Source: Candidatus Omnitrophota bacterium (lineage in GTDB: Bacteria; Omnitrophota; Gorgyraeia; Zapsychrales; Fredricksoniimonadaceae). Taken from it: 64,000 nucleotides of DNA. The translations under genes and the position numbers were made by a program. The DNA lies in the NCBI GenBank assembly GCA_028865345.1, contig JAGWKL010000001.1, forward strand, positions 63,296-127,295, written 5' to 3'. A model generated the notes under the pieces. It did no database searches and was not told where the DNA came from. It worked only from the letters and a program-made list of their open reading frames with translations. Positions within the stretch are counted from its first letter, which is position 1, and the number at the start of each line of letters is the position of its first letter. Of the stretch, positions 1-64,000 are shown in pieces.

Positions 1-574
1 CTTCCGCGAAACCATAATCGATATCCGCGCGCAAGGTCTGTAAAGGGACCTTGCCTTCATGGTATTTCTCGGTCCGCGCCATTTCCGCCCCGCCTAAACG
101 GCCGGCGCAGCGGATCTTGATCCCCTTGGCGCCTGCGGCGCGGGACTGTTCAATGGAACGCTTCATCGCCCTGCGGAAAGCCACGCGTTTTTCCAGTTGG
201 AAAGCCACGGTCTGGGCCACCAGCTGGGCATCAAGATTCGGATTTTTGATTTCCTGGATATCCACCACAATCTTGTCCATGTCCTTTTTGGTGATGTCCT
301 TAAGCTCGGCGCGCAGGCGGTCGATGTCAGCCCCGCGGCGGCCGATGATGACACCGGGACGCGCGGTATGGATGCGCACCCTGACCTGTTCCGCCAGGCG
401 CTCGATCACGATCATGGAAACGGCGGCCTGCTCAAATTTTTCACGGATATATTTGCGGATCCTGAAGTCCTGCCTGATATTGCCGGAATAATCCTGGCGC
501 TGGGCAAACCAGATGCTGCGCCAGTTTTTGGTGTACCCAAGTCTTAAGGCTAACGGATGAACTTTTTGACCCAC
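1..574 (-). CDS. rpsC: 30S ribosomal protein S3, partial (runs off left edge of window)
   Basis: Minus-strand translation from GTG at 572-574 gives VGQKVHPLALRLG..., the canonical S3 N-terminus. Position directly downstream of rplV in the S10 operon order. Confidence 0.8.
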   Translation of the reverse strand, partial: MGQKVHPLALRLGYTKNWRSIWFAQRQDYSGNIRQDFRIRKYIREKFEQAAVSMIVIERLAEQVRVRIHTARPGVIIGRRGADIDRLRAELKDITKKDMDKIVVDIQEIKNPNLDAQLVAQTVAFQLEKRVAFRRAMKRSIEQSRAAGAKGIKIRCAGRLGGAEMARTEKYHEGKVPLQTLRADIDYGFAE

Positions 575-586
575 AGTTTTATTCTC

Positions 587-922
587 CTATTTGGTTTTTA
601 CGTCCAATTCAACGGTTAAATGTGTTGTCCGGCGCAAAATCGGGGTGGCGCGGCCGAATGAAGCGGCCCGGAAACGTTTCCATGCCCCGCCATGGTTGGC
701 GGTGATGGTCTTGATGAAAAGCTGCTCTTCGCTCAAACCTTTTTGCTTGGCGTTGTTCACCGCGGAATCAAGCACCTTTTTGACCAGATCGCCGGCACCC
801 TTGTCGATCTGGGACAACAGGGCCTTGCTCGTCGGCACGTCCTTGCCGCGGATGGCATCGCAGACCTGTCGCATCTTCATTGACGAAACCCTTAAATATT
901 TCCCTCTGGCGATCGCTATCAT
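587..922 (-). CDS. rplV: 50S ribosomal protein L22
   Basis: 111-aa ORF with L22-like sequence, sited between S19 and S3. Confidence 0.9.
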   Translation of the reverse strand: MIAIARGKYLRVSSMKMRQVCDAIRGKDVPTSKALLSQIDKGAGDLVKKVLDSAVNNAKQKGLSEEQLFIKTITANHGGAWKRFRAASFGRATPILRRTTHLTVELDVKTK

Positions 923-938
923 AATTTTTTCCTATGGG

Positions 939-1226
939 TTACTTCTTCTGCATGGCTTTCTTGGCCTTGACGCCGCCATGGGCTTTAAAAGTACGGGTCG
1001 CCACAAAATCCCCCAATTTCATACCCACCATGTTCTCGGTGACGAACACCGGCACGTGTTTGCGGCCGTCATGCACGGCAAATGTATACCCCACGAAGTT
1101 GGGAATGATCGTGGAACGGCGCGACCAGGTCTTGATCGGCTGGCGCTGGCCCGAGGCCACGACCTTGTCAAACCTGCGCGATAATGATTCTTCGACGTAA
1201 GCACCTTTTTTAACTGATCTTGACAT
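939..1226 (-). CDS. rpsS: 30S ribosomal protein S19
   Basis: 95-aa ORF with S19 hallmark ...[23 protein letters not shown]... and operon position. Confidence 0.95.
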
Positions 1227-1333
1227 CTATTGACCTCTTATGTTGTCCTTTTTAAAATTGCCTTTCACTTCAATCACTTCCCGCAATGACGCTACGGCAC
1301 GATGACCAGGAAAGTATCCACTAAAGCCTATTG

Positions 1334-2173
1334 TTACTTCTGTCTCCTTTTAACGATCATATGATTGGAATATTTACGGCGGTGCCGGGTCTTGGCGCCC
1401 TTGGTCGGTTTGCCCCACGGGGTGACCGGATGAGGGTTGCCCTGCGGCGCTTTGCCTTCGCCGCCGCCGTGCGGATGGTCGACAGGGTTCATGACAACGC
1501 CGCGCGACTGCGGACGGCGGCCCAGCCAGCGGCTGCGCCCGGCCTTACCGATCGACACTGTTTCATTCTCCACGTTGCTCAATTGCCCGATGGTGGCCCG
1601 GCAATCGATGGACACCTTGCGCACTTCGCTGGAAGGCAGGCGCAGATGAGCGATATTGCCTTCCTTGGCGATGAGTTGCGCGGATGTCCCTGCGGAACGC
1701 GCCAATTGTCCGCCGTTGCCCGGCTTTAATTCGATATTATGCACGCCCGTACCCAAGGGGATCTTGCGCAGCGGCAGGCAGTTGCCCGCCATCATGTCCA
1801 CGTCGCTGTTATTGGTACTGACGACCGTATGGCCGACGCGCAGGTCAACAGGCGCCAAAATATATGCTTTGCTTTTATCGCTTTTGTACTGGATCAGGGC
1901 AATGCGGCAGGTGCGGTTGGGATCATATTCGATGCCGATGACTTCGGCGGGATCATCAAAACGGGTGCGCTTAAAATCAATGAGACGGTACATGCGCTTA
2001 TGCCCTGCCCCGCGGTGGCGTGAGGTGATGCGGCCATAGGAATTACGCCCGCCGGAACTCTTCAAAGGCGTAAGCAAAGATTTTTCCGGCTTCCCCTTGG
2101 TCAGTTCGCTGTAATCCGGCAGGGCCGCATGGCGCACGCCGTTGGTATATGGTCTGAAACGTTTAATTCCCAT
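1334..2173 (-). CDS. rplB: 50S ribosomal protein L2
   Basis: 279-aa ORF containing the L2 signature ...[12 protein letters not shown]... Confidence 0.95.
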
Positions 2174-2451
2174 TAGACACCTTCTATTTTCTGTCCCTCT
2201 TTCAGAGAGACGATGGCTTTTTTCCAGCCTGCCGTATATCCGGCCTTATAACGCACGCGCTTGAGCTTGCCCGGCACATGGGTGGTATTCACCGAATCAA
2301 CCTTGACCTTATAAATTTCTTCGACGGCGCGCTTGACGTCGATCTTGGTGGCGTTGGTCGCCACACGGAACAGATACTGGCCTTGGGGCTCTAAAGCGGT
2401 GCCTTTTTCAGTCCGTACCAGCGCTTTGACGACGTCGTAACAAGTAATCAT
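2173..2451 (-). CDS. rplW: 50S ribosomal protein L23
   Basis: 92-aa ORF, L23-like, between L4 and L2. Confidence 0.9.
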
Positions 2452-3071
2452 AGGATTCTCTTTAATAAAGTTGTTAACGCTTCCTTGGTCAGCAGAACAT
2501 CCTTATTGTTCATGATGTCCGACGCATTCGCGTCCAAAGCGCGCACCACGGTCAGCCGCGGAATGTTGCGGGAGGCGCGCAAGGTCTTTTCATCGGCACC
2601 ATCGAGCACGGCCAGCGTACGGCCCTCGAGGTTCAACACCCGCAGGATGGCGGCAAAATCTTTTGTTTTGCCTGAAGGGACCGCCAAACCGTCAATGCAC
2701 CATAAATGGTTGCCCACAAACTTGGCGTTCAGGCTTTCGCGCAAAGCGCCCGCCTTGGCCTTCCTGGAAATGGTATAACCGAAATCGCGCGGATGCGGTC
2801 CGAAAATGATACCGCCCTTTTTCCATAACGGGGAACGGCTGGACCCCTGACGGGAACGGCCGGTGCCTTTCTGGGCCCACGGCTTTTTACCGCCGCCGGA
2901 GACGTCCTTGCGGGTCTTGGTGGAAGCCGTGCCGGCGCGACGGTTGGCGTTGTACATGACCACGGCCTGGTGGATCACCGCACCGTTGACGGCCACACCG
3001 AATTTCCCGTCGGGCAGATCGATCTTCGCCGCTTTTTTCCCTTGAGTGTCAACCACATTCAATTCTGGCAT
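2448..3071 (-). CDS. rplD: 50S ribosomal protein L4
   Basis: 207-aa ORF, L4-like, operon position. Confidence 0.9.
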   Translation of the reverse strand: MPELNVVDTQGKKAAKIDLPDGKFGVAVNGAVIHQAVVMYNANRRAGTASTKTRKDVSGGGKKPWAQKGTGRSRQGSSRSPLWKKGGIIFGPHPRDFGYTISRKAKAGALRESLNAKFVGNHLWCIDGLAVPSGKTKDFAAILRVLNLEGRTLAVLDGADEKTLRASRNIPRLTVVRALDANASDIMNNKDVLLTKEALTTLLKRIL

Positions 3072-3082
3072 AAATAGTCCTG

Positions 3083-3802
3083 TTATTTCTTGGCCGAAGC
3101 TTTGGCACCGGCAGCCGCCTTGCTTTGTTTCATCGGGTTGCGTTTCACCGCGGCCGTTTCCTTCTTTTCATCCAGCGAACGGAAAGCCTTCTTCTTCGAT
3201 TTATTAATAAGCACCATTCCGTTCTTGTGGCCGGGAACGGCGCCCTTGACGAGGATCAAATTATTGTCGGCATCGACACGCATGACGCGCAGCGACTGCA
3301 CCGTCACGGTCTCCATACCCATGTGCCCCGGCATGTGCTGCCCCTTATAAACACGGGAAGGGTCGGAACTCGAACCGATGGAACCCACCCGGCGATGATG
3401 CATGGAACCATGCGCGGCAGGGCCGCCGTTCCAATTCCACCGGACCATGCCGCCCTGAAAACCTTTGCCGATGGAGGTCCCGGTCACGTCCACGAAATCG
3501 CCGGCCTTGAACAGGTCCGCTTTGAGCACCTCGCCGACCTTATAATCCTTATTATCGGCGGACTCAAACTCCTTGATGTGCCTCAAAGAGCCCTGGCCTA
3601 TTTTCTTAAAAAACCCCAAGACCGGTTTTCGCAGCCTGGTCTCTTTGACGGGCTCGTAGCCTAAAACAACCTTCTTGGGGTTGTCTTTCAAACCCAATAC
3701 CGTGCAAGGGCCCGCTTCGACGACGGTGACAGGCGTGATATTGCCTTCGTTGTCGAAAATCTGGGTCATGCCTATCTTTTTACCCATTATTCCTCTAATC
3801 AT
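3083..3802 (-). CDS. rplC: 50S ribosomal protein L3 with C-terminal Lys/Ala-rich tail
   Basis: N-terminus MGKKIGMTQIFDNEG... is typical L3. The protein is ~239 aa and ends in a basic KAAAGAKASAKK tail. Confidence 0.9.
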   Translation of the reverse strand: MIRGIMGKKIGMTQIFDNEGNITPVTVVEAGPCTVLGLKDNPKKVVLGYEPVKETRLRKPVLGFFKKIGQGSLRHIKEFESADNKDYKVGEVLKADLFKAGDFVDVTGTSIGKGFQGGMVRWNWNGGPAAHGSMHHRRVGSIGSSSDPSRVYKGQHMPGHMGMETVTVQSLRVMRVDADNNLILVKGAVPGHKNGMVLINKSKKKAFRSLDEKKETAAVKRNPMKQSKAAAGAKASAKK

Positions 3803-3916
3803 CTATATCCCACCTTCCCTACAAAGCTAAATTTCAATATTGTATTAGTGGCAGTTGTAAAGTGAGCGAGCGGCAATAAATTTTCTTATCACTCCACCAC
3901 TTTACCACTTGATCAC

Positions 3917-4218
3917 TTACTGCTTTATCTCGACGTCCACTCCGGCCGGCAAATTCAATTTGCGCAGGGCCTCCACGGTCTTCGACGTGGGATTGACCAG
4001 GTCGATCAGCCGCTTATGGGTCGCCAGTTGGAACTGCTCGCGAGATTTTTTATCGATCACCGGTGAACGCAGGACCGTGTACAGTTCCTTCTTGGTCGGC
4101 AGCGGCACCGGACCCAAAATCTGGGCGCCGGTACGGATGGCCGTATCCACGATCTCCTGGGTGCTTTGGTCGATCAACCGGTGGTCGAACGCTTTAAGTT
4201 TTATACGTATTTTTTGCA

Positions 4219-4219
<1 letters not shown>
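3917..4219 (-). CDS. rpsJ: 30S ribosomal protein S10
   Basis: Internal start [13 protein letters not shown]... within the 145-aa track ORF gives the canonical ~100-aa S10. ATG at 4217-4219 overlaps the tuf stop by 1 nt. Confidence 0.9.
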
Positions 4220-5415
<1,196 letters not shown>

Positions 5416-5558
5416 GACTCTGCCCTCCGTTGATTTGAATGCCTATCGAATTTTTAGTATAAGGCTTTCTCTCCCCGCCCTTAACCTCGCAGGGATCCAT
5501 CATTAAATTTCAATCCAAAATTACGCTATTCTCTATCTCAAAGGTACAGGGTATTTCG

Positions 5559-7664
5559 TCAGCTGACCTTAGCGACGAAATCCTGACGGGCGCCGATGAT
5601 CTTCTCGGCGATACTGTTGGGAACCTGCGCATAAAACGAAGGTTCCATAGAGAATGATGCACGCCCCTGCGTGAGGGACCGCAGCGCATTCGCGTAGCCA
5701 AACATTTCAGCCAAGGGCGCATCGACAAGGGCGGTCTTCAGTTTCCCGCGGTTGCCGGTTTCCTTGATCTGAGCACGACGTTTCATCAGATCACCGGTGA
5801 CATTGCCCCAGTGCTCATCAGAACATTCAACTTCCAACTTCATGATCGGTTCCATAAACACGGAACCCGCCTTACGGAAGGCATCCTTTATAGCATATTT
5901 TGCCGCCAATTGGAAGGAAATTTCATCAGAGTCCACATCATGATAAGATCCATCCACCAGGGTCGCCACGAAGTCCGTGACCGGATATCCCGCAAGTATA
6001 CCATTTTGCGAGCCCATTTCAATGCCTTCTTTGCAGGGCTTGATGAATTCACGGGGAATGGCGCCCCCCTTGATCTTATCGACGAACACAAATCCCGTGC
6101 CGGGCTCACCGGGCTCGACGTCGATAACCACGTGCCCGTACTTGCCGCGGCCGCCGGACTGCTGGATGTATTTTCCGACGACGCCGGTGACTTTCTTGGT
6201 GATGGCTTCCTTGTAGGCGACTTCCGGCCGGCCGACGTTGCATTCCAGATTGTTCTCGCGCTTCATGCGGTCGACGATGATGTCCAGGTGCAGCTCGCCC
6301 ATCCCGGAGATAATGGTCTGGGAGGTCTCCTGGTCAAATTTAACGCGCAACGACGGGTCTTCATCCAAAAATTTACGCAGCACCACGCCCATCTTGTCCT
6401 GGTCGGCCTTGGTTTTGGGCTCAATGGCCAGGGAAACCACGGCTTCCGGCGGCTTTAGGCCTTCCAGCACCACGGGCTTGTCTTCCAAACAAAGCGTATC
6501 GCCCGACTTGCTTTCTTTCAGGCCGACAAATGCAACGATCTCGCCGGCGGAAGCCGAAGAGATGATCTCCTGCTTGTTGGAGTGCATGATCACCATCTTG
6601 GAGATCTTTTCATTTTTGCCGTTGGAAGAATTCAAATAATTCTGCCCCGGAAGGAAACGGCCGGAATAAACACGGGTGAAGAAAATTTTGCCGACATAGG
6701 GATCGGAAGCGATCTTGAACACCAGCCCTACAGGAGCGGCGGCGGGATCGGCTTTTAAATCAATGCGTTCTTCCTTATTATCAGGATTGTAGCCCTTCAT
6801 GGGGGGAATGTCCAAAGGCGAAGGCAGGAAATCGATAACGGCATCCAAGAGCATCTGCACCCCCCTGTTTTTCTTGGAGGTGCCCGTCAAAACGGGTATG
6901 AATTTACAGGCGATGACGGTGCGGCGGATGGCCTTCATCAGCTGTTCTTTGGTGGGCATCTTGCCTTCGATAAAAAGTTCCATCATTTCATCGTCGACTT
7001 CAGCCAGGCGTTCGATCAGGGTATGGCGATATGCGCCTAAACGTTCCTTGAATTCTTCGGGGACGGGCAGGCGGTCAAATTCCATACCGTCTATGTCCTT
7101 ATATTGGATATACTGCTCGTTAACGATGTCAACCAGGCCTTTAAAATTATCCTCGGCCCCGTCGTTGAACACGACGGCGGCCGCATTGGCGCCGAAACGG
7201 TCATGCATCTCGCCGATGACGCGGTCAAAATTGGCGCCCAGGCGGTCTATCTTATTGATAAACGCGATGCGCGGGACATGGTATTTGTCCGCCTGGCGGT
7301 ATACGGTCTCGGTCTGCGGCTGGACGCCTGAACAGGCGCACAGCACGATAACGGCGCCGTCCAAAACTTTCAGCGAACGCTCGACCTCGATGGTAAAGTC
7401 CACGTGGCCGGGCGTGTCGATGATATTGACGCGGTGGTCCCTCCAAAAACAGGTGGTGGCGGCCGCCGTGATGGTGATCCCGCGCTCCTGCTCCTGGGGC
7501 ATCCAGTCCATGGTGGTGTTGCCGTCATCGATATCGCCCATTTTATGAATGGTGCCGGTATAGTACAAAATACGCTCGGTCGTCGTGGTTTTTCCCGCGT
7601 CGATGTGGGCGATGATACCGATATTGCGAAACATATTTAAAGGGACTGTATTAGCGGAGGCCAT
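5559..7664 (-). CDS. fusA: Elongation factor G
   Basis: 701 aa with NIGIIAHIDAGKTTTTERIL. Confidence 0.97.
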   Translation of the reverse strand: MASANTVPLNMFRNIGIIAHIDAGKTTTTERILYYTGTIHKMGDIDDGNTTMDWMPQEQERGITITAAATTCFWRDHRVNIIDTPGHVDFTIEVERSLKVLDGAVIVLCACSGVQPQTETVYRQADKYHVPRIAFINKIDRLGANFDRVIGEMHDRFGANAAAVVFNDGAEDNFKGLVDIVNEQYIQYKDIDGMEFDRLPVPEEFKERLGAYRHTLIERLAEVDDEMMELFIEGKMPTKEQLMKAIRRTVIACKFIPVLTGTSKKNRGVQMLLDAVIDFLPSPLDIPPMKGYNPDNKEERIDLKADPAAAPVGLVFKIASDPYVGKIFFTRVYSGRFLPGQNYLNSSNGKNEKISKMVIMHSNKQEIISSASAGEIVAFVGLKESKSGDTLCLEDKPVVLEGLKPPEAVVSLAIEPKTKADQDKMGVVLRKFLDEDPSLRVKFDQETSQTIISGMGELHLDIIVDRMKRENNLECNVGRPEVAYKEAITKKVTGVVGKYIQQSGGRGKYGHVVIDVEPGEPGTGFVFVDKIKGGAIPREFIKPCKEGIEMGSQNGILAGYPVTDFVATLVDGSYHDVDSDEISFQLAAKYAIKDAFRKAGSVFMEPIMKLEVECSDEHWGNVTGDLMKRRAQIKETGNRGKLKTALVDAPLAEMFGYANALRSLTQGRASFSMEPSFYAQVPNSIAEKIIGARQDFVAKVS

Positions 7665-7673
7665 AGGATTTTG

Positions 7674-8144
7674 TTACCATCTCAGGTGGCTGAAAGCACG
7701 GTTGGCTTCGGCCATTTTGTGGGTTTCATCGCGTTTCTTGATGGCGGGGCCTTCGGACTTGTATGCGGCGACCAGTTCTTCCGCTAATTTGATGTCCATA
7801 GGTTTGCCTTTTTTGTTGCGGGCATAATCGCGGATCCAGCGCATGGCCAGAGACACGCCGCGCGCGGGTACGACATCCGTCGGGACTTGATAGGTGGCCC
7901 CCCCGACACGGCGGCTTTTGACCTCCAGGCGAGGGCGCACATTGTCCACGGCCTTGGTCAAGGCCTTGACAGGGCTTTCTTCCTGGGTCTTTTCCTTCAA
8001 AATGTCCAGGGCGTTGTAAACGATATTTTCAGCGATGGTCTTTTTGCCGTCCACCATCAGGATGGCAATGAACCTGGAAACCAGGTCGCTGTTGTATTTG
8101 GGATCGCCCATCACTGTTCTTTTTTCCGCTCTACGTCTTCTCAT
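7674..8144 (-). CDS. rpsG: 30S ribosomal protein S7
   Basis: 156-aa S7-like ORF in the str operon position. Confidence 0.95.
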   Translation of the reverse strand: MRRRRAEKRTVMGDPKYNSDLVSRFIAILMVDGKKTIAENIVYNALDILKEKTQEESPVKALTKAVDNVRPRLEVKSRRVGGATYQVPTDVVPARGVSLAMRWIRDYARNKKGKPMDIKLAEELVAAYKSEGPAIKKRDETHKMAEANRAFSHLRW

Positions 8145-8149
8145 GGATT

Positions 8150-8527
8150 CTATTTACCTTTAGCTCTTTTGGCCCCGTATTTGGAACGGGATTTTTTACG
8201 ATCAGCCACTCCCGATGTGTCAAGCGTGCCACGCACGATGTGATAACGCACGCCCGGCAGGTCCTTGACGCGCCCGCCCCGCACCAGGACGATCGAGTGT
8301 TCCTGTAAATTGTGCCCTTCACCCGGTATGTACGAGGTGACTTCGACCTTGTTCGAAAGGCGCACGCGCGCAATCTTACGCAGCGCCGAGTTAGGCTTCT
8401 TGGGCGTCATGGTCTTGACCTGCAGGCACACCCCGCGGCGCTGCGGGCACGATGTCAGCGCCGGAGACTTGCTGCGTTTGGTCTTAAGCAGCCTGCGGTG
8501 CCTGATCAACTGCGATATCGTCGGCAT
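8150..8527 (-). CDS. rpsL: 30S ribosomal protein S12
   Basis: [12 protein letters not shown]...[10 protein letters not shown]...; its start overlaps the rpoC 3' end by 44 nt. Confidence 0.95.
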
Positions 8528-11500
8528 GTTTCTCCATCTCCACTTCGTTATATTCCTTCATCCCCGTCCCTGCCGGGATCAAATGCCCGACAATGACGTT
8601 CTCTTTTAACCCGCGCAAAAGGTCAACTTTACCAGATGCGGCGGCCTCTGTCAAGACCCTTGTTGTTTCCTGGAAGCTCGCGGCGGAAATGAAACTTTCC
8701 GTCGTCAAAGACACCTTGGTGATGCCCAAGAGCAACGGGGTCGCCTGAGCGGGCTTGCCCTTCTTCTTCATGACCGCCTCATTGGCCCGCTTGAAGGACA
8801 AACGGTCGACCTGATCACCGACTAGAAAATCGGTGTCGCCCGCATCATCGATGCGCACTTTTTTGAGCATCTGGGCGATGATGATCTCGATGTGCTTGTC
8901 GTTGATGCGCACACCCTGCAGACGGTAGACTTCCTGGACCTCGTTTAATAAATATTCCTGCAGGGCCTTGTCCCCGCAGACGCGCAAAATGTCCTGGGGA
9001 ACGACCGGCCCGTCGGTCAGCTGCTGGCCGGCGAACACGTGGTCCCCCTTGTACACGTTGGGGTGCTTGCCGTGGGGTATCGTGTATTCCTTGACGATGC
9101 CGGTGGCGCTTCTGACGATGATGGTGCGCAGGCCTTTTTTATCTTCGCCGAATTCACACGTCCCGTCGATCTCGGCGATCACCGCCGGGTCCTTGGGACG
9201 GCGGGCCTCAAAAAGCTCGGCCACGCGCGGCAGACCGCCGGTGATGTCGCGGGTCTTGGATGCCCCGCGCGGGATCTTGGCGATGAGCTCGCCGGCCGCG
9301 ATATTGTCCTTGTCATTGACGAGGATGTGCGCGCCCGTGGGGATCGAATAGATCCCCGCGATCTCGCCCTTGGCGTCGGTGATGATGATCTGCGGGTGGT
9401 ATTCCTGCTTATGCTCGACAACCACGCGCTCGACGACCCCGGTCACGGGATTTTCCTCGCGCTGGTAGGTGGTGCCTTCGATCAAATCTTCAAATGAAAC
9501 CTTGCCGTGGGCCTCGGTGATGATGGGAATGGTGTACGGGTCCCAGGTGGCCACGACCGTCCCCTTGGTCACCGCCGCTCCGTCGGCAAAAGACAGGGCC
9601 GTGCCCTGCGGCAGCAAATGACGCTCGAATTCGCGGCCGTATTCGTTGTTGATGCTGATACTGCCGTTACGGTTGAGGACAATGAATTCCTTGCCGCGGG
9701 CGACCACGCGCAACGTATGATATTTAAGCACGCCGTCCTGCTTGACCTTGATAAAGGACTGTTCGATGGTACGTGAGGCCGTACCGCCGATGTGGAAGGT
9801 CCTCATGGTCAGCTGGGTGCCGGGCTCGCCGATGCTTTGCGCGGCGATGGTCCCGACCGCCTCCCCGATTTCCACGATACGGTGGGTGCCCAGGTTGCGG
9901 CCGTAACATTTGACGCAAACGCCGACGCCCGCCTCGCAGGTCAGCACCGAGCGGATACGCACCTTTTCAATGCCCAGCTGCTCGATCAAATCCGCTTTTT
10001 CTTCCGTGATCTCTTCGCCGGCGGAAACCACCTGCTGGTCGGTGACCACGTCCAAAATATTGTCCAGCGCCACCCGGCCCACGATGCGCTCCTTCAGGGA
10101 GACCACCAGCTCATCACCTTCGGTGATGGCGGCGACCGTAATGCCGTTGACCGTGCCGCAATCCACCAAATTGACGACCATTTCCTGGGCCACGTCCACG
10201 AGACGGCGGGTCAAATACCCGGCGTCCGCGGTCTTAAGCGCGGTATCGGCCAACCCCTTGCGCGCGCCGTGGGTGGAGATGAAATATTCCAACACCGTCA
10301 GTCCTTCGCGGAAAGAGGCCGTGATGGGGCTTTCGATGATCTCACCCGAGGGCTTGGCCATCAAGCCCCGCATCCCGGAAAGCTGGCGGATCTGCAGCTT
10401 GGAACCGCGCGCCCCGGAATCGGCCATGATATAAACGGGATTAAACTGGTCCATTTTCTTGAACACCAAATCGGAAAGGGTTTCCGTCGTGTGGGTCCAG
10501 ATATCGATGACCTTGTTGTACCGTTCGCGGCCGGTGATGATCCCCTTGCGGTATTGGTCGTCGACCTTGGCCACTTCGCTTTTGGCGCTGGTGATGATCT
10601 TGGGCTTGTCCTCCGGGATCGTCAAATCCGACATGGCGATGGAAATGCCGGCTTCGGTGGCCCTCATGAACCCCAAGGTCTTCACATCGTCGAGTAATTT
10701 GACGGTGCGGTGATGGCCGAACCGTTTATAACAATCCGCAATGACGGAGCCGATACGCTTCTTGTCCAGCAGGTCGTTGACGAACCCGTAATCTTCAGGC
10801 AGCACTTCATTGAAAAACACGCGCCCGACGGTGGTTTCGATGATCCTGGAAACGGCGGCCGGCGCCGGCGCTTCTTTTTTCGCGCCCTTTTCCTTTTCCT
10901 GCGGCTGGATGACCATGGAAGGCTTTTCCTGGCCCCAGACGTTTTGGGTCAGGCGCAATTTGATACGGGCATGCAGATCCACATAGCCGTCGGTATACGC
11001 CACCTTGACCTCATCGATGGAACCGAACAAATGGCCCTCCCCGCTCGTGCCGGGACGCTCCTTGGTCAGGTAATAAAGGCCAAGGACGATGTCCTGCGTC
11101 GGGGAAACAATGGGGCGGCCGTCGGCCGGAGAGAACAGATTGTTCACGGACAACAATTGCAGGCGGCATTCGATCTGGGCCTCCAACGACAGCGGCACGT
11201 GAACGGCCATCTGGTCGCCGTCGAAGTCAGCGTTAAAGGCGGTACAGACCAACGGGTGCAGCTTGATGGCCTTGCCTTCGATCAACACCGGCTGAAAAGC
11301 CTGGATGGACAAACGGTGCAGCGTCGGGGCACGGTTGAGCATCACCGGATGGTCCTGGATGACTTCATCCAAAATGTCCCAGACCTCGATCTTGGCGCGC
11401 TCCACCATCCTCTTAGCGCCCTTGATGGTATGCACAAAACCTTTTTCACGCAATTTGCGGATGATGAAAGGCTCGAACAATTCCAGCGCCATTTTCTTAG

Positions 11501-12584
11501 GCAGACCGCACTGGTGCAATTTCATTTCGGGCCCGACCACGATGACGGAACGGCCGGAATAATCAACGCGTTTGCCCAAAAGGTTCATGCGGAAACGCCC
11601 CTGCTTGCCCTTGAGCATATCGGACAAAGACTTCAAAGGACGGTTGCCTGACCCCAACACCGGACGGCCATGGCGGCCGTTGTCCAGAAGCGCATCCACA
11701 GCCTCCTGCAACATGCGCTTTTCGTTGCGGATGATGATTTCCGGAGCATTGAGATCAATGAGCTTCTTCAAACGGTTGTTGCGGTTGATGACGCGACGGT
11801 ACAAATCATTAAGGTCAGACGTGGCGAAACGCCCACCTTCAAGGGGCACCAACGGACGCAAATCCGGAGGGATGACCGGCAGCACGTCCAACACCATCCA
11901 CGCGGGGTTGTTGCCCGAAGCGCGGAAATCCTCGACGATCTTCAGGGTCTTGGCCAGTTTCTTGAAATTGGTGCCGTTGGGATTGGCTTCGCTTAAGTCT
12001 TTGCGCAATTTTTTGCACAAGGCGGCCATGTCCAGTTCATTGAGCATTTCGCGCACGGCATCGGCGCCGATCTTGGCTTTAAAAGCGCCGCCGTGCTTGA
12101 CCACCGCCTCCTGGTACTCATCCTCGGAAAGGAACTGTTTTCTCTTTAAAGGCGATGTGCCGGGATCAATGATCACGTATTCTTCGTAGTAAATCAATTT
12201 TTCCAGATCGCGCAGGGAAACCTGCAGCATGGCGGCCAAACGGGAAGGCACCGCCTTGTAAAACCAGATATGCGTCACCGGGCAGGCGAGGTCGATATGG
12301 CCCATGCGCTCGCGGCGCACCGACGATCGGGTGACCAAAACGCCGCAACGGTCGCAGGTGATGCCCTTGAATTTGATGCCTTTATATTTGCCGCAGTTGC
12401 ATTCCCAGTCCCTCATGGGGCCGAAGATCTTCTCGCAGAAGAGCCCGTCCTTTTCCGGTTTCAGGGTGCGGTAATTGAGCGTCTCCGCCTTTTTGACCGG
12501 CCCCTTGGACCAGGACATGATCACGTCTGGAGAAGCGATACGGATGGTGATGCGGTCTTGTTTCGTAATATCGACTTTGCTCAT
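8484..12584 (-). CDS. rpoC: DNA-directed RNA polymerase subunit beta prime
   Basis: 1366 aa with Zn-finger CNCGKYKG...C and the [12 protein letters not shown] catalytic motif. Confidence 0.97.
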
Positions 12585-15500
12585 TTAATCTCCGTGGGTT
12601 CTTCTTGGGTTTCCGGGACTTGCGGCGCTGAGCCTTCCGCTTTTTCCATACGGATGTCCAGGCAAAGCCCCTGCAATTCTTTCACCAAAACGTTGAACGA
12701 TTCCGGGATCCCGGGCGAAAGCGCCTGTTCCCCCTTGACGATCGCCTCATAGATGCGGCTCCTGCCCGTCACGTCGTCGGACTTAACGGTGAGCATCTCC
12801 TGCAGGGTGAAGGCGGCGCCGTAAGCTTCCAGGGCCCAGACTTCCATTTCTCCGAAACGCTGGCCGCCGAAATGGGCCTTTCCGCCCAGCGGCTGCTGGG
12901 TGACCAGGGAATACGGCCCGATGGAACGGGCATGGATCTTCTCGTCCACCAGGTGGTTGAGCTTAAGCATATAAATATAGCCGACCGTGACCTTTTGCTC
13001 AAAAGGCTGGCCTGAATGCCCGTCGAAAACAACGGCCTTGCCGTCCTCGGGAAGGTTGGCCTGCTTCAACAGTCCGCGGATCTCCTGCTCGGTGGCCCCG
13101 TTGAAAACAGGGGTCTCGCAATGGAACCCTAAAACTTTCGCGGCCCAGCCCAAATGCGTTTCCAGAAGCTGGCCCACGTTCATACGCGAAGGCACCCCCA
13201 GCGGGTTGAGGATGACGTCCACGGAACGGCCGTCTTCCAAAAAGGGCATGTCCTCTTCCGGAACGATACGGGAGACTATACCCTTGTTGCCGTGGCGGCC
13301 CGCCATCTTATCGCCGACCTGCAGCTTGCGTTTGGTGGCCACATAAACAACGACACGCTTCAAAACACCGGCCGGAAGCTCATCGCCCCGCCGGATACGG
13401 TCGGTTTCCAGGGTCTCATCCTCGCTCAATTCGGCCAGCTTGTCCGCATAGAAAACCATGATCTCGCGCGCTTCCGAGCCTTCTTCAAGGTCATCCATGG
13501 TCAGTTTGCCGACGCGCTTCTTGTCGATCCCCAAAGACTTGGCGAGCTTCTCGTCCTTTTCCCGGTTGATGATCTCAATCTCCTGGAGATAGTATTCCTT
13601 GATCTTGTTGATGGCCTGGGTTTCCTTGGCCTTGTCCTGTTTGGACTTGCGGCCGCGCTCATTGCGCTGGAAAACTTCCACATTGACCACAAAGCCTTCG
13701 ATGCCCGGCGGCAGCGTCAAAGAGGTGTCGCGGACATCCGCGGCCTTTTCACCGAAGATGGCGCGCAGCAGGCGCTCCTCGGGAGAAAGTTCCTTTTCGC
13801 TTTTGGGCGTGACCTTGCCGACCAGGATGTCGGTGGCCTTGACCTCGGCACCCACCCGCACGATGCCCTCCTCGGTCAAGTCCTTCAGGGACTCTTCAGC
13901 GACGTTGGGGATGTCGCGGGTGATCTCTTCGTTGCCCAGGCGTGTCTCGCGGCATTCGCATTCAAAACGTTCGATATGGATCGAGGTAAACACGTCTTCG
14001 CGCACAATGCGCTCATTGATCAAAATGGCGTCCTCAAAGTTATAACCGCGCCAGGGCATGAACGCAACCAGTACGTTGCGGCCCAGGGCCAAACGCCCTT
14101 CCTGGGTGCCGATGCCGTCCGCGATGGTCTGGCCGGCCTCCACCTTCTGGCCCGGCTTGACCAGCGGCCGCTGGTGCACGCAGGTATTGGCATTGGAACG
14201 CTGAAAATTCTTCAAGGGATAGGATGTTTTGCCGATGACGATCTCGCGGCCGTCAACCTTGCTGACCGTGCCGCCTTCCTGGGCGAGGACCACAACCCCG
14301 GAGTCACGGGCCACTTTTTCTTCCATGCCTGTTCCCACCAGGGGCACTTCCGGGATCATGAGCGGCACCGACTGGCGCTGCATGTTGGAACCCATCAGCG
14401 CGCGGTTGGCGTCGTCGTGCTCCAAAAACGGGATCAGGGCCGCGGCGACGCTGACCAGCTGTTTGGGGGAAACGTCCATGTACTCGACCTTTTCCGGCTT
14501 GACCCTGGGGAAATCCCCTTTGTAACGGCAGGAGACCAGGCTTTCCGTAAATTTGCCATGCTCATCCACCGGCGAGTTGGCCTGGGCGATGTATTTGTTC
14601 TGGTCCACGTCCGCGGTCAGGAACTCATATTTCTTGGAAACTTTGCCGTCGACAACTTTGCGGTACGGCGTTTCGATAAAGCCCAGCTCGTTGACGCGGG
14701 CACAGGTCGTCAAAGAGGCGATGAGGCCGATGTTCGGGCCTTCAGGTGTTTCAATGGGGCACACGCGGCCGTAATGGGTCGGGTGCACGTCGCGCACTTC
14801 GAAACCGGCGCGCTCGCGGCTCAAACCGCCGGGACCCAGGGCCGACATGCGGCGCTTGTGGGTCATTTCGGACAAAGGGTTGACCTGGTCCATGAATTGC
14901 GACAGCTGGCTGCGGGCAAAGAAATCCTGGATCTGGTTGGAGAACAAACGCGAGTTGATCAAATGATGCACGGTCAGGTTCTCAAAAGAGCTCATGACCA
15001 CCAAACGCTCCTTGATGGAACGCTCCAGGCGGGCGAGCCCGATGCGCACCTGGTTCTGGACCAATTCACCGACGGACTTGATGCGGCGGTTGCCCAAATG
15101 GTCGATATCGTCGCATTCGCCGGTGCCTTCACGCAGGGCGACCAGATATTTGATCACCGACACGACGGTCTCGATGTCCAGCACACGGTTGTCCATGGAC
15201 ACATTGGTGGCAAGCTTGCGGTTGACGATGTGCCGGCCGACCTTGGAAAGATCGTAGCGTTTGGGGTCAAAAAACAGCCGGAAGAACAGGGTTTCCGCCA
15301 CTTCCACGGTCGCAGGCTCGGTCGGACGCATTTTTCTGTAGAAATCCAGCAGGGCCTCTTCCTTGTTTGTCGTGTGGTCCTTCTCGAGGGTGTTTTTCAA
15401 CTTGTCAAACACATCGCCCAGCATTTTCTGCATGTCTTCCGACGACGAAAGGCCCATGATACGCAAAATCTGGCTGGCCGGGAAATTGCGGCGGCGGTCC

Positions 15501-16081
15501 ACGTAGGCGATCAGCACGTCGTTTAAGTCGTACTTGATCTCAAACCATGCGCCGCGGGAAGGGATCACGCGGCCGTAATAAATGCTTTTTCCCGTCGGAT
15601 GGGTCTCTTCTTCGAATGAGACGCCCGGCGGACGCTGGATCTGGGAAACCACCACACGCTCATCGCCGTTGATGATGAAGGTGCCGGTATCGGTCATGAG
15701 CGGGAAATCGCCGAAATAAACTTCCTGCTCTTTAATATCAACAGGGGTGATCAGCCGTAATTTGACTTTTAAGGGAGCGGCATAGGTCATGCCCCGGCGC
15801 TGGCACTCGTAGCGGGAATATTTTTCCTTGCCAATATTATAACCGATGTACTCCAGGCGGATCTGCGCATCATAGCTTTCCAGGGGAAACACCTCGCGGA
15901 AAACCTCTTCCAGACCCTGGTCCTTGCGCTTGTCCATCAGCATGTGCCGCTGCAGGAATTCTTCATAGGAGAGGGTTTGGATGTCAAGCAGCTTGGGCAG
16001 TTCGAAATTGTCCTGGAATTTACTAAAATCCTTGATTTTTAGCTTTTCCATAAGGTCCTTTTGGCTTGAAAATAAGAGCAA
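12581..16081 (-). CDS. rpoB: DNA-directed RNA polymerase subunit beta
   Basis: 1166 aa with rpoB-conserved blocks. ATGA overlap with rpoC. Confidence 0.97.
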
Positions 16082-16144
16082 GACGAGGCAGTCCCTCTCT
16101 AAGAAGGATTGCCTTGTCTTGAAACTTGGGGCTGTTGAGCCGTC

Positions 16145-16552
16145 TTACTTGAGTTCAACTTTACCGCCCGCAGCTTCGATCTTTTTCTTGAGATCTTCAG
16201 CTTCGGCTTTGGGAACAGCTTCCTTGATGGTTTTGGGAGCTGACTCGACCAAGGTCTTGGCTTCAGCCAACCCTAAGTTGGTCACCGCGCGCACTTCCTT
16301 GATAACGCCGATCTTCTTGGCAGGATCAACTTCCTTTAAAATGACGTCAAAGGACGTTTTCTCCTCGGCGGGAGCGGCAGCTGCGGCACCACCACCAGCG
16401 GCGGCAACGGCCACAGGGGCCGCGGCGGAAATACCGAGACGGCTTTCCATGGCTTTGACCAGTTCGGCCAATTCCAGGACAGTCAAGCTGGTGACTTCCT
16501 TGTAGATCCCCTCAAGTTTGGGGGCCAATTCTTTAACGGCTGTTTCGGACAT
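16145..16552 (-). CDS. rplL: 50S ribosomal protein L7/L12
   Basis: 135 aa with an Ala-rich hinge and the typical C-terminal domain. Confidence 0.95.
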
Positions 16553-16568
16553 CGAACTTCCTCCCTTT

Positions 16569-17081
16569 TTAACTTTTCTGTTTTAAAATGGACATCAAAT
16601 CACGGGTCTTGCCGTTCAACGCACCGGCAAAACGGCTCACGGGCGCCGCCATAAGGCCTAACAATGTGGCCAGCAGCACCTCACGGGGCGGCAGATCGGA
16701 AAGTGTTTTGATCTGGTCTTCCGTCAATACGGCTCCGTCGAGCATTCCGCCGCGGACCACAAACCCTTCACAGTCCTTGGCGAACTTGACAAGGACCTTG
16801 GAAACTTCACAGGCATCCGCATCGCTTAAGATCAGGGCCATCTGGCCTTCAACGCGGTTGGCCAGGTCTTCGCATTTGGCTTCCTTCAGGGCAATGCGCG
16901 CCACCGACGATTTGGAAACCAGAACTTCAGCTTTCTTGCGCTTCAGGTCCTTGCGCAAAACATTCATTTTGGCGGAAGAAACGCCGCGGTAAGAAACCAC
17001 AAAGGTGCTGGACCTCTGCGCCACGCCTTCCTTGACGGAAGCGGCCATTTTTTGACGGAAAAGCGTCCCGACTTTCATCAT
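16569..17081 (-). CDS. rplJ: 50S ribosomal protein L10
   Basis: 170 aa, L10-like, between L1 and L7/L12. Confidence 0.9.
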
Positions 17082-17761
17082 ATCGCCACCTTCACTCCCG
17101 GTCCCATGGACGTTGCCAGGGCCAGACTCTTGATCAAATTGCCTTTGACCGCCGCGGGTTTGGCATGGTTGACCGCTTCAATGACCTGCTGGGCGTTTTC
17201 CACCAGCTTGTTTTCATCAAAGGACCTCTTGCCGATCCCTAAATGGATGCCCCCCTGCTTGTCGGACTTGAATTCGACGCGGCCGGCCTTGACTTCCTTG
17301 ATGGCGCGCTCCACATCCGCGGTCACGGTCCCGGCTTTGGGCGTCGGCATAAGCCCGCGCGGCCCCAAGAGCTTGCCTAATTTACTTAAGTCACGCATCA
17401 TGTCAGGGGTTGCCACCACAACATCAAAATCCATAAAACCACCGTTGACTTTCTCAATAAGGTCATTGTCACCCACAAAATCTGCGCCCGCTGCCTGGGC
17501 CTTGGAGGCGGCCTCGCCTTTGCAGAAGGCGGCCACGCGTACTTTTTTGCCGATGCCATGGGGAAGCACGACGGTGCCGCGCACGCCCTGGTCCGAGGCT
17601 TTCAAATCCAAATTTAAGTTAAAATGCAGTTCGACGGTCTCATCAAATTTGACCTTGGGGGCCTTGCTCAGGCGGTTGATCGCCTCCTGCAAAGTCAGGG
17701 GCTTTTCAATCGTGCCAATGGCTTTTTGGGCTTCCTTCATTCTTTTACTTAAACGGGACAT
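17078..17761 (-). CDS. rplA: 50S ribosomal protein L1
   Basis: Internal start MSRLSKRMKEAQ... gives a ~227-aa L1. The track ORF N-terminal extension is an alternative-start artefact. Confidence 0.9.
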   Translation of the reverse strand: MSRLSKRMKEAQKAIGTIEKPLTLQEAINRLSKAPKVKFDETVELHFNLNLDLKASDQGVRGTVVLPHGIGKKVRVAAFCKGEAASKAQAAGADFVGDNDLIEKVNGGFMDFDVVVATPDMMRDLSKLGKLLGPRGLMPTPKAGTVTADVERAIKEVKAGRVEFKSDKQGGIHLGIGKRSFDENKLVENAQQVIEAVNHAKPAAVKGNLIKSLALATSMGPGVKVAI

Positions 17762-17765
17762 ATGA

Positions 17766-18191
17766 TTATCCTTTGACCTCAATGCCCATGGAACGGGCCG
17801 TACCCTTGACCGTGGCGATGGCCTCGGACATGTCAATGGTATTTAAATCATCCATTTTCATTTTGGCGATCTCCTCGACCTGCTTGAGCGTCAAGGATCC
17901 TATCACTTCCTTGCCCGCCGTGCCTGAAGCCTTGGCCAGTTTGGCGCTCTTTTTGATCAACGCCGACGTCGGGGGCGTTTTGATGACGAAATCGAACGAT
18001 TTGTCCTTGTAAACCGTGATGACGACCGGCAAAGGCAGCGGATCCTTGCCCTTGGTCTTGTCATTAAAGGACTTGCAAAACATCATGATGTTGACGCCAT
18101 GCTGGCCCAATGCAGGACCGACCGGCGGGGCCGGGTTCGCTTGGCCCGCGGGAACGTACAATCTGATCTGTGCAACAGCCTCTTTAGCCAT
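17766..18191 (-). CDS. rplK: 50S ribosomal protein L11
   Basis: 141 aa beginning [34 protein letters not shown]. Confidence 0.95.
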
Positions 18192-18251
18192 AACAACTCT
18201 CTGATAGCGGTTTACGAAAGCTGCCGGTGAGGGCAGTCGGGCGCCATCCTC

Positions 18252-18776
18252 CTATATTTTTTCAACCTGCCAATATTCGAGCTCCACGAGTGTCGAACGA
18301 CCGAAAATAGAGACACTGACCTTTAATTTGCCGCGATCCGGATAAACTTCCATGACCGAACCGTTAAAATTCGCGAAAGGCCCCTGCGAAATACGAATGG
18401 CCTCACCCACCTCAAAAACGACCTTGGGCGAAGGCTTGGACTCGGTTTCCTGCGTCCTCTTAAGGATGTTGTCCACCTCGGTCTCGGTCAACGGCTGCGG
18501 CTGGCGGCCGGGGCCGATGAAGCCTGTGATCCCGGGCGTTGTCTTGACCAAATACCAGCTTTCCTTGGTCATCTCCATCTTAACGAGCAGATAGCCCGGA
18601 AAAAACTTGCGGCTGGTAATCCTCTTTTTGCCGCCGCGCACCTCGGAAACCTGTTCCGTGGGAACAACGACTTCCTCAATATATTTCTTCAATTCCGTCG
18701 TGGCAATACGGCTTTCGAGCCCCGCTCTTGCGCGCTCTTCGGCCCCTGTCTGCGTGTGAACTACATACCATTTCAT
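18252..18776 (-). CDS. nusG: Transcription termination/antitermination factor NusG
   Basis: 174 aa beginning MKWYVVHTQTGAEERA, with a KOW domain at the C-terminus. Confidence 0.9.
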   Translation of the reverse strand: MKWYVVHTQTGAEERARAGLESRIATTELKKYIEEVVVPTEQVSEVRGGKKRITSRKFFPGYLLVKMEMTKESWYLVKTTPGITGFIGPGRQPQPLTETEVDNILKRTQETESKPSPKVVFEVGEAIRISQGPFANFNGSVMEVYPDRGKLKVSVSIFGRSTLVELEYWQVEKI

Positions 18777-18778
18777 AG

Positions 18779-18928
18779 TTATTTAATTATGAGTGTAACG
18801 CCTCTGGAAAAAATGACGTCTGCAACCGCTATCAACAGCCCCAATAAAAATGAACTAAAAATTACGATCAGGGTCGAATCCACAAGTTCCCGGCGGGTAC
18901 ACCAGGAAACTTTTTTCATCTCCGCCAT
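18779..18928 (-). CDS. secE: Preprotein translocase subunit SecE (short form). The start is uncertain because the upstream part of the track ORF overlaps tRNA-Trp.
   Basis: Single hydrophobic helix IVIFSSFLLGLLIAVADVIFS immediately upstream of nusG. ATG at 18926-18928. Confidence 0.55.
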   Translation of the reverse strand: MAEMKKVSWCTRRELVDSTLIVIFSSFLLGLLIAVADVIFSRGVTLIIK

Positions 18929-18989
18929 AACTTCACTGAAAAACTTTTGAATGCTTTGGACCAAGATCCTTACTCCGCAATTATTAAAA

Positions 18990-19063
18990 CAGGCCTGGCA
19001 GGAGTCGAACCTGCAACGCACGGTTTTGGAGACCGTCGCTCTACCAATTGGAGCTACAGGCCT
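18990..19063 (-). tRNA. tRNA-Trp (anticodon CCA)
   Basis: Cloverleaf read by eye: acceptor AGGCCTG/CAGGCCT, anticodon loop CTCCAAA, T-loop GGTTCGACTCC. Confidence 0.8.
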
Positions 19064-19123
19064 AATATTCCCTATTGCTTCGGCATCTGAGCCCGCGGCT
19101 TAAGGCCGTGCTATTGCTGTTGT

Positions 19124-19276
19124 TTATTTTTTCGTCTCTTTGTGCGGCGTGTATTTGCGACAAAAAGCACAAAATTTCTTAAACTCCAGGCGTTCCGGAT
19201 TTTGTTTTTTATCCTTGGTGCTGTTGTAATTGATGCGATTGCACTCGGTGCATTGAAAATGAATTGTCTCGCGCAT
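19124..19276 (-). CDS. rpmG: 50S ribosomal protein L33
   Basis: Internal start MRETIHFQCTECNRINYNSTKDKK...CAFCRKYTPHKETKK, a Zn-ribbon L33 of ~50 aa. Confidence 0.85.
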   Translation of the reverse strand: MRETIHFQCTECNRINYNSTKDKKQNPERLEFKKFCAFCRKYTPHKETKK

Positions 19277-19354
19277 ATTTATTTTATCCTTGCGCTCCCC
19301 CGTCGGCTTAGGCACTGTCCCGCCGGAGTCACAGAAGAGAATTATTTTTAAAGA

Positions 19355-19427
19355 AGCCCTCGAGCGGGATTGAACCGCTGGCCTCGTCCTTACCAAGGAC
19401 GTGCTCTACCAACTGAGCTACAAGGGC
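19355..19427 (-). tRNA. tRNA-Thr (anticodon GGT)
   Basis: Cloverleaf read by eye: acceptor GCCCTTG/CGAGGGC, D-arm GCTCAGTTGGTAGAGC, anticodon loop TTGGTAA, T-loop GGTTCAATCC. Confidence 0.8.
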
Positions 19428-19531
19428 ATGAGACTTTGCCGCCCCGCAGCAGTTCACCCATCCTAAATGGGCGAAATAATGAACCACGAGTATATCCGGC
19501 AGATATTATATTGTCAAGAATATTTTTTGGT

Positions 19532-20734
19532 TTACAGGAGCCTTAAGAAGCGCCGCTTGCCGATCTTCAATACCCCGGCCGCGGGCGCCCAGTTTTCGTC
19601 GCTGACCGCCCCGCCTTCATGCGTAACAGCGCCTTCCTTGATAAGCCTTCTGGCCTCGTTCTTGGTGGCCACTATTTTCGTAACTGCCAAAATATCAATA
19701 ATTTTGTCACCTGAAGAAATTTTATACTCTGGGATATCGGCTGGCACCTGGTGCTGGCTGAATTGTTTCTCAAAATGTTCCCTTGCCTGAGTTCCTGCAC
19801 TGGGAGAAGACGTGGAGGCTCTAAGATTAAGGACTCGGGGAATCACAGTGACATCTTGATTTGAAGAATAAAACGTATCAACAATTATTTGAGCCAACTG
19901 CTTTTTGGCTTCCATGGGGTGCATTTTCTTGACTTCGTCCAGGTCCGCCTCGGTCAGGATTTCATAATAACGCAACATGAGCTCATCGCTGATCGACATC
20001 ACCTTACCGAAAATGTCATTGGGCGCCTCATTGATGCCGATGTAATTACCCAGGGACTTACTCATTTTATTGACCCCGTCGGTGCCTTCCAGCAAAGGCG
20101 TCATCAGCACCACCTGCGGTTTCTGTCCATGGGCTTCCTGCAGCTGGCGTCCCATGAGTAGATTGAATTTCTGGTCAGTGCCGCCCAACTCCACGTCGGC
20201 TTTGAGAAACACGGAATCGTAACCCTGAAGAAGCGGATAAATGAATTCCAGCAGGCTGATCTCTTTGCCGGACTCAAAACGTTTTTTGAAATCCGCCCGG
20301 GCCAGCATCTGCGCTACGGTCAGATGGGCGGACAATTCCATCAAATCTTGAGGCGTTAATTTATTCAGCCAATGACTGTTAAAAACAACCTTGGTTTTTT
20401 GGGGATCGAGGATCTTAAAAACCTGGGCTTTGTAGGTGACGGCATTCTTTTCGATCTCCGCCATGGACATCTTCTTGCGCAACTCATTGCGCCCCGTAGG
20501 ATCACCCACTTGCGCGGTAAAATCCCCAATAAGAAAAAAGACCTGATGTCCCAGGTCCTGGAATTGTTTAAGTTTACGCAATAAAACAGTATGGCCTAAA
20601 TGGATGTCCGGAGCTGTAGGGTCAAAACCGGCCTTGATGACCAGAGGCCTGCCTTCTTTAAGCTTGGACTCAAGGTCTCCGATGATCTCTGTGGCACCGC
20701 GGCTGAGTCTCTTGAGGGCTTCCTGTTGTGTCAT
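19532..20734 (-). CDS. tyrS: Tyrosine--tRNA ligase
   Basis: Class I HIGH motif (HLGH) and KMSKS, plus a C-terminal S4-like domain. 400 aa. Confidence 0.9.
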
Positions 20735-20803
20735 ATTAAGGAAGTAAGGAAAAAAGCAACAGGCACGACTTTCTTTTAAAGAAAATCGTGCCTGTCACTA
20801 TTT

Positions 20804-22348
20804 TTATAATCTCGCGCTGACGCCGATCTTCATGCCTTCGACATCAACTTTGATGATCTTGACCTGGAGCTTGTCTCCCGGCTTCAAAGCATTGGCCTGG
20901 TTTTTGTCAATTTCCGAGGAATAGACCAGGGCCTCGATATCATCCGCCAATTTCACGAAAACGCCGAAATTGGAATTCATGATGACTGACGCATCGACGA
21001 CGGAACCGACCGGGAATTTCTCGGCGATGGTGCTCCACGGATTGGGCTGCATCTGCTTTAAACCCAGGGTGATCTTCCGGGCTTCGGCATCGACGCCCAG
21101 AACCATGACCTCAAGCCCCTCTCCCTTTTGCACCACTTCCTGGGGATGATTGATCTTTCTGGTCCACGACATGTCGGAAACGTGGATCATGCCTTCCAGT
21201 CCGTTCTCCAGTTCCACAAAAGCGCCATAATCGGTAAACCCGCGGATGACGCCCTTGGCCGGAGAACCCGCCTTAAACTTAGCCGCAGCGGAATTCCACG
21301 GATTTTCTTCCAATTGCTTCATGCTCAGGGAAATGCGCTTGGCATCCTTGTCCACATGAATGACCGCAACTTCGATGATGTCCCCCAATTTAAACATCTC
21401 CTGGGGATTGACCATTTTTTTCTGCCAGGTGATCTCGGAAGAATGCAGAAGCCCTTCGATGCCCTTGTCGATCTCTACAAAAACACCGTAAGGCATGATA
21501 TTGACGATCTTGCCCTTGATGCGGGTCCCCGGCGGGAATTTGGCCGCGGATTCATCCCAGGGGTTGGAAGTGATCTGCTTGAGGCCCAAAGAGACCTTGG
21601 AGTTGTCCTTGTCAAAATCCAGGACCAGCACCTCGACCTTCTGTCCGACGGAAACAATTTCGGAAGGATGGTTGATGCGGCTCCAGCTCATATCGGTGAT
21701 ATGCAGCAGGCCGTCCACCCCGCCCAAATCGATAAAAGCGCCGAAATCCGTAATGCCTTTGACCGTGCCGCGGCGCTTCTGGCCTTTTTTAAGTTCGGCC
21801 CAAAGCTTCTCGCGCACCTCTTCCCTTTCCTTCTGCACCATTTCCCGGCGCGAAAGGATGAGGTTACGGCGCTGCTTGTTCATTTTGGCCACGACAAACT
21901 TGTACGTATGTGTCGTGATGTCATGGTTGGAGAGCCCCTTGAACGCGGAGAGAGACATCGGCAAAAACGCCTCGATGCCGAAAACATCGACGATGTAGCC
22001 GCCTTTGACCGCGCGCACCACACGGCCTTCCAGGACGTCGCCTTCGTTGATATCATCGGAAATCTTCTGCCATCCTTTGAGCCGCTCGGCCTTGGCAAAG
22101 GACAGGATCAACCGGCCGTTGTCGTCCTCGATGTTCTCGATCAGGACCTCGAGCTGCTGGCCCACGGCCAACTGGGACGGGTCACGGAACTCCTCGATAG
22201 GGACAAAGCCTTCGGATTTAAACCCGATGTCCACGATGACCTCCTTGGGAGTGATCGCGGCGATGACCCCTTTTGAAACTTCGCCTTCCTTAATATCCTT
22301 CAAGGTGCTGGCGTACAACTCTTCCATTACTGATTTTTCTGAACTCAT
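20804..22348 (-). CDS. rpsA: 30S ribosomal protein S1
   Basis: Repeated S1 domains. Probable start MSSEKSVMEELYAS with an AAGGA-like RBS upstream. Confidence 0.9.
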   Translation of the reverse strand: MSSEKSVMEELYASTLKDIKEGEVSKGVIAAITPKEVIVDIGFKSEGFVPIEEFRDPSQLAVGQQLEVLIENIEDDNGRLILSFAKAERLKGWQKISDDINEGDVLEGRVVRAVKGGYIVDVFGIEAFLPMSLSAFKGLSNHDITTHTYKFVVAKMNKQRRNLILSRREMVQKEREEVREKLWAELKKGQKRRGTVKGITDFGAFIDLGGVDGLLHITDMSWSRINHPSEIVSVGQKVEVLVLDFDKDNSKVSLGLKQITSNPWDESAAKFPPGTRIKGKIVNIMPYGVFVEIDKGIEGLLHSSEITWQKKMVNPQEMFKLGDIIEVAVIHVDKDAKRISLSMKQLEENPWNSAAAKFKAGSPAKGVIRGFTDYGAFVELENGLEGMIHVSDMSWTRKINHPQEVVQKGEGLEVMVLGVDAEARKITLGLKQMQPNPWSTIAEKFPVGSVVDASVIMNSNFGVFVKLADDIEALVYSSEIDKNQANALKPGDKLQVKIIKVDVEGMKIGVSARL

Positions 22349-22448
22349 TGACTTGAATCCTTCTTTCTTCATAGGAATTCTTTGCGATGAACTGCGCCGC
22401 AAAGTTTGGTCATTATGCCAAAAAGGGCCTAAATGTCAACTGAAATCT

Positions 22449-23027
22449 TTACGCTAAGGCGTAAATTTTATCCAGGATGCGCTGGGAGGCCTCTTCGTAA
22501 GAGGGGGCATCTTTGACGTAAAACGGTTCGCCGAAGATCGCGAAGACGCGGCCGCGTTTGAGGGATTTGGTGCCCGGCGCCATGACCTTGTCCGTGCCCT
22601 TGACGTAAACAGGCACGATAGGCACCCCGGATTTCATGGCTAAAAATCCAACGCCTGCTTGGGCTTTGGATGGAGCGTTGCCGATGCGCCGAGTGCCTTC
22701 CACAAAGATCAGTATCACGCGCCCCATTTTCAGGCGCTTGAGCGCTTCCCTCATGGCACCGAAATCCGCTTCCCCCCTTTTGACCGGAAAGGACCCCAAC
22801 CGCGTGAGGATAAATCCCAACACGCCTTTGAACAATTCTATCTTGGCCATAAAATTCAGGCGCCGGACCGAAGATATCCCCAAAAGCACAGGGTCCAGGT
22901 TGCTGATGTGATTACTGGCCAGGATAAAGGCGCCCTGGCGCGGGATTTTTTGCGTTTGAAAGGCGGTAAATGGAAAATAAAACCAGCTGACGACCTTGGT
23001 TAGGAAGTAAACGATGTAGTAGATCAT
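22449..23027 (-). CDS. plsC: 1-acyl-sn-glycerol-3-phosphate acyltransferase
   Basis: Acyltransferase HX4D motif NHISNLD and a FVEGTR block. Confidence 0.8.
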   Translation of the reverse strand: MIYYIVYFLTKVVSWFYFPFTAFQTQKIPRQGAFILASNHISNLDPVLLGISSVRRLNFMAKIELFKGVLGFILTRLGSFPVKRGEADFGAMREALKRLKMGRVILIFVEGTRRIGNAPSKAQAGVGFLAMKSGVPIVPVYVKGTDKVMAPGTKSLKRGRVFAIFGEPFYVKDAPSYEEASQRILDKIYALA

Positions 23028-24451
23028 AAAAATGACTTGGGGTCTACCTGTTGCCGGCCGAATTCCAGGATGTCCTTGGACCTCTTGAGACTCTTGGCCT
23101 CCGCATAAATGCGCACCAGCGGCTCAGTGCCGGAGGGGCGGAACATCAGCCAGTCCTCGTTCTCACAGATGAGCTTGACCCCGTCGAAGTCCTTGACCTC
23201 AACGACCTTCTTGCCTAAAACCGAAGAAATCGTTTTCAGTTTATTCAAATCAACCTTTTTGGCATCCATGGCATAATCCAGCCGCGTGTAATAATACCGG
23301 CCGAATTCTTTTTCCATGTCATCAACCAGCTGTTTAAAATTCTTCTTGTTGTAAACCATCATCTCCAAAAGCAGCAGGCCCGACAAGGTGCCGTCGCGTT
23401 CCGGTATATAACCGGGAAGTCCCATGCCGCCGGCCTCTTCCCCGCCGGCCACGATTTTTTCAGAGACCATCAAATCCGAAATATACTTAAAGCCCACCGG
23501 CGTCTCATAAAGCTTGCGGCCCAATTTTTGGGCAATGTGATCAAGCATGGTGGTGCCGCACAAGGTCTTGACGATACCGCCTTGCACATGGCGGTTGCGC
23601 ACCAAATGCAGGATCAAAAGCCCCAAAATTTTCTGGGGTGACACAAATTCACCGCCGGGCATTACGGCGGCAATGCGGTCGGCGTCCCCGTCCAGCACGT
23701 GGCCGAAATCAAATTTCTCGTTTTTCATGCGTCCCATCATCACCTGCAGGCATTCAGGAATGGGCTCCGGCTTGCTGCCGTCAAAAGAGGGGTTGACGTC
23801 CTCGCGCATAAGAGTGAGCTTAATGTCCGTTCCCTTTAAAATCCGGCGCATCAGGTCCCGGCCGCTGCCGTGCATGATATCGCTTAAGACCTTGTATTTT
23901 GCGGTCTTCATTTTCCTGAGATTGATATACCCGCGCAAAAATTTGACATATGCCGCTTTAAAATCATGCACCACGATCAATCCCTGATCAACGGCTTCGC
24001 TTAAGCCCAAACGCTTGAACGGCGTCTGGCCCAAATATCCCTCGATGGCATTGGTAATGTCCTTGGAAGCAGCGCCGCCTTGGGAGGTCTTGATCTTGAT
24101 GCCGTTGAATTTGGCCGGGTTGTGCGAGGCCGTGATCATGATGCCGCAAACGTTCTTAAAGCCCACCACCCCGAAACTCAGCGCCGGCGTGGGCAGGGAG
24201 GTGTCGGAGAGCCAGGTCTTGATGCCGTTGGCCGCGAAAACCTCTGCCACGGCTTGCGCGTATTCCGCGGACAAAAAACGGTTGTCGTAACCCACCGAGG
24301 CGCTTTTCATCGCAAACTGGGAATTGTTTTTATTGACCCAATCCGCCGCGGCCTGGGCCACGATGCGGACATTTTCAAAAGTAAAGGTATCTGAAATCAC
24401 GGCACGCCAGCCGTCGGTGCCGAATTTGATCTGTGTTTTGATGTCGCTCAT
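23024..24451 (-). CDS. Phosphohexomutase (phosphomannomutase/phosphoglucomutase family)
   Basis: Active-site TASHNP motif and the four-domain PGM/PMM architecture. 475 aa. Confidence 0.8.
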   Translation of the reverse strand: MSDIKTQIKFGTDGWRAVISDTFTFENVRIVAQAAADWVNKNNSQFAMKSASVGYDNRFLSAEYAQAVAEVFAANGIKTWLSDTSLPTPALSFGVVGFKNVCGIMITASHNPAKFNGIKIKTSQGGAASKDITNAIEGYLGQTPFKRLGLSEAVDQGLIVVHDFKAAYVKFLRGYINLRKMKTAKYKVLSDIMHGSGRDLMRRILKGTDIKLTLMREDVNPSFDGSKPEPIPECLQVMMGRMKNEKFDFGHVLDGDADRIAAVMPGGEFVSPQKILGLLILHLVRNRHVQGGIVKTLCGTTMLDHIAQKLGRKLYETPVGFKYISDLMVSEKIVAGGEEAGGMGLPGYIPERDGTLSGLLLLEMMVYNKKNFKQLVDDMEKEFGRYYYTRLDYAMDAKKVDLNKLKTISSVLGKKVVEVKDFDGVKLICENEDWLMFRPSGTEPLVRIYAEAKSLKRSKDILEFGRQQVDPKSFL

Positions 24452-25041
24452 GCGGTCCTCTCCTGTCTTTGATCGTATAAACGATAACGTTTAATATAAC
24501 GGATGACTGCCTTGGGCGTCAAATACCAAAGGGACCGTTTGGTTTTGAGCCGTTGACGCAAATCGCTGGAAGAAATGTCGACCGCGGGCATATTGATCTT
24601 GCGGTACGGCCATCGCTTGGGGTATTCCTTGTCAAAGCCCGGACGGTTGAGGATCACAAGCTTTGCCAGTTTCAAAATGCCTTCCGGGTCCTTCCAACGG
24701 TGAAAGGTCCTTAAATTGTCCGCGCCCATCAATAAATAAAATTGGGACCGGGGATATAGGGCTTTTAATTCCTTTAGGGTGTCGATGGTGTAGGATATCT
24801 TCCCCCGCCGCAGTTCCCCGTCGTACAACTTAAACGCCTTGTTGCCTTTGATGGCCTCCTTGACCATGACCAGACGCCTGGAGGCATCGGGCAGGGGATG
24901 ATGCGCCTTGAACGGCGAGCAAAACGCGGGCACAAAGAAAACAGCGTCGAGTTTCAAGGCCTCGACAGCGCTTTGGGCCATCAATAAATGGCCGAAGTGG
25001 ATGGGATCAAAACTGCCGCCTAAAACACCGACACGCTTCAT
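24448..25041 (-). CDS. nadD: Nicotinate-nucleotide adenylyltransferase
   Basis: GGSFDPIHFGHL nucleotidyltransferase motif. 197 aa. Confidence 0.85.
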   Translation of the reverse strand: MKRVGVLGGSFDPIHFGHLLMAQSAVEALKLDAVFFVPAFCSPFKAHHPLPDASRRLVMVKEAIKGNKAFKLYDGELRRGKISYTIDTLKELKALYPRSQFYLLMGADNLRTFHRWKDPEGILKLAKLVILNRPGFDKEYPKRWPYRKINMPAVDISSSDLRQRLKTKRSLWYLTPKAVIRYIKRYRLYDQRQERTA

Positions 25042-26297
25042 GTACGAATCTGCCCGTTTCCGTAAATTTCGTATTTATAACTGGTCAGGCCTTCCAGGGC
25101 CATGGGCCCGCGCACGTGCAGCTTGTCCGTGCTGATGCCCACCTCCGCCCCGAAACCAAACTCAAACCCGTCGGTAAAACGGGTGGAGGCATTGGCATAA
25201 ACACAGGCGGAATCGACTTCATTCAAGAATTTCTGCGCTTCCTTCTTGTCCTTGGTCACAATGGTGTCCGAATGGCCGGACCCATAGGTGTTGATGTGCT
25301 CGATGGCCTCATCACAATTTTTAACGACCCGTACGGAGAGGATCAGGTCAAGATATTCCGTGCGCCAGTCTTCTTTTGTTGCATTTTTCACATGGCCCTT
25401 AACAATGGCGCGCACGGCCGCATCCCCCCTGATCTCACAGCCGGCGCCCTGCAAATCTCTGACGATCTCCGGCAAAAACCGGCGGGCCACAGCGCGGTCC
25501 ACCAGCAGGGTTTCCATGGCATTGCACACGCCGGGCTTTTGGGTCTTGGCGTTCATGGTGATCGTATGCGCCATTTTCAAGTCCGCCTTGCTGCTGACAT
25601 AGACATGGCAGACGCCCTTAAAGTGCTTAATAACGGGGATGTTGGAATTGTCCGCCACAAAACGGATCAGCTCTTCCCCGCCGCGCGGCACGATCACGTC
25701 CAAATACTCGTCGAGTTTCAAAAGCTCGTGCACCGCAAAGCGGTCCGTGGACTCGATCAACTGTAAGGCATCCAAAGGGATCCTGGTCTTCTTGAGAACG
25801 CTTTGAAGGACCTTAAAGATGGCCATGTTGGAAAAAATGGCTTCCTTACCGCCTTTGAGGATGGCAGCGTTCCCGGATTTCAGGCACAGCGCGGCGCAGT
25901 CCGCCGTGACGTTAGGCCGGGACTCATAAATGATACCCACAACGCCCAAAGGCACGCGGACCTTTTTGATCACCAGGCCGTTGGGCCGCTTGATGGTTTC
26001 AAGCAATTCGCCGACAGGATCTTTAAGTTTGGCGGTTTCGCGCAAACCCTCAGCCATGGCCGCGATGCGGTTGGGATTAAGCGTCAGGCGGTCGACCAGC
26101 GCCTTGGAGTAACCGGCTTTGGATGCCGCGGCCAAATCCCTGGCGTTTTCCTTCATCAAATACGCCTGCCGGGCTTGCAGAGCATCGGCCATATTCAACA
26201 GTGCCTGGTTTTTGTCCTTGGCGCCCACCAGCGCCATCTGATAAGAGGCCTTTTTAGCTTTTTTTGCTATTCCCAAAATGTTTGCGGATAAATTCAT
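25038..26297 (-). CDS. proA: Gamma-glutamyl phosphate reductase
   Basis: 419-aa aldehyde dehydrogenase-family protein adjacent to proB. It overlaps the proB 3' end by 44 nt. Confidence 0.9.
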   Translation of the reverse strand: MNLSANILGIAKKAKKASYQMALVGAKDKNQALLNMADALQARQAYLMKENARDLAAASKAGYSKALVDRLTLNPNRIAAMAEGLRETAKLKDPVGELLETIKRPNGLVIKKVRVPLGVVGIIYESRPNVTADCAALCLKSGNAAILKGGKEAIFSNMAIFKVLQSVLKKTRIPLDALQLIESTDRFAVHELLKLDEYLDVIVPRGGEELIRFVADNSNIPVIKHFKGVCHVYVSSKADLKMAHTITMNAKTQKPGVCNAMETLLVDRAVARRFLPEIVRDLQGAGCEIRGDAAVRAIVKGHVKNATKEDWRTEYLDLILSVRVVKNCDEAIEHINTYGSGHSDTIVTKDKKEAQKFLNEVDSACVYANASTRFTDGFEFGFGAEVGISTDKLHVRGPMALEGLTSYKYEIYGNGQIRT

Positions 26298-27102
26298 GTT
26301 CCGAATCCCCGTCTAAGATTTGCGCGTTCTTTTCAATAAAATAGGTGCCGATCTTTTTGCCGGCCACCAATTCCACAAGCACGTCCTTGATATTCCCGGC
26401 GGTGATAATGCAGGGAATGCGCGCCTGGGTGGCGATCTTGACCGCCTCGATTTTGGCCTTCATGCCGCCGCGGGCCATGTGCGCGTTCTTGGTGCCGCCG
26501 GCCACCTCATCGATTTCAGCCGTGATCTCCTTGATCTCTTGGTAGACCTTTTTATTGCCGTCGTACACGCCTTCCACATCCGAGAGAATGACCAGCAGGT
26601 CCGCGTGCAGGAAGCTGGCCACCAGGGCCGAAAGCTTGTCGTTATCGCCGAATTTGATTTCTTCCGTAGAGGTGGTGTCATTCTCATTAATAATGGGCAC
26701 CACGCCTTGTTTCAAAATGGCCTCCAGCGTATGGCGCGCGTTTAAAAAGCGGCTGTGGTCATCGAAGTCATCCCAAGTCAGGAGCACTTGGGCGCATTTA
26801 AGCCCCACCTTGTCCAACAAATCGCTGTAGAGGCGCATGAGCGCGGCCTGGCCGATGGCAGCGCGGGCCTGCAATTGGGCCAGATCCGTGGAGCGCTTGG
26901 ATTCGCCAAGCTCGCCCATGCCAAGCGCAATGGCGCCCGAGGAGACCAGGACCACTTCTATCCCCTTGCTGCGCAAGTCGCCGATTTGCAGGGCCAAAGA
27001 CAGAAGGTCCCTGGTCTTCGGCCTCATATTGCCGTCGGCAATCTGGCTCGATCCCAGCTTCACCACCACCCTTTTAATAGGTCTCTGAAATGTGCGTGTC
27101 AT
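26254..27102 (-). CDS. proB: Glutamate 5-kinase (no PUA domain)
   Basis: Amino-acid kinase fold with VVKLGSS... Begins MTRTFQRPIKR. 282 aa. Confidence 0.85.
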   Translation of the reverse strand: MTRTFQRPIKRVVVKLGSSQIADGNMRPKTRDLLSLALQIGDLRSKGIEVVLVSSGAIALGMGELGESKRSTDLAQLQARAAIGQAALMRLYSDLLDKVGLKCAQVLLTWDDFDDHSRFLNARHTLEAILKQGVVPIINENDTTSTEEIKFGDNDKLSALVASFLHADLLVILSDVEGVYDGNKKVYQEIKEITAEIDEVAGGTKNAHMARGGMKAKIEAVKIATQARIPCIITAGNIKDVLVELVAGKKIGTYFIEKNAQILDGDSEHEFIRKHFGNSKKS

Positions 27103-27114
27103 ATCCCCTTCTCA

Positions 27115-27159
27115 ATGTCATTCCCGCTTCAACTTATGTCATTCCCGCGAAAGCGGGAA
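27115..27159. promoter_or_regulatory. Direct repeat ATGTCATTCCCGC x2 (27115-27127 and 27136-27148, 21-bp spacing) plus hairpin TTCCCGC-GAAA-GCGGGAA, located 13-55 nt upstream of the proB start
   Basis: Seen directly in the sequence. It lies in a ~300-nt non-coding leader (27103-27406) of the proBA-nadD operon. Confidence 0.35.
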
Positions 27160-27406
27160 TCCAGTTCCCTTGGCTTCGCCTTTAAAAGTCATTTTTTCAA
27201 CCTCGCTGGCGGGTCCTGTCTCGGGCTTGCTGTTGCCGTACTCCTCTTAGCGAATGGCAACCCTATCAGCGGCCAGTAAGCTGGTTTCCCTATAATAGAT
27301 GACTTGAGCGCTTGCCGTCCGCTCGGCAACATCAATCCCTCGCCACCCGCCTCATGGCAGCTAAAATCAACAGCATCGCTCAAAGAACAAATTTATATGT
27401 TTACGG

Positions 27407-27817
27407 CTACTTCTTCTCCAAATTCAACATCCACTTCGTCCCGAATTGATCTGTCAGCATGGCGAAACGCTGCGCAAAGAAGGTTTCGCCGAGCGGCATG
27501 AAAATCTCGCCCTTGTCGCTTAATGCCTTATAAAGCCTCTCTATCTCCTCCAGGTTTTCGCAATCAACGCTAATATGAAACCCGTTGCCGCGGGTCACGG
27601 GCATGCCGGGCCGCGTGTCCGAGGCCATCAGTACAAAATTCTTGTGCGTGATGCGCGCGTGGATTACCCAATCCTTGTACTTTGAGTCCATATTGCCACA
27701 GCCGGGAGCCTGGGCATAGCTCATCATGGAAAATTCGCCTCCGAAACTTTGCTTGTAAAACTCCATGGCTTGGCGGCAATTGCCTTCAAAGATCAAATAC
27801 GCATTCATGCTTTTCAT
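27407..27817 (-). CDS. VOC-superfamily protein (PhnB/3-demethylubiquinone-9 methyltransferase-domain-like, glyoxalase fold)
   Basis: 136 aa beginning MNAYLIFEGNCRQAMEFYKQSFGGE... ending ...FGTKWML, a typical PhnB-like pattern. Confidence 0.7.
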   Translation of the reverse strand: MKSMNAYLIFEGNCRQAMEFYKQSFGGEFSMMSYAQAPGCGNMDSKYKDWVIHARITHKNFVLMASDTRPGMPVTRGNGFHISVDCENLEEIERLYKALSDKGEIFMPLGETFFAQRFAMLTDQFGTKWMLNLEKK

Positions 27818-27826
27818 GAAGCCCCC

Positions 27827-28294
27827 TTAACGCACGTACGTCAAAATCACCGTAATAAGATAAAAATTCAACAAATAAAACACCGCATTAATGGCAAAGA
27901 GCTTCCAGGGTTTTGATTCCCAGGCAATGCTGCTGAGCAATAAGGGCACCACAAAACCCGCCCAGACGATCAACGCAGGCCCGAAAATGCATACCGGTTT
28001 ATACACGCCCATGATATACGCCAGGGCAAAGACAGTCAGGCATGTTCCCACAAACGTGAGCAGCAAGGATTTGGCAGGCGGTTTCTTGCCCTTGCAGCAG
28101 TCTTCAGGGACCTTCATGCCGTTTAAGGCCGCCCACGTCCGGCCGAACAGCGGTCCGTACCAAATCGCCCCAAAAACGAAGCTGGCAATAACGGCAATCA
28201 ATAAACCCAAATTGCTTTCATGTGTGATCGGACACATAATCTCTCCTATGTTAAATAGTTCCCCAGAGCAGCTATCTATTGACCTCAACCACAA
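27827..28294 (-). CDS. DUF1761-family small membrane protein
   Basis: Four predicted TM helices. The N-terminal AVIASFVFGAIWYGPLFGRTW resembles DUF1761. Confidence 0.5.
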   Translation of the reverse strand: MWLRSIDSCSGELFNIGEIMCPITHESNLGLLIAVIASFVFGAIWYGPLFGRTWAALNGMKVPEDCCKGKKPPAKSLLLTFVGTCLTVFALAYIMGVYKPVCIFGPALIVWAGFVVPLLLSSIAWESKPWKLFAINAVFYLLNFYLITVILTYVR

Positions 28295-28604
28295 CCGCCG
28301 TGCCGTAGCACAAGACTTCGGTGACGCCTTCCATCAATTCGGTTGATTCATAATGCACGCCGATGACCGCATTGGCCCCGAGAGATGCCGCATGCTGGAG
28401 CATCATGTCATAGGCTTCCTTCCTGGTCTTTTCGCACAGATCAGACAACAGGGTAATATTTCCGCCCAGGATGGACTGTAAACTCGCCCCGAAAGTGCCG
28501 AAAATGGAACGCGAACGCACCAGTATCCCCCGCACCACCCCTAAACTTCTGACCGTTCTGTACCCGTCTAACGTAAACGCCGTTGTGGCCATGGATTCGT
28601 TCAT
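28272..28604 (-). CDS. YbjQ/UPF0145 family protein
   Basis: 110 aa with a YbjQ-like pattern: GIVRG...GANAVIG...GTAVV. Confidence 0.7.
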   Translation of the reverse strand: MNESMATTAFTLDGYRTVRSLGVVRGILVRSRSIFGTFGASLQSILGGNITLLSDLCEKTRKEAYDMMLQHAASLGANAVIGVHYESTELMEGVTEVLCYGTAVVVEVNR

Positions 28605-28690
28605 AAGATTTCTCCCATGATAAATAAGTGTTAATTATACAATAACCCGTATTATTTTGCTTGATTTTATTTGGCGGGGCTTGGTCCGAC

Positions 28691-29656
28691 TTATAACAAC
28701 AGCCGGATCACGGCCAAAAGCTCCTGAAGGCCTTCTTTTTCCAGTGCGGAAATGGGGATGATATCGCGGGTGACCTTGCGTTTAAACCGCGTCAAATTTT
28801 TCTTGGATTCCGGCAAATCCATCTTGTTGGCCACCAGCACCCTGTGCTTCTGCAAAAGATCTTCGCTGTACAAATCCAGCTCTTCGCAGATCTTATAATA
28901 ATCGTCGACGGGGTCGCGGCCTTCGGCGCCGGACATGTCGATCACATGCACCAGGATCTTGGTGCGCTCGGCATGCTTGAGGAATTGGTGCCCCAGGCCT
29001 TTGCCTTCATGCGCACCCTCGATGAGGCCCGGCAAATCCGCCATCACGAAATTTTTGGACGGGTCATCCTCGTCTTTGACGATGCCAAGCACCGGCGCCT
29101 TGGTGGTGAACGGATAGTTCGCGATCTTGGACTTGACCTTGGACACCGCGCAGATCAGCGTCGATTTGCCGACGTTGGGAAATCCCACCAGCCCCACATC
29201 CGCGATGATCTTCAGTTCCAGGCGTATGGTGCGCACTTCACCGGCCACAGGAGGCACCACGGTGCGGTTATGGTTGTTGCCCCGTCCGCCTTCCCCGCCC
29301 TTGGCTACGATCACGTTGTCCCCGTCCACCTTTAAATCGCGGATCAACAACTCCGTATCGTAGTCCCAAAGGATCGTGCCCACGGGCACACGCAAAATGC
29401 AGTCCTCGCCCCTTTTGCCGGTCTTGTTGTTGCTGCTGGCATGGCCGCCGCTGCGGGCCACATAATGCTGCCTGAAGCGGTAATCCAAAAGGGTCTGCAG
29501 GTTGCGGTCCGCCACAAAGACCACGTTGCCGCCGCGGCCGCCGTCGCCGCCGTCGGGGATGGGATACCGCGTGTACTTGTCCTGATAGTGGCTTTCGCAG
29601 CCTTTGCCGCCGTTGCCGGCCTGCACCTGGATGCGCGCCTGATCAACAAATGCCAT
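28691..29656 (-). CDS. obg: GTPase Obg
   Basis: Gly-rich Obg fold domain FVDQARIQVQAGNGGKG...GGDGGRGG followed by a G domain GFPNVGKST. Start taken at MAFVDQ. Confidence 0.9.
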   Translation of the reverse strand: MAFVDQARIQVQAGNGGKGCESHYQDKYTRYPIPDGGDGGRGGNVVFVADRNLQTLLDYRFRQHYVARSGGHASSNNKTGKRGEDCILRVPVGTILWDYDTELLIRDLKVDGDNVIVAKGGEGGRGNNHNRTVVPPVAGEVRTIRLELKIIADVGLVGFPNVGKSTLICAVSKVKSKIANYPFTTKAPVLGIVKDEDDPSKNFVMADLPGLIEGAHEGKGLGHQFLKHAERTKILVHVIDMSGAEGRDPVDDYYKICEELDLYSEDLLQKHRVLVANKMDLPESKKNLTRFKRKVTRDIIPISALEKEGLQELLAVIRLLL

Positions 29657-29712
29657 AAATAACAAAAAGGGGACACTTTTTTAAGTGTCCCCTTTTTCTC
29701 CCAATCAAATAA

Positions 29713-30024
29713 TTAAACACTAATTTTCGCAATTTTAACGGTCGTCAAATCCTGGCGATGGCCATGGGTGCGCGCGGAATCCTTGCGCTTGCGGTACTTA
29801 AAGGCAACCACTTTAGGCGCGCGTGTCTGGCCGACGATCTCGGCCTGCACCTGGACGTCCTTCAAATACGGCCGGCCTAACTTAACGTCCTTCCCGTCGG
29901 AATAAAGCAGGACCTTGTCCAGAACGATGCTCTGGCCCTTTTCAAAATCCAGGCGGTTGGCCTGGATACAATCGCCTTCGCTGACTTTAAACTGACTGTT
30001 GCCCACTTGGACTACTGCAAACAT
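29713..30024 (-). CDS. rplU: 50S ribosomal protein L21
   Basis: 103 aa beginning MFAVVQVGNSQFKVSEGD. Confidence 0.9.
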   Translation of the reverse strand: MFAVVQVGNSQFKVSEGDCIQANRLDFEKGQSIVLDKVLLYSDGKDVKLGRPYLKDVQVQAEIVGQTRAPKVVAFKYRKRKDSARTHGHRQDLTTVKIAKISV

Positions 30025-30120
30025 AAAAACCCCCTTCTAACGTTTTCAGGAAGTCGGTATTATACAAGGAATAACTGTTTAGTCAAAATGTTTCTATGTA
30101 CCGCTCTGCCGCTTTACCGC

Positions 30121-31503
30121 TTAATTGATCTTAACCTTCCCCCGTCCTTCGCAATACGGGCAGCTGTGAAACTCCAAAGACTCGATGGTCTTGCCCGTAC
30201 GCGCCCGGGTCATTTCCACCAGGCCTAATTGGGAAATACGGTTGACCTCGGTCTTGGCATGGTCCTTGGTCAAACCATCCCGCAGGGCGTTGAGGACCTT
30301 GCGCTTGTGGTCTTCGCGGTTCATGTCGATAAAGTCGATGACAATGATGCCGCCCAAGTCCCTTAAACGCAGCTGCCGGGCGATCTCGGGCGCCGCCTCC
30401 ATATTGACCGCGAAGGCCGCGTCCTCCGGCGTTCCCCTGCCCTTGAAACGGCCGCTGTTGACGTCCACGACCGTCACCCCCTCGGTGGGTTCAATGACCA
30501 CATACGCCCCGGACTTCAAATACACCTTGGCCTCGTAGATCTTGTCCAGCTCGCGGGTCACGTTCTTGGCATCGAAGAGGCCCTGCGGCCCCGGGTGGTA
30601 TTTGATTTTCTCCAGGACCTCCGGCCCGATCAAATTCTGCGCGAACTTGCGCATTTTGCCGAACTCTTCCCTGGAATCGATCGTCACATGCTCGACGTCG
30701 TCCTTCAAAAGGTCGCGGATCACCCTCCAGATGAGGGACCCCTCCTCGTAAATAAGGGCCGGCGGCTCTTTGCGTTTGGACAGCTCGCGGATCTCCTGCC
30801 ATTTATTGACCAGGAACCTGGAATCGCGCAAAATTTCTTTTTCGCCCTGTTCCATGGAAGCGGTACGGATGATGAAACCGCCGGTCCTGACAAAATTAAA
30901 CGACTTGAGTATGTCCCGCAGGCGGCTTCGCTCCTCGGGCTTGTCGATCTTTTTGGAAATGCCGCTGTGCTTGTCCACCGGCATGTACACCACGAAACGT
31001 CCGGCCAGGCTGATATGCGTGGTGAGCCTTGCTCCCTTGGTGCCGAAGGGGTCCTTGACCACCTGGACTAAGACCTCCTGGTCCTTCTTTAAGGGCAGTT
31101 CATTCTTTTCCTTCTGGGCATGCCGGCCGCCGCCGTTGCCCTTCTGCTGGCGGGCCGGGGGTTGCCCCGCCTCAGGCGGGACCTCGGATGAGGCCGCGGG
31201 TTTTGGAAAGATCATGTTGAGGATCTTTTGGGGCGTGGTCGGCTCGTGCTCGATTTTCTCGATGTCCTGCAAAAACGGATTGTCGGCGTCGGTCAAATAC
31301 AAAAAGCCGTTTTTCTCCTGGCCGATGTTGACGAAAGCGCCGTTGATCGACGGCAGGATGGACTCCACCCTGCCCTTGTAAATGTTGCCGAGCATGGATT
31401 GGTGGCGGTCAAGCTCGATATAAAAATCATCCAGCTTGCCGTCGCCCAAGACAGCCACGCGCCTCTCGCCCTGGGCGACTTGGATCAAAATCTCTTTAGA
31501 CAC
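30121..31503 (-). CDS. rng: Ribonuclease G/E family endoribonuclease
   Basis: N-terminal S1 domain plus an RNase E/G catalytic core. 460 aa. Confidence 0.8.
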   Translation of the reverse strand: MSKEILIQVAQGERRVAVLGDGKLDDFYIELDRHQSMLGNIYKGRVESILPSINGAFVNIGQEKNGFLYLTDADNPFLQDIEKIEHEPTTPQKILNMIFPKPAASSEVPPEAGQPPARQQKGNGGGRHAQKEKNELPLKKDQEVLVQVVKDPFGTKGARLTTHISLAGRFVVYMPVDKHSGISKKIDKPEERSRLRDILKSFNFVRTGGFIIRTASMEQGEKEILRDSRFLVNKWQEIRELSKRKEPPALIYEEGSLIWRVIRDLLKDDVEHVTIDSREEFGKMRKFAQNLIGPEVLEKIKYHPGPQGLFDAKNVTRELDKIYEAKVYLKSGAYVVIEPTEGVTVVDVNSGRFKGRGTPEDAAFAVNMEAAPEIARQLRLRDLGGIIVIDFIDMNREDHKRKVLNALRDGLTKDHAKTEVNRISQLGLVEMTRARTGKTIESLEFHSCPYCEGRGKVKIN

Positions 31504-31599
31504 AGTTCCTCTCCTCCTGTAATGTGTTAAAAACGTTGTTTATAAACACAGGATGGGCCTACTCCCCGGACTCGGGGAACCCGCCCCCACATTGAGGGG

Positions 31600-33015
31600 C
31601 TATGGAGTTGCACTGGCTGCAGAAGAACTCTTGCCTGGCGTGATGATGTGCGGCGTCAGGAAAATGATCACTTCTTTCCTGGTCTTCACCGGGTTGGTGT
31701 TCTTAAATAACCACCCCAGCAAGGGGATGTCCCCCAATAAGGGGATCTTGTTGGTGGTAGTCACCAACTGGTCTGTAATCATGCCCCCGATGACTAAAGT
31801 TTGGCCGTCCTTGATCATCACATTGGTCTCGACCTCTTGATTGCTCGTCTCAGGGAATGGATTGTTCTGAACGGTAATCGTTTGCTGAAGCGTCGAGATC
31901 TGCGGATGCAAATCCAATGTAATAAATCCTGCGTTGTTCACATGCGGTGTCACCTCAAAATTAACACCAATAGGTAATGGGGTAAAACCTGTTACTTGTT
32001 CCTGCCCCGTACTCGAATTAAAAGAATAGTTCGGTACCGGATATTCCAGGCCGATGTTGATCTTGGCCTTTTGGTTGTCCAGCGTCACGATACGCGGGTT
32101 GGAAAGGATTTTGGTCGTGGTACGGGTGCTCAAATATTGCAGGGTCGCCTGAAGCTGGCTGGCATTGATGGTGCCGTACGTAAAGGAACCTGCCGTCGGC
32201 GTCGTGGCCAACGAAGTGCTGGTGGCAGGGAACAGCGCATTACCGGAGCCGCTCGAAGGGACAAAACCTTTCCATGGTTTGTTCGAAAAAGGAAAATACG
32301 TCGGCACGGACCCGCCTGAAATGGTGCTCGTAAAGCCGTTGGTCCAGTCGATCCCCAGGTTCTCGTTATCGCTCAGGTCGGTTTCAACGATCTTGGTTTC
32401 GATCGACACCTCCGGGGTTACCGTGTCAATGGATTTGATGACGCCCCCGATGAGCTCCAAATTACTTTCCAGGTCGCGCACGATGATGGAATTGGTCCGC
32501 GTGTCGTAATTGATGAATCCCCTCCTGCTGACCAGTTTATCGATGATCTTAAGCACGTCCTCGGCTTTGGCATAGTTGAGCGTATAGGTCCTGGACACCA
32601 ACGGCTCCTGGGCCTGCAGAACGGCGGCATTCTCGCGGTATTTCTTCAGATTATCAATGCTCATCACGGTGATGATGTTGCCCTTGCGGTCAAAACCGTA
32701 CCCGTAGGTGGAAAGGATCACATTCAGCGCCCTTTCCCACGGCACGTCCTTGAGTTCGATGTTGACGACCCCGGTCACATCCGGGGCGGCCACGATGTTC
32801 ACCCCGCTTTTAAAGGCCAGCACCTTCAATACGTTCCTGATATCCGCGTCCTGGAAATCCAGGCTGACCAGCCCCCCCTCGGGCGAAAGATCGGCCTGGG
32901 CTGTCCCATGCACGGCGGCAACAGCGGCGGCCGCGGGCCCGTCGGCCCAAATCTTTTGGCCCCAGGTTACGGCCGTCATCAACAGGGTCAGGATAAAAAT
33001 GGCCTTGAACATCAC
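31600..33015 (-). CDS. pilQ: Type IV pilus secretin PilQ
   Basis: Signal peptide, N0/N1 domains, and a C-terminal secretin domain ending ...VIIFLTPHIITP. Confidence 0.85.
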   Translation of the reverse strand: MMFKAIFILTLLMTAVTWGQKIWADGPAAAAVAAVHGTAQADLSPEGGLVSLDFQDADIRNVLKVLAFKSGVNIVAAPDVTGVVNIELKDVPWERALNVILSTYGYGFDRKGNIITVMSIDNLKKYRENAAVLQAQEPLVSRTYTLNYAKAEDVLKIIDKLVSRRGFINYDTRTNSIIVRDLESNLELIGGVIKSIDTVTPEVSIETKIVETDLSDNENLGIDWTNGFTSTISGGSVPTYFPFSNKPWKGFVPSSGSGNALFPATSTSLATTPTAGSFTYGTINASQLQATLQYLSTRTTTKILSNPRIVTLDNQKAKINIGLEYPVPNYSFNSSTGQEQVTGFTPLPIGVNFEVTPHVNNAGFITLDLHPQISTLQQTITVQNNPFPETSNQEVETNVMIKDGQTLVIGGMITDQLVTTTNKIPLLGDIPLLGWLFKNTNPVKTRKEVIIFLTPHIITPGKSSSAASATP

Positions 33016-33356
33016 GTTCCTCCGTTTTTAATTTTCAAAACAAATCTCCGAGGTCCCTTTGAAAACTCCACCTGGTCAAAACTGATGGCCATGACCGTAT
33101 AGGGCCCAAGCTGATCGCCGATCCTGACGACCCTGCCGTTGACGATGGCCATATTGTTCCCGGAGGCGTCCGTCACGATCCCTTCCAGGACCAGGTCATT
33201 CACCGATAAATCTTCATCGTAGGTGACCACCATGCCGGCCGAAGACACTAAAGGTACAAAAGGATCCCGCTTACCGTGATCATCATACACGAAATTCTGT
33301 TGGGCATATACTGAATTCGCTGATAAAAATAGGAACGCCAGGATCAATAGTCTCAT
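33012..33356 (-). CDS. pilP: PilP-like pilus assembly lipoprotein/periplasmic protein
   Basis: Signal peptide, an RDPFVPL motif, a small beta domain, and operon position. Confidence 0.55.
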   Translation of the reverse strand: MRLLILAFLFLSANSVYAQQNFVYDDHGKRDPFVPLVSSAGMVVTYDEDLSVNDLVLEGIVTDASGNNMAIVNGRVVRIGDQLGPYTVMAISFDQVEFSKGPRRFVLKIKNGGT

Positions 33357-33976
33357 AGCTTTTGGGACACCGCCCTGTCCGCCAGAATCAGGTCAATGGT
33401 CAGGGAAAACTCATGGACACGGGGGTCGCTGCCTTCATTTTGAATAATGAAATCCTTGATGATAAAAAAGAGGTTGTCATTTTCCAGCCTGCTCAGGAAA
33501 CGCCCGAAGTTATGGTACCCGCAACGGGCCTTGACCAGGACAGGCAAGGTATAATACTGGGCGCCGGCGGCTTTTGCCAGAGCTTTCTTGCCGTCCCATT
33601 CAGGGTCCAGCTGGTCGATGGCCACCCCGTATTCGTTGGCCACATTGGAAATGGTCCCCAAAATGGCGGAAACGTCCATGGTCGTGCGCACCTTGTCGCT
33701 GAGGGCCGTAAACCGGCCCCGGGTGGCGGCGAGGTCCTTTTTAAGCAGGCCGATCCGAGCATAATCGCTCAAAACCTGCCGGATATTTTCGGAAGTGTCC
33801 TTGATCTGGCTGTTCGTATTGCCTATGGCGCCAAGCTGGGGCATGGCCACAAAGACCGCATCCAACAAAACGATCAGGATGACCGCGACGATCAGCGCCC
33901 CGTAACGGGTCTGCTCGCTTTGCTTATTGAAAGACTCAATGAGGCCTTTAACGTTTTTTATGTTGTTCATGCCCAT
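33353..33976 (-). CDS. pilO: Type IV pilus assembly protein PilO
   Basis: Single TM, coiled coil, and a PilO-like periplasmic domain. Start approximate. Confidence 0.7.
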   Translation of the reverse strand: MGMNNIKNVKGLIESFNKQSEQTRYGALIVAVILIVLLDAVFVAMPQLGAIGNTNSQIKDTSENIRQVLSDYARIGLLKKDLAATRGRFTALSDKVRTTMDVSAILGTISNVANEYGVAIDQLDPEWDGKKALAKAAGAQYYTLPVLVKARCGYHNFGRFLSRLENDNLFFIIKDFIIQNEGSDPRVHEFSLTIDLILADRAVSQKL

Positions 33977-34556
33977 CTTCCAGATTTGCAACGATGGAAA
34001 AATTCGTAACCTCGACGGAATTATCCCGGCTTCCCTGGATGGTATCATTCTCAAGGGAAGAAAACCCCTTCATAAAATTTTTGTCCTTTTTCAGGGAGGA
34101 CACGAACAGGCTGACGGTATTGATCTCATTGCGGGTTTTGGAAACGACGCTGCCCTCAATGGTCAAGCCCGCTTTGTCCAGCGTCATTTTCCTGATCCAC
34201 AGCCCCCGGGGCAGCGCGTCGCTGACGGCATTGAATTTAGGCGCCCAAAGCAGCGATCTATCGACCGTCACGCCGGAAATTGCGCTGATCTTCTTTTTCA
34301 GATCCGCGGTCTCCTTGTGAACGGCGTCCACGGCGGTTTTCTGAAGCGCAATCCTGCGCCACTGTGCATCATAAAAAGACAGCCGCCCCATCCCCGCCAG
34401 CCAGACCGCCCCCAAAAGAAGGTGAACCCCAAGCAAAAGGACAACCACCCCGCCGCCGACGCCCAAAAGCACATCCCTGGGGATGTTGACCGCCCAGGCG
34501 TCCGCCGCCTTGCCGCTTTTTCTTGCCCCTTCCGGAATCAGATTAATGTCAATCAT
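33948..34556 (-). CDS. pilN: Type IV pilus assembly protein PilN
   Basis: MIDINLIPE... N-terminus, single TM, PilN/FimA-like. Confidence 0.75.
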   Translation of the reverse strand: MIDINLIPEGARKSGKAADAWAVNIPRDVLLGVGGGVVVLLLGVHLLLGAVWLAGMGRLSFYDAQWRRIALQKTAVDAVHKETADLKKKISAISGVTVDRSLLWAPKFNAVSDALPRGLWIRKMTLDKAGLTIEGSVVSKTRNEINTVSLFVSSLKKDKNFMKGFSSLENDTIQGSRDNSVEVTNFSIVANLEDGHEQHKKR

Positions 34557-35604
34557 TTGAAAGCCCCAATCCCACGGCCACTCCAAACTGTGCGGCATGG
34601 GCCCGGATGTCGCCCTCCAGGGCCGCCCCTGAAGGCAGGCCGCCCAACGGGTCCCAGATCTTCACCGGCAGCCCCAGGCCTTTTTCAAACACGCCTTCAA
34701 TGCCGCCCAGCGCAGACCCGCCCCCGGCCAGGAAAAGCTCATTGACGCGGGCGTGTTTCTCGGTCGTAAAATAATCGAGGGACAGGCGTATTTCGCTGAT
34801 CAAATTACTGATCGGCACCTCGCAGGCGTCCATGATCTGGGCCAATTTATCCTCCGGCCGGCGCTTGAGCGCCTCTGCCGCTGCGGCATCCAGGCCCAGG
34901 GCATTGGCGATCTTTTGGGTCAACTGGCTGCTGCCGATGAAAACGTCTCTCGTAAAACGCAGCGTTCCGTCCTTAAAGATCATGAGGCTGGCGGCCGACG
35001 CGCCCATGTCCAGCAGGGCCCGGGCGCCGCCCGACGGCGTTGACGCCGGCCCCAGGCGGCCGAACGCGTTGGCGGCCGCAATGGGATTAAGCGTCACGCG
35101 GTTTAATTCCAGGCCCGCTTCTTTAAACAATCTCAACCGTTCGTCCACCATCTCTTTCTTGACCGCGGAGAGCAGAACCGGCATTTTTTTGTCATTGCCT
35201 TCAGGGTCGAGAATGGTGCAATCCGTGTAAATGCTTTTAGGGTCAAAAGGGAAATATTTGTCCAATTCATAGACATAAGATTTTCTCAAGTCTTCCAGGG
35301 ACATGCGGGGAAGGTCGATAAAGCGCATCAGGGTCCCTTTGCCGGATACCGACGAGACCAGAAGCTGGTTGCTCCAATGCAGGCGTTCGACGGCCTTTTT
35401 TAAGGCTGCCGGCGCCCCCTGGGCCTCCAGAGTCTCGACGGCCCAATGGCGTATTTCACTCCCCCCGCCGGCCGCCGGGCCCAATTCCACCGCTTTGACG
35501 GCGGAGGCGCCGATATCAATGCCGATGACTGCAACAGCTGGAGGTTGGGGGATCAAACGATTGACGAACAAAAGATACTGCTCAAATAACTTCTTAAAAT
35601 CCAT
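34549..35604 (-). CDS. pilM: Type IV pilus assembly ATPase-fold protein PilM
   Basis: Actin-like/FtsA fold with VIGIDIGASAVK... 351 aa. Confidence 0.85.
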   Translation of the reverse strand: MDFKKLFEQYLLFVNRLIPQPPAVAVIGIDIGASAVKAVELGPAAGGGSEIRHWAVETLEAQGAPAALKKAVERLHWSNQLLVSSVSGKGTLMRFIDLPRMSLEDLRKSYVYELDKYFPFDPKSIYTDCTILDPEGNDKKMPVLLSAVKKEMVDERLRLFKEAGLELNRVTLNPIAAANAFGRLGPASTPSGGARALLDMGASAASLMIFKDGTLRFTRDVFIGSSQLTQKIANALGLDAAAAEALKRRPEDKLAQIMDACEVPISNLISEIRLSLDYFTTEKHARVNELFLAGGGSALGGIEGVFEKGLGLPVKIWDPLGGLPSGAALEGDIRAHAAQFGVAVGLGLSND

Positions 35605-35752
35605 GTAAATATTTTAACAGATTCCAAAAATGAAAATAGCATTATTCAAATTTTTTTGCCTTGAAACCGGTTTAAAATCCGTTGTAAAGTCCCCGTGAAG
35701 CGGCTTGCGCGCCCGGCCATCTTCAGTTATACTTTGTATACAGATAAAATCC
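35605..35752. promoter_or_regulatory. AT-rich divergent promoter region between pilM (minus) and the Flp-like Cys-rich protein gene (plus)
   Basis: 148-nt AT-rich spacer between divergent start codons. It marks the boundary between the all-minus core block and the accessory locus. Confidence 0.4.
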
Positions 35753-36859
35753 ATGCGTAAAAACGGCCAATCCATCATCGAGTATATCTTGATTGCAATC
35801 CTGGTGATTTTAGCGATTGCATTTATGGGCACCTATGTGCTGCGTTCGGTCAACGCCCATTTCAAAATGTGGGACGAGGGCGTCCGGGATTCCGCCGAAG
35901 AGATCATCAACCAGGCCCCGATCGCCGATGTGCCTAATATTTCATTGAACTGCTCGTGCTCGCAGACCGTGGGGACCTGCGGAAGCAGCACGCCCGGCTC
36001 GCAATGCGCCGCCAATGAGAAAATAATAACCTGGAACTGCAATCCCCAGGGATGCAACGGCGCGCAGGGAAACAGCACCTGCGAACTTGACCCCAGCTGC
36101 TGTAATACGCCTGCACCCCAGGGCTGCGGCAACCATCCTCTTCCTTTCGTTCCTGCGACCAAAGGATATATAGGGACCCCGATGCCATGCCCGACAGGGC
36201 TTTCAGGCACATGTTACCAGGGGCTTGGATCCGGCAGTCCCTGCTATTACGGCCAGCAAACCTACGGCTATGCCTGTGGTTCCAATACCAGCCAGGTCTG
36301 TGTCCCGGACAATTCCTGCCCGAACCCCACATGCACGGGATTTATTCTCTTTTCGAATTCTACCACCTATTGCCCGGGCGCCACCAGCGGCCTGCTTCAA
36401 GACACGCCGAACTACTATGTGGGCAACAATTCTTCGGCTTGTTCAGGCTCTGGAAATTGCGAATTGTATTGTAATGCGCCCTATTCCGTCACCCCGGCGA
36501 ATCCGACCAATCCGACGGAAGCTTCCTGCTCCATGGAATTCAACGTAGCGGCCTCCTGTTGCGGTCCTGATGGTTATGACCCTTCATGCCAGTACAGCAC
36601 CAATAATACAAGCAACCCCACCTGTGCCAATGGCGGATGCTCATGTTGGGCATCCGGCAGCCATCAGATCACTAACAACGAAAGTTTTTCAGTCTGCCTT
36701 GACCCAACCACCAAGCTCTCTTCCGTCTATGCCCTGCCGGTCGGGTCTACGGCGACCAATACCTACAAGAGCCCTGCGTTATCCCCCACCGACGGCGGAT
36801 GCGGAGACCCGGGCCTGCCTTCCCAGACATGCAGCATCTCTGTTAATTTCGGATCGTGA
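35753..36859 (+). CDS. Cysteine-rich (~31 Cys) Ser/Thr/Asn/Gly-rich protein with a Flp-type class III (prepilin) signal peptide
   Basis: N-terminus MRKNGQSIIEYILIAILVILAIAF carries a G/xxxxEY Flp-pilin processing motif with Glu at +5. About ten N-x-S/T sequons. No match to an ordinary pilin length. Confidence 0.6.
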   Translation: MRKNGQSIIEYILIAILVILAIAFMGTYVLRSVNAHFKMWDEGVRDSAEEIINQAPIADVPNISLNCSCSQTVGTCGSSTPGSQCAANEKIITWNCNPQGCNGAQGNSTCELDPSCCNTPAPQGCGNHPLPFVPATKGYIGTPMPCPTGLSGTCYQGLGSGSPCYYGQQTYGYACGSNTSQVCVPDNSCPNPTCTGFILFSNSTTYCPGATSGLLQDTPNYYVGNNSSACSGSGNCELYCNAPYSVTPANPTNPTEASCSMEFNVAASCCGPDGYDPSCQYSTNNTSNPTCANGGCSCWASGSHQITNNESFSVCLDPTTKLSSVYALPVGSTATNTYKSPALSPTDGGCGDPGLPSQTCSISVNFGS

Positions 36860-37920
36860 TGGAGCCCATGAAACACCCCCTTGTCGCCGGCGTTGACGAT
36901 CTTTCATTAGACCAAAGGAAGTTTGATCCATCCCCCCTGGACATCGAACGCATCTGCCGCTTCTTTGGTTTGGGAAAACTCAGGCACTTCGAAAAAGAAA
37001 AAAACATCGTGGTTTCCCATTCCAATTTTTTCGCCTTTGTCCGCACAAACCAGGGGGGCTACGCGCTGAAATTCTACCCGCCGCAGGCGGCCCGGGGCAT
37101 CAGCGTTGAATATGCCCTCAACCGCCTCCTGACCGGGCATCGTTTTGCCACACCTTTAATGCACGCGGGAAAAGACGGCCGTGCCTGGGTTTGCGGCTGC
37201 GGCCGTCTGGCAGCCTGTTATTCTTATATCGACGCAGCGCCGGCATGGCAAAAGATCGGGCAAAAAAAGACCATCCGCGCCATCAATGCCTCGATGTTGT
37301 TGCTGAAGCGTATTTTATCCGCCGCCGGAGAGTCCCTTCCGGTGCAAAAACAGAAAACCTTCGGCGCACAGACCCATGACCTCCTGCGCCTTTCCCGCGA
37401 CCTGCGGCCTTATGACCAACAAGAAACGATCGAGGCCTGCCTCCTGGCGGCCTGCCGCGCCTATCAGCGGCATGAAGGGCTGTTTGTCCGCCGGAGGCTC
37501 CATAACAACGCGGGTTTGACCAACTTTCTCGTCGACAGAAAAACCGTTTACACCCTTGACCTGGGCCACGTGCGGGAAGATTACGCCATAAGCGATCTGG
37601 CCGGCATGGTCATTTCCTGCGTTTTCTTTGACACGCCGCCCCAAACAATCCGGGCCATCATTGAAGACTATTTTGCCCAACATCAAATGACACAGGACAG
37701 CAGCGCGGCCCTTGCCGTACTTGTCCAGACCGGGCTTATCAAAGAATATCTGAAAAACATCCAACGGGAAAAATCACTTGGATCTTCCCTGTATCCGCCC
37801 GGACTTCTGGAAGCCTACAGGTCTCTGCTCGCCGAACGCAAGAAATCCATCAGGACTGTTTTAAAGAAAGGGCTTCTGAAAGGGACGGGGCGCCGGGGAC
37901 GGGAAACAGCGCTGATTTGA
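36859..37920 (+). CDS. Protein kinase-like fold phosphotransferase (APH/ChoK/HSK-II-like)
   Basis: Catalytic-loop-like HNNAGLTNFLVD and a DLG (DFG-like) motif. Start ATG overlaps the upstream stop (TGATG), indicating coupling. Confidence 0.5.
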   Translation: MEPMKHPLVAGVDDLSLDQRKFDPSPLDIERICRFFGLGKLRHFEKEKNIVVSHSNFFAFVRTNQGGYALKFYPPQAARGISVEYALNRLLTGHRFATPLMHAGKDGRAWVCGCGRLAACYSYIDAAPAWQKIGQKKTIRAINASMLLLKRILSAAGESLPVQKQKTFGAQTHDLLRLSRDLRPYDQQETIEACLLAACRAYQRHEGLFVRRRLHNNAGLTNFLVDRKTVYTLDLGHVREDYAISDLAGMVISCVFFDTPPQTIRAIIEDYFAQHQMTQDSSAALAVLVQTGLIKEYLKNIQREKSLGSSLYPPGLLEAYRSLLAERKKSIRTVLKKGLLKGTGRRGRETALI

Positions 37921-38959
37921 GTGTCGAGCGGATCATGGTTGTCATGGGGACTTCCGATAAATAGCTGGGGCACCGGCTGCAGGGAACATCGCTGCCGGGC
38001 TTGATCAATCCCAGCACAGTCATTTTCATGTCCAGGTATCGCTTGCTTTTCATGACCGCTTCAAGCCCGTCCTGGAACACATTGCCCGTATCCCCGAAAT
38101 AATTGGCGCAGCATCCGGTCATTTTCCCGTCCCAGTTGATTTGCGGGGCGGTCCACAACTGATAGCAGGACAAATACAGCGACAGGCCGTATTGATCGCT
38201 GTATTCCTGCCTTGTGGCGCTGTTGGACCCGCTCAGGTAACGGATCAATGCCTTGTTTTTGACCGGCGCATACTCCGTCCTTGAATTGAGCTTGATCTTG
38301 AAGACCATCTTCAGTTCCCGCGCCAAGGTCATGGCCTTCAGCACCACATGTTCATTATGCGCAAACGGGATGAATTGCCACTCCAGTTCAGGCAGGGCGC
38401 TGTCATATTTTTCTTTATAAAAGTTAAGGGTTTTGATGTTGTTGATGACCTGCGTGAAACTCCCCCCCACCCGGTATTTCGCATAGCTCTCTTCATCCCC
38501 TCCGTCGATGGCGACGTTGAGGTAACGGAAACGGTATTTGACCAGGTCTTCGCACATCGCAGGGCTTACCCTGTTGAAATTCACGCCCGAACGGGCGGTC
38601 AGGGTGACCCCTTGCTCGCAGGCGTCCTTGATGATGGCCCCCAGCTCCGGGTTAAGGAATATCTCGCCTGAATGGGACAATTCTATGGTTTTGACCGACG
38701 GGTTGGCGCGGATGAAAGCCGCAAAGTCCTTGGCGCGCAAATATCCCCATCCCAGCACCCCGTTCCTTTTTTCCGGACGGGTGTGGGGGTCGCACACAGG
38801 ACAGGCCAATTGGCAGGCGCTGCAGGCGCTCAATCGGACAAAGGTAGGCGGAACATAGCTTAACAGGTCGGCTTTCGTGATCATCTGATTAAAGTGTAAA
38901 CCATAACGGCGCCCCTGTAAAGCGGCTTTGCTAAAGACGCTTGAAATGGTAAAAACCAT
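37850..38959 (-). CDS. Radical SAM protein (start approximate)
   Basis: CQLACPVC (CX3CX2C) motif plus a C-terminal Cys cluster. The track ORF N-terminal extension overlaps the upstream gene and was discarded. Confidence 0.7.
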   Translation of the reverse strand: MVFTISSVFSKAALQGRRYGLHFNQMITKADLLSYVPPTFVRLSACSACQLACPVCDPHTRPEKRNGVLGWGYLRAKDFAAFIRANPSVKTIELSHSGEIFLNPELGAIIKDACEQGVTLTARSGVNFNRVSPAMCEDLVKYRFRYLNVAIDGGDEESYAKYRVGGSFTQVINNIKTLNFYKEKYDSALPELEWQFIPFAHNEHVVLKAMTLARELKMVFKIKLNSRTEYAPVKNKALIRYLSGSNSATRQEYSDQYGLSLYLSCYQLWTAPQINWDGKMTGCCANYFGDTGNVFQDGLEAVMKSKRYLDMKMTVLGLIKPGSDVPCSRCPSYLSEVPMTTMIRSTLKSALFPVPGAPSLSEALSLKQS

Positions 38960-40403
38960 TTCCCCCGTTTGAAACTTTATAATCCTGAAAGAACCCTTTG
39001 AGTTGAATTCTGGGAGGCAGCTGGATCCCGGAAGGCGGTTGAATTCCGTCAGGCATTTGGTTTTTGTAGACCAAAAATACCGCGTGCACCCGCGGTTTAA
39101 GGAGACCGTTTTGGGCCAGGAACTCCGCCGGGTTTGTCCCCTCCCGTATATTAATGACCCTGCGCGTATCCCCCCTATAATAGTAGCTGAAATCCTGAGG
39201 ATCGGCATAGGACACAATGAGATCGTTGGGACCTGCCGCCCGCATTAATTCTTTTGCGGTCGAGCGCCAGTCCTGCTGGGGAAAGCGGGCGATTCCGGTG
39301 AAATACAAATAAATATTAAAAATGGCGATCATAAGCATCGCCGCCAGCATCACGCTGCGCAAGGGGCCGGAGACGGCGCCCAACCGGCTGCTGATCATCA
39401 GGATAAGCGGCACCTGCAAAAATCCGACATACCGCGCCTCAAGATAAACGTGGACACAGGTATAATCGAACAGAAAATAGGCCAGAAGCGCCACGGCAGC
39501 CCATAAAAAGACGGCCCGGTCATCGGCTCTCCGGGGACTATCAACCAGGAAAAACACCAGCAAAAAGACATATAAAAAACAATTGATCTCCCAGAGCCCC
39601 AGGTGGAAAGAATATTGGGCCCAATTTTCATGCGTCCAAATTTCCAGGCCGCTGCCTATGATGAAGAAAAAAGAGCTTAAAGCAAAATGCAGGTAATCAA
39701 AGGCGGCCGTGGGGCGGATCAGCCCCCAGGTTTCTTTGGGGGAACACAAAAAAAGGACCACCCACGGAATACAAAAACCAAGTATGATGAGCTGCCCGGT
39801 GAACCATGGCCTGCGCCTGGCCCCGGTCAATATAAAAATGATGTTTTGCGCCGCCAGAAACAAAAACCCCGAATACATCGTATAGCAGCATAATATGGAT
39901 GTTGCGATATACCATCGATGCGGGGCCTTCCCCTGATTCCTGAGGAAACGGAAAAAGAACAAAAACGATAACGCCTCCAGCAGCCAGAAGGACGCGTACA
40001 TCTTGGCGTACTGGGCATAATGGACGGCAAACGGCGAGAAAGCCAGCAGCGCCGCGGCGATAAGCCCGGCATTTTTATTAAAAAGTTCCTTGCCCAGTTT
40101 ATAAATGACAATGATGGTCAGGCCGGAAAAAAGCGCCGAAGGAAACCTCAGCGCCCATTCGCTCGTGCCGAAAAGGCGCGTCCATAAATGGAGAAACGCA
40201 TAATAAAGCGGCGGAAACGAGGAAGCTTTCAGCAGGACTACGGTCTCCCAAAAAGAATGATTGATCCTCACCGCGGTGGTCAGCTCATCATCGCCCAGGC
40301 TGGGCGCCCCCAGATGATAAAACCGGAGCGCAAGCCCCGCGGTCAGCAGGGCCGCCATGACCCAAAAATCCCCCGGCATCTTCAAAAACCGCCGTTGCAG
40401 CAT
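38931..40403 (-). CDS. GT-C fold glycosyltransferase, family 39/83-like (PMT_2 / ArnT-like) membrane protein
   Basis: More than 10 TM helices. A first-loop DE motif (GDDELTT) and an FPPLYY block are typical of PMT/ArnT-type lipid-sugar-dependent transferases. Confidence 0.8.
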   Translation of the reverse strand: MLQRRFLKMPGDFWVMAALLTAGLALRFYHLGAPSLGDDELTTAVRINHSFWETVVLLKASSFPPLYYAFLHLWTRLFGTSEWALRFPSALFSGLTIIVIYKLGKELFNKNAGLIAAALLAFSPFAVHYAQYAKMYASFWLLEALSFLFFFRFLRNQGKAPHRWYIATSILCCYTMYSGFLFLAAQNIIFILTGARRRPWFTGQLIILGFCIPWVVLFLCSPKETWGLIRPTAAFDYLHFALSSFFFIIGSGLEIWTHENWAQYSFHLGLWEINCFLYVFLLVFFLVDSPRRADDRAVFLWAAVALLAYFLFDYTCVHVYLEARYVGFLQVPLILMISSRLGAVSGPLRSVMLAAMLMIAIFNIYLYFTGIARFPQQDWRSTAKELMRAAGPNDLIVSYADPQDFSYYYRGDTRRVINIREGTNPAEFLAQNGLLKPRVHAVFLVYKNQMPDGIQPPSGIQLPPRIQLKGFFQDYKVSNGGNGFYHFKRL

Positions 40404-40412
40404 GTCGCCTTT

Positions 40413-41135
40413 CTAATGAAACCTCAACTCCGATACAAAACGGCCCGGATCGATCTTCTTCATAAGCCCCTTCTCCTGTCTCATGGACAACAGAAGAAAG
40501 ACATCCCTGGCCAGCCGGTTGAGCCTTCCCATAAAATGGTAGTGCGTTTTCCCGAATTTTCTTTTCCGGCAGGCGATGTCGACCTCGCAAAGATTGATCT
40601 TTTTTTCCCTGGCCAGCAAAGGCAAAAACCGGAACGCCTCGCCCCTGTCTTTGATATCATTGACGATCTTGGACCGGTAGGCCCTGAAGGAGGAATTGAT
40701 ATCATAATACCCCAACCCGAACAACAGGCAGATCAGCCTCTTGGTGATCTTGCGCCTTTCTTTCTTGCCATTCACCACGTCGTAACCCATGTTGATTTTT
40801 TCCACCAGTTTCAAAATGTCCTGCGGGTCATGTTGGAGATCGCCGTCCATGGTGATGATCACCTCCGAACGGACAAAATTCATCCCGACCAAAAGCCCCA
40901 TGGTCTGGCCGAAATTCTTTTTAAGTTTGACCACATTGACGGACTTGTCCCGCTGGTGGATGGCGCATAACTCCCCATAAGAGTTGTCTTTGCTGCCGTC
41001 TTCCACGAAGATGATTTCATATCCCCCCCGCAGCGATTTCAGGCTGTCTTTCAGGCGCTCATAAAGGATGCCTATGTTCTGCTCTTCGTTGTTGACAGGA
41101 ATGACGATGGACAAATCCATGGCTTTTTGCGTCAC
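40413..41135 (-). CDS. GT2 polyprenyl-phosphate sugar synthase-like glycosyltransferase (DPM1/ArnC/GtrB-like)
   Basis: LSIVIPVNNEE...FVEDGSKD...MDGDLQHDP, the DXD-type GT-A motifs of Dpm1-like enzymes. Confidence 0.8.
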   Translation of the reverse strand: MTQKAMDLSIVIPVNNEEQNIGILYERLKDSLKSLRGGYEIIFVEDGSKDNSYGELCAIHQRDKSVNVVKLKKNFGQTMGLLVGMNFVRSEVIITMDGDLQHDPQDILKLVEKINMGYDVVNGKKERRKITKRLICLLFGLGYYDINSSFRAYRSKIVNDIKDRGEAFRFLPLLAREKKINLCEVDIACRKRKFGKTHYHFMGRLNRLARDVFLLLSMRQEKGLMKKIDPGRFVSELRFH

Positions 41136-42001
41136 AACTGCCCGTAGCTCGACAGCGAGATGCCGTATTGCTTGAACACTCCCCGGGCCCCCAAACAGCG
41201 CAATACCTCCATCTCCCGTTGTCTCGCGGCATTAATATAATATTTCTGCCGGTTAAGCACAGGGTCTTGCCATTCCTCATCGATATAGCCGGGATGGCAC
41301 ATCAATTCCGTGGTCCCCTTTTTTAAACCGGACAATACCCTTATGCAGCCTTCCAGCGTCATACGTCCTGTGACGGACGCCCCGTAAAAATAGTCCGGGG
41401 ACTTGACATGATAGGTCTCCAGCATCCGCCGGTTGATCATGGAGCAACAGGACAACAACAGCGCCGTGTAGGATTGCTTTTTAAATACCCTCCCCAGGCC
41501 GGCTCTTTGCCCCAGATAAGGAATTTCATTGATGCTGCGTATTTTTAAAATGCCGTATTCCCCGGCGATTGTCAAGAGGACTTTAAACAAAGGACTGAGG
41601 ATGTGGACATGCTTTTCACTGTCTAAATGCGTGATCCGGACCCCCCGGGAGAGGGCCTTTTCAATTTGGGCCCTGCATTCAACGGCAAATTCCTCCAAAC
41701 ACCTTTTGCCCGTATAACACAGCGCGGCCAGACGGTTGACATTCCCGTGGAAAAATCCCCCCTCGCAAAGGCTGCCGACGCCTTCGACGGGAGAAACAGG
41801 CCTGCCCCGCAGCACATTGATGTGAAGACCGACCCCCAAACCCGGATTGTCCCTGATTGATCTGACGGCGTCCTCAAAACCGGGCATATTCACCATCAAT
41901 GACGCGCTGGTCAATACGCCGCTGTTAAACAACTCTATTATTCCCTTATTAATGCCGCGGCTGAGGCCGAAATCGTCGGCATTGATAATGAGCTTCTTCA
42001 T
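41132..42001 (-). CDS. YdjC/ChbG-family carbohydrate deacetylase
   Basis: N-terminus MKKLIINADDFG, a YdjC hallmark. Internal start chosen. Confidence 0.8.
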   Translation of the reverse strand: MKKLIINADDFGLSRGINKGIIELFNSGVLTSASLMVNMPGFEDAVRSIRDNPGLGVGLHINVLRGRPVSPVEGVGSLCEGGFFHGNVNRLAALCYTGKRCLEEFAVECRAQIEKALSRGVRITHLDSEKHVHILSPLFKVLLTIAGEYGILKIRSINEIPYLGQRAGLGRVFKKQSYTALLLSCCSMINRRMLETYHVKSPDYFYGASVTGRMTLEGCIRVLSGLKKGTTELMCHPGYIDEEWQDPVLNRQKYYINAARQREMEVLRCLGARGVFKQYGISLSSYGQL

Positions 42002-42723
42002 AAACGGCTTTTTACTTTTCGGCGGCCATAGGTTGTTATCAACATACGCCGCATGACGGCAGGGACCTGGATCTCGCTTTTGAAGGTCCGGTGCGGGATG
42101 CCCCGTGCAATGGCCAATGCACGCAAAAGTTTCTTGTCTTTCTTCAAGGCCGCGGGCACCTCCTGCGCCAATGCCAGCATGGCTTCTGATAAGAACGGGA
42201 AAATAAATTTGCACCCGTGAACCTCGGCCACGCGCAAATGAAGGGCCTTTTGCCGCCTGGCGTCCTGTAGGCGCTCCTTAAGCCTTTGCGGCCTTACTTG
42301 CAAAGCCTCATTACCAAACCACTGATCAGAACCCATGCCTGAAATCAACACGTTCCCCGCAGTCTTGGGATCGTATTTCTTGAGGGCCGCATACACGACC
42401 CCCAGGTCCAGGTCCGCCATAGGCTGCTCCGTCAAAGCGGCAAGCCCCCCAAAAGCGGACAAGAATTCCGCAGGTTTCACATGAAGGATGCAATGTTTGA
42501 TCCCTGCCTGCCGGGCGGACTCAGCGGCCCCGGCAACGGTGAGAGGGTTAAAATCGTCAAATTGCACCGTCACCGCCGTCACTTGGGCGCCGCAGCGCCG
42601 GGCCATCAACGCCATCAGCATGGAATCGAACCCGCCGCTGAACATGATCGCCCGGCGGGTGCCGGCCATCTTTCCCATGGCCGACTCCAGTGTCCGCTCC
42701 ACCAAAAAAGGAAGATCCCTCAT
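41998..42723 (-). CDS. PP-loop superfamily ATP pyrophosphatase (asparagine synthetase C-domain / QueC / LarE-like)
   Basis: A SGGFDS PP-loop close to the N-terminus. No C-terminal Cys cluster, so probably not QueC proper. Confidence 0.6.
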   Translation of the reverse strand: MRDLPFLVERTLESAMGKMAGTRRAIMFSGGFDSMLMALMARRCGAQVTAVTVQFDDFNPLTVAGAAESARQAGIKHCILHVKPAEFLSAFGGLAALTEQPMADLDLGVVYAALKKYDPKTAGNVLISGMGSDQWFGNEALQVRPQRLKERLQDARRQKALHLRVAEVHGCKFIFPFLSEAMLALAQEVPAALKKDKKLLRALAIARGIPHRTFKSEIQVPAVMRRMLITTYGRRKVKSRL

Positions 42724-43697
42724 GCCTTCACGGCCCTGTTGTATATTTCCATTTTCTCGCCGACCATCTTATTGCGGGCCGTCCAGCGGCAATTAATGCA
42801 CTCATGATAGTTTCTAAAGGGGGCTTCCCCCTTTAGGGCCGAATTACGCGTACGCGTATACAGTTCCGATTGCCAGATGTCTTTGAATGATGACTTAAAC
42901 ACATTGCCCATCGATGAGCGGTGCGTAAAAATACAAATATTCACATCGCCATTAAGGCGTATCGCGCTGAAAAACCATCCGGTATAACACGCAGGCCATT
43001 CTCCTTCCAACTCGGTTTTCTCCACCTGGTCGGGCAATATCATATGACGGTTATGGTCGCTGGGCTGAAATCCTTTGATCTGGACCTTGTCCGCTCCGAG
43101 CTTGCGGACCAGGGCCTGCGTCCTTGGCAAACTGGCTTCATTTAAACGGTTTAAAACGAAAACCACTTCAATGCAAAAATTCGGGTTGAATTGCGGCCTG
43201 AGCCTGGCCAGTTCCCTTATATTTCTTATGACCTTCATAAAAAGGTCTTTGCCCACCAAGGCGCGGTAACTTTCCCGGTCCGCTTCCCCCAGATTGATCA
43301 CAATGCGGTCTGCCCGCAAAATATCGCGGCAGCGTTCGATGGGGAACGTTGCGTTCGAATACACAGTGACCGAAAAGGACCGTTCAAGATGGCATAAAAG
43401 GTCATAAAAGCGGGGATGGAATATCGGGTCCCCCACGCCGGAAAGGTGGATCTTGTCAACCTGGAGATCGGCGCAGTCCTGCACCAATCTCTCGATCAAA
43501 TCATACGGGAGATGGTTCTTGCCCGAAGGGCGGATGGCGCTGCCCGGGCCGTAATACCAGCAATACTGGCATTCGAGATTGCACAGGTCCGTCAACTGTA
43601 ACTGGACGGTGGCGGGGCCGATCAGGGCGCAGCCGGATTCAATGCTTTTAAGGCGCAGGAACAATCTTCTCTGTCGCTCACGCAGGTCCAGGATCAT
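42720..43697 (-). CDS. Radical SAM protein
   Basis: CNLECQYCWYY (CX3CX2C followed by aromatics). ATGA overlaps on both sides. Confidence 0.8.
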   Translation of the reverse strand: MILDLRERQRRLFLRLKSIESGCALIGPATVQLQLTDLCNLECQYCWYYGPGSAIRPSGKNHLPYDLIERLVQDCADLQVDKIHLSGVGDPIFHPRFYDLLCHLERSFSVTVYSNATFPIERCRDILRADRIVINLGEADRESYRALVGKDLFMKVIRNIRELARLRPQFNPNFCIEVVFVLNRLNEASLPRTQALVRKLGADKVQIKGFQPSDHNRHMILPDQVEKTELEGEWPACYTGWFFSAIRLNGDVNICIFTHRSSMGNVFKSSFKDIWQSELYTRTRNSALKGEAPFRNYHECINCRWTARNKMVGEKMEIYNRAVKA

Positions 43698-44839
43698 ACG
43701 CCCCCGGCCGCCGCACGGCGGACTTTCTCATCCAGCATTTTATTGATCGGCACATAACTGCAGTACCTGCATTCCTTCCATTTGGATGAGCAGGTATGTA
43801 TGCCCCGGGCCGCTTCCTTAAGCGTATCGTGCAGAAAATCATTATCGAACCAGATGTCTTTGAACCGCCGTTCGTTGACATTGCCCGCCACACAGACCCC
43901 GACGTTGTCACAGGGCGCCACCACCCGCCCTTTCTCGTCGATATTGGCATAGAACCATCCCACATGGCAATGGATGCTGCCGCCGGTCGTATCATAAAAC
44001 AACAGGCGGTCATTGTGCATCGGCGAACGCGACAGGGAATCGACGTTTCTCAATACCTGCCCGCTTTGAAGAATGTGGTGCAGGTGTTTAAGGTCGTGCC
44101 TGAAGCCGTACGGGGTCCGCAGAGCTTCGTCGACGGTATGGAATAAAGACGCCAGTCCCTCCTGGGAAAAAACCAGGTCCTTCATCTCCTGGGTCGCCTT
44201 AAAAAAACGGACGACGACCTTGTCTATCCGGCGCTGATGGGCCATGTTCAAAAAGGCGCCCAATTCCTGATAATTGTGGTCATAGACGACGAATGACAGC
44301 ACGATCTGGGGTTTGCCGCGTTTGGAGCGCATGGCCAAAAGCAAGTCCAGGTTATGCAGCACGCGTTCCATGGAGGTGTGCTTGCCATGGACGCGTTTGA
44401 ACGATTCTTCGGTCATGGCGGAAAAATTCACGGTCAGCTGGTCGGCAAAACACAGGCCCGGCAGATGGTCCGCCGCAAAGCCCAGATGGCTGTAGGCGAT
44501 AAGCCGCATGCCCAGCTCTTTGACCTTGCAGAAAGCCCTCTCCCAATACGGATAAAGCGTGACTTCTCCGCCCTCAAAATTGATCTCGTCGACGCCGATC
44601 TCCCGGCAGTCTTCCAGCACCCCTTCGAGCACCTCATAATCCAGCAATTTCCTTTGCGGCTGGTCTTTGACCAGAGGAGAAAAATACCAGCAGAACTCGC
44701 ATTTGTAGTTGCAGGAATTGATGATGTGGATGTTGACGGACTTGGGGCCGATCAACGGCTTGCCGAGGATGGAACTCCTGATGCGCAAGGCGTCCCTGAC
44801 CCCGGTATCTGTGATGCTTGACATGCGGCTCTCAGCCAT
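43694..44839 (-). CDS. Radical SAM protein with C-terminal Cys-rich (SPASM-like) region
   Basis: CNYKCEFCWYF, plus a C-terminal ...CHVGW...PCDNVGVC...CSSKWKECRYC. It is a tandem paralog of 42720-43697. Confidence 0.8.
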   Translation of the reverse strand: MAESRMSSITDTGVRDALRIRSSILGKPLIGPKSVNIHIINSCNYKCEFCWYFSPLVKDQPQRKLLDYEVLEGVLEDCREIGVDEINFEGGEVTLYPYWERAFCKVKELGMRLIAYSHLGFAADHLPGLCFADQLTVNFSAMTEESFKRVHGKHTSMERVLHNLDLLLAMRSKRGKPQIVLSFVVYDHNYQELGAFLNMAHQRRIDKVVVRFFKATQEMKDLVFSQEGLASLFHTVDEALRTPYGFRHDLKHLHHILQSGQVLRNVDSLSRSPMHNDRLLFYDTTGGSIHCHVGWFYANIDEKGRVVAPCDNVGVCVAGNVNERRFKDIWFDNDFLHDTLKEAARGIHTCSSKWKECRYCSYVPINKMLDEKVRRAAAGGV

Positions 44840-45593
44840 GCCCCTGCCTCTTTTTGGATCCTGATAAAATTTCAGAAAACAACATGACCCTCCAGCCTTT
44901 CTTTGCTTTTAATGCCGCGACATAATCCAAAAAACGTATCAATTCCCTGCGCCGCAGCGCTCCCCTGAAGTCCTCATGGTGCGTCAATACGCCGGACAAT
45001 GCCTGGCGGTCGACCTGCCTGGTCAGGCCGGCCAACACCTGCGCGGCCCGGCAAATGCTCTTGCGGCCCTGATCGTAGCGGGTGAAGGAAATCAAGGCCG
45101 GTATTTCGATCCATGCCCTTCTCCTCCCCGGCCGCCTGCTCCCGGCCGAAAAGATCTTGAAGCCCTCCCCGGAAAGCGCTTGCAACGTACGTTCATCATA
45201 CCCGTGATACGGCGGCACGAAAGCCGGCGTAAAAAGATCGCCGAAGGCCCGCCGCATGCTTTCCAGGCCCCGCCTGATGTCTTCCCGCTGATTTTTTAAA
45301 GAACGCCCGGGCCCGAATTCAAATTTCGTGCCGGCATCGACGCTGTGATTGTCATGCGCCCATCCGTGCTGGACAATGTCCAGCATGAAGGGTGTTTTCT
45401 CCTTGGCGCGGCGCAAAAATCCCACCAGCCCCCGGTCCATCCTGCCCGGGATGACCGCATGCACGACCGGAATGCCCCTATCCATGGCTGAATCAAAAAA
45501 GTAACGGAATTCGTCATCCAGCCTCCACACATCATCATTACGAATAAAAAGCCGTGCACTCATTATATAATCAAGTATACTATTTTCTACCAA
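44832..45593 (-). CDS. CE4-family polysaccharide deacetylase-like protein (NodB fold)
   Basis: IRNDDV (DD motif) and HGWAH (HxxxH). Confidence 0.55.
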   Translation of the reverse strand: MVENSILDYIMSARLFIRNDDVWRLDDEFRYFFDSAMDRGIPVVHAVIPGRMDRGLVGFLRRAKEKTPFMLDIVQHGWAHDNHSVDAGTKFEFGPGRSLKNQREDIRRGLESMRRAFGDLFTPAFVPPYHGYDERTLQALSGEGFKIFSAGSRRPGRRRAWIEIPALISFTRYDQGRKSICRAAQVLAGLTRQVDRQALSGVLTHHEDFRGALRRRELIRFLDYVAALKAKKGWRVMLFSEILSGSKKRQGHG

Positions 45594-45596
45594 ACA

Positions 45597-46787
45597 ATGC
45601 GCGTCTTATTCCACTACACCCACAAGCAAACCCTCGGGCACACCACCCGCAGCATCTCTTTTGTAACAGCGCTTTGCCGCCTTAAAGCCGATGTCCTCGT
45701 ATTGCAAGGGGGCCTTGTGCAGCCTTTTGTCCGTTTCCCCTCCGGCTGCCGGGTCATGGATATCCCTTTTCCTTTTGACGCACGCACCAGTTTTCAGGCC
45801 CACGCTGTCCCTGTATCCGCAAGCCGACGCGCTCAATTTATCCTCAAAGCGGCCGCTGAATTCTGCCCTGATGTTTTCATCACCGAATTTTTCCCTTTCG
45901 GCAGATCGTCCTATTTGCCGGAACTGCTGCCTCTGTTGCGCTACCTGCGTAAAAAAGGTACCCGTATCATGGCCAGCATCGGATATCCTTTGATCATCGA
46001 CCTGGATCGTTTCAGCGACCCGAAATTCGCCGCCCTGCAAAAAGCCGTATTTGCTTTCTACGACAACTTTCTCATCCATACGCCGCAAGAGCTTGAAACC
46101 CCGTATATCCAAAAAACCATCCCCTCCGAGCCCCTGGCCCGTTCCTATGCCGCACTGATGAAGGACCTGAAGGCCCGGATCGACTATACCGGCTATATCT
46201 TCCCGGAAAAAATCATCACCGGCGATTCCTTGCGGCCGAATTCCACCGCCCCTTCCATCGTCGTCAGCCGCGGGGGCGGCGCCGTGTATCCGAAACTCAT
46301 GACCACCGCCATCGAAGCCCAGCGTCTCCTCGGGGGCGTCCATACGGTGATCGCCTGCGGTCCGGCCACGACCGCGGCGGAAAAAGCCTTGTTCACCTCC
46401 TGCCTCGATCCCCAGGACAACGGCCGGGTGGTCCTTTCGGACCTTCTGGCGGACCTTGACGACCATCTGCGCACGGCAAGGGTTTCGGTGAGCCTGTGCG
46501 GCTACAATACCTGCGTCCAATTGATGCGTTACGGGACGCCCTCGGTGATCGTCCCCTATCACAACACACTTGCCTCCAACCCGACCAATGACCAGATGGC
46601 CCGCTCCCGGTTGCTTGCCGAACGCTTCTCTGGTATCATCCTTGATTACGATACGATGACGCCGCAAAGTTTGTCCGACGCTATCAAAGAACAAATGTCC
46701 AAACCCCGCCCTGCGCCCGCCCCCCGGGACTGGTTCAACGGGGCTGAAACGGCAGCGCGTCTTGTGCTTGAAGGTAGGGCAAATTAA
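45597..46787 (+). CDS. GT-B fold glycosyltransferase (GT1/GT28-like), paralog A
   Basis: Two-Rossmann pattern and the shared block FITEFFP. It is a paralog of 61504-62721. The antisense 362-aa track ORF inside it was rejected. Confidence 0.6.
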   Translation: MRVLFHYTHKQTLGHTTRSISFVTALCRLKADVLVLQGGLVQPFVRFPSGCRVMDIPFPFDARTSFQAHAVPVSASRRAQFILKAAAEFCPDVFITEFFPFGRSSYLPELLPLLRYLRKKGTRIMASIGYPLIIDLDRFSDPKFAALQKAVFAFYDNFLIHTPQELETPYIQKTIPSEPLARSYAALMKDLKARIDYTGYIFPEKIITGDSLRPNSTAPSIVVSRGGGAVYPKLMTTAIEAQRLLGGVHTVIACGPATTAAEKALFTSCLDPQDNGRVVLSDLLADLDDHLRTARVSVSLCGYNTCVQLMRYGTPSVIVPYHNTLASNPTNDQMARSRLLAERFSGIILDYDTMTPQSLSDAIKEQMSKPRPAPAPRDWFNGAETAARLVLEGRAN

Positions 46788-47751
46788 ATTTCTTCAAAAA
46801 CCCATGATAGGCAAAGCACCCGGGGCAATGGCCCTGGGCCGCATCTTCCGCATGCCGTTGACGGACCAGATCCAGTTCCTGCGGCAATTGTCCCTGATCT
46901 CCCAGTTTCCCGGCAGGCTCCATGTAGAGGCAAGGAAAAACATTCCGGCGCGAATTAATGAAAAGGGATTTGGCCGGGGTTTCGCAGGCGCGGATGCATT
47001 TGCGGCCGCCGGCCAAAAGCACCATCATGGCCTTGACCAGGCGGTTGTCAACCCCCGCGTAATTGTCCTTTAACATGGCCTCCACCTGTCCGCGGACATC
47101 TTCAACCATGGCAGGCGTCAGGGAGGCCAGTTGGCCTGCCTGCGGCATCTCGTGGCGGTGATAGTAATCATCGACGCCGGATTCCATGATCTTGGGTGAA
47201 AACCGCGCTTTAAAGCGCCGCGCCATACGGTAAACATCGCCTAACTCGGCGTAATTCAGGCGGTTGATGGTGAATTTAAATTCCAGGATGATGTCCTTGC
47301 CGAAATGGGCGGCCAGCCACTCGATGGTTTTTAAGGATTTCCCAAAAGCCCCCGGCCCCCGCAGGCGGTCATGCACCTCTTGTCTTCCGTCGATGCTGAT
47401 CCCCATGTGCATCCCGCTCAAATCCTTGCCGTAGGCGGTCATCACGCGGCGTACGCCTTCGAAATACGCCGCGTTGCTGTAAACGCCGAAGCCCGAAATC
47501 TGGCCGCGTTGGCGGAAGAACGACATCGCTTTCAATACGCGCCCGCAATTCCTGTTGAGAAAGGGTTCTCCTCCGGTGATGGACACAAAATAAACCTCAT
47601 AACGCGCAAGCAATTGGCGCATCATGCGCACGACCAATGACGAGGACATCTCATGGCGGTCTTTTTCCGCCCATATCCCGCAGTGCTGGCAATGGAGCTG
47701 GCAGTGATTGGTGATTTCGATGGTTATATCGTTAAGCAGAGGTTTTTTCAT
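46735..47751 (-). CDS. Radical SAM protein with SPASM-like C-terminus
   Basis: CQLHCQHC, plus a C-terminal ...FPCLY...GHCPGCFAYHG. Confidence 0.8.
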   Translation of the reverse strand: MKKPLLNDITIEITNHCQLHCQHCGIWAEKDRHEMSSSLVVRMMRQLLARYEVYFVSITGGEPFLNRNCGRVLKAMSFFRQRGQISGFGVYSNAAYFEGVRRVMTAYGKDLSGMHMGISIDGRQEVHDRLRGPGAFGKSLKTIEWLAAHFGKDIILEFKFTINRLNYAELGDVYRMARRFKARFSPKIMESGVDDYYHRHEMPQAGQLASLTPAMVEDVRGQVEAMLKDNYAGVDNRLVKAMMVLLAGGRKCIRACETPAKSLFINSRRNVFPCLYMEPAGKLGDQGQLPQELDLVRQRHAEDAAQGHCPGCFAYHGFLKKFNLPYLQAQDALPFQPR

Positions 47752-48850
47752 GTTCTACAAAAGACCTGCTGGTTTCAATGACCTGCCGGGCCTTGTCCTC
47801 GCTCATGAATGAATACAAAGGAAGATGCAGGGCCGAGGCCGCATACCACGCGCTGACCGGAAAGCCCTCCTGCTGATTTCCCTTAAATACCGCCATGCGA
47901 TGCAGCGGTATGTACGCCCGCTGGGCCATGATGCCCCGGCTTTCCAGGAAATTAAAAAACTCGTCCCTGCAATCGCAGCACACCACGAAATTCTGCGCCA
48001 CGCTTTGGGTTTGCGGGGCGTCTTTGAAGATCGTCAGTCCCTCGATTGTGCCGATCTGCCGCTCATATAAGGCCTTGATCTTATGGCGGGAGGCAATGAT
48101 CTCTTTCAGGCGGGAAAATTTGACCCTCAGGGCCACCAGGTCCATCAGGGACATAGGCGCAAACCGCTGCCCCAGCTTGACAAGCTCACCGGTGTCACGC
48201 CAGTCTTCCATCCAGCGCCGGATGCGGTTGAGTTTGGAGGCGTCAGCCGTGATCATGCCCCCTCCGCCGCCGCAGGACGAGAGGGGTTTGTAGTAAGAAA
48301 AGGAGAATACGGCCATATCACCGAAGGAACCCAGCATGCGGCCTTTGTACCTGGAGCTTTCCGCCTGGCACACGTCTTCGATAAAAACGATGTTCTTCTC
48401 CCGGCAAAATTTTCCGATCCGCTCTACGTCGCACGGCCGGCCGAACATATGGGCGGCAATGACCGCCCTGGTCTTCTTGGTCACGGCCGCTTCCACGAGA
48501 CCCGGGTCCAACTGAAGGTCTTCGGCGCGCGCATCCACGGCCACCGGTGTGGCCCCGCAATAACAAACGGCCAGCGCCACGGCCTGGTAGGTCAAATCAG
48601 GGACAATCACCTCGTCGCCGGGCCCCACCCCGCAGGCCAGCAGGGCCATTTTCAAGGCATCGCTCCCGGAGTTGACGGCCAGCGCATGCTTGACCCCGAT
48701 ATACCGCGCAAATTCATTTTCAAAATCTTGCACCATGGGCTTGATATCATTCAGCCCGCTCATGGCTTTAAGGGCACGGTCCATTTCAGCCGCATACTCG
48801 CGGCTCAAGGCCTGCTCCACCAAAAGACTTTCATATCTTACGGCTGCCAT
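47732..48850 (-). CDS. DegT/DnrJ/EryC1/StrS-family PLP-dependent sugar aminotransferase
   Basis: NSGSDAL block and an SFSYYKPL lysine (PLP) block typical of the DegT family. Confidence 0.85.
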   Translation of the reverse strand: MAAVRYESLLVEQALSREYAAEMDRALKAMSGLNDIKPMVQDFENEFARYIGVKHALAVNSGSDALKMALLACGVGPGDEVIVPDLTYQAVALAVCYCGATPVAVDARAEDLQLDPGLVEAAVTKKTRAVIAAHMFGRPCDVERIGKFCREKNIVFIEDVCQAESSRYKGRMLGSFGDMAVFSFSYYKPLSSCGGGGGMITADASKLNRIRRWMEDWRDTGELVKLGQRFAPMSLMDLVALRVKFSRLKEIIASRHKIKALYERQIGTIEGLTIFKDAPQTQSVAQNFVVCCDCRDEFFNFLESRGIMAQRAYIPLHRMAVFKGNQQEGFPVSAWYAASALHLPLYSFMSEDKARQVIETSRSFVEHEKTSA

Positions 48851-49857
48851 GCAGTTGCCCCCATGATCTTATGATCAATGGCCTCGATTTGTTCGCACAG
48901 ATCGATATAAGCCCGCACCCTCTCTTCATAGCGGCGGCCCGGCGGGGTCTTGACCGCCTGCAGGGCATTGAAATTGCTGATGCTGCGGTAACTGCAGTTG
49001 GGATGGCCGGCCAGATGCTCTTGCAGCGCCTTAAAATAAGGCCCGGCCTGCGCCAGGGGCTCTCCCGACGGCCCTTGGCTGAAATCCATCAGATAAAGGC
49101 ACTCGCGCACCTCCTCGGGAAAGGACAAAAGCAGCCAATTGGCCAGCACCTTGCCGCTGGGCACGGACAGCAGGTCCCAGGCCCCGCGGGAAGGCTCGCT
49201 GTATCCGCGGCCGATCAAACCATGCCTGCCCTCTTTCAACTCCCAGGCGCAGGCCCGGCGGTATTGGTCTAAAAAAACGCCGGCCGCTGCTTTGTCCCAG
49301 ACTTCCAGAAAAGCCGGGTGCACTTCAATGGATTTCAGGCCCATGGCCGCCAAATATTTTAAGTTATCAAACAATTTGGCCGCGCCTGAAGGGTGCACCA
49401 CCATGGTGGTGGTATACGGCCCCTGGGAACGCAGGACCAGATTGACGCCCCGCACGATGTCCGCGTAATAATAAGGGCCTATCCCCGGCCGGTTGCGCTG
49501 GGTGGTGGTTTCATCTCCGTCGATACCGACCTCCAGATTGACCCCGTGGGTCAGGAAAAATTCCATCAGCTCCTCATTGAGCAGGGTGGCATTGGTCTGG
49601 ACGGACATATACCGGTTCAGGCCCTGGCCGGAGATCTCCGCAATCATTTCTTTAAGCCGTGCGGCATCCATCAAAGGCTCTCCCCCGGAGAAAACAAATT
49701 CCATCGGGGCCATCGGACGGACGAACTTAAGGATATTCTCGAATGTTTTTAAAGCGATGACCTGGCTTTGGGTCCGGTATTTATAGAAGCAATACCCGCA
49801 CCCCAGATTGCAGCGGTCGGTGAAGAAGAGCCAAACATGGTTGATCTTTTTGATCAT
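48838..49857 (-). CDS. Radical SAM protein
   Basis: CNLGCGYCFYKY. Internal start MIKKINHVWLFFTDRC gives an ATGA overlap with the upstream gene. Confidence 0.8.
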   Translation of the reverse strand: MIKKINHVWLFFTDRCNLGCGYCFYKYRTQSQVIALKTFENILKFVRPMAPMEFVFSGGEPLMDAARLKEMIAEISGQGLNRYMSVQTNATLLNEELMEFFLTHGVNLEVGIDGDETTTQRNRPGIGPYYYADIVRGVNLVLRSQGPYTTTMVVHPSGAAKLFDNLKYLAAMGLKSIEVHPAFLEVWDKAAAGVFLDQYRRACAWELKEGRHGLIGRGYSEPSRGAWDLLSVPSGKVLANWLLLSFPEEVRECLYLMDFSQGPSGEPLAQAGPYFKALQEHLAGHPNCSYRSISNFNALQAVKTPPGRRYEERVRAYIDLCEQIEAIDHKIMGATAWQP

Positions 49858-50897
49858 GTTCCGTATTTTTTGACCCCCAGGGTCAGGTGGGTCCTTGTCA
49901 AGAACCGCAGGATATCGTTGATGGCCCATGTGTTCATATATTGAGTGCCCATCATGGAGTTCATCAGTTCAAAATTATGGCAGACAAATTCGCGGTAAGG
50001 CAGTTTGGCGTGCTCCCGGTGCACTTTCTCGTGTGCCGTCCGGTAAAAGGCCAGCACCTCAGGCCTGAAACGGCCGACGTCATCCCAGATATTGAATTCC
50101 ATCCGTTTGTTTTCCGGAAGGCAAAGAAAAGGGTCTCCCCCCAAAAGATATCCCGGCGGATGCAGGCTTAAGTCCATGTACCCGGGAGCGATCCATTCAT
50201 TGTCCTCATTGGCATACATGGTCCTGCGCAGTTCGGGCCTGCGCGCCAATTTCAGATAATTTGTTTTAAAAAGCGCCACGGTTTCCGGCGTCCAGGGCAT
50301 GAACGCCGCCGGAGTGACATCCACATGGGGGATGCCCATTTCCCTGAGAAAATCCAGGCCCTGTTCCATGTGATCGACTTCTTGAGGGTGCACCGTCATC
50401 GTCGAACCGCAGCCGATGCCGGCCTGAACACAGGCACGGATGGTTTCCGTCAATTTCTTGAAGGACGCCGGTTTTAAGCCGCAGCGGTGGCGCAGGGTGG
50501 CCTCGGAAGCCCCGTCGATGCCGAACTCCAGGGTGACGCCCAGCCGGCGCAGTTCAATGATCGAATCGCGGTCTATCAACAGTCCGTTGGTCTGGATATG
50601 CAGGGAGGTGTCCTTGAAGCGCCCGTGGGCCTCATTCAAGATCCTAAAAAGGTTCTCCTTGGCCAAAAACGCCTCCCCGCCGGAAAAAATCAATGTGGAC
50701 GGGGCGCCTGTTTCCTTTTCGAACAACAGAAAAAGTTTTTCCACGGCGTCCAATGATATTTCCCGGCCGTGCATGTGCCGAAAGAAGCAATAATCGCAAT
50801 GCAGGTTGCAGCGTTCGGTCACATAGATCCAGGTGTAATGGACCTTGAATTTACTGTGCTTTTGTTCTGGCGTCGATAAAGTACCTGATTTTTCCAT
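49854..50897 (-). CDS. Radical SAM protein
   Basis: CNLHCDYCFFRH. It is a tandem paralog of 48838-49857. Confidence 0.8.
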   Translation of the reverse strand: MEKSGTLSTPEQKHSKFKVHYTWIYVTERCNLHCDYCFFRHMHGREISLDAVEKLFLLFEKETGAPSTLIFSGGEAFLAKENLFRILNEAHGRFKDTSLHIQTNGLLIDRDSIIELRRLGVTLEFGIDGASEATLRHRCGLKPASFKKLTETIRACVQAGIGCGSTMTVHPQEVDHMEQGLDFLREMGIPHVDVTPAAFMPWTPETVALFKTNYLKLARRPELRRTMYANEDNEWIAPGYMDLSLHPPGYLLGGDPFLCLPENKRMEFNIWDDVGRFRPEVLAFYRTAHEKVHREHAKLPYREFVCHNFELMNSMMGTQYMNTWAINDILRFLTRTHLTLGVKKYGT

Positions 50898-52011
50898 TCA
50901 AGGTCCTCGGGAGGGTCCCTTCATGTTTTCTGAGTTCAACGCAATTGTCCAATCCCAGCGCTTTGACGACAACCTGGCACACGGACGGCTTGATGCGGTC
51001 GGCCGCCACGTTAATAATAAGTTTATCATAATATTGAAGCCGGTGCTTATCAATGAGAAAGAAGAAACACGGGGTTCCCAAACAATTGTTGACGGTACGG
51101 ATGAGGGCTTCTTTGTCCACCACCACACCGTTGACAAGCAAGCTCTCCTGCGTCCTTCCCAACACCTTGATCGCCAACGCGCCGCGCCGGTCCAAAAGCT
51201 CGACACGGTCGCCCAAACGGTAGCGGACAAAGGGCATGCTGGTGTTGTTGAGGTCCGTCACCAACAAATCGCCGGTTCCCGTTGGTGACGCCTCACCGGG
51301 CTGCGCCAGTACCTCCAGCAAAAGCCCTTGGGCAAAGACCCTCATAGAGTCATCGCCGGCCTTGAGGGCGAGGGCCAACCCTGAAATTTCCATGGCCCCG
51401 TAGTGGTCGTGGATGCTTACTCCCCCCATCTTTTCCATCCGCCGCCGGTAGTCCGGCCATAAAGGCTCGCCGTTGACCAGGCAGCGCCGGATAGAATGCC
51501 GGCGGCCCAATACCGAAAACAGGTCAAACAACTGGTTGGTATACGCGTTGACAACCGCGGGTTTCAAAAGCCTGACGAGACGGGCCGCTTCGTGAACTTT
51601 CTCCGGGCTGCTGATAGGGCCAAGCGGAATGACGCCCGCGCCAGCCGCCTTAAAAGCCGTCTCCATCATGCGCCCGCCGCTGTTTAGTTCATAAGAACAT
51701 AAATTCAGGCACAGCACCCCCGGCTTGATGCCGGCATGGCGGTACATCATGACCAAACGGCCCAAATGGGCCTCATACGCCTGCCGGGAATGGGCTATGA
51801 TCATCCTCGAGGAAGTGGACCCTGAGGTGGCCGTGATATTAAAGGCATGCCGCAAACCCCCGGAGGCGTACGCCTTGATATCTTCCCTGCTTGTGACGGG
51901 AAGCTGTTGAAAATCCCGCCACGAACGCAAAACACGGCGGCGTCCCGGGGAGGGAAAACTTTTGAGCAACTGCGAAACTTGTTTTAACGCCTGCGCATTA
52001 AACATCATCAA
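50851..52011 (-). CDS. Adenylate-forming enzyme, phenylacetate-CoA ligase / coenzyme F390 synthetase (CapK)-like
   Basis: ATSGSTSSRMII matches the ANL superfamily motif A1 (T/S-S/G-G-S/T-T-G). The ~386-aa size fits the PaaK family. Confidence 0.6.
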   Translation of the reverse strand: MMMFNAQALKQVSQLLKSFPSPGRRRVLRSWRDFQQLPVTSREDIKAYASGGLRHAFNITATSGSTSSRMIIAHSRQAYEAHLGRLVMMYRHAGIKPGVLCLNLCSYELNSGGRMMETAFKAAGAGVIPLGPISSPEKVHEAARLVRLLKPAVVNAYTNQLFDLFSVLGRRHSIRRCLVNGEPLWPDYRRRMEKMGGVSIHDHYGAMEISGLALALKAGDDSMRVFAQGLLLEVLAQPGEASPTGTGDLLVTDLNNTSMPFVRYRLGDRVELLDRRGALAIKVLGRTQESLLVNGVVVDKEALIRTVNNCLGTPCFFFLIDKHRLQYYDKLIINVAADRIKPSVCQVVVKALGLDNCVELRKHEGTLPRTLNGKIRYFIDARTKAQ

Positions 52012-52052
52012 GCCCCTGCCCTCCCGGCCCGGCGCAACCGGTTTTCATATGA

Positions 52053-53129
52053 TCATGACAAGCCTTGAGAATTCCTGTCCTTGCCATGCGCCGTCAGCGG
52101 AGCCTCCGTGGCTTTGCACAATAAACAAGGGCGCCAATAGTTCTTGGAAATATCCATGACAGGGCTGAAATCTTCTTTCCCGGAAATGATCTCATCAAAG
52201 CTTTGTGATAATAAATTACCGAAAAAAAACGGGTCCTGATCAATGGGCAGGCCGTTGACGGCGCGGAAGGGATTATAACAGCCGTAACAATCCCCGTTGC
52301 CGTCGATAAACAACACGTATTTATGCACCCCGCAGGTGTAACAACAACCGGCATCTGTGCCGCGGCCCTCTGAAAAAGGCCTCAACCTCTCCAGAAGCTT
52401 CTCGGTCTTCTTTATAAAATCCTGCAGGTTCGTACAATCCCATAAGTCTTTACGGCGGCTGTTGAGTTTTGCCAGCAGTAAGACCTTGTGCAGCCCTTCA
52501 TAATCGAATCCAAGGTGCTTGGGGGTCTTGATATAATTGTGCACATGCTGATAAGAAACATATAATTTCCTGCCCCCTAATTCGGCAGCGAGCAAACGAT
52601 TGACCTCCTGGGGGAATGTAAATGCGTCTTTCAATGATTGTGCCGTAACGACATAATTGGTCCGCAGGGTTATGCCCAGGCCGTTTTCCAGAATGCCGCG
52701 AAGGACGTTTTTGACCGATCCGATGCAGCGGTCAAAAGAAAATCCCGGCGAGGGTTGGTGGATCCTGGCCAGGCCCTCCTGGTCCACGGCGTTCAAATTG
52801 ATTGTCAACGTCCGTATAAAGGGCAGGACCTCGAGAATGGCCTTGTCATTAAGGGCATTGGACAACAGCTCGATCTTATAACCAAGCTCATGGGCCATGG
52901 CCACCACCTTGGTGAATGCCGGGTTCAAAGTCGGTTCACCCCTGCCGCCTATTTCCAGCACCCGGAATCCATGCGCGTAAGCCGACAAGAGGACATCGTT
53001 CCAGCGCTGCAAGCTCATGGAATCTTTATCGCTTAAGGGATGCTCTTCTTTGACATAGCCATACATGCAAAATGTGCAGTGATATTGGCAGCCATCGTAA
53101 AGCGAGACGAGCAATCTTTTATCTTCCAT
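52053..53129 (-). CDS. Radical SAM protein with SPASM-like C-terminus
   Basis: CQYHCTFCMYGY, plus a C-terminal AGCCYTCGVHKY...GDCYGCYNPF. Confidence 0.8.
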   Translation of the reverse strand: MEDKRLLVSLYDGCQYHCTFCMYGYVKEEHPLSDKDSMSLQRWNDVLLSAYAHGFRVLEIGGRGEPTLNPAFTKVVAMAHELGYKIELLSNALNDKAILEVLPFIRTLTINLNAVDQEGLARIHQPSPGFSFDRCIGSVKNVLRGILENGLGITLRTNYVVTAQSLKDAFTFPQEVNRLLAAELGGRKLYVSYQHVHNYIKTPKHLGFDYEGLHKVLLLAKLNSRRKDLWDCTNLQDFIKKTEKLLERLRPFSEGRGTDAGCCYTCGVHKYVLFIDGNGDCYGCYNPFRAVNGLPIDQDPFFFGNLLSQSFDEIISGKEDFSPVMDISKNYWRPCLLCKATEAPLTAHGKDRNSQGLS

Positions 53130-54312
53130 ACGCCGCCTCCTGCCTTTTGTCACCGTAAAAAACAAGCCCCTCGTCCTCAAAGAAAGATTGCCGGGTGAAC
53201 CATCCCTTGCGCAATCCTTCGCGATAAAGCGCCGTACCGGGCAATATCACAAGCCGGTTGGTGGATACTTTGACGTCCGGGCCCAATTCCTTAAGCGCCG
53301 ACAATGTTAAATTCCGGTCCTGCTCAGTTTCTCCGGGGTTATCGACCGTAATCATGACCTCCACCTTCAGGCCGGCTTCTTGGGACCAACGCACGGCATT
53401 CAATATGTCCTGCCGGCTGTACCTTTTCCCGAGGCGATGCAAGACCGCGGGAGAAGCAGATTCTACTCCAAAGTAAATCTCCCGGCAAGCGGAACGTCCC
53501 ATTAAGAAAAGCATTTTCTTGTTCACTGAGCTCACACAAGCCGAACAGGCCCAGAAAAACTGTCCTTTGATCCGGCGCATCCCCGCGCATATGGCCGTAA
53601 GACGTTTCTGATCCGCCGCAAAATCTTCATCCAACAATTCGATCTCCCCGGCCTGATTATTCTCCACGAGATCCCTGACCTCATCCAACACATTGGCCAC
53701 GCTGCGATACCGCAATCCCCCTCCCCAATGGACGTTACGGTCGCAAAATACGCAATGATGCTGGCACCCGCGGGCGGTCATGAGAAATGCACGGGGATGC
53801 CCCTGGTTATAAAAATAAGGGCCGATAAAAGGGATCTCATCCAAATTAGGGAAAGAATGTTTTACGGTATGGATGATCGTTCCCTCGTGCCTATAAGATA
53901 TGTTGGGGACCGTTTTTAACGGTGAACGCCCTTCTAATACGGCGGGAATTACGAATTCCGGATCATCCTTGACCACGATGTCCGCCAGCCCGCTTAAAAG
54001 GATCTCGTCGGAGAACACGGAAGCAAAGGGGCCGAAAGCAATGATAAGACGGGGAGGTTTCGGCAATCGGCGGGCATTTTCCATATGGAGAAAAGCGTTC
54101 GCCTTATTCCCAAAGAATATCGCGTAGCAGCAGACCTCGGCTGGGCCCTCCCGGCGGGGAGAATCTTTCCCATTCTTTGCCGCCAAGTTCACGCATCGGG
54201 CATCCCATCCCTTTTGGAGAAGCGCCAGGAATACGCCTCCAAAGCTATACCGGTCTAAAGGGGGGCAACCGCAGGCCGGCCGCGCATAATCCGCGAAGAT
54301 GACTTCGATCAA
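53119..54312 (-). CDS. Class B-like radical SAM protein (N-terminal B12-binding-type domain + radical SAM)
   Basis: A ~190-aa Rossmann-like N-terminal domain followed by ARGCQHHCVFCD. Confidence 0.7.
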   Translation of the reverse strand: MIEVIFADYARPACGCPPLDRYSFGGVFLALLQKGWDARCVNLAAKNGKDSPRREGPAEVCCYAIFFGNKANAFLHMENARRLPKPPRLIIAFGPFASVFSDEILLSGLADIVVKDDPEFVIPAVLEGRSPLKTVPNISYRHEGTIIHTVKHSFPNLDEIPFIGPYFYNQGHPRAFLMTARGCQHHCVFCDRNVHWGGGLRYRSVANVLDEVRDLVENNQAGEIELLDEDFAADQKRLTAICAGMRRIKGQFFWACSACVSSVNKKMLFLMGRSACREIYFGVESASPAVLHRLGKRYSRQDILNAVRWSQEAGLKVEVMITVDNPGETEQDRNLTLSALKELGPDVKVSTNRLVILPGTALYREGLRKGWFTRQSFFEDEGLVFYGDKRQEAAYGR

Positions 54313-54440
54313 AGGATCTCCTTTTCTTCTTTAGCACCTTTTGGGGCAAATCCAAGGCCGGCGCATCTAGGCCTATTGCCGCCCTAATAAAGCATACTAT
54401 AAGCTGCGTTCCTTTGCCGTACTTTGTCTCGCCGCAAACG

Positions 54441-55322
54441 TCACGCCCCTGCCTTCCTGGCCTTGCGCAAGATCAGATCCAATGCCGGAGTTTTAAGGCC
54501 CTGACGCCTGGCCTGGCGCACAAGCGCCCCTGTTATGTAATCAAGTTCCGTCGGCCGGCCTGCCCGCCTATCCTCGAACAAGGTCCCGCGGTGAGCGATC
54601 CCCTTCAAATCACCCTGGCGCACCCTCTTTATTATTTTCAAAGGATCAAAAGCCAGGCGGACCCTTAAAGCACGGGCTACGGCCTTGCCTTCTTCGACAG
54701 CCTGACGCACCGATTTCCAGACGCAAGCATCTGTCCTTAAAACATCATATCCCCTGCCTTCGATCACAGGCAACGGGTTCATCACCGCGCTGAAGATCAA
54801 CTTGGCCCAGGTGATCCTTGAAGATCGGGACACCAAAGAAGCCTTTAAACCGGCATCGGACAAGAGGCGGCAAAACCAGCCGGCCGCTTGTTTGTGCCGG
54901 TCGCATGCCAAAAAGAACCTTCCCTGATAATGAAAAACCGGCTTGCCTTTCACATTACCGACGGCGGAAGTGGTCACTCCCCGCACCAAAGCCGCTTCGG
55001 GCAGTCCATGGGCGATCCGGGGAAGGTCCAGAAGCCCATTTTGCAAGAAGAGCACCCGCCGGGCAGCCCCTATGATTTTCAACCCGGCCAGCGCCCGCGC
55101 GGCGTCATAGCATTTCGTTGCCACGATAACCCCGTCGAACGATCTTCCCCTGAGGCCGGCAGGGTCATGAAAAACCGGCACCTTGACCCTGGCCCGGGGA
55201 CAAGGGTCGAGGACCGTCACCGACGCGCAAGGCCCGAGGCGAAGGGCAAGGGCCCCTCCCAATGCCCCGCATCCGACGATCAACAACTGCCGTCTTTGCC
55301 CTGTGCGTCTAAACGATTGCAA
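54441..55322 (-). CDS. 2-dehydropantoate 2-reductase (PanE/ApbA)-family NAD(P)-dependent oxidoreductase
   Basis: N-terminal LLIVGCGALGGALALRLG dinucleotide-binding motif and a PanE-like length of 293 aa. Confidence 0.65.
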   Translation of the reverse strand: MQSFRRTGQRRQLLIVGCGALGGALALRLGPCASVTVLDPCPRARVKVPVFHDPAGLRGRSFDGVIVATKCYDAARALAGLKIIGAARRVLFLQNGLLDLPRIAHGLPEAALVRGVTTSAVGNVKGKPVFHYQGRFFLACDRHKQAAGWFCRLLSDAGLKASLVSRSSRITWAKLIFSAVMNPLPVIEGRGYDVLRTDACVWKSVRQAVEEGKAVARALRVRLAFDPLKIIKRVRQGDLKGIAHRGTLFEDRRAGRPTELDYITGALVRQARRQGLKTPALDLILRKARKAGA

Positions 55323-55334
55323 AAGCAGACTCCT

Positions 55335-56720
55335 TCAAACTCCTGCCATGGACAGGACACTGCTGTTCAATTGTTCCAATGTCCGGCTTTTCAATATCAA
55401 TTTGGTCAAATCCCCTCCCTGATAGCGCAGCAGCCGGTCATAATCTCTGATGACTTTCTGCTGCGGCCTGGATTTGAGAAAAGTCACCAACTGCTGCATC
55501 AGGGCAAGGCTGTCCTCCGCTTCCGTCATGTACCAAAAATCAAAGAAAGGTTCGCGCAAACACACCTGCAGGATATCGCGCATCAACGCCGGGCTTATCT
55601 CCATCTGGGAGGGAAGGAAATTCATAATGAACATAAAGGGGACAATATAATTAGCTGCCGCAGGGGATCTATGGCGCCTGTTGAACAGTATCTGCCAGCC
55701 GATATTCGGTTCAACACCCTCTATGGCCCCCACCCGAAGCACCACTTCGAGGTTACGGCGCAGGGCCGAAGGGGTTTCCCCCCGTATCCCCATCATAAAA
55801 GAAAGATGGATTTCCGTTTCTTTCCGGCGGTACTTCAGGAATTCCGCCAGTCTTTTGGGGGAGTTTTCCCCCTTGCGGATCCGCCTTAACAGGGACAAAT
55901 CCACATGCTCCACGCCGAAGAAAATCGTCCGGCATCCTGCCGCGGTCATCCGGCCATAAATATCGGGGTCGATATCGTCCAACCTGGTCTTGCAGCGCCA
56001 GGTCACGCCGGGGTTTTCCCGTTGCAGCCGCGCCAGGAAATCTTCGGTAAAGGGCCTGTCCGAAATAAAATTGGGTTCGCAGAATTCAAAATAAGTTTTT
56101 CCGCTCTTTTCGGCAAAACGCATCCACCGCAGGACCCTGTCCGGTGAATGTCTGGTTATCGCCGGGGAACCTTCAAAAGGCAGGCGGTTGTAACAAAAAG
56201 AACAGTTGGCCCAGCAGCCGAAGGTCAGGTATTCCCAAAAACGGTAATGCTCGTACCCGTATCGCTTGAGCGACGCCCCAAGACCTTCAAAGAAAGCGTC
56301 CTCGGTCAGCCGGGGATTCCCGATATGCCGGAGAATATATTCGTCGATATTCAACGGGCTGAAAACAATGTTGTCCCTTTGGATCAACGAGGTTTCATAC
56401 AAAGAAAAATAAGGAGAACAAATAATGATCTTTTTATCCTTTAACAAAGGCAGATAAAGGTAGAGAAAGATGAGGGACTCGATCTTGGGATAATTATTAT
56501 GGCAAGCCATGGAAACAAGGACGGTGTCTTCCTTGATGCCGGACAGCACATGCATCAACGATGAACGAAAATCAGGGTCCGGGGAACGTTCGATATCATA
56601 AAATCCGTAAGGGTGGCCCAATGCATCAAGGAGGCTCAGGGCCTTCATCAGCCCAACCGGCAAGAGTTCATGATGTTTGGGAATGATCTGAAGGATCGCA
56701 AGCGAACGGCCTTTCTTCAT
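55335..56720 (-). CDS. Radical SAM protein with large N-terminal domain (class B/B12-binding-like candidate)
   Basis: A ~200-aa N-terminal domain followed by GCWANCSFCYNRL (CX3CX2C). Confidence 0.65.
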   Translation of the reverse strand: MKKGRSLAILQIIPKHHELLPVGLMKALSLLDALGHPYGFYDIERSPDPDFRSSLMHVLSGIKEDTVLVSMACHNNYPKIESLIFLYLYLPLLKDKKIIICSPYFSLYETSLIQRDNIVFSPLNIDEYILRHIGNPRLTEDAFFEGLGASLKRYGYEHYRFWEYLTFGCWANCSFCYNRLPFEGSPAITRHSPDRVLRWMRFAEKSGKTYFEFCEPNFISDRPFTEDFLARLQRENPGVTWRCKTRLDDIDPDIYGRMTAAGCRTIFFGVEHVDLSLLRRIRKGENSPKRLAEFLKYRRKETEIHLSFMMGIRGETPSALRRNLEVVLRVGAIEGVEPNIGWQILFNRRHRSPAAANYIVPFMFIMNFLPSQMEISPALMRDILQVCLREPFFDFWYMTEAEDSLALMQQLVTFLKSRPQQKVIRDYDRLLRYQGGDLTKLILKSRTLEQLNSSVLSMAGV

Positions 56721-57595
56721 CGCGCCCTCCTGGTTTTTTCAAGTACAAGGTAACCGCTGTCAGACTCTCCTAAATCAACTTTTAAACCCAACGGGCGCGC
56801 CTGCTGAGCAAGCACGCGGCCGGGAGAAACCCCGCCGCCCATAAAATCATTCCCCGGGTCAAGATAACCGATGATCCGCCCCCCCGGACGTAACAGACCC
56901 GCCATTCCTGCCAGCTTTGCCCGATAGTACTCCAGAGGTTCCTGCCAAAAAATATCCGACAAATAAATCACATCCAATGATCTTTTTCTAAAATAATCCG
57001 GGCTGTCAAATATGTCCATTTGAGCAAACCTCAAAGATCCAAGCCGCGCGCGCACTCTGGCTACAAACGACGGGTCTTTTTTCCAAAACGGTCCGGATTC
57101 CGGGTTTAGAACCATTTCACCCGCAGTAATGAACGAATACTTTTCAGCCAGTCCGGCGGGGGGAAGGATCCTTTCCCCTGTGGCCTTATTGTACAAATAC
57201 ATCTGCTGCAAGTGCCGGAAATTCCTTTTGATCGCTGTGATTTGACCGTGATGCGCCCGGTGCAATTGCTCAAAAGAAGGCATCATATTGTTTTGTTTTA
57301 TAAAAAAGGCCTTGGCAGCGAGCACAAAAAGTTGGGCACAATTAAGATCCACCGCCCACAAAGTCCCTTTCCTGCACCCGGCGCCGAGCATCGTCAATGC
57401 CTGATCGCCGCCGCCGCAGCAGGCCAAAATGTTCGGGCAATCTCCGGCGGCGGTGATCAGCGCCGCAAGCCTGGGGAGAGGTTCGGTAGAATCGAAATAC
57501 CGGACAAAACCCCCGTAACGCTTTAACGTGCTGTTGATCCCCTGAGGCTTGATCACAGCGTTCCTTTTCATCATCAAAGACGGCCCCTCCTTCAA
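56717..57595 (-). CDS. DUF3419/BtaA-like SAM-binding protein (possible 3-amino-3-carboxypropyl or methyl transferase)
   Basis: ILACCGGGDQALTMLGAG...VDLNCAQLFVLAAK resembles the DUF3419 signature (I.SaGdN.L...aVDlNpaQ). Confidence 0.45.
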   Translation of the reverse strand: MKEGPSLMMKRNAVIKPQGINSTLKRYGGFVRYFDSTEPLPRLAALITAAGDCPNILACCGGGDQALTMLGAGCRKGTLWAVDLNCAQLFVLAAKAFFIKQNNMMPSFEQLHRAHHGQITAIKRNFRHLQQMYLYNKATGERILPPAGLAEKYSFITAGEMVLNPESGPFWKKDPSFVARVRARLGSLRFAQMDIFDSPDYFRKRSLDVIYLSDIFWQEPLEYYRAKLAGMAGLLRPGGRIIGYLDPGNDFMGGGVSPGRVLAQQARPLGLKVDLGESDSGYLVLEKTRRAR

Positions 57596-57620
57596 AAAAA
57601 GATCCCCGGGAAACCCTCCC

Positions 57621-59333
57621 TCATTTTTTCTTCAGGCAAAAATATTGTCCGAAAACATCTGTATTCTGAAACATTTTTAAAAACACGACAATGTTGCGTT
57701 TGGCCTGCGTGGAGAGGCCGGAAGTCCTTTGGGCAAGCCTCGTGAGTTCCTGGCCGGATAAAATTTTTCCGCTCAATTGTTCAAAGAAGCGGATCGACAG
57801 CGGGTCCTTGACCGTAAGCGTAAGGCCCTTGCGGCTGGAGCCTAATTTAAGTTCCCCGGCAACGCAGACGCATTGGTCCGGATGAAAATAATACAGGCGG
57901 TCTTCTCCGGAAGGCACCTGTCCCTTCAATTCGATGAACCGTACGATTTTCCAGAAATAGGCCCTGTCCTTGTTGGTTCTTAATTTCAGCTCGGCCAAGC
58001 GGTATAAATCTGAAAAAGAAAGCTTTTTGTCCACAACATGTTGTTCAAAGACCTGCCGCACCTTGGCGTCGGCGATGCGGACCAAGCGCCCTAAGGAACC
58101 TTTGCTCACATAATAAATTTTGTTGGCCTTCTTGAGACGGTCGGCGGCGCTTATGCCGCGGGGCAAAAAAGTATCCTCGCTTTCCTGTTGAAGATGCTTG
58201 GCCCTTTCCGTGATGGGGGAAGGCTTGAAATGCCTGGAAAACCCGCCCCGTAAAATCGTCCGGTTGATCCTTTCATTGACACCTTTATTAAACACGCTTC
58301 CGGAATACCAGGTGCCTATCCCCTCGACCAGCGTGTTGATCAGCGCATTGCAGTTTCTGTCATACCATTGGTGGTCGAATTGACCTTTGTTTTTATTAAG
58401 ATTATCGGCAACGGTGAGCGCTTCCAGCATGGCCACCCCTGAACCGGCCGAATAGACGGGATCGGCAAAACAACAGGCGTCTCCAATGAGGATCCAATTG
58501 GCACCAGTGCATTGCCGGCTGCGCCTGGAATAATTAGGGCGGCAATGGACCTCTTTCATATAAGGCGCAATGGCCCTGCCGGGGTTTCGGGCAATGGACG
58601 TCAGCCGCCAACAGGCGGCAGCATGCTTTCCGGTGTATTCAAAAAGCTCTTTCTCGGACAGAGGTTCGCCCCGATGCAGAAGACCCATGCTTAAAATTGA
58701 ACTGCGGTAAATAGGGATTTGCCATATCCAACTGTCCGCGGCGATCTTATTGATCACCGTCCAATTGGCCCAAGAGTCAGCCTCCCGGTTTAAACTGTCT
58801 ATGGCCCAATAACTCCATTGCGCCTTCATGCCTGCAAACTGGTCGACAGGCGTCACCAGGTTGAGCTTATTGGCGAGGACCATGGCCGGACCGGAACAGT
58901 CCAAAATATATTTTGTAAACCGGTATGTGTTGTGGTCCGTCTTAACGGTGTTCTTTGCCAAATCAATATCAAGAATGGTTTCCTGGCGGATATCGACGGA
59001 GAGTTCCTTGGCAAGCAGTTCTTCAATTTCCCGGCGCTCACAATGAAAGGCAAACGACCTGCCCAATGCCGTAGGAAAATGGCTCGCATACCGGCCATGG
59101 TAGGAATCACAGAAAATCGTCCCCAGCTTTCTGGTGAAGCTTTTCATCTTCACGATTTTAGGGATCAGGCTGATCAAGCCGGGGTCTTCATTGATGAGAG
59201 TAGGAACATGCGATTCCCCTATTTTGTATTGGAAAGGTTTTTTGTCGATGAGGATGGTCTTGCCCAGCAGCTTGTATTTCAAGCCGATCCCGGCAAACCC
59301 GGCGCCTATGATCAGATAATCGCATGTCACCAT
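57621..59333 (-). CDS. Flavin-dependent halogenase (tryptophan-halogenase family) with ~180-aa C-terminal extension
   Basis: GAGFAG FAD motif, K-IGES lysine block, WIWQIP (WxWxIP) and FADPVYSAGSG. Start chosen at MVTCDYLIIGAG. Confidence 0.7.
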   Translation of the reverse strand: MVTCDYLIIGAGFAGIGLKYKLLGKTILIDKKPFQYKIGESHVPTLINEDPGLISLIPKIVKMKSFTRKLGTIFCDSYHGRYASHFPTALGRSFAFHCERREIEELLAKELSVDIRQETILDIDLAKNTVKTDHNTYRFTKYILDCSGPAMVLANKLNLVTPVDQFAGMKAQWSYWAIDSLNREADSWANWTVINKIAADSWIWQIPIYRSSILSMGLLHRGEPLSEKELFEYTGKHAAACWRLTSIARNPGRAIAPYMKEVHCRPNYSRRSRQCTGANWILIGDACCFADPVYSAGSGVAMLEALTVADNLNKNKGQFDHQWYDRNCNALINTLVEGIGTWYSGSVFNKGVNERINRTILRGGFSRHFKPSPITERAKHLQQESEDTFLPRGISAADRLKKANKIYYVSKGSLGRLVRIADAKVRQVFEQHVVDKKLSFSDLYRLAELKLRTNKDRAYFWKIVRFIELKGQVPSGEDRLYYFHPDQCVCVAGELKLGSSRKGLTLTVKDPLSIRFFEQLSGKILSGQELTRLAQRTSGLSTQAKRNIVVFLKMFQNTDVFGQYFCLKKK

Positions 59334-59387
59334 ACATTTGCCTCCTGTAACTGTGGACGGTTTAAGGCCTGAAGCTGCCCGGAACAT

Positions 59388-59583
59388 CGACGACCAAAGA
59401 TCTCAGCACGGGCCGGCAAAAAATGGATCACCCCGAGATACGCTTATGAATGGCGTTGAGTTCCTTGTATTTTATTGGGCCTTGACGGAGATATCAAGAA
59501 AAACCCGCCATTTCCCACGGACTGCCGGCAGCCGCACTTTTGAAAGAACCTTATTCACAAATATGCCCTTTTAAATTAGACTA
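59388..59583. promoter_or_regulatory. Divergent intergenic region between halogenase operon (minus) and prepilin peptidase gene (plus)
   Basis: 196-nt spacer between divergent starts. It is the likely promoter region for the long minus-strand operon 59333 to 52053. Confidence 0.35.
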
Positions 59584-60483
59584 ATGGCCATGACCGCTTT
59601 GGGGGTGATCATCCTGTGTGTCGGTGTATTAACCACGTTTACCGATCTTAAGAACAAAAAAATATATAATCTCCACTTGGGCCTTGGCGCCCTCATGGGC
59701 CTGCTGGCCGTGGCCTACACAGCTCTCAAAGGCCAGGAACACGTGCTTTTTCATCTTGTCGACGGCGCGGTTGCTTTTGGCGTCGGGTTTCTCCTGCACC
59801 GCTCTTCACTTTGGAAAGGCGGCGACGCCAAACTCTTTGCGCTCTATGCGTTTCTGATGCCGCCGCCGGAATTCAAACTGATCATCTTTCCGCAAGTGAC
59901 GGATCTGTTCGCCTGTTCCTTCATTGCAGGCACCATCCTGCTCATACCTCTTCTTATTAAAAATATTATCATAAATCGCGGGACAATTGCAACCCAGGCC
60001 TTTTCCCCGGCCAAAAGGCGCGGCCTCGGGTCGGCCATGGGGACCTTGATTTTCTATTCCTGGGCGCTGTTTCCCATCTATTACCTGGCCCGGCTTACGA
60101 ACCCCGTGGTCATTCTGTTTATCCTTTATTGCTTCTTCAATTGGGGCTATTCCACCAGGGAAATCAAGAAAGATGAAGTGGCGGCGCACAGAAAAAGATT
60201 TTATCTTGAGCTGTTGATCGTATTTTTGGTCGGGTTTCTCAGCCGCCTTTGGCTGGCGCCGGATTCCCTTGATGGGCCCTCCCTTTTACGCTATGGTCTT
60301 ATGATCGTATTTTCCTGCACCGTGTCTGTCTGCATCCACACCGTCCTGGAGCATGTCAAAGAATACCGTGACCGGGTGCCGTTTGCGCCGTTGCTATTTC
60401 TGGGATGCCTGCTGAGTTATACGCCTTTTTTGACATATCTGACGCGCCTGTTGGTCCGGTGGAACATCTTTTTCTACCGCTGA
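59584..60483 (+). CDS. A24-family type IV prepilin peptidase (TadV/CpaA/FlaK-like, no N-methyltransferase domain evident)
   Basis: Polytopic membrane protein with a GGDAKLFA second catalytic Asp motif and an Asp in the first cytoplasmic loop (FTDLKN). Confidence 0.75.
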   Translation: MAMTALGVIILCVGVLTTFTDLKNKKIYNLHLGLGALMGLLAVAYTALKGQEHVLFHLVDGAVAFGVGFLLHRSSLWKGGDAKLFALYAFLMPPPEFKLIIFPQVTDLFACSFIAGTILLIPLLIKNIIINRGTIATQAFSPAKRRGLGSAMGTLIFYSWALFPIYYLARLTNPVVILFILYCFFNWGYSTREIKKDEVAAHRKRFYLELLIVFLVGFLSRLWLAPDSLDGPSLLRYGLMIVFSCTVSVCIHTVLEHVKEYRDRVPFAPLLFLGCLLSYTPFLTYLTRLLVRWNIFFYR

Positions 60484-60524
60484 AGAAAGTTAGCAAAAAC
60501 GGCAAACCGTGTTATTATTAAAAT

Positions 60525-61556
60525 ATGGACCGATTTTCATCCCTTCCCCTGCAGCGGCCTTCGGTGCCGTTGGAGATCATCGTCGAGATCACCGGCCGGT
60601 GCCGGCAGGTCTGCCCTTACTGCACCGGCCCGCGGATACCGGATGTGCCTTTCAAAGATATCAAAGCCGCCCTTGATGAGGCCGCGGGGCTTGGCGTCAG
60701 GGCCATCCGCATTACCGGCGGGGAACCTACCCTGCATCCTGATATCCGCCAAATCCTGACGTACACCAAGGCCAAAAAATTTGACATCATCCTGAACACA
60801 TCCGCCGACAATATCAGCGCGGCCCTGATGAAAACCATCATCGCTACCGTCGACGTTGCGCATGTCTCATTACAAGGCTACGATGAGAAAAACAATGCTT
60901 CCTACACCCGTTCCAAGGTCCCTTTCCTGGATAAAATCAAGAATATCTTTCTTTTAAAAGCTTATCTGCCGACCCTGTGGATCGCCACCGTCATAACGCC
61001 GGCCAAACCGTTAAAGCCCTTTATTCCCATTATTAAAAAGATCCACCCCGCCGCCTGGCTCCTGCAGCGCCCCATCAGTGAGTCCAATGAAGATTTGAAA
61101 AAAATGGACATTCCGTATTACCGTGCCCTTGCGCTTGAGATCATGAAACTCCGCAAAGAAAGGATCAACGCCTTTATTTCCAATCCGATTCCCCTGTGCG
61201 TCGCGGGGAACCTGGATATAGGTCAACAGGTGTTCCTGGGCGCCAAATTAGACGAGGGCCATTTACGCATCGTGCGCAGCGCCAAAGGGTATTTCAAGCC
61301 AAACTACTTTTTAGAGACCAATTTAGGCCGCACCCTTCAGGCTGCGTGGCAGCATCCTTTTTTAAACGACCTCAACCGCACCGACTATCTGCCGGACGAC
61401 TGCCAACGCTGCCCTCTGCTTGAAACCTGCCGGGGAGGCAGCCGTTCCATGGCCCTGCGCACCCACGGCACACCCCTGGCCGCGGATCCTCTCTTCGATG
61501 CCTCTACGGCCCGAAGAGCCCTGTCAAAGTACGATCCAAAACCTCAGCGCCTGTAA
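60525..61556 (+). CDS. Radical SAM protein with SPASM-like C-terminus
   Basis: GRCRQVCPYCTG and a C-terminal DDCQRCPLLETCRGG. Confidence 0.8.
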   Translation: MDRFSSLPLQRPSVPLEIIVEITGRCRQVCPYCTGPRIPDVPFKDIKAALDEAAGLGVRAIRITGGEPTLHPDIRQILTYTKAKKFDIILNTSADNISAALMKTIIATVDVAHVSLQGYDEKNNASYTRSKVPFLDKIKNIFLLKAYLPTLWIATVITPAKPLKPFIPIIKKIHPAAWLLQRPISESNEDLKKMDIPYYRALALEIMKLRKERINAFISNPIPLCVAGNLDIGQQVFLGAKLDEGHLRIVRSAKGYFKPNYFLETNLGRTLQAAWQHPFLNDLNRTDYLPDDCQRCPLLETCRGGSRSMALRTHGTPLAADPLFDASTARRALSKYDPKPQRL

Positions 61557-62721
61557 ACCACTCCTGCGGGACTGAAACATTGTTTTGAGACCGGCGTGCC
61601 GTTTCCCGGATCGCCGCAGCCAGCCCGTCCGCCGTTAAATGATCAATGGATAAAATCCTGGCGCCGATCGTCTCTTGAAGCATGAGCGCCCTTGCGGGCT
61701 GTTCACGGATCGACTGCCGTCCATACCCCTCAAAAGGAACAAGCACCGACTTCTTTTTGTATTTAAGCAGCATGACCGAGGTATGGTATGACGCCAGGGA
61801 AACGCAAACATCGCTGCTTTTGACCAGCCCTTCATAATCGCCCGCGGAGCGCAACAGCACCAGGTTTTTGATTTTCTTCTGACCCATCAGCGTGTTGAAG
61901 AAATACCATTCTTCAGAGGAAGTGGACGGCCCTGCCACCACGGTCACATAGTATTCTTTTCCCAGAAGATCACTGGCGCGGATGGCTTGGGCGATCACCT
62001 TAGGGTAGACCGCCCCGCCTCCCCGGAGTACGGCTACCCGGCAGGCCCCGGGAGCAGCAGGCGGTTTGGGACGATTCGTATCTTCGTCGTCCAGCGCCAC
62101 CTGGCTCTGGGGCAAAAGATATCCCGCAAATTTGGTTTTGGCAGCATGCCTGTCAAAGAATTCCAGATACCTTTGTTTCTCCTGCGGCCGCGAGAACAAG
62201 CCGGCCACGAACTCTTTTTCCTGCGGCGGCGAGAATATAAGGACCTGCTGATACAAGCGCAATATTTTCTGACGCCAGCCGTCATCCGTACCCGTCAATA
62301 AAGGGTAACCTGCCACGGCCCACAAGGGTGTGCCCTGGGCGGACATTTTAATCAGGGATGGGATCAGTTCATGGCGGCATTCGTGGCTTCCTATGGGGAA
62401 AAATTCCGTTATAAAAAAATCCGGGTTCTCACGGGCGACCAAATCCATGCAAGCCCGGGTCCGTTGTTCGGTCTGCTCCTGCATAGGGAAAGCCGGTTCT
62501 TTCAAGAAAGGCCTTTCCGTCGGAGCTTGAGGCAGCGGATAGACCTTGCCTATCCGGTTTATCATGGCCCTGGTCTGGACGGCCCCCGTCTGGATAAAGA
62601 AAACGTCCCCGTCAGGGGACCTTTTTTTGACGGCCTGCGCAACCGCGATGGCGCGGGAGGTGTGGCCGAAACATTCATAATGGGTAAAATAGAGACCCGT
62701 CTTGCGGGGGGAGGCTTTCAT
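61504..62721 (-). CDS. GT-B fold glycosyltransferase (GT1/GT28-like), paralog B
   Basis: It shares FTHYECFGHTSRAIA / FITEFFP / RGGGAVYPK blocks with 45597-46787. Confidence 0.6.
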   Translation of the reverse strand: MKASPRKTGLYFTHYECFGHTSRAIAVAQAVKKRSPDGDVFFIQTGAVQTRAMINRIGKVYPLPQAPTERPFLKEPAFPMQEQTEQRTRACMDLVARENPDFFITEFFPIGSHECRHELIPSLIKMSAQGTPLWAVAGYPLLTGTDDGWRQKILRLYQQVLIFSPPQEKEFVAGLFSRPQEKQRYLEFFDRHAAKTKFAGYLLPQSQVALDDEDTNRPKPPAAPGACRVAVLRGGGAVYPKVIAQAIRASDLLGKEYYVTVVAGPSTSSEEWYFFNTLMGQKKIKNLVLLRSAGDYEGLVKSSDVCVSLASYHTSVMLLKYKKKSVLVPFEGYGRQSIREQPARALMLQETIGARILSIDHLTADGLAAAIRETARRSQNNVSVPQEWFTGAEVLDRTLTGLFGP

Positions 62722-62787
62722 AACCGGTTTGAGGGGGCCGTATTAGGCATGGTCTTAAGAGCAGACCTTAGGAATTGAGGAAAAACT

Positions 62788-63576
62788 CTACTGACCGGGT
62801 ATGGGAGATCCAGCGCCGGGTGCATTGCATGCATCACGCATTTCGCTGTTGACAATGTCCGAACAACTGCCCGTCCCTTGGGCAACCCCAAACCAGGTAT
62901 AAAAATCTTTTGATTCCTGTTCAGGGGTCCGTACGTCTGCGAGGATACGGCATCCGGACAGCGCCCTATACCAGTTAAAATTCCAATTAGGCCCATAGGG
63001 CCCGACATAATCTTTGATATATTCTTCACAGGAGGAGGCTGAACCCTTTAAAGCCAAAACATATGCTATCTCCGCCACGGTATCACCTTCATCGTCTTTA
63101 GAAAAATCCGGGACATGCGTAAAAAATGCCTGCCTTGTGCCGGCACCGGGGGAATTGAGGACAGGGCATATCAGCGAAGCCAGCTCTTCCTGCGTCTTGA
63201 GCGGATATTGACTAATTTGACTGTAGAAGCACTCGGTGGGTTCCTTGCCTGTATTGCCTTGACAGGCAGTGTAAGCGCAAATCCATCGACGGATGCCTTT
63301 GGCCTTGCTTAAACAGCCTTCATCCCCCCCGCAGAGGGATAAGCCGCCCTTCGCCGCCTGAAACGCATTAAAATGCAATTGCTCCATGAGGGCCTGCCTG
63401 GGATCAACCGTCGCCGCAGGTATAGAATCGAGATCAATGGCGGGAGACATCGGGGGCTGGCTCTGGTTATCGGCGTTTTGTTGGGCCCCGGCAACACCTA
63501 CCCCGCCGGCGGCCAAAGACAGCAGCATAAAAAGGGCAAGGCCCCTTAACCTAATATGAAGTATGTGTCGTAACAT
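62788..63576 (-). CDS. Secreted cysteine-rich hypothetical protein
   Basis: N-terminal signal peptide MLRHILHIRLRGLALFMLLSLAAGGVGVAGAQQ and more than 12 Cys. Confidence 0.4.
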   Translation of the reverse strand: MLRHILHIRLRGLALFMLLSLAAGGVGVAGAQQNADNQSQPPMSPAIDLDSIPAATVDPRQALMEQLHFNAFQAAKGGLSLCGGDEGCLSKAKGIRRWICAYTACQGNTGKEPTECFYSQISQYPLKTQEELASLICPVLNSPGAGTRQAFFTHVPDFSKDDEGDTVAEIAYVLALKGSASSCEEYIKDYVGPYGPNWNFNWYRALSGCRILADVRTPEQESKDFYTWFGVAQGTGSCSDIVNSEMRDACNAPGAGSPIPGQ

Positions 63577-63820
63577 TGGAATGGTTGATGCAATTGCCCG
63601 ATGTACTCAGCGCATTCGTGTGGGTGGCCGTATTCTGCGCGGATGTGATATCCGTCATCGCCCCTGCCACGCCCAATGCCGCCACCGTAGACAAGCCGAC
63701 CTTTAAAATGGTTTCCTTGCTGACAAAGCCGTCCTCATCTTTCATCAATTCACCGAGAGACTTGGTCAGCGCCGCGGTCTTGTGAACGGCTTTACTTTTA
63801 TTTTTGGTTTTCTTGTTCAT
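63551..63820 (-). CDS. Small hypothetical protein (89 aa), Lys-rich N-terminus, Thr/His/Asn/Ser-rich C-terminus
   Basis: ORF only. It overlaps neighbours at both ends. Possible precursor-like peptide; see findings. Confidence 0.3.
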   Translation of the reverse strand: MNKKTKNKSKAVHKTAALTKSLGELMKDEDGFVSKETILKVGLSTVAALGVAGAMTDITSAQNTATHTNALSTSGNCINHSNVTTHTSY

Positions 63821-64000
63821 CGCCGACTCCTTGTGTCCAACGTTGGAAGACCTCTACATACTTTTTATCGCCCAGTAAATAAGAAAAAACCGTCCTGAAC
63901 TGGTGGGTCAACACATGCTGCAGGCGCGAATCCCCCTTAGGGACCACGTTTTTCTCCATTGCGTAATTCACCACAGGATCAACCCCCATCCACGGACTGT

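Follow-up and report, generated by a model that had tools for sequence, protein, structure and literature searches.

Convergent glycosyltransferase and radical SAM genes in Omnitrophota share 53-nt overlaps that are probably of the ordinary stop-codon-loss type

A stop-codon-mutation model fits convergent gene overlaps, whose modal length is 4 nt and whose commonest phase, among overlaps of at least 5 nt, is (123:132) (49%; Lillo & Krakauer 2007, PMC2174442). Noncontiguous operons and excludons are a second relevant arrangement, in which a gene lies opposite within a co-directional array of related genes (Toledo-Arana & Lasa 2020, PMC7154746; Iturbe et al. 2024, PMC11034616). Here we describe two convergent pairs, each of a glycosyltransferase (GT) gene and a radical SAM (rSAM) gene, in a 64,000-nt stretch (the window) of contig JAGWKL010000001.1 from a Candidatus Omnitrophota bacterium (GCA_028865345.1). 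Like the overlaps of the first kind, they join two real opposite-strand genes with common 3' ends in phase (123:132), and their length depends on where, inside the partner gene, the next in-frame stop falls, with no terminator between the genes; relatives that have a proximal stop show shorter overlaps, and the extra tails are non-homologous, as in the stop-codon-mutation type (PMC2174442). They differ from those overlaps in being well above the 4-nt mode (53 nt in both pairs), in having been kept in a broad span of Omnitrophota lineages, with GT identities as low as about 41%, and in that two paralogs have overlaps of equal length because the antisense stop lies in a conserved protein motif. 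We consider these junctions likely to be ordinary, well-explained convergent overlaps that arose by stop-codon loss in the commonest phase, rather than the outcome of special selection on the junction.

GT paralog A (396 aa; 45597..46787, plus strand, stop TAA) is the lone plus-strand gene wedged among minus-strand genes, and it converges on rSAM-A (338 aa; 46735..47751, minus strand, stop TGA). In mirror orientation, rSAM-B (343 aa; 60525..61556, plus strand, stop TAA), which is co-directional with an A24-peptidase-like gene, converges on GT paralog B (405 aa; 61504..62721, minus strand, stop TAG). Both rSAM proteins matched PF04055 above its cutoff (48.7 bits for rSAM-A, 55.8 bits for rSAM-B) and carry the CxxxCxxC cluster motif within that domain (C17-x3-C21-x2-C24 and C26-x3-C30-x2-C33, respectively). 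They resemble characterized enzymes in the core only (SkfB for rSAM-A, PqqE for rSAM-B), and no NCBIfam equivalog was found for either, all matches being far below the cutoffs (best 57-68 bits versus 380-400). Paralog A matched PF04101 above cutoff (35.6 bits); paralog B scored below it (17.8 bits, cutoff 22), yet is a full-length paralog of paralog A. Orthologs were found for rSAM-A (37-78% identity, convergent on paralog A in relatives), rSAM-B (55-78%), paralog A (more than 100 in Omnitrophota, 42-74%) and paralog B (41-64%), and the conserved C-termini of the rSAM proteins read ...CPGCFAYHGFLKKFNLxYL (rSAM-A) and ...DPLFD..A.KALSK (rSAM-B). Judged by Pfam matches, ortholog conservation and, for paralog A, a fold model of high confidence, all four overlapping ORFs are genuine protein-coding genes. 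They belong to a gene cluster that is conserved in Omnitrophota and in which radical SAM enzymes and sugar-modifying enzymes abound. The order DUF2334(-), paralog A(+), rSAM-A(-) is kept in most loci of relatives, and the inward-facing mirror layout of the two pairs, which the original prediction had correctly described as bracketing a core, recurs on 10 of 10 further contigs on which both GTs occur.

The AF2 model of paralog A (pLDDT 87, pTM 0.88) had its best Foldseek matches in CalG1, CalG4, OleD, GtfA and MurG (E 1e-13 to 2e-15, TM about 0.6), with a probability of 1.00 against CalG1, OleD and MurG, and paralog A is accordingly predicted to be a GT-B-fold glycosyltransferase of GT1/GT28-like type. 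The model shares with these CAZy GT1/GT28 enzymes two Rossmann domains and a C-terminal helix, and PF04101 matches the C-terminal domain of the GT (above cutoff for paralog A only). At the sequence level, identity to any solved structure is as low as 12-17%; a sequence search of the PDB returned no match, no NCBIfam model for the family was found, and neither search revealed a characterized close homolog. The family has so far been seen in Omnitrophota-type metagenome-assembled genomes only.

Overlap A (46735..46787) and overlap B (61504..61556) are each 53 nt long and in phase (123:132), as read directly from the ORF stops. Public gene calls for contig JAGWOQ010000004.1 of GCA_028870875.1 give the same 53-nt overlap as overlap A. 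The pairs and overlap lengths of the original prediction are confirmed. Since the source is a metagenome-assembled genome, one stop per pair might have been displaced by a frameshift or assembly error. This is next to impossible, because the same configuration occurs in independent assemblies: identical stop positions recur in dozens of assemblies from different projects; besides those of the window, distinct 53-nt junctions occur in 14 cases for pair A (15 in all) and in 9 for pair B (10 in all), and the rSAM and GT proteins align with their orthologs to the C-termini. The overlaps are real and ancient, and the junctions have been evolutionarily retained.

Each overlap has two parts. In overlap A, a dual-coding core of ~26 nt (46762..46787) places the end of rSAM-A (...FNLPYL) antisense to the last codons of paralog A; in a 26-nt class of relatives, the overlap consists of this core and nothing more. 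The remaining 27 nt (46735..46761) hold 8 non-conserved rSAM-A codons and the stop. In the 26-nt class, the proximal rSAM-A stop, at the equivalent of 46762-46764, is the TTA within CTT ATC; the window has CTT GTG, and hence TTG, at this place, and the two classes differ by this single antisense stop. In overlap B, ~26 nt (61504-61529) face the conserved end of rSAM-B, and the read-on (61530-61556) encodes YDPKPQRL and the stop; in locus L028, where rSAM-B does not adjoin paralog B, it ends in ...KALSK. That two unrelated rSAMs each have conserved sequence reaching about 26-29 nt into a GT tail is a small coincidence for which stop-codon loss does not account.

The value of 53 nt has a mechanical cause, an antisense stop at a conserved GT motif, as seen from the stop positions and the length distribution. 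In paralog A, the motif W379-F380-N381-G382 (TGG TTC AAC GGG; 46731..46742, plus strand) contains TCA at 46735-46737, the antisense TGA stop of rSAM-A; in paralog B, W388-F389-T390-G391 (TGG TTT ACA GGC; 61549..61560, minus strand) holds the antisense stop of rSAM-B, with the TTA that spans Phe positions 2-3 and Thr position 1 forming its TAA (61554-61556). The rSAM stop lies 4 nt past the first base of the Trp codon in 15/15 distinct 53-nt pair-A junctions, the stop falls at the Phe codon in 11/16 distinct pair-B junctions, and all 26 junctions with a Phe-codon stop have it 4 nt after the first Trp base (TGG T[TYA] A..). For both GTs, 53 nt marks the first available antisense stop in phase (123:132), and the probability of 17 stop-free codons before it is 0.43-0.53. 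Both overlaps measure 53 nt because the homologous GT tails comprise 18 residues from the Trp of W-F-x-G, which gives (18+1)x3-4 = 53; this tail length holds for 36 of 46 cases, and a tail with 3 more residues goes with an overlap of 62 nt. Junctions without TTY-A (WFL, WFF or WL) show rSAM reading on to 59-80 nt.

The original prediction had taken the conserved overlap length to suggest selection on the junction, an interpretation that is not supported by the survey of 47 distinct adjacent GT/rSAM junctions in relatives, small and phylogenetically non-independent samples in which overlap length spans 4-92 nt. On the tree, the different lengths are intermixed and toggle repeatedly, and it is the homology of the GT tails together with the antisense stop at Phe that yields 53. 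Two independent draws from the relatives' length distributions match with P about 0.28, and the equality of the two overlaps is not beyond chance. That there is an overlap at all is a different matter: one was present in 47/47 of these junctions, never resolved into a gap, versus 13/35 other convergent junctions of the same loci, and is more than chance, though largely inherited rather than independent.

Whether the two pairs descend from one module was assessed through both partners. The GTs are genuine paralogs along their entire length (29% identity, E 4e-50) and terminate 8 residues past the same aligned Arg. The rSAMs are related via the generic core only: BLASTP aligned 66 aa (E 0.001), and the hhalign score of 79.6 over 129 N-terminal columns, equivalent to the generic core of ~130 residues, was no higher than against other rSAMs of the cluster, whereas real paralog pairs scored 294-343. 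Their C-terminal halves gave an hhalign probability of 0.6%, versus 92-98% for real cluster paralogs, leaving no similarity beyond the core, the outcome that the original prediction had itself named as refuting it. Because the GTs are paralogous but the rSAMs share only the generic core, it was the GT gene that was duplicated and not a GT plus rSAM module. Of the module-level inverted duplication proposed for this locus, the moderately similar GTs and their mirror orientation hold up, and the shared origin of the rSAMs does not. An inverted duplication of the whole module with a junction length held by selection would account for the GT paralogy, the identical overlap length and phase, the mirror orientation kept on 10/10 contigs and the similar size of the rSAMs (both about 340 aa), but it is very unlikely given the confinement of rSAM similarity to the core, the toggling of overlap length and the DNA of the two overlaps, which is unalignable beyond GT coding similarity. 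No DNA-level repeat was found at either junction, in line with the earlier view that assembly repeat collapse is not involved, and no inverted repeat spans the junctions, the sole inverted match being the GT coding motif 'PDxFITEFFP.G'.

On the preferred reading of stop-codon loss, an ancient duplication yielded two GT-B-fold glycosyltransferase genes, each of which ends tail-to-tail against a different, unrelated rSAM gene. In each pair, ~26 nt are genuine, long-retained dual coding, with the conserved rSAM C-terminus antisense to the final GT residues, on which constraint is loose. The proximal stop would then have been lost, letting rSAM read on to the next antisense stop, made by the Phe codon (TTY) of W-F-x-G and a following codon that starts with A, and the overlap would have become 53 nt; the direction of this event is inferred, and the extra rSAM tail residues are presumed to be functionally neutral.

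Over its last 6 codons, paralog A showed a synonymous variation of 0.04, below all 380 upstream windows (mean 0.50, minimum 0.14), and in its read-on stretch one of 0.46 (29th percentile of upstream windows); for paralog B the corresponding values were 0.22 in the last 8 codons (1st percentile) and 0.31 in the read-on part (7th percentile). The conserved rSAM C-terminus constrains dual-coding sequence in the distal ~26 nt only. The remaining 27 nt of pair A look like unconstrained read-on, and the rSAM-A tails past ...YL differ among relatives and are non-conserved; against this, three codons of the read-on stretch (W+4 to W+6) have low synonymous variation in the 53-nt class of pair A, a pattern that the short class repeats in part only. 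For pair B, an unconstrained read-on is borderline, and given the value of 0.31 and the ...PYLKHPRP that many rSAM-B tails have in common, there may be mild constraint on the tail or on RNA. The permanence of the overlap across the 47 junctions fits a constrained dual-coding core, and a regulatory role under selection would agree with it too.

A further candidate is a shared bidirectional intrinsic terminator inside the overlapping coding sequence. Rho-independent terminators within coding sequence are carried by 20% of convergent overlapping genes in E. coli (PMC2174442), but no hairpin with a T-tract was found on either strand at 46.7 kb or 61.5 kb, RNA folding across both overlaps did not depart from shuffled sequences (z-scores -0.73 to +1.48), and no Rfam element matched at the junctions. 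This part of the original prediction is not supported, and we regard such a terminator as extremely unlikely.

Another is antisense coupling, in which the overlap would be kept for pairing of transcript 3' ends or polymerase collision that couples or mutually limits the GT and the rSAM operon, in the manner of an excludon or, for the inverted paralog A, of a noncontiguous operon. With no intrinsic terminator between or within the convergent ends, the transcripts have to share no less than the coding overlap, which every surveyed junction has. Paralog A is a single inverted gene in a long minus-strand array of functionally related genes whose layout is conserved in relatives, with 3' ends that overlap those of rSAM-A, as in the layouts for which reciprocal regulation is known (PMC7154746; PMC11034616). 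We nevertheless judge this reading unlikely: overlap is universal because the conserved rSAM C-terminus sits inside the GT tail, overlap length is not conserved, the RNA structure is not unusual, and such operons are not computationally predictable according to the authors who described them (PMC11034616). The case of paralog A also differs from those operons in having a promoter-like palindrome in its upstream spacer that suggests separate transcription units.

This conserved palindrome, AGTATACT, lies at 45574-45581 in the 33-nt divergent spacer (45564..45596) between paralog A and DUF2334, the true start of which is 45563 (MSARLFIRNDD). It brings TATACT to either strand, at a constant distance from each start codon, and is kept in 23/33 close loci of paralog A; the spacer measures 27-36 nt, and variants of the palindrome retain TATACT or TATAAT. 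The -10-like hexamers that overlap on both strands form a candidate symmetric bidirectional promoter; alternatively, AGTATACT could be a short operator. Overlapping -10-like elements in a short divergent spacer are also a feature of described symmetric bidirectional promoters, although the hexamer offset in AGTATACT differs from the commonest, 18-bp configuration in E. coli (Warman et al., bioRxiv 10.1101/2020.01.31.928960). This arrangement suggests that the downstream minus-strand genes restart at the spacer and are not read through paralog A, which speaks against antisense coupling.

A third convergent overlap, of 71 nt and likewise in phase (123:132), had been proposed between a kinase-fold gene and a further rSAM gene and agrees with the ORF coordinates: it occupies 37850..37920, where the non-conserved tails of an APH-like kinase gene (36856-37920, plus strand) and rSAM-C (37850-39217, minus strand) meet. 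Among relatives, this pair adjoins in locus L067 only, with an overlap of 21 nt.

Four open reading frames, with stops read directly, make up the two convergent pairs: the GT-B-fold glycosyltransferase paralog GT-A (45597–46787, plus strand, TAA) meets the radical SAM gene rSAM-A (46735–47751, minus strand, TGA) in pair A, and rSAM-B (60525–61556, plus strand, TAA) meets the second glycosyltransferase paralog, GT-B (61504–62721, minus strand, TAG), in pair B. Each pair overlaps by 53 nt, as originally noted, and an identical 53-nt overlap is present in the public gene calls of GCA_028870875.1. A 100% match to KGJ95_02830 assigns the window to a Candidatus Omnitrophica MAG. Pfam searches placed PF04101 (Glyco_tran_28_C) in both glycosyltransferases, above the cutoff in GT-A but below it in GT-B, and PF04055 together with a CxxxCxxC motif in both radical SAM proteins. 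Overlaps of this length are genuine, and annotation should leave them untrimmed. The observation of twin overlaps is confirmed and its interpretation partly supported; we regard the overlaps as a new, well-explained case of a known phenomenon. A third convergent overlap, of 71 nt, was likewise recovered between an APH-like gene (36856–37920) and the radical SAM gene rSAM-C (37850–39217). This overlap (37850–37920) joins non-conserved tails and shares the phase of the other two (2 mod 3), and its two genes are adjacent in one relative only (L067), where they overlap by 21 nt.

The mirrored pairs had been read as an old inverted duplication of a whole module with moderately similar proteins. Moderate similarity holds for the glycosyltransferases, which align over their full length (29% identity, E = 4e-50) and each terminate eight residues past the same aligned Arg, but not for the radical SAM proteins, whose alignment is limited to a stretch of 66 residues about the cluster-binding motif (E = 0.001). 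When ortholog alignments were built and compared profile to profile (hhalign), rSAM-A and rSAM-B scored 79.6 over 129 N-terminal columns, no higher than either scored against other radical SAM proteins of the cluster, and their C-terminal halves alone gave a probability of 0.6% over 13 columns, against 92–98% for real paralogs; the tandem radical SAM paralog pairs of the cluster (42720–44839 and 48838–50897) reached hhalign scores of 294 and 343 and BLASTP scores of 100 and 108 bits. Sharing only the generic radical SAM core, the outcome named in advance as a refutation, rSAM-A and rSAM-B contradict a module-level inverted duplication, and at the level of sequence the duplication is one of the glycosyltransferase alone. 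Since about 12 of 27 cluster genes encode radical SAM proteins, a radical SAM gene beside each glycosyltransferase is not surprising. Nucleotide alignment of the two overlaps revealed likeness confined to what the glycosyltransferase coding sequence imposes, and a repeat search over 44–64 kb found no repeat at either junction, in line with the earlier view that the pairs are not a product of repeat collapse. In a distant GT-A-like clade (41–45% identity; L017, L019, L022 and L056), two GT-A-like genes stand in tandem, sometimes with an APH-like gene between them, and the rSAM-A ortholog, convergent with the second, overlaps it by 23–32 nt; glycosyltransferases of this family have therefore duplicated more than once.

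Relatives were drawn from a species-representative genome scan (28 loci) and a metagenome scan (48 loci), all of them Omnitrophota-type MAGs. The gene order of both pairs is kept, as DUF2334(−) GT-A(+) rSAM-A(−) DegT(−) onwards for pair A and with an A24-peptidase-like gene for pair B, and on 10 of 10 contigs carrying both glycosyltransferases these face each other 14–23 kb apart; thus, the mirror geometry is ancestral. Adjacent glycosyltransferase/radical SAM pairs never leave a gap; among the 35 other convergent junctions of these loci, only 13 overlap. The overlap length, previously taken to be conserved, spans 4–92 nt: 53 nt occurs in 15 of 31 distinct pair A junctions (others: 26 nt, n = 5; 23 nt, n = 3; 4 nt, n = 3; 11, 19, 32, 43 and 56 nt, n = 1 each) and in 10 of 16 distinct pair B junctions (others: 44, 59, 62, 65, 80 and 92 nt, n = 1 each), and the 53-nt state is interspersed among other length states on the tree. 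Equal lengths are expected in independent draws from these two distributions with P ~ 0.28. Identity of frame (2 mod 3 in 42 of 47 junctions) was also considered as a sign of selection and rejected, as the frame is inherited within each family and the phase in question is also the commonest genome-wide.

The value of 53 nt follows from the glycosyltransferases. Wherever the radical SAM stop falls at the Phe codon of the glycosyltransferase W-F-x-G motif, it lies 4 nt past the first base of the motif's Trp codon; on the opposite strand, TGG T[TYA] A.. spells TAA or TGA. Both paralog families have an 18-residue tail counted from this Trp (seen in 36 of 46 junctions), which makes the overlap (18 + 1) × 3 − 4 = 53 nt. 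Deviating junctions follow the prediction of this rule: WFL, WFF and WL variants do not have TTY-A and the radical SAM frame continues to 59–80 nt, a glycosyltransferase tail three residues longer yields 62 nt, and in the 26-nt junctions of pair A the frame meets an antisense stop sooner (CTT ATC, against CTT GTG in the window). For both glycosyltransferases of the window, 53 nt marks the first stop available in this phase, and a 17-codon run without a stop has P = 0.43–0.53. The phase, (123:132), is the commonest in convergent overlaps of at least 5 nt (49%), and a model in which a mutated stop codon leads to read-on fits convergent overlaps (PMC2174442); here, the radical SAM gene would lose its proximal stop by mutation and then read on to the next antisense stop inside the glycosyltransferase gene. 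Homology of one partner, together with an antisense stop in a conserved protein motif, accounts for the coincidence of the two lengths, a clean worked example in which the apparent meaning of twin mirror-image overlaps dissolves.

What is retained in a broad set of Omnitrophota lineages is the convergent overlap itself, with a measurable dual-coding signature in which glycosyltransferase tail codons are dictated by the conserved radical SAM C-terminus. The conserved end of rSAM-A (...CPGCFAYHGFLKKFNLxYL) reaches ~17–26 nt into GT-A, and the 8–9 extra residues of the 53-nt class are not conserved; rSAM-B has a conserved end (...KALSK) at which it stops in L028, the sole locus where it does not adjoin GT-B. 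Synonymous variation in the last six GT-A codons is 0.04 despite freely varying amino acids, and none of the 380 upstream windows goes that low (mean 0.50, minimum 0.14); it is ordinary (0.46, 29th percentile) in the read-on stretch, the part of the overlap past the conserved radical SAM end. In GT-B the last eight codons have a value of 0.22 (1st percentile) and the read-on stretch a borderline 0.31 (7th percentile). This pattern argues that each overlap contains a truly dual-coding core governed by the radical SAM frame, the dominant one; the extension seems neutral in pair A, less clearly so in pair B. Within the GT-A read-on, codons A383–T385 (46743–46751; four to six codons past Trp W379) vary little synonymously in the 53-nt class (0.03–0.13), are only partly relaxed in relatives whose radical SAM frame stops short, and keep a GCT preference where that frame does not read them, which makes the radical SAM tail no more than a possible cause. 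The conserved ends of the unrelated rSAM-A and rSAM-B also each extend ~26–29 nt into homologous glycosyltransferase tails (46762–46787 and 61504–61529), and this similar depth is a small coincidence outside the stop-codon model. A 362-aa frame antisense to GT-A (45606–46694, minus strand) lies in the codon-aligned phase (123:321), in which the 397 codons of GT-A present only one antisense stop; it had no match in Pfam and looks like a shadow frame from codon usage, not a gene.

A less favoured interpretation is that glycosyltransferase and radical SAM genes are coupled by antisense transcription, with the overlaps and inverted GT-A forming a conserved regulatory architecture. Scans for terminators and promoters around both junctions found no site at either, with counts at the shuffled expectation, which is compatible with coupling but speaks against the shared bidirectional terminator once proposed. 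GT-A is also alone in its inverted orientation within a long minus-strand array (compare PMC7154746, PMC11034616), squeezed between a 33-nt spacer on one side and the 53-nt overlap on the other. RNA structure across the junctions had also been envisaged, but folding of both strands of the three overlaps gave energies like those of shuffles, with no significant z-score, and an Rfam scan of 35–64 kb returned no match. The spacer (45564–45596), delimited by the true start of DUF2334 (MSARLFIRNDD), measures 27–36 nt in most relatives and has an invariant perfect palindrome, AGTATACT (45574–45581), which occurs once in the window; its 23 occurrences across 761 kb of related loci are confined to this spacer, always equally far from the GT-A start. 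The palindrome puts TATACT on both strands, variants retain TATACT or TATAAT, and it looks like a candidate symmetric bidirectional −10, for which there is precedent (bioRxiv 10.1101/2020.01.31.928960), serving near-leaderless divergent transcripts, or a short operator. If it is a bidirectional −10, genes downstream of GT-A restart there and are not read through GT-A. The spacer offers a concrete handle on cluster transcription. Convergent transcription from this candidate promoter and from the core radical SAM operon might collide or pair across the overlap, tying glycosyltransferase and radical SAM expression reciprocally; we consider this improbable, though it would amount to a phylum-wide noncontiguous-operon or excludon device inside a biosynthetic cluster. 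Stop-codon read-on is the explanation we prefer.

Biologically more interesting than the overlaps is the surrounding conserved cluster, in which about a dozen radical SAM genes lie beside type IV pilus genes. Sequence searches of PDB and NCBIfam gave no informative match for the glycosyltransferases, so the fold was set by prediction: the AF2 model of GT-A (pLDDT 87, pTM 0.88) resembles MurG and the natural-product glycosyltransferases of family GT1 (E = 1e-13 to 2e-15), which confirms the GT-B fold, and its final helix (382–392) is the stretch encoded by the overlap. NCBIfam subfamily searches with the radical SAM proteins returned generic matches only, below threshold. The ~28-kb cluster (35705–63576) has ~12 radical SAM genes, of SPASM/twitch type and B12-type HpnJ/AprD4-like, accompanied by a DegT aminotransferase, GT2, PMT_2 (ArnT-like), YdjC, DUF2334 (deacetylase-like), AsnS-like, AMP-binding, ApbA reductase, methyltransferase-like, FAD-enzyme and APH-like proteins. 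Gene content, and largely gene order, are kept across many Omnitrophota MAGs, and a search of the Omnitrophota literature found no description of the cluster. Its domain set suggests a putative pathway of Arn type for lipid-linked aminosugars, with heavy radical tailoring, and its neighbourhood makes a tie to pilus or pilin modification possible. A type IV pilus operon, pilM-pilN(?)-pilO-secretin (pilMNOQ; 31600–35604), directly adjoins the cluster, an A24 prepilin-peptidase-like gene (59584–60483) forms one operon with rSAM-B, and PilM likewise adjoins the cluster in one relative (L011).

Follow-up and report, generated by a model that had tools for sequence, protein, structure and literature searches.

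Divergent radical SAM enzymes in a putative glycan-tailoring module of an Omnitrophota type IV pilus locus

Several described systems resemble parts of the locus considered here. In the C3'-deoxygenation of apramycin, the radical SAM 1,2-diol dehydratase AprD4 is paired with the NADPH reductase AprD3. Reductases of the PanE/ApbA family classically act on 2-keto acids, not on keto-sugars. MgmA, OxsB, TsrM, HpnJ and PhpK are cobalamin-dependent (class B) radical SAM enzymes, and BtaA is the SAM:diacylglycerol 3-amino-3-carboxypropyl (ACP) transferase, acting on diacylglycerol (PMC10685587). The Omnitrophota are uncultured and ultra-small, with traits of host dependence, and their surface structures, especially type IV pili, are thought to mediate attachment (PMC10066038).

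The window, a 64-kb stretch of an Omnitrophota MAG, contains four neighboring ORFs on the minus strand whose coordinates agree exactly with the initial annotation. They encode two radical SAM enzymes, a PanE-like reductase and a DUF3419-like transferase, and they belong to one long minus-strand operon. They are best explained as a lineage-restricted tailoring module of a radical-SAM-rich glycan-assembly island. The gene identities are solid; the chemistry and substrate we infer, with a sugar as the most likely substrate.

Two radical SAM enzymes and their N-terminal domains

A class-B-like two-domain architecture had been recognized in both radical SAM enzymes and holds for each. Both pass PF04055 (gathering cut-off 29.5 bits) and carry a CX3CX2C cluster motif. 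The 397-aa enzyme (53119..54312, minus strand) scores 65.9 bits (E = 6e-18) and has the motif TARGCQHHCVFCD with its cysteines at Cys 183/187/190. The 461-aa enzyme (55335..56720, minus strand), in which a Rossmann/B12-like N-domain is combined with a C-terminal helical domain, scores 59.9 bits (E = 4e-16) and has the canonical motif in GCWANCSFCYN at Cys 169/173/176. The regions preceding the motif are shorter than the 190–200 aa first given, at ~ 180 aa in the 397-aa protein and ~ 165 aa in the 461-aa protein. A relationship of the two as recent paralogues was considered and rejected: their 24% identity is confined to the core, with no sequence relationship between the N-domains.

The public MAG annotation gives the 397-aa ORF as only 321 aa. 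The longer ORF is supported because a Shine-Dalgarno sequence read from the DNA (AAGGAG; 54318..54323, minus strand) lies 5 nt upstream of the TTG at 54312, and because ~ 70 homologues of 395–405 aa cover 98% of it.

Of the B12 domains proposed for both enzymes, only that of the 397-aa enzyme is recognizable by sequence. In this enzyme, detection of the domain needed family-wide scans and profile–profile comparison; the window's own copy does not match PF02310 even at E = 10, and isolated N-domains of the radical SAM enzymes gave only noise against PDB sequences. PF02310 does match 13 of the 22 family members (best 1e-5), and hhalign relates the N-domain to PF02310-type B12-binding domains at 98.9% (E = 3e-17). 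The family profile matches MgmA (4.8e-21), OxsB (1.3e-18) and AprD4 (1.7e-16) in the PDB, with the OxsB and MgmA matches reaching into the cobalamin domain. Judged from these comparisons, the 397-aa protein is a genuine class-B-type radical SAM enzyme whose B12-binding-type domain has diverged, and it is probably cobalamin-dependent. It is nonetheless distant from each modeled family. In NCBIfam, HpnJ (TIGR03471; 1e-29, 102.4 bits versus a cut-off of 577.6), PhpK, HpnR and TIGR04072, the last proposed earlier as a check, all match far below their cut-offs, and the AprD4 model NF033070 gives 41.1 bits (cut-off 500). The GEGE motif has become xDPE in the family, and a C-terminal tail of ~ 80 aa found in canonical relatives is missing.

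The N-domain of the 461-aa enzyme carries no such signal. None of the 25 family members matches PF02310 at E ≤ 1, nor does the window copy even at E = 10, and hhalign against B12-binding domains returns 0.9% (E = 0.06). A segment of ~ 24 aa that includes GEGE, present in PF02310-bearing relatives, is deleted in the family. Yet the modeled N-domain (residues ~ 1–155) has a B12-binding-like (flavodoxin/Rossmann) fold, as the initial annotation had anticipated, and the model superposes on TsrM, CysS, MgmA and TokK. In the Foldseek ranking the cobalamin enzyme TsrM comes a little ahead of AprD4, so the fold by itself does not decide against cobalamin. The nearest relative of the core by comparison is AprD4, although NF033070 gives 48.6 bits, below 500 and tied with HpnJ at 48.9 bits (cut-off 577.6). 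In the alignment to 6fd2 the cluster motif of AprD4 is GCPYPCRFYC (CX3CX3C), whereas the 461 family has GCyakCsFC (CX3CX2C). AprD4 is listed among enzymes that do not bind cobalamin in a 2026 review (PMC12931638). Sequence and model together indicate that the 461-aa enzyme has a B12-like fold that lacks the sequence signature of a B12 domain.

These results bear on a reading that assigns cobalamin-dependent class B chemistry (C-methylation or rearrangement) to both radical SAM enzymes, BtaA-like transfer of the ACP group of SAM to the 292-aa protein and reduction of a keto group to the PanE-like enzyme. We consider it unlikely. Although the fold of the 461-aa enzyme would allow cobalamin, the family has neither the B12-domain signal nor the GEGE segment, and its nearest relative is cobalamin-free, so that the two-domain architecture does not imply cobalamin for both. 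The check for cobalamin genes found none within the 64-kb window, the left 30 kb of which is housekeeping, and no cobalamin riboswitch or other RNA element was detected in the window at the gathering threshold or at E ≤ 1. Cobalamin biosynthesis is also not universal in the phylum (PMC10066038).

The DUF3419-like transferase and the PanE-like reductase

The 292-aa protein (56717..57595, minus strand) had been called DUF3419/BtaA-like, a claim that fails at the Pfam threshold but is upheld by remote homology. PF11899 aligns to residues 55–116 only, with 13.2 bits (E = 0.05) against a cut-off of 28.2, and the remaining Pfam matches, Methyltransf_25/11, are weak. Across the family, however, PF11899 matches 24 of 36 members at E ≤ 1, and an exhaustive HMM search of 1.84 billion representative proteins returned 66 remote relatives, 62 of which are DUF3419 proteins. 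When the family was compared with 11 full-length DUF3419 proteins, all of which match PF11899 (best 2.8e-70), hhalign gave 99.4% (E = 6.6e-22) and aligned residues 31–247 with 4–312. The seven residues invariant in this full-length set (E38, G63, D64, D83, Q88, S213 and the arginine of GGR) all have identical, conserved counterparts in the 292-aa family. In the AF2 model (pLDDT 89.6) the protein adopts a class I methyltransferase fold; Foldseek against the PDB returned generic class I methyltransferases only, and the family profile against the PDB gave noise. The sequence and model comparisons establish the 292-aa protein as a compact, divergent member of the DUF3419 superfamily and predict a SAM-binding class I transferase. 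ACP transfer is suggested only by analogy with BtaA, and methyl transfer would be equally possible. The sub-threshold score, together with a length ~ 100 aa short of BtaA-type proteins, also counts against the ACP transfer invoked alongside two cobalamin enzymes.

The assignment of the 293-aa protein (54441..55322, minus strand) to the ketopantoate reductase family is confirmed. PF02558 (47.0 bits, cut-off 22.2) and PF08546 (76.8 bits, cut-off 22.7) both pass, the GxGxxG motif, the WAKL catalytic lysine and the TE.DY motif are kept, and the PDB matches, at E ~ 1e-12, are all ketopantoate reductases. TIGR00745, the model for 2-dehydropantoate 2-reductase, reaches 120.1 bits, below its cut-off of 141.35, and the protein is not a PanE equivalog. 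By these criteria it is classed as a PanE/ApbA-family NAD(P)H-dependent ketoreductase. Its orthologues are only 39–46% identical across loci.

Gene order, the surrounding island and a proposed pathway

The most constant feature is the pairing of the 292-aa and 461-aa genes. The former lies directly upstream of the latter in 20 of 20 related loci, none of them from outside the Omnitrophota, and in most the stop and start codons overlap; in the window the overlap is 4 nt (ATGA) and the genes are translationally coupled. The DUF3419-like gene is transcribed ahead of the 461-aa gene, rather than following the module as first described. Among 18 informative loci, 12 have the PanE gene directly downstream of the 461-aa gene and six lack it there; in two of these six the PaaK gene comes directly next. 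Pairing with the reductase is therefore not obligatory. Two radical SAM genes do flank PanE in this window, as had been noted, but the usual order in related loci is 397 – SPASM radical SAM – 292 – 461 – PanE.

The neighboring genes are also partly conserved. The radical SAM/SPASM gene (52053..53180, minus strand; PF04055 and PF13186), a 375-aa ORF that probably encodes 358 aa, accompanies the 397-aa gene and elsewhere, by synteny, also the 292-aa gene; in most long loci both the 397-aa and the SPASM gene form part of this operon. A PaaK/DVU_1553-like adenylate-forming ligase (50851..52011, minus strand; NCBIfam NF045666 5e-19, PaaK 6e-17) is the conserved downstream neighbor of 461 and PanE in related loci, whereas in the window PanE stays beside 461 and two inserted genes separate it from PaaK. 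Family searches and synteny identify the remainder of the conserved operon (46735..50897, minus strand) as radical SAM genes of 347 and 363 aa, a DegT/DnrJ/EryC1 sugar aminotransferase of 372 aa and a radical SAM gene of 338 aa. The first operon gene here encodes a 588-aa FAD-dependent halogenase/monooxygenase-like protein (57621..59387, minus strand; Trp_halogenase 22.9 bits, CmlS-like 3.6e-17). Among 17 related loci longer than 3 kb it occurs only in L001/L002, which carry the window's exact 461-aa protein, and in L016, L017 and L022, and its position differs in each. One plausible −35/−10 pair was seen at 59497–59469, upstream of this gene; promoter and terminator scans gave counts no higher than the shuffled expectation.

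One reading of this order is a hydroxy-acid branch, in which the 292-aa and 461-aa enzymes would modify a small 2-keto acid, reduction by the PanE-like enzyme would yield a 2-hydroxy acid, and adenylation by the PaaK-like ligase would prepare this product for amide formation with the DegT-derived amine, giving an N-acylated aminosugar. Such a branch would use the classical type of PanE/ApbA substrate, in line with the uniformly ketopantoate-reductase PDB matches. It would also suit the order 461 – (PanE) – PaaK, which is kept in most loci, with PaaK directly after 461 when PanE is missing; adenylate formation requires a carboxylate, and an amine is supplied by DegT. However, PanE stays with 461 in the window, two genes away from PaaK, keto acids are without precedent here as substrates of an AprD4-like enzyme, and no acyl carrier or transferase was identified. 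Drawn purely from gene context, the proposal seems doubtful to us.

The module sits in an island of ~ 27 kb that holds ten radical SAM genes together with sugar-assembly genes and is embedded in a type IV pilus locus, with pilMNOQ and a pilin-like gene adjoining. The DegT aminotransferase scores 273 bits on Pfam, and an ArnC-like GT2 (9e-35) adjoins a YdjC deacetylase (209 bits on Pfam; HpnK-like, 170 bits). Further sugar-type genes in the window encode a GT-C PMT_2 protein, a DUF2334/polysaccharide deacetylase, a GT28-like protein and an APH-like kinase. The island also encodes a Cys-rich pilin-like protein (35705–36859) and a prepilin-peptidase-like membrane protein. Neither a nucleotide-sugar 4,6-dehydratase nor a pathway-dedicated nucleotidyltransferase was identified in the island. 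The tailoring role proposed in the initial annotation fits this context of aminotransferase, glycosyltransferases and deacetylases.

A lipid is a conceivable acceptor, given that HpnJ is the top NCBIfam match of both radical SAM enzymes, HpnK that of the YdjC protein next to the GT2, and diacylglycerol the substrate of BtaA (PMC10685587). The YdjC/HpnK-like enzyme would then remove the acetyl group of a lipid-linked GlcNAc, which the HpnJ-like 397-aa enzyme would rearrange, and the BtaA-like enzyme would alkylate a lipid hydroxyl. With HpnJ at 102 versus 577.6 bits and HpnK at 170 versus 232.6, a GT2 that is ArnC-like and not HpnI-like, and no hopanoid or other lipid-synthesis genes in the window, such head-group tailoring is highly improbable. 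Membership in an HpnI/HpnK/HpnJ-type hopanoid module, considered because HpnJ and HpnK are the top matches, was rejected, as every score falls well short of its cut-off and the GT2 resembles ArnC.

The pilin-like gene raises another candidate substrate, a ribosomal product. The best PDB match of the 397 family, MgmA, is a protein glutamine C-methyltransferase, and the 397-aa enzyme could act likewise, for instance on the Cys-rich pilin-like protein, whose ORF shares the island with the prepilin-peptidase-like gene. Several neighboring radical SAM enzymes give PapB/ranthipeptide-type matches, and an HxsD-like gene lies with a radical SAM gene just outside the window. But these and other such matches all fall far below family cut-offs, no small precursor peptide gene was recognized, and the DegT, deacetylase, GT2, GT-C and PanE-like genes point to sugar chemistry. 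Modification of a protein or peptide is, on balance, very unlikely.

Our preferred reading, to which we assign a probability of roughly 0.35, is that the module tailors a sugar by radical dehydration or oxidation and subsequent reduction of the keto group, by alkylation with SAM, and by a single C-methylation or rearrangement of the B12 type. The 461-aa enzyme would act independently of cobalamin and use a 5'-deoxyadenosyl radical to take a carbinol hydrogen from a substrate of the sugar type; like AprD4, it may dehydrate or oxidize a diol or amino-alcohol and so form a ketone. The PanE-like enzyme would reduce this ketone in the role of AprD3, for a net deoxygenation or epimerization. The DUF3419-like enzyme may alkylate a heteroatom of the same intermediate with the methyl or 3-amino-3-carboxypropyl group of SAM, and the 397-aa enzyme, probably with cobalamin, would add a C-methyl group or catalyze an HpnJ/OxsB-type rearrangement. 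The resulting aminosugar-derived unit would pass to the PaaK-like ligase, the DegT aminotransferase and more radical SAM enzymes, before the ArnC-like GT2 and the GT-C transferase export it on polyprenyl phosphate to a periplasmic acceptor.

A bolder version is quite unlikely. Here the invariant 292/461 pair would perform a new two-enzyme chemistry, such as aminocarboxypropylation coupled with radical rearrangement, at the center of a pathway that is specific to Omnitrophota and comprises ten radical SAM enzymes, and would yield an unprecedented, extensively radical-tailored glycan on type IV pili or on the Cys-rich pilin-like protein.

Comparison with known systems

What the analysis gives at present is a well-supported annotation of proteins that are divergent but belong to known superfamilies; its wider significance we infer. 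Should this phylum-restricted, radical-SAM-rich pathway in a pilus locus produce a glycan of the pilus or cell surface, it would represent a new type of sugar tailoring. The operon offers a natural contrast between a true B12 domain (397) and a B12-like fold only (461), which could be useful for predicting cobalamin dependence from sequence, an open question. The compact DUF3419 relative could extend the family's only known chemistry, that of BtaA, beyond betaine lipids.

Compared with AprD4, the 461-aa protein is only 18% identical, its N-domain has no detectable sequence similarity, and the AprD3-like role would fall to a PanE-family reductase that a third of the loci lack. Unlike the known class B enzymes, neither window protein matches PF02310 itself or approaches an equivalog model; GEGE is altered in one family and deleted in the other, and the 397-aa protein is without the C-terminal tail. 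The reductase has both Pfam domains and the key motifs in common with PanE/ApbA, but its gene sits in a tailoring operon and not in a pantothenate context. With BtaA and other DUF3419 proteins the transferase has in common GGGDQ (for SxGDN), AVDxNPAQ, LSDIF and PGGR. It is shorter (292 versus ~ 350–415 aa) because the central insertion is shortened, and it is found here with neither a BtaB partner nor a lipid context.

At the level of the whole locus, the island resembles the Arn-type polyprenyl-phosphate aminosugar pathways (ArnB/C/D/T) and GT-C pilin glycosylation of the TfpW type: genes for a DegT aminotransferase, deacetylases, an ArnC-like GT2 and a GT-C/PMT_2 transferase lie together beside pilMNOQ and a pilin-like gene. 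We know of no Arn or pilin-glycosylation locus with interspersed radical SAM genes, and it is by ten of these that the island differs from both.

Four adjacent enzymes and their radical SAM members

The initial annotation had placed its module at 53119-57595, and the four minus-strand ORFs found there have exactly the limits it gave, small corrections aside. In transcription order they encode a DUF3419-like transferase (292 residues; 56717-57595), a radical SAM enzyme (461 residues; 55335-56720) whose gene overlaps the end of the 292-residue ORF, stop codon included, by 4 nt, a PanE-family reductase (293 residues; 54441-55322), and a second radical SAM enzyme (397 residues; 53119-54312). All belong to a tightly packed minus-strand gene run extending from 59387 down to 46735. 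The sole noteworthy promoter-like site (59497-59469) lies 5′ of the first gene of this run, and such sites are no commoner than in shuffled sequence. Contigs of the Candidatus Omnitrophota MAGs GCA_028866185.1 and GCA_028871075.1 match the window. All four are divergent forms of established enzyme types, confined to this phylum and belonging to an uncharacterised pathway.

The 397-residue protein passes PF04055 and carries its CX3CX2C motif at Cys 183, Cys 187, and Cys 190. Public annotation starts it at an internal ATG, giving only 321 residues (12637-13602 in L001, a related locus). The longer ORF is right, because AAGGAG stands 5 nt ahead of the TTG at 54312 and ~ 70 Omnitrophota homologues of 395-405 residues (54-73% identical) span 98% of it. 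The shorter call cuts off ~ 40% of the B12-type domain, a possible reason for the bare deposited name ‘radical SAM protein’.

Both radical SAM enzymes had been called class-B-like, and for the 397-residue protein this holds. It matches the B12-radical-SAM models HpnJ (1e-29), PhpK, TIGR04072, and HpnR (from residue 31), although none of the scores, including that of the suggested TIGR04072, comes near its cut-off. PF02310, the B12-binding domain, does not match the window’s copy but does match 13 of 22 family members. Run against the PDB, the family profile picks out MgmA (4.8e-21) and OxsB (1.3e-18), the latter alignment spanning the OxsB cobalamin domain. A profile of the N-domain alone reaches 98.9% probability (E = 3e-17) with the corresponding domains of PF02310-bearing relatives. 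Those relatives have a GEGE motif and a ~ 80-residue C-terminal tail, whereas the 397-residue protein has xDPE and no tail. By these profile comparisons it is a genuine, divergent class-B-type enzyme that likely uses cobalamin.

The 461-residue protein also passes PF04055, with a canonical CX3CX2C at Cys 169, Cys 173, and Cys 176. Searching 5.8 billion clusters at E<=1e-3 returned 47 proteins, ~ 38 of them true family members and nine of them distant radical SAM proteins (27-32% identical), seven of which bear PF02310. The family is small and strongly conserved (61-82% identity, with one outlier at 42%). An AlphaFold2 model (pLDDT 87.6) predicts a five-stranded Rossmann-like N-domain (residues 7-154), as noted earlier, followed by the radical SAM barrel and a C-terminal domain made of helices. 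Nevertheless, PF02310 matches 0 of 25 members, hhalign of the N-domain with B12 domains reaches only 0.9%, and a ~ 24-residue segment with GEGE is missing. The predicted fold is B12-like; cobalamin dependence is doubtful.

Several N-domain residues are strictly conserved in this family: His 16-His 17, ACHNNYPK (residues 73-79; Cys 73, His 74), and CSPYFSLY (101-108; Cys 101). In the model they fall at or just past the C-terminal ends of predicted strands 1, 3, and 4. In related enzymes that strand-end edge binds cobalamin or an auxiliary Fe-S cluster, and the conserved His and Cys residues may mark a metal or cofactor site that has gone unrecognised.

A further point of reference is AprD4, a radical SAM 1,2-diol dehydratase with the partner NADPH reductase AprD3 (PMC5461906), placed by a 2026 review within the B12-radical-SAM sequence network yet not cobalamin-binding (PMC12931638). 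Orthology is ruled out by score, 48.6 bits where the AprD4 model requires 500, as well as by motif, AprD4 having CX3CX3C and the 461 family CX3CX2C.

The initial annotation had read the module as all-cobalamin C-methylation. Of the two radical SAM enzymes, the 397-residue one alone has a B12 domain recognisable by sequence; neither a cobalamin riboswitch nor cobalamin genes occur in the 64-kb window, and cobalamin biosynthesis is found in <75% of Omnitrophota genomes (PMC10066038). We regard all-cobalamin C-methylation as unlikely, and the earlier interpretation as a whole as supported in part.

The transferase and the reductase

Taken alone, the 292-residue protein gives weak generic methyltransferase matches and a sub-threshold PF11899 (DUF3419) match of 13.2 bits. 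Its family consists of 64 proteins, all ~ 280 residues long, the few with a stated source being from Omnitrophota; the motifs ACCGGGDQ, AVD(I/L)NPAQLFVLAAKA, MDIFD, and YLSDI are invariant or almost so. The AlphaFold2 model (pLDDT 89.6) is a class I methyltransferase fold carrying an insertion. An exhaustive HMM search over 1.84 billion representatives gave just 11 proteins at E<=1e-30, full-length members for the most part with a few fragments, and ~ 100 weak relatives, of which 62 of the 66 scanned match PF11899 (best 2.8e-70). Aligned with 11 full-length, PF11899-positive DUF3419 proteins, the family scores 99.4% in hhalign (E = 6.6e-22) over nearly the whole protein, with a shortened central insertion, and all seven residues invariant in the DUF3419 set have conserved identical counterparts. 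The likeness to DUF3419 noted earlier is therefore real at the superfamily level, though distant and truncated.

BtaA, a strong DUF3419 member (PMC6642084), takes an aminocarboxypropyl group from SAM and attaches it to diacylglycerol (PMC10685587). On these alignments the 292-residue protein is a compact, divergent DUF3419-superfamily enzyme that may transfer either a methyl or a 3-amino-3-carboxypropyl group.

The 293-residue protein had been described as PanE-like. It passes the two Pfam models for PanE/ApbA and retains GxGxxG, the lysine of WAKL, and TE.DY, and PDB ketopantoate reductases match at ~ 1e-12. It scores 120 bits on the PanE subfamily model, short of the cut-off of 141. These features identify it, as judged from sequence, as a PanE-family ketoreductase.

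Gene order and surroundings

Gene order was compared across 26 loci: six from exact protein look-up (L001-L007, leaving out the 3.3-kb L003), eight in genomes of species, and 12 of 15 recovered from metagenomes. Some are not independent, as L012 is the contig of L006, L014 is that of L004, and L026 mirrors L005. The window’s 461-residue protein is present unchanged in L001 and L002. Wherever upstream sequence exists (20 of 20 loci), the 292 gene is directly 5′ of the 461 gene, and its stop codon usually overlaps the 461 start. PanE is next 3′ of 461 in 12 of 18 informative loci, with one gene intervening in L023; a PaaK-like ligase immediately follows 461 in two loci and an FAD protein in one. 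The intervening gene in L023, a metagenomic locus, is a second DUF3419-like gene (11359-12200; 46% identical).

Typically the genes run 397, SPASM radical SAM, 292, 461, PanE, PaaK-like ligase, two radical SAM genes, DegT, an optional radical SAM gene, and a further radical SAM gene, with a GT28-like gene facing them. The position of PanE between two B12-type-looking enzymes is a local rearrangement in the window. All loci with a given source are from Omnitrophota, some being labelled ‘uncultured Planctomycetales’ by depositors, and the 461 family occurs in only 7 of 185,579 species genomes.

This order bears on a hydroxy-acid branch, in which PanE would reduce a 2-keto acid and the PaaK-like ligase would activate the acid for N-acylation of an aminosugar. 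The conserved 461-(PanE)-PaaK order and the dispensability of PanE give it real weight, and we consider it improbable to the same degree as all-cobalamin C-methylation.

Ten PF04055-passing ORFs lie within 37850-61556 (~ 24 kb), an unusual density beside glycosyltransferases. Immediately after the window (L001 1077-2923), an HxsD-like gene precedes an eleventh radical SAM ORF (470 residues). Alongside are a DegT sugar aminotransferase and, at 40413-42214 on the minus strand with a 4-nt overlap, an ArnC-like GT2 (9e-35) and a YdjC-family deacetylase (Pfam 209 bits; HpnK-like 170 bits). Further island genes encode a GT-C/PMT_2 transferase, a DUF2334/polysaccharide deacetylase, two GT28-like proteins, an asparagine-synthase-like ATP-pyrophosphatase, an APH-like kinase, and a prepilin-peptidase-like membrane protein. 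The left 30 kb of the window is housekeeping, with two minus-strand tRNA genes (18990-19063 and 19355-19427) between the ribosomal-protein/RNA-polymerase region and the TyrRS/S1 block.

The island directly adjoins genes for type IV pilus assembly, namely the secretin PilQ, PilO, a weak PilN, and PilM (31600-35604, minus strand). A polytopic protein of 299 residues whose domain is Peptidase_A24 (prepilin peptidase) is encoded inside the island (59584-60483, plus strand) and is kept in related loci, and in L001 a PilC/T2SSF gene comes shortly after the window. Also next to the island, a pilin-like plus-strand ORF of 384 residues (35705-36859) has, from an internal Met, the prepilin-type N terminus MRKNG|QSIIEYILIAILVILAI followed by a ~ 340-residue Cys/Ser/Thr/Asn/Pro-rich region. 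This ORF gives no Pfam match; it is a candidate acceptor of the island’s glycan or a candidate radical SAM target. A Cys-abundant 262-residue ORF (62788-63576, minus strand) with a signal-peptide-like N terminus likewise has no Pfam match. Direct peptide or pilin modification by the module is a reading that we hold to be very unlikely. Should the pathway prove to decorate Omnitrophota pili, the finding would gain interest.

A proposed pathway and its relation to known systems

The genomic context argues for a sugar substrate, probably an aminosugar that would end on polyprenyl phosphate and be transferred in the periplasm. In the sugar-tailoring mechanism we propose, the 461-residue enzyme would most plausibly resemble AprD4, its nearest relative: with the 5′-deoxyadenosyl radical and no cobalamin, it would abstract a carbinol hydrogen and turn a diol or amino-alcohol into a ketone. 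The PanE-like enzyme would then reduce this ketone, while the DUF3419-type enzyme, coupled to 461, would alkylate the same intermediate using SAM. Together with its SPASM partner and probably using cobalamin, the 397-residue enzyme would install a C-methyl group or catalyze a rearrangement. As a whole, this mechanism is tentative, with a probability of roughly 0.35.

Lipid head-group tailoring, combining steps of the HpnI/J/K type with one of the BtaA type, is a highly improbable alternative. The island does echo the logic of hopanoid HpnI/K/J, as the best named match of the deacetylase is HpnK and that of the 397-residue enzyme is HpnJ, with every score below its cut-off.

Follow-up and report, generated by a model that had tools for sequence, protein, structure and literature searches.

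Which precursor would be cleaved by a prepilin-type peptidase whose gene lies beside a dense island of radical-SAM genes? The question is raised by a locus of the Omnitrophota, uncultured ultra-small bacteria that are suspected to be predatory or parasitic and in which pili are thought to be central. To our knowledge, every A24 peptidase characterised so far acts in the maturation of type IV pilin-like proteins. The gene was analyzed within a stretch of 64,000 nucleotides (the window), whose relevant features are collected in Table 1. Genes beyond its end were read from the contig of peptidase P0001, which is identical to the peptidase of the window (locus L006). The NCBI contig and the window are not fully identical, a few residues being different. 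With a probability of roughly 0.6, we take the protein to be an active intramembrane aspartyl signal peptidase of the FlaK/prepilin-peptidase fold, dedicated to a radical-SAM-rich pilus/Hxs supercluster of the Omnitrophota.

Table 1. Coordinates of the peptidase gene, its sequence motifs and the neighboring features of the window.
Feature	Position	Strand	Basis
pilM-pilN-pilO-pilP-pilQ operon, T4aP-type alignment complex and secretin, divergent from the Cys-rich gene	31600..35604	-	Pfam
Cys-rich (31 Cys) pilin-like protein, 368 aa, class III signal MRKNG/QSIIEYILIAILVILAIAFMG	35753..36859	+	
Island of ~21.5 kb between the two candidate ends	37850..59387	-	Pfam; these genes also found around the peptidase in other Omnitrophota
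A24-family (GxGD-type, FlaK-fold) aspartyl signal peptidase, Omnitrophota-specific subfamily, 299 aa, ~10 TM helices	59584..60483	+	
Codon of D21, putative first catalytic Asp, cytoplasmic end of TM1, followed by K23, K25 and K26	59644..59646	+	
GGDAKL, residues 79-84; D81, in the positively charged loop between TM3 and TM4, is the putative second catalytic Asp	59818..59835	+	
Subfamily-specific insertion, ~residues 126-262, which places about four helices after the A24 core and before the last helix	59959..60369	+	Helix list of the model, hydropathy, end of the Pfam match at 120
RVPFAP, residues 264-269, start of the last TM helix; R264, F267 and P269 invariant	60373..60390	+	
Radical-SAM enzyme, 343 aa, PqqE-like, co-oriented, 41 nt downstream of the peptidase	60525..61556	+	Pfam, NCBIfam
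GT28/MurG-like glycosyltransferase, 405 aa, conserved module	61504..62721	-	Weak Pfam; synteny in 15/24 loci
Secreted Cys-containing protein, 262 aa, conserved module	62788..63576	-	ORF; synteny in 15/24 loci
HxsA3-like precursor, 89 aa, basic N-terminus, invariant SLGxLMKDEDG/FVSKETILKVGLSTVAALG	63551..63820	-	

The A24 peptidase and its internal insertion

The peptidase is encoded by an ATG-initiated open reading frame that fills its interval exactly; a promoter and terminator scan around the gene gave no useful signal above shuffled sequences. The Pfam model Peptidase_A24 (PF01478), whose use had been proposed as a check in the initial annotation, matched residues 9-120 (profile positions 2-103 of 104) with a marginal score of 28.9 bits, the gathering cut-off being 26.5 (E = 1.6e-6). 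Since PF01478 was the sole domain detected in the Pfam scan, the protein is without a methyltransferase or DiS_P_DiS domain. None of the NCBIfam models, those for prepilin peptidases included, matched the protein, and the peptidase alignment, used as a profile against PDB sequences, gave no match at E ≤ 10. In public databases, members of the subfamily are named 'prepilin peptidase' or 'CpaA' (CpaA in IMG).

In an alignment of 45 homologues (26-60% identity), D21, G80, D81, K83 and L84 are invariant, as is the C-terminal R-x-x-F-x-P motif (here RVPFAP) that is usual for the last helix of A24 enzymes. The two catalytic aspartates expected of this family, the second within a GxGD-type motif, correspond to D21 and G80-D81, which are kept in 45 of 45 sequences. 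The first Gly of GxGD is replaced by K, R or A in the subfamily (W-[RK/A]-[G/A/P]-G-D), only xGD being strictly kept. A confident structure model has the polytopic membrane fold of a GxGD protease; fold comparison identified archaeal FlaK as its sole strong PDB neighbor, at 15% sequence identity in the structural alignment. The protein is a genuine membrane-embedded aspartyl "prepilin" peptidase of the A24 family, and Pfam, the invariant aspartates and the FlaK fold all agree with its initial assignment as an A24 enzyme that lacks a methyltransferase domain. [quoted passage not shown]

The length of 299 residues had been attributed to extra TM helices or a C-terminal extension. Topology, read from the model and hydropathy, bore out the helices (~10, more than in a minimal TadV), but the extra part proved to be an internal insertion of ~137 residues rather than an extension, since the RVPFAP motif of the last helix follows it. 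The protein represents an unusual subfamily of ~10 helices and ~290-300 aa that has so far been seen only in Omnitrophota.

Pilus and radical-SAM genes around the peptidase

On the contig, pilQ-P-O-N-M and the gene for the Cys-rich class III protein are followed by ~21 kb of radical-SAM and sugar-modifying genes and then by the peptidase and its radical-SAM partner. Next come the GT28-like gene, the 262-aa secreted protein, the HxsA3-like peptide, HxsB and HxsD, and after these a coiled-coil protein, pilC, an MshEN protein and two pilB genes. The initial annotation had seen no assembly genes (tadA/B/C, cpaF or rcpA) here, but the pilMNOPQ operon with its PilQ secretin directly adjoins the Cys-rich gene (PilQ 317 bits vs. 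284 and PilM 155 vs. 133 in NCBIfam; a PilP-like ORF at 33012-33356). Shortly after the end of the window, the contig carries PilC, the MshEN protein and the two PilB ATPases, with pilC and both pilB genes at a distance of 6-10 kb from the peptidase; the PilB-type ATPases have an MshEN domain and the PilC/GspF protein is two-domain. Neither the window nor the next 6.9 kb of the contig contains Tad-type genes. By gene content, the flanking machinery is type IVa/T2SS-like and not Tad.

The island holds 10 radical-SAM genes, four of them with SPASM, and the density reaches 11 such genes in ~24 kb. It also encodes a PMT_2/ArnT-like GT, GT2, YdjC, AsnB-like, DUF2334 and GT28-like (+ strand) proteins, a DegT aminotransferase, AMP-binding-like and ApbA proteins, and methyltransferase-like and FAD halogenase-like gene products. 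Downstream of the peptidase, several neighbors resemble Hxs proteins. The HxsB model (TIGR03978) was matched by the orthologue of locus L002 at 375 bits against a cut-off of 370 and, slightly below it, at 360 bits by the copy of this contig, which sits just outside the window; HxsD scores were 23.7-28.7 bits against a cut-off of 50. No HxsC was found adjacent to HxsB in the locus, the 343-aa radical-SAM enzyme being best matched by PqqE. Of the parts of a canonical HXS system, HxsB is thus present, while an HxsA-type precursor and HxsD above threshold and an adjacent HxsC are not. The 262-aa secreted protein matched no family.

Members of the peptidase subfamily were compared in 24 distinct loci, namely 23 other contigs and that of the window. 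The 343-aa radical-SAM partner was present in 16 of them, adjacent to or overlapping the peptidase (0-45 nt) in 11 of the 16; the GT28-like gene, the 262-aa protein and the 89-aa peptide occurred in 15 each, HxsB in 13 and HxsD in 12. Where at least 7 kb was available on both sides, the peptide and HxsB were present in 10 of 13 loci. One homologue (locus L028; 28.1 bits against PF01478) stands in an unrelated context, beside a glycogen-debranching gene and giant ORFs. Horizontal acquisition as an 'accessory island' was rejected because GC content is flat (0.50-0.575) and synteny extends across the phylum, and the initial term 'accessory locus' does not fit for the same reasons. Judged by synteny, the peptidase is a fixed component of a large conserved supercluster and probably not a stray housekeeping TadV.

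Two candidate precursors

A class III signal consists of a short hydrophilic leader ending in Gly, ~21 mostly hydrophobic residues and a Glu at +5 (PMC4471445). A24 peptidases would cleave such signals after the conserved Gly, which is represented here by candidate substrates only. When all six frames of the window were scanned for G-x4-E with a hydrophobic tract, the Cys-rich protein, initially held to be the only candidate in 64 kb, was joined by the 89-aa peptide, 3 kb from the peptidase. No other class-III-like N-termini of this type were found in the window and 29 related loci besides two chance matches. One of these two falls inside an A24 homologue.

The Cys-rich protein, the likely start of which is the ATG at 35753, has a 5-aa leader ending in Gly, Q at +1, E at +5 and Y at +6 (MRKNG/QSIIEY), as the initial annotation had described (G/xxxxEY). 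Its 21-residue tract contains 16 hydrophobic residues and one charge, and putative cleavage would fall after G5 (nt 35765-35767). The N-terminal 50 residues are almost invariant across 12 homologues, and the Pfam Flp_Fap model gave a sub-threshold match (E = 0.044). An AF2 model of low confidence (pLDDT 50.7) shows a helix at residues 8-50 followed by strands; it was left out of the fold search, and its secondary structure alone was used. Comparative genomics supports the proposed tie between this protein and the peptidase: in two other Omnitrophota genomes the homologues lie on the same island, 5.2 kb apart in locus L032, where the Cys-rich gene abuts pilMNOPQ as it does here, and 7.8 kb apart in L008. 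In L032, a 76%-identical orthologue of the 343-aa radical-SAM enzyme follows the Cys-rich gene instead. The Cys-rich and peptidase genes of one MAG fall on separate contigs. The Cys-rich protein might instead be processed by a canonical PilD encoded elsewhere in the genome. The Cys-rich family is rare, and because it comprises 12 clusters vs. 107 for the peptidase, it cannot explain the conservation of the peptidase subfamily.

The 89-aa peptide has a leader of 31 residues ending in DEDG, with putative cleavage after G31 (nt 63728-63730), and a C-terminal tail of the form H-x-N ... C ... H-x-N-V-T-T-H-S-S-Y. Its match to the NCBIfam HxsA3 model is sub-threshold (E = 3e-5), and members of its family score 23.7-46.7 bits against the NF038309 cut-off of 65; the matched segment (residues 17-88 of the peptide and 11-70 of P0261) includes the DEDGFV region. 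A metagenome scan for wider relatives of the peptide yielded one locus of 1.9 kb, and the contig of P0261 measures 2 kb. The representative search ranked P0241 (4220 aa, 33 stretches) first; being a repetitive adhesin with a score summed from weak repeats and without the DEDG motif, it was rejected as a false positive.

In the reading that we prefer, the leaders of the cluster's own membrane-inserted, N-in precursors would be clipped immediately after the conserved Gly. The Cys-rich protein would be cut at G5/Q6 and then assembled or displayed by the type IVa-like machine, and the HxsA3-like peptide would plausibly be cut as well, at G31/F32, following cytoplasmic modification by HxsB and other radical-SAM enzymes. 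A strong competitor, though one to which we give somewhat less than even odds, is that the peptidase is primarily the leader peptidase of the Hxs-like module, with the 89-aa peptide (DEDG/FVSKE) as its conserved substrate and the Cys-rich link secondary or incidental. The two readings overlap, and differ in which substrate drives conservation. For this competitor speaks the position of the peptide, which is the nearest and most frequent precursor-like of the conserved neighbors (2-7 kb from the peptidase in the 15 loci), and the breadth of its family, which with >190 homologue clusters is at least as widespread as the peptidase. In 28 aligned sequences, S21-L22-G23 and K27-V41 except L39 are invariant, G31 and E36 (+5) included, and the DEDG/FVSKE motif is kept in the most divergent loci (ADEDGFVSKET...). 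Moreover, the long basic/acidic leader, the Gly, the hydrophobic segment and the short tail mimic Flp prepilins, and one family member is named 'Flp pilus assembly pilin Flp' by IMG. Canonical HxsA is itself N-terminally processed by a non-canonical route, the protease step of which was left open in the 2026 paper on HXS defence (PMC13128918).

Several observations weigh against making the peptide the main substrate. Its 21-residue tract has 12 hydrophobic residues and three charges (K+4, E+5 and K+9), and the +5 residue is not Glu in the wider family, E+5 being invariant in the core clade only. The Pfam models Flp_Fap and Class_IIIsignal matched neither the window peptide nor 14 relatives (Flp_Fap 0/15, with none even at E ≤ 10), and the Flp-likeness of the family therefore comes from the motif reading and the one IMG label. 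An A-x-A site past the hydrophobic segment, A-G-A at residue 54, would permit ordinary processing by signal peptidase I, and DEDGFV, lying within the segment of the HxsA3 model, could be a mere recognition element for HxsB/HxsD. In addition, no A24 gene lies within 10 kb in L035, a divergent locus of the peptide, and canonical HXS is a four-gene antiphage system, 99.7% of it in Pseudomonadota, that includes no peptidase (Li et al., 2026; PMC13128918).

A more speculative proposal, which we regard as rather doubtful, treats the supercluster as a single machine in which PilB/PilC/PilMNOPQ would handle radical-SAM-modified, glycosylated class-III-type precursors. The mature peptide of 58 aa would then be an Flp-sized, rSAM-crosslinked mini-pilin or an exported effector, the Cys-rich protein a minor or tip subunit, and the peptidase the dedicated leader peptidase. 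If true, Hxs-type maturation would gain its first assigned protease, and RiPP-style radical-SAM chemistry would for the first time be connected with type IV filament biogenesis.

Alternative roles and known systems

The enzyme might also be the general prepilin peptidase of the genome, a PilD/TadV equivalent serving all type IV pilins and pseudopilins, and its place in the radical-SAM island a lineage-specific accident of gene order. In other bacteria, pilD is commonly found next to pilC, and here the peptidase lies in the region of pilC, at a distance of ~6 kb with the Hxs-like module between. The public names of the subfamily agree with such a role, and T4aP and Tad systems are commonly encoded by Omnitrophota (PMC10066038). 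We nevertheless consider it unlikely: PilC or PilB occurs within 10 kb in only 6 of the 24 loci, while genes of the radical-SAM/Hxs module are almost always there; in one MAG, two peptidase paralogues occur, each within a separate copy of the module (L022 and L023); the module is followed by transporter genes and not by pilus genes in L009; and the scan of the window and 29 related loci turned up no ordinary T4a pilin of the G/FTLIE type. Least probable is an inactive or repurposed A24-fold protein without a prepilin-type substrate, which might be a scaffold or, in the manner of a signal peptide peptidase, a clearing enzyme for the island's membrane-bound glycosyl and radical-SAM machinery: the marginal Pfam score, the degenerate GxGD motif, the large insertion and an invariant neighborhood that is enzymatic and not pilus-related would suit it, but the invariance of both Asp, G-D-x-K-L and R-x-x-F-x-P is the pattern expected under selection for catalysis, and the same clusters encode precursors whose conserved Gly is suitably placed relative to the membrane.

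With an active, dedicated peptidase as the preferred reading, the locus presents a structurally expanded A24 subfamily inside one of the most radical-SAM-dense clusters, with pilus machinery on both sides. If the enzyme trims the HxsA3-like peptide, it would be a candidate for the open protease step of Hxs maturation, and a role of prepilin-type peptidases in RiPP-like pathways would be demonstrated. If it trims the Cys-rich pilin only, a heavily modified surface filament or adhesin would be indicated in Omnitrophota. The peptidase and its cluster are interesting, though not unprecedented, and offer a well-defined, experimentally tractable target for which co-expression in E. coli is feasible.

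Among known enzymes, the closest fold is that of FlaK, the preflagellin peptidase of Methanococcus maripaludis and an archaeal A24B GxGD protease (PDB 3S0X). Both have two membrane-embedded catalytic Asp, no methyltransferase domain and extra helices relative to a minimal TadV; the present enzyme differs in its ~10 helices, its insertion, its bacterial origin and the absence of a link to archaellum genes. TadV/CpaA proteins measure 140-170 aa. With these, the peptidase shares a single A24 domain that is not preceded by an N-terminal methyltransferase domain, and candidate substrates with G/xxxxE(Y) spacing, but the four-helix insertion makes it about twice their size and it lies outside any tad locus, next to PilB/PilC/PilMNOPQ-type and radical-SAM genes; tadA/cpaF, tadB/C, rcpA/cpaC and flp are not among its neighbors. 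The initial label 'TadV/CpaA-like' is thus poorly suited to an enzyme of this size, with type IVa/T2SS-like surroundings and FlaK as its sole structural relative in the PDB. The association with PilB/PilC/PilMNOPQ, the A24 core and the P-F-x-P motif of the last helix are shared with PilD/GspO, from which the peptidase differs in having no N-terminal methyltransferase/DiS_P_DiS region and in candidate substrates without the G/F(M)TLIE signature. As for the HXS antiphage system (HxsD-HxsB-HxsC-HxsA), the module shares with it an HxsB-type maturase, a protein resembling HxsD and a small precursor rich in H-x-S/T/N, whose match to the HxsA3 model stays below the cut-off, but it differs in being fused with pilus genes, a GT28-like gene and the genes of an A24 peptidase and a secreted protein.

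Domain content and fold of the peptidase

In the Pfam search, the peptidase matched Peptidase_A24 (PF01478) with a marginal score (E 1.6e-6, 28.9 bits; gathering score 26.5) over residues 9-120, nearly all of the 104-position profile, and no second domain was found, in agreement with the initial annotation of an A24 enzyme without a methyltransferase domain. Both of the motifs on which that assignment relied are present: GGDAKL at residues 79-84 and the N-proximal aspartate as D21. No NCBIfam model matched, nor did any PDB chain at the sequence level. An identical protein, already named 'prepilin peptidase', is known from a Candidatus Omnitrophica MAG, and IMG names relatives 'CpaA'. A database search returned 107 relatives, nearly all of 280-310 aa, and alignment of 45 of these (26-60% identity) showed D21, I27, N29, W77, G80, D81, K83, L84, M92, and P93 to be invariant, together with a C-terminal block (R264, F267, P269, L271, G274, S278, Y279); the subfamily does not keep the leading Gly of GxGD. 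Since the RVPFAPLLFxGC block corresponds to the motif usually present in the last helix of prepilin peptidases, the extra ~140 residues, for which a C-terminal extension had been suggested, instead form an internal insertion (about residues 126-262) ahead of that block. An AlphaFold2 model built from the 45-sequence alignment is of high confidence (pLDDT 89.7, pTM 0.82) and all-helical. Hydropathy and the Lys/Arg distribution predict that the D21 loop (K23, K25, K26) and the GGDAKL loop (R73, K78, K83) are cytoplasmic, the side on which A24 enzymes cut (PMC4471445). The protein is very probably catalytically active. Its gene already carried a generic annotation, and we regard the protein as a known type of enzyme in a variant that is novel in structure and context.

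Features of the window discussed in the text
Feature	Position	Strand	Remarks
pilM-N-O-P-Q operon, complete	31600-35604	-	Pfam, NCBIfam
PilP-like ORF	33012-33356		within the operon
Cys-rich protein	35753-36859	+	pilin-like
Island, 10 radical-SAM genes	37850-59387		Pfam
FAD-dependent halogenase/geranylgeranyl-reductase-like protein	57621-59387	-	588 aa
A24 peptidase	59584-60483	+	ATG start, 299 aa; ORF fills coordinates exactly
Radical-SAM partner	60525-61556		begins 41 nt past peptidase
Secreted 262-aa protein	62788-63576	-
89-aa peptide	63551-63820	-	HxsA3-like

Two candidate substrates

The Cys-rich protein had been proposed as the only candidate substrate in the window. A six-frame scan for G-x4-E motifs that lie near a start codon and precede a hydrophobic tract yielded exactly two sites, however, one in the Cys-rich protein and the other in the 89-aa ORF. 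Across 29 related loci, the same scan returned only these two families plus two chance matches.

The Cys-rich gene probably starts at ATG 35753, as in its homologues, giving MRKNG/QSIIEYILIAILVILAIAFMG. The leader ends in Gly, followed by Q+1, E+5, and Y+6, with hydrophobic residues at 16 of 21 positions; judged by the published definition (PMC4471445), this is a class III signal of the G/xxxxEY form, as originally described. The Cys-rich protein would be the most orthodox candidate substrate, and we favor its cleavage by the peptidase in the window's organism (probability roughly 0.6). In one 539-aa member of the family (P0239), the C-terminal part contains a Hint/intein-type domain (PF05203).

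For the 89-aa peptide, over 190 relatives with 62-84% identity are present in the database, and it is therefore far better conserved than the peptidase. Among 28 relatives, no variation occurs at S21-L22-G23, at K27-V41 other than L39, or in the C-terminal pattern H..N...C..H.N.TTH.SY. The family (>190 clusters) was seen only in Omnitrophota; its invariant 20-residue core reads SLGxLMKDEDGFVSKETILKVGL, and its His/Thr/Asn/Cys/Tyr tail ends in HxSY, with an N-V-T sequon. Against the NCBIfam HxsA3 model the peptide scored 23.7 bits, below the cut-off of 65, and fourteen wider relatives all matched, at up to 46.7 bits; the peptide is a distant, sub-threshold relative of HxsA3. The radical-SAM enzyme adjoining it is HxsB, which scored 375 bits in locus L002 and 360 on this contig (cut-off 370).

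The DEDG/FVSKE segment has class III spacing, with Gly at -1 and Glu at +5, and may be likened to Flp leaders such as that of Caulobacter PilA (...KDESG/ATAIEY); IMG labels one relative 'Flp pilin'. The following tract has hydrophobic residues at only 12 of 21 positions and three charges, Pfam Flp_Fap never matched the peptide or the relatives tested, Glu +5 is lost among wider relatives, and an A-x-A site lies past the hydrophobic segment. We regard the peptide as a plausible second, and possibly even the primary, candidate substrate, of equivocal class III character, and cleavage at G31/F32 is proposed only tentatively.

Gene neighborhood across Omnitrophota

Contig look-ups, together with scanning of the GTDB species genomes, gave 24 distinct loci carrying a subfamily member, the window's own contig counted as L006, all from Omnitrophota (some auto-labeled Planctomycetales). 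In a tblastn synteny table over these loci, the radical-SAM partner occurred in 16, adjacent or overlapping in 11 of the 16, while the GT28-like gene, the 262-aa secreted protein, and the 89-aa peptide were found in 15 each, HxsB in 13, HxsD in 12, PilC in five, PilB in four, and the Cys-rich protein, within 10 kb, in two. The 89-aa peptide and HxsB occurred in 10 of the 13 loci with flanks of 7 kb or more on either side. The constant partner of the peptidase is the Hxs-like module, and the reading we favor for the enzyme is that of a leader peptidase dedicated to this conserved supercluster. A role limited to housekeeping is less probable: the synteny statistics run against it, ordinary pilins are absent nearby, and a single MAG (JAGNTT01) encodes two paralogues (L022 and L023), each with its own module copy. 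At L028 (2673-20501), the homologue lies in an unrelated context. It is divergent (32% identity), outside any radical-SAM island, between a glycogen-debranching-type gene and 936- and 2814-aa ORFs without a Pfam match.

The Cys-rich family always borders the same island but, with 12 clusters, is too rare to account for the subfamily's conservation. Its proposed link to the peptidase is nevertheless supported by proximity, the two genes lying 5.2 kb apart in L032 and 7.8 kb apart in L008. The order in L032 is PilQ-P-O-N-M, Cys-rich protein, and a 76%-identical orthologue of the radical-SAM partner (11267-12271); because the same enzyme directly trails the peptidase in the window and the Cys-rich gene in L032, the three genes are linked. 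In L031, the Cys-rich gene adjoins the island and a pair of PilT-like ATPases, but that MAG carries its peptidase on a different contig.

Canonical HXS defense systems (HxsD-B-C-A) are almost all from Pseudomonadota (PMC13128918) and lack a peptidase. Given that canonical systems do without a peptidase, yet their HxsA undergoes N-terminal processing (PMC13128918), the association of the Omnitrophota Hxs-like module with an A24 peptidase is suggestive rather than demonstrative. The Omnitrophota literature treats T4aP, Tad, and giant ORFs, the present cluster not being among its topics, and a full-text search for prepilin peptidases combined with radical SAM enzymes returned no paper. The novelty lies in the context, a supercluster that combines radical-SAM, Hxs-like, and T4a-type genes and includes two class-III-like precursors.

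Pilus genes, island, and flanks

Housekeeping genes fill the first 31 kb of the window. The pilM-N-O-P-Q operon, transcribed divergently from the Cys-rich gene, was supported by PilM (Pfam 1e-36; TIGR01175, 155 bits vs. 133) and PilQ (TIGR02515, 317 bits vs. 284). On contig JAGWIR010000001.1 of GCA_028866185.1, to which the window was assigned and which was reached via the peptidase, the window's end is directly followed by HxsB, HxsD, a coiled-coil secreted protein, PilC, an MshEN protein, and two PilB-type ATPases. The earlier statement that assembly genes are missing thus fails on both flanks, with pilMNOPQ on one and PilC/PilB on the other, although none of these genes is of Tad type. The PilT-like (short T2SSE) genes of L031 (6833-9071) hint that a filament linked to the Cys-rich protein is retractile.

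Other island genes include PMT_2/ArnT-like, GT2, YdjC, DUF2334, DegT, AsnB-like, GT28-like, AMP-binding-like, ApbA, and FAD-halogenase-like genes. GC content is flat (0.50-0.575). Radical-SAM density is extreme, with 11 genes in about 24 kb (37850-61556), four with SPASM domains. Amid them lies an Arn-like set (DegT aminotransferase, GT2, YdjC/DUF2334 deacetylase-like protein, and a PMT_2/ArnT-like transferase weakly similar to STT3), suggestive of an amino-sugar lipid-carrier pathway decorating some periplasmic target. Beyond the radical-SAM partner, the minus strand carries the GT28-like gene, the 262-aa protein gene, and the 89-aa ORF. The FAD-halogenase-like gene diverges from the peptidase across a 196-bp intergenic region; in L022 it adjoins the peptidase and in L023 it follows just downstream of the radical-SAM partner, and both paralogues adjoin such a gene and duplicated 262-aa secreted-protein genes. 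Between the window and L006, the peptidase and 89-aa peptide are identical, and the 262-aa protein (13205-13993 in L006) shows a few substitutions, e.g., AGGVGV vs. AGGAGV and KGGLSL vs. KGDLSL.
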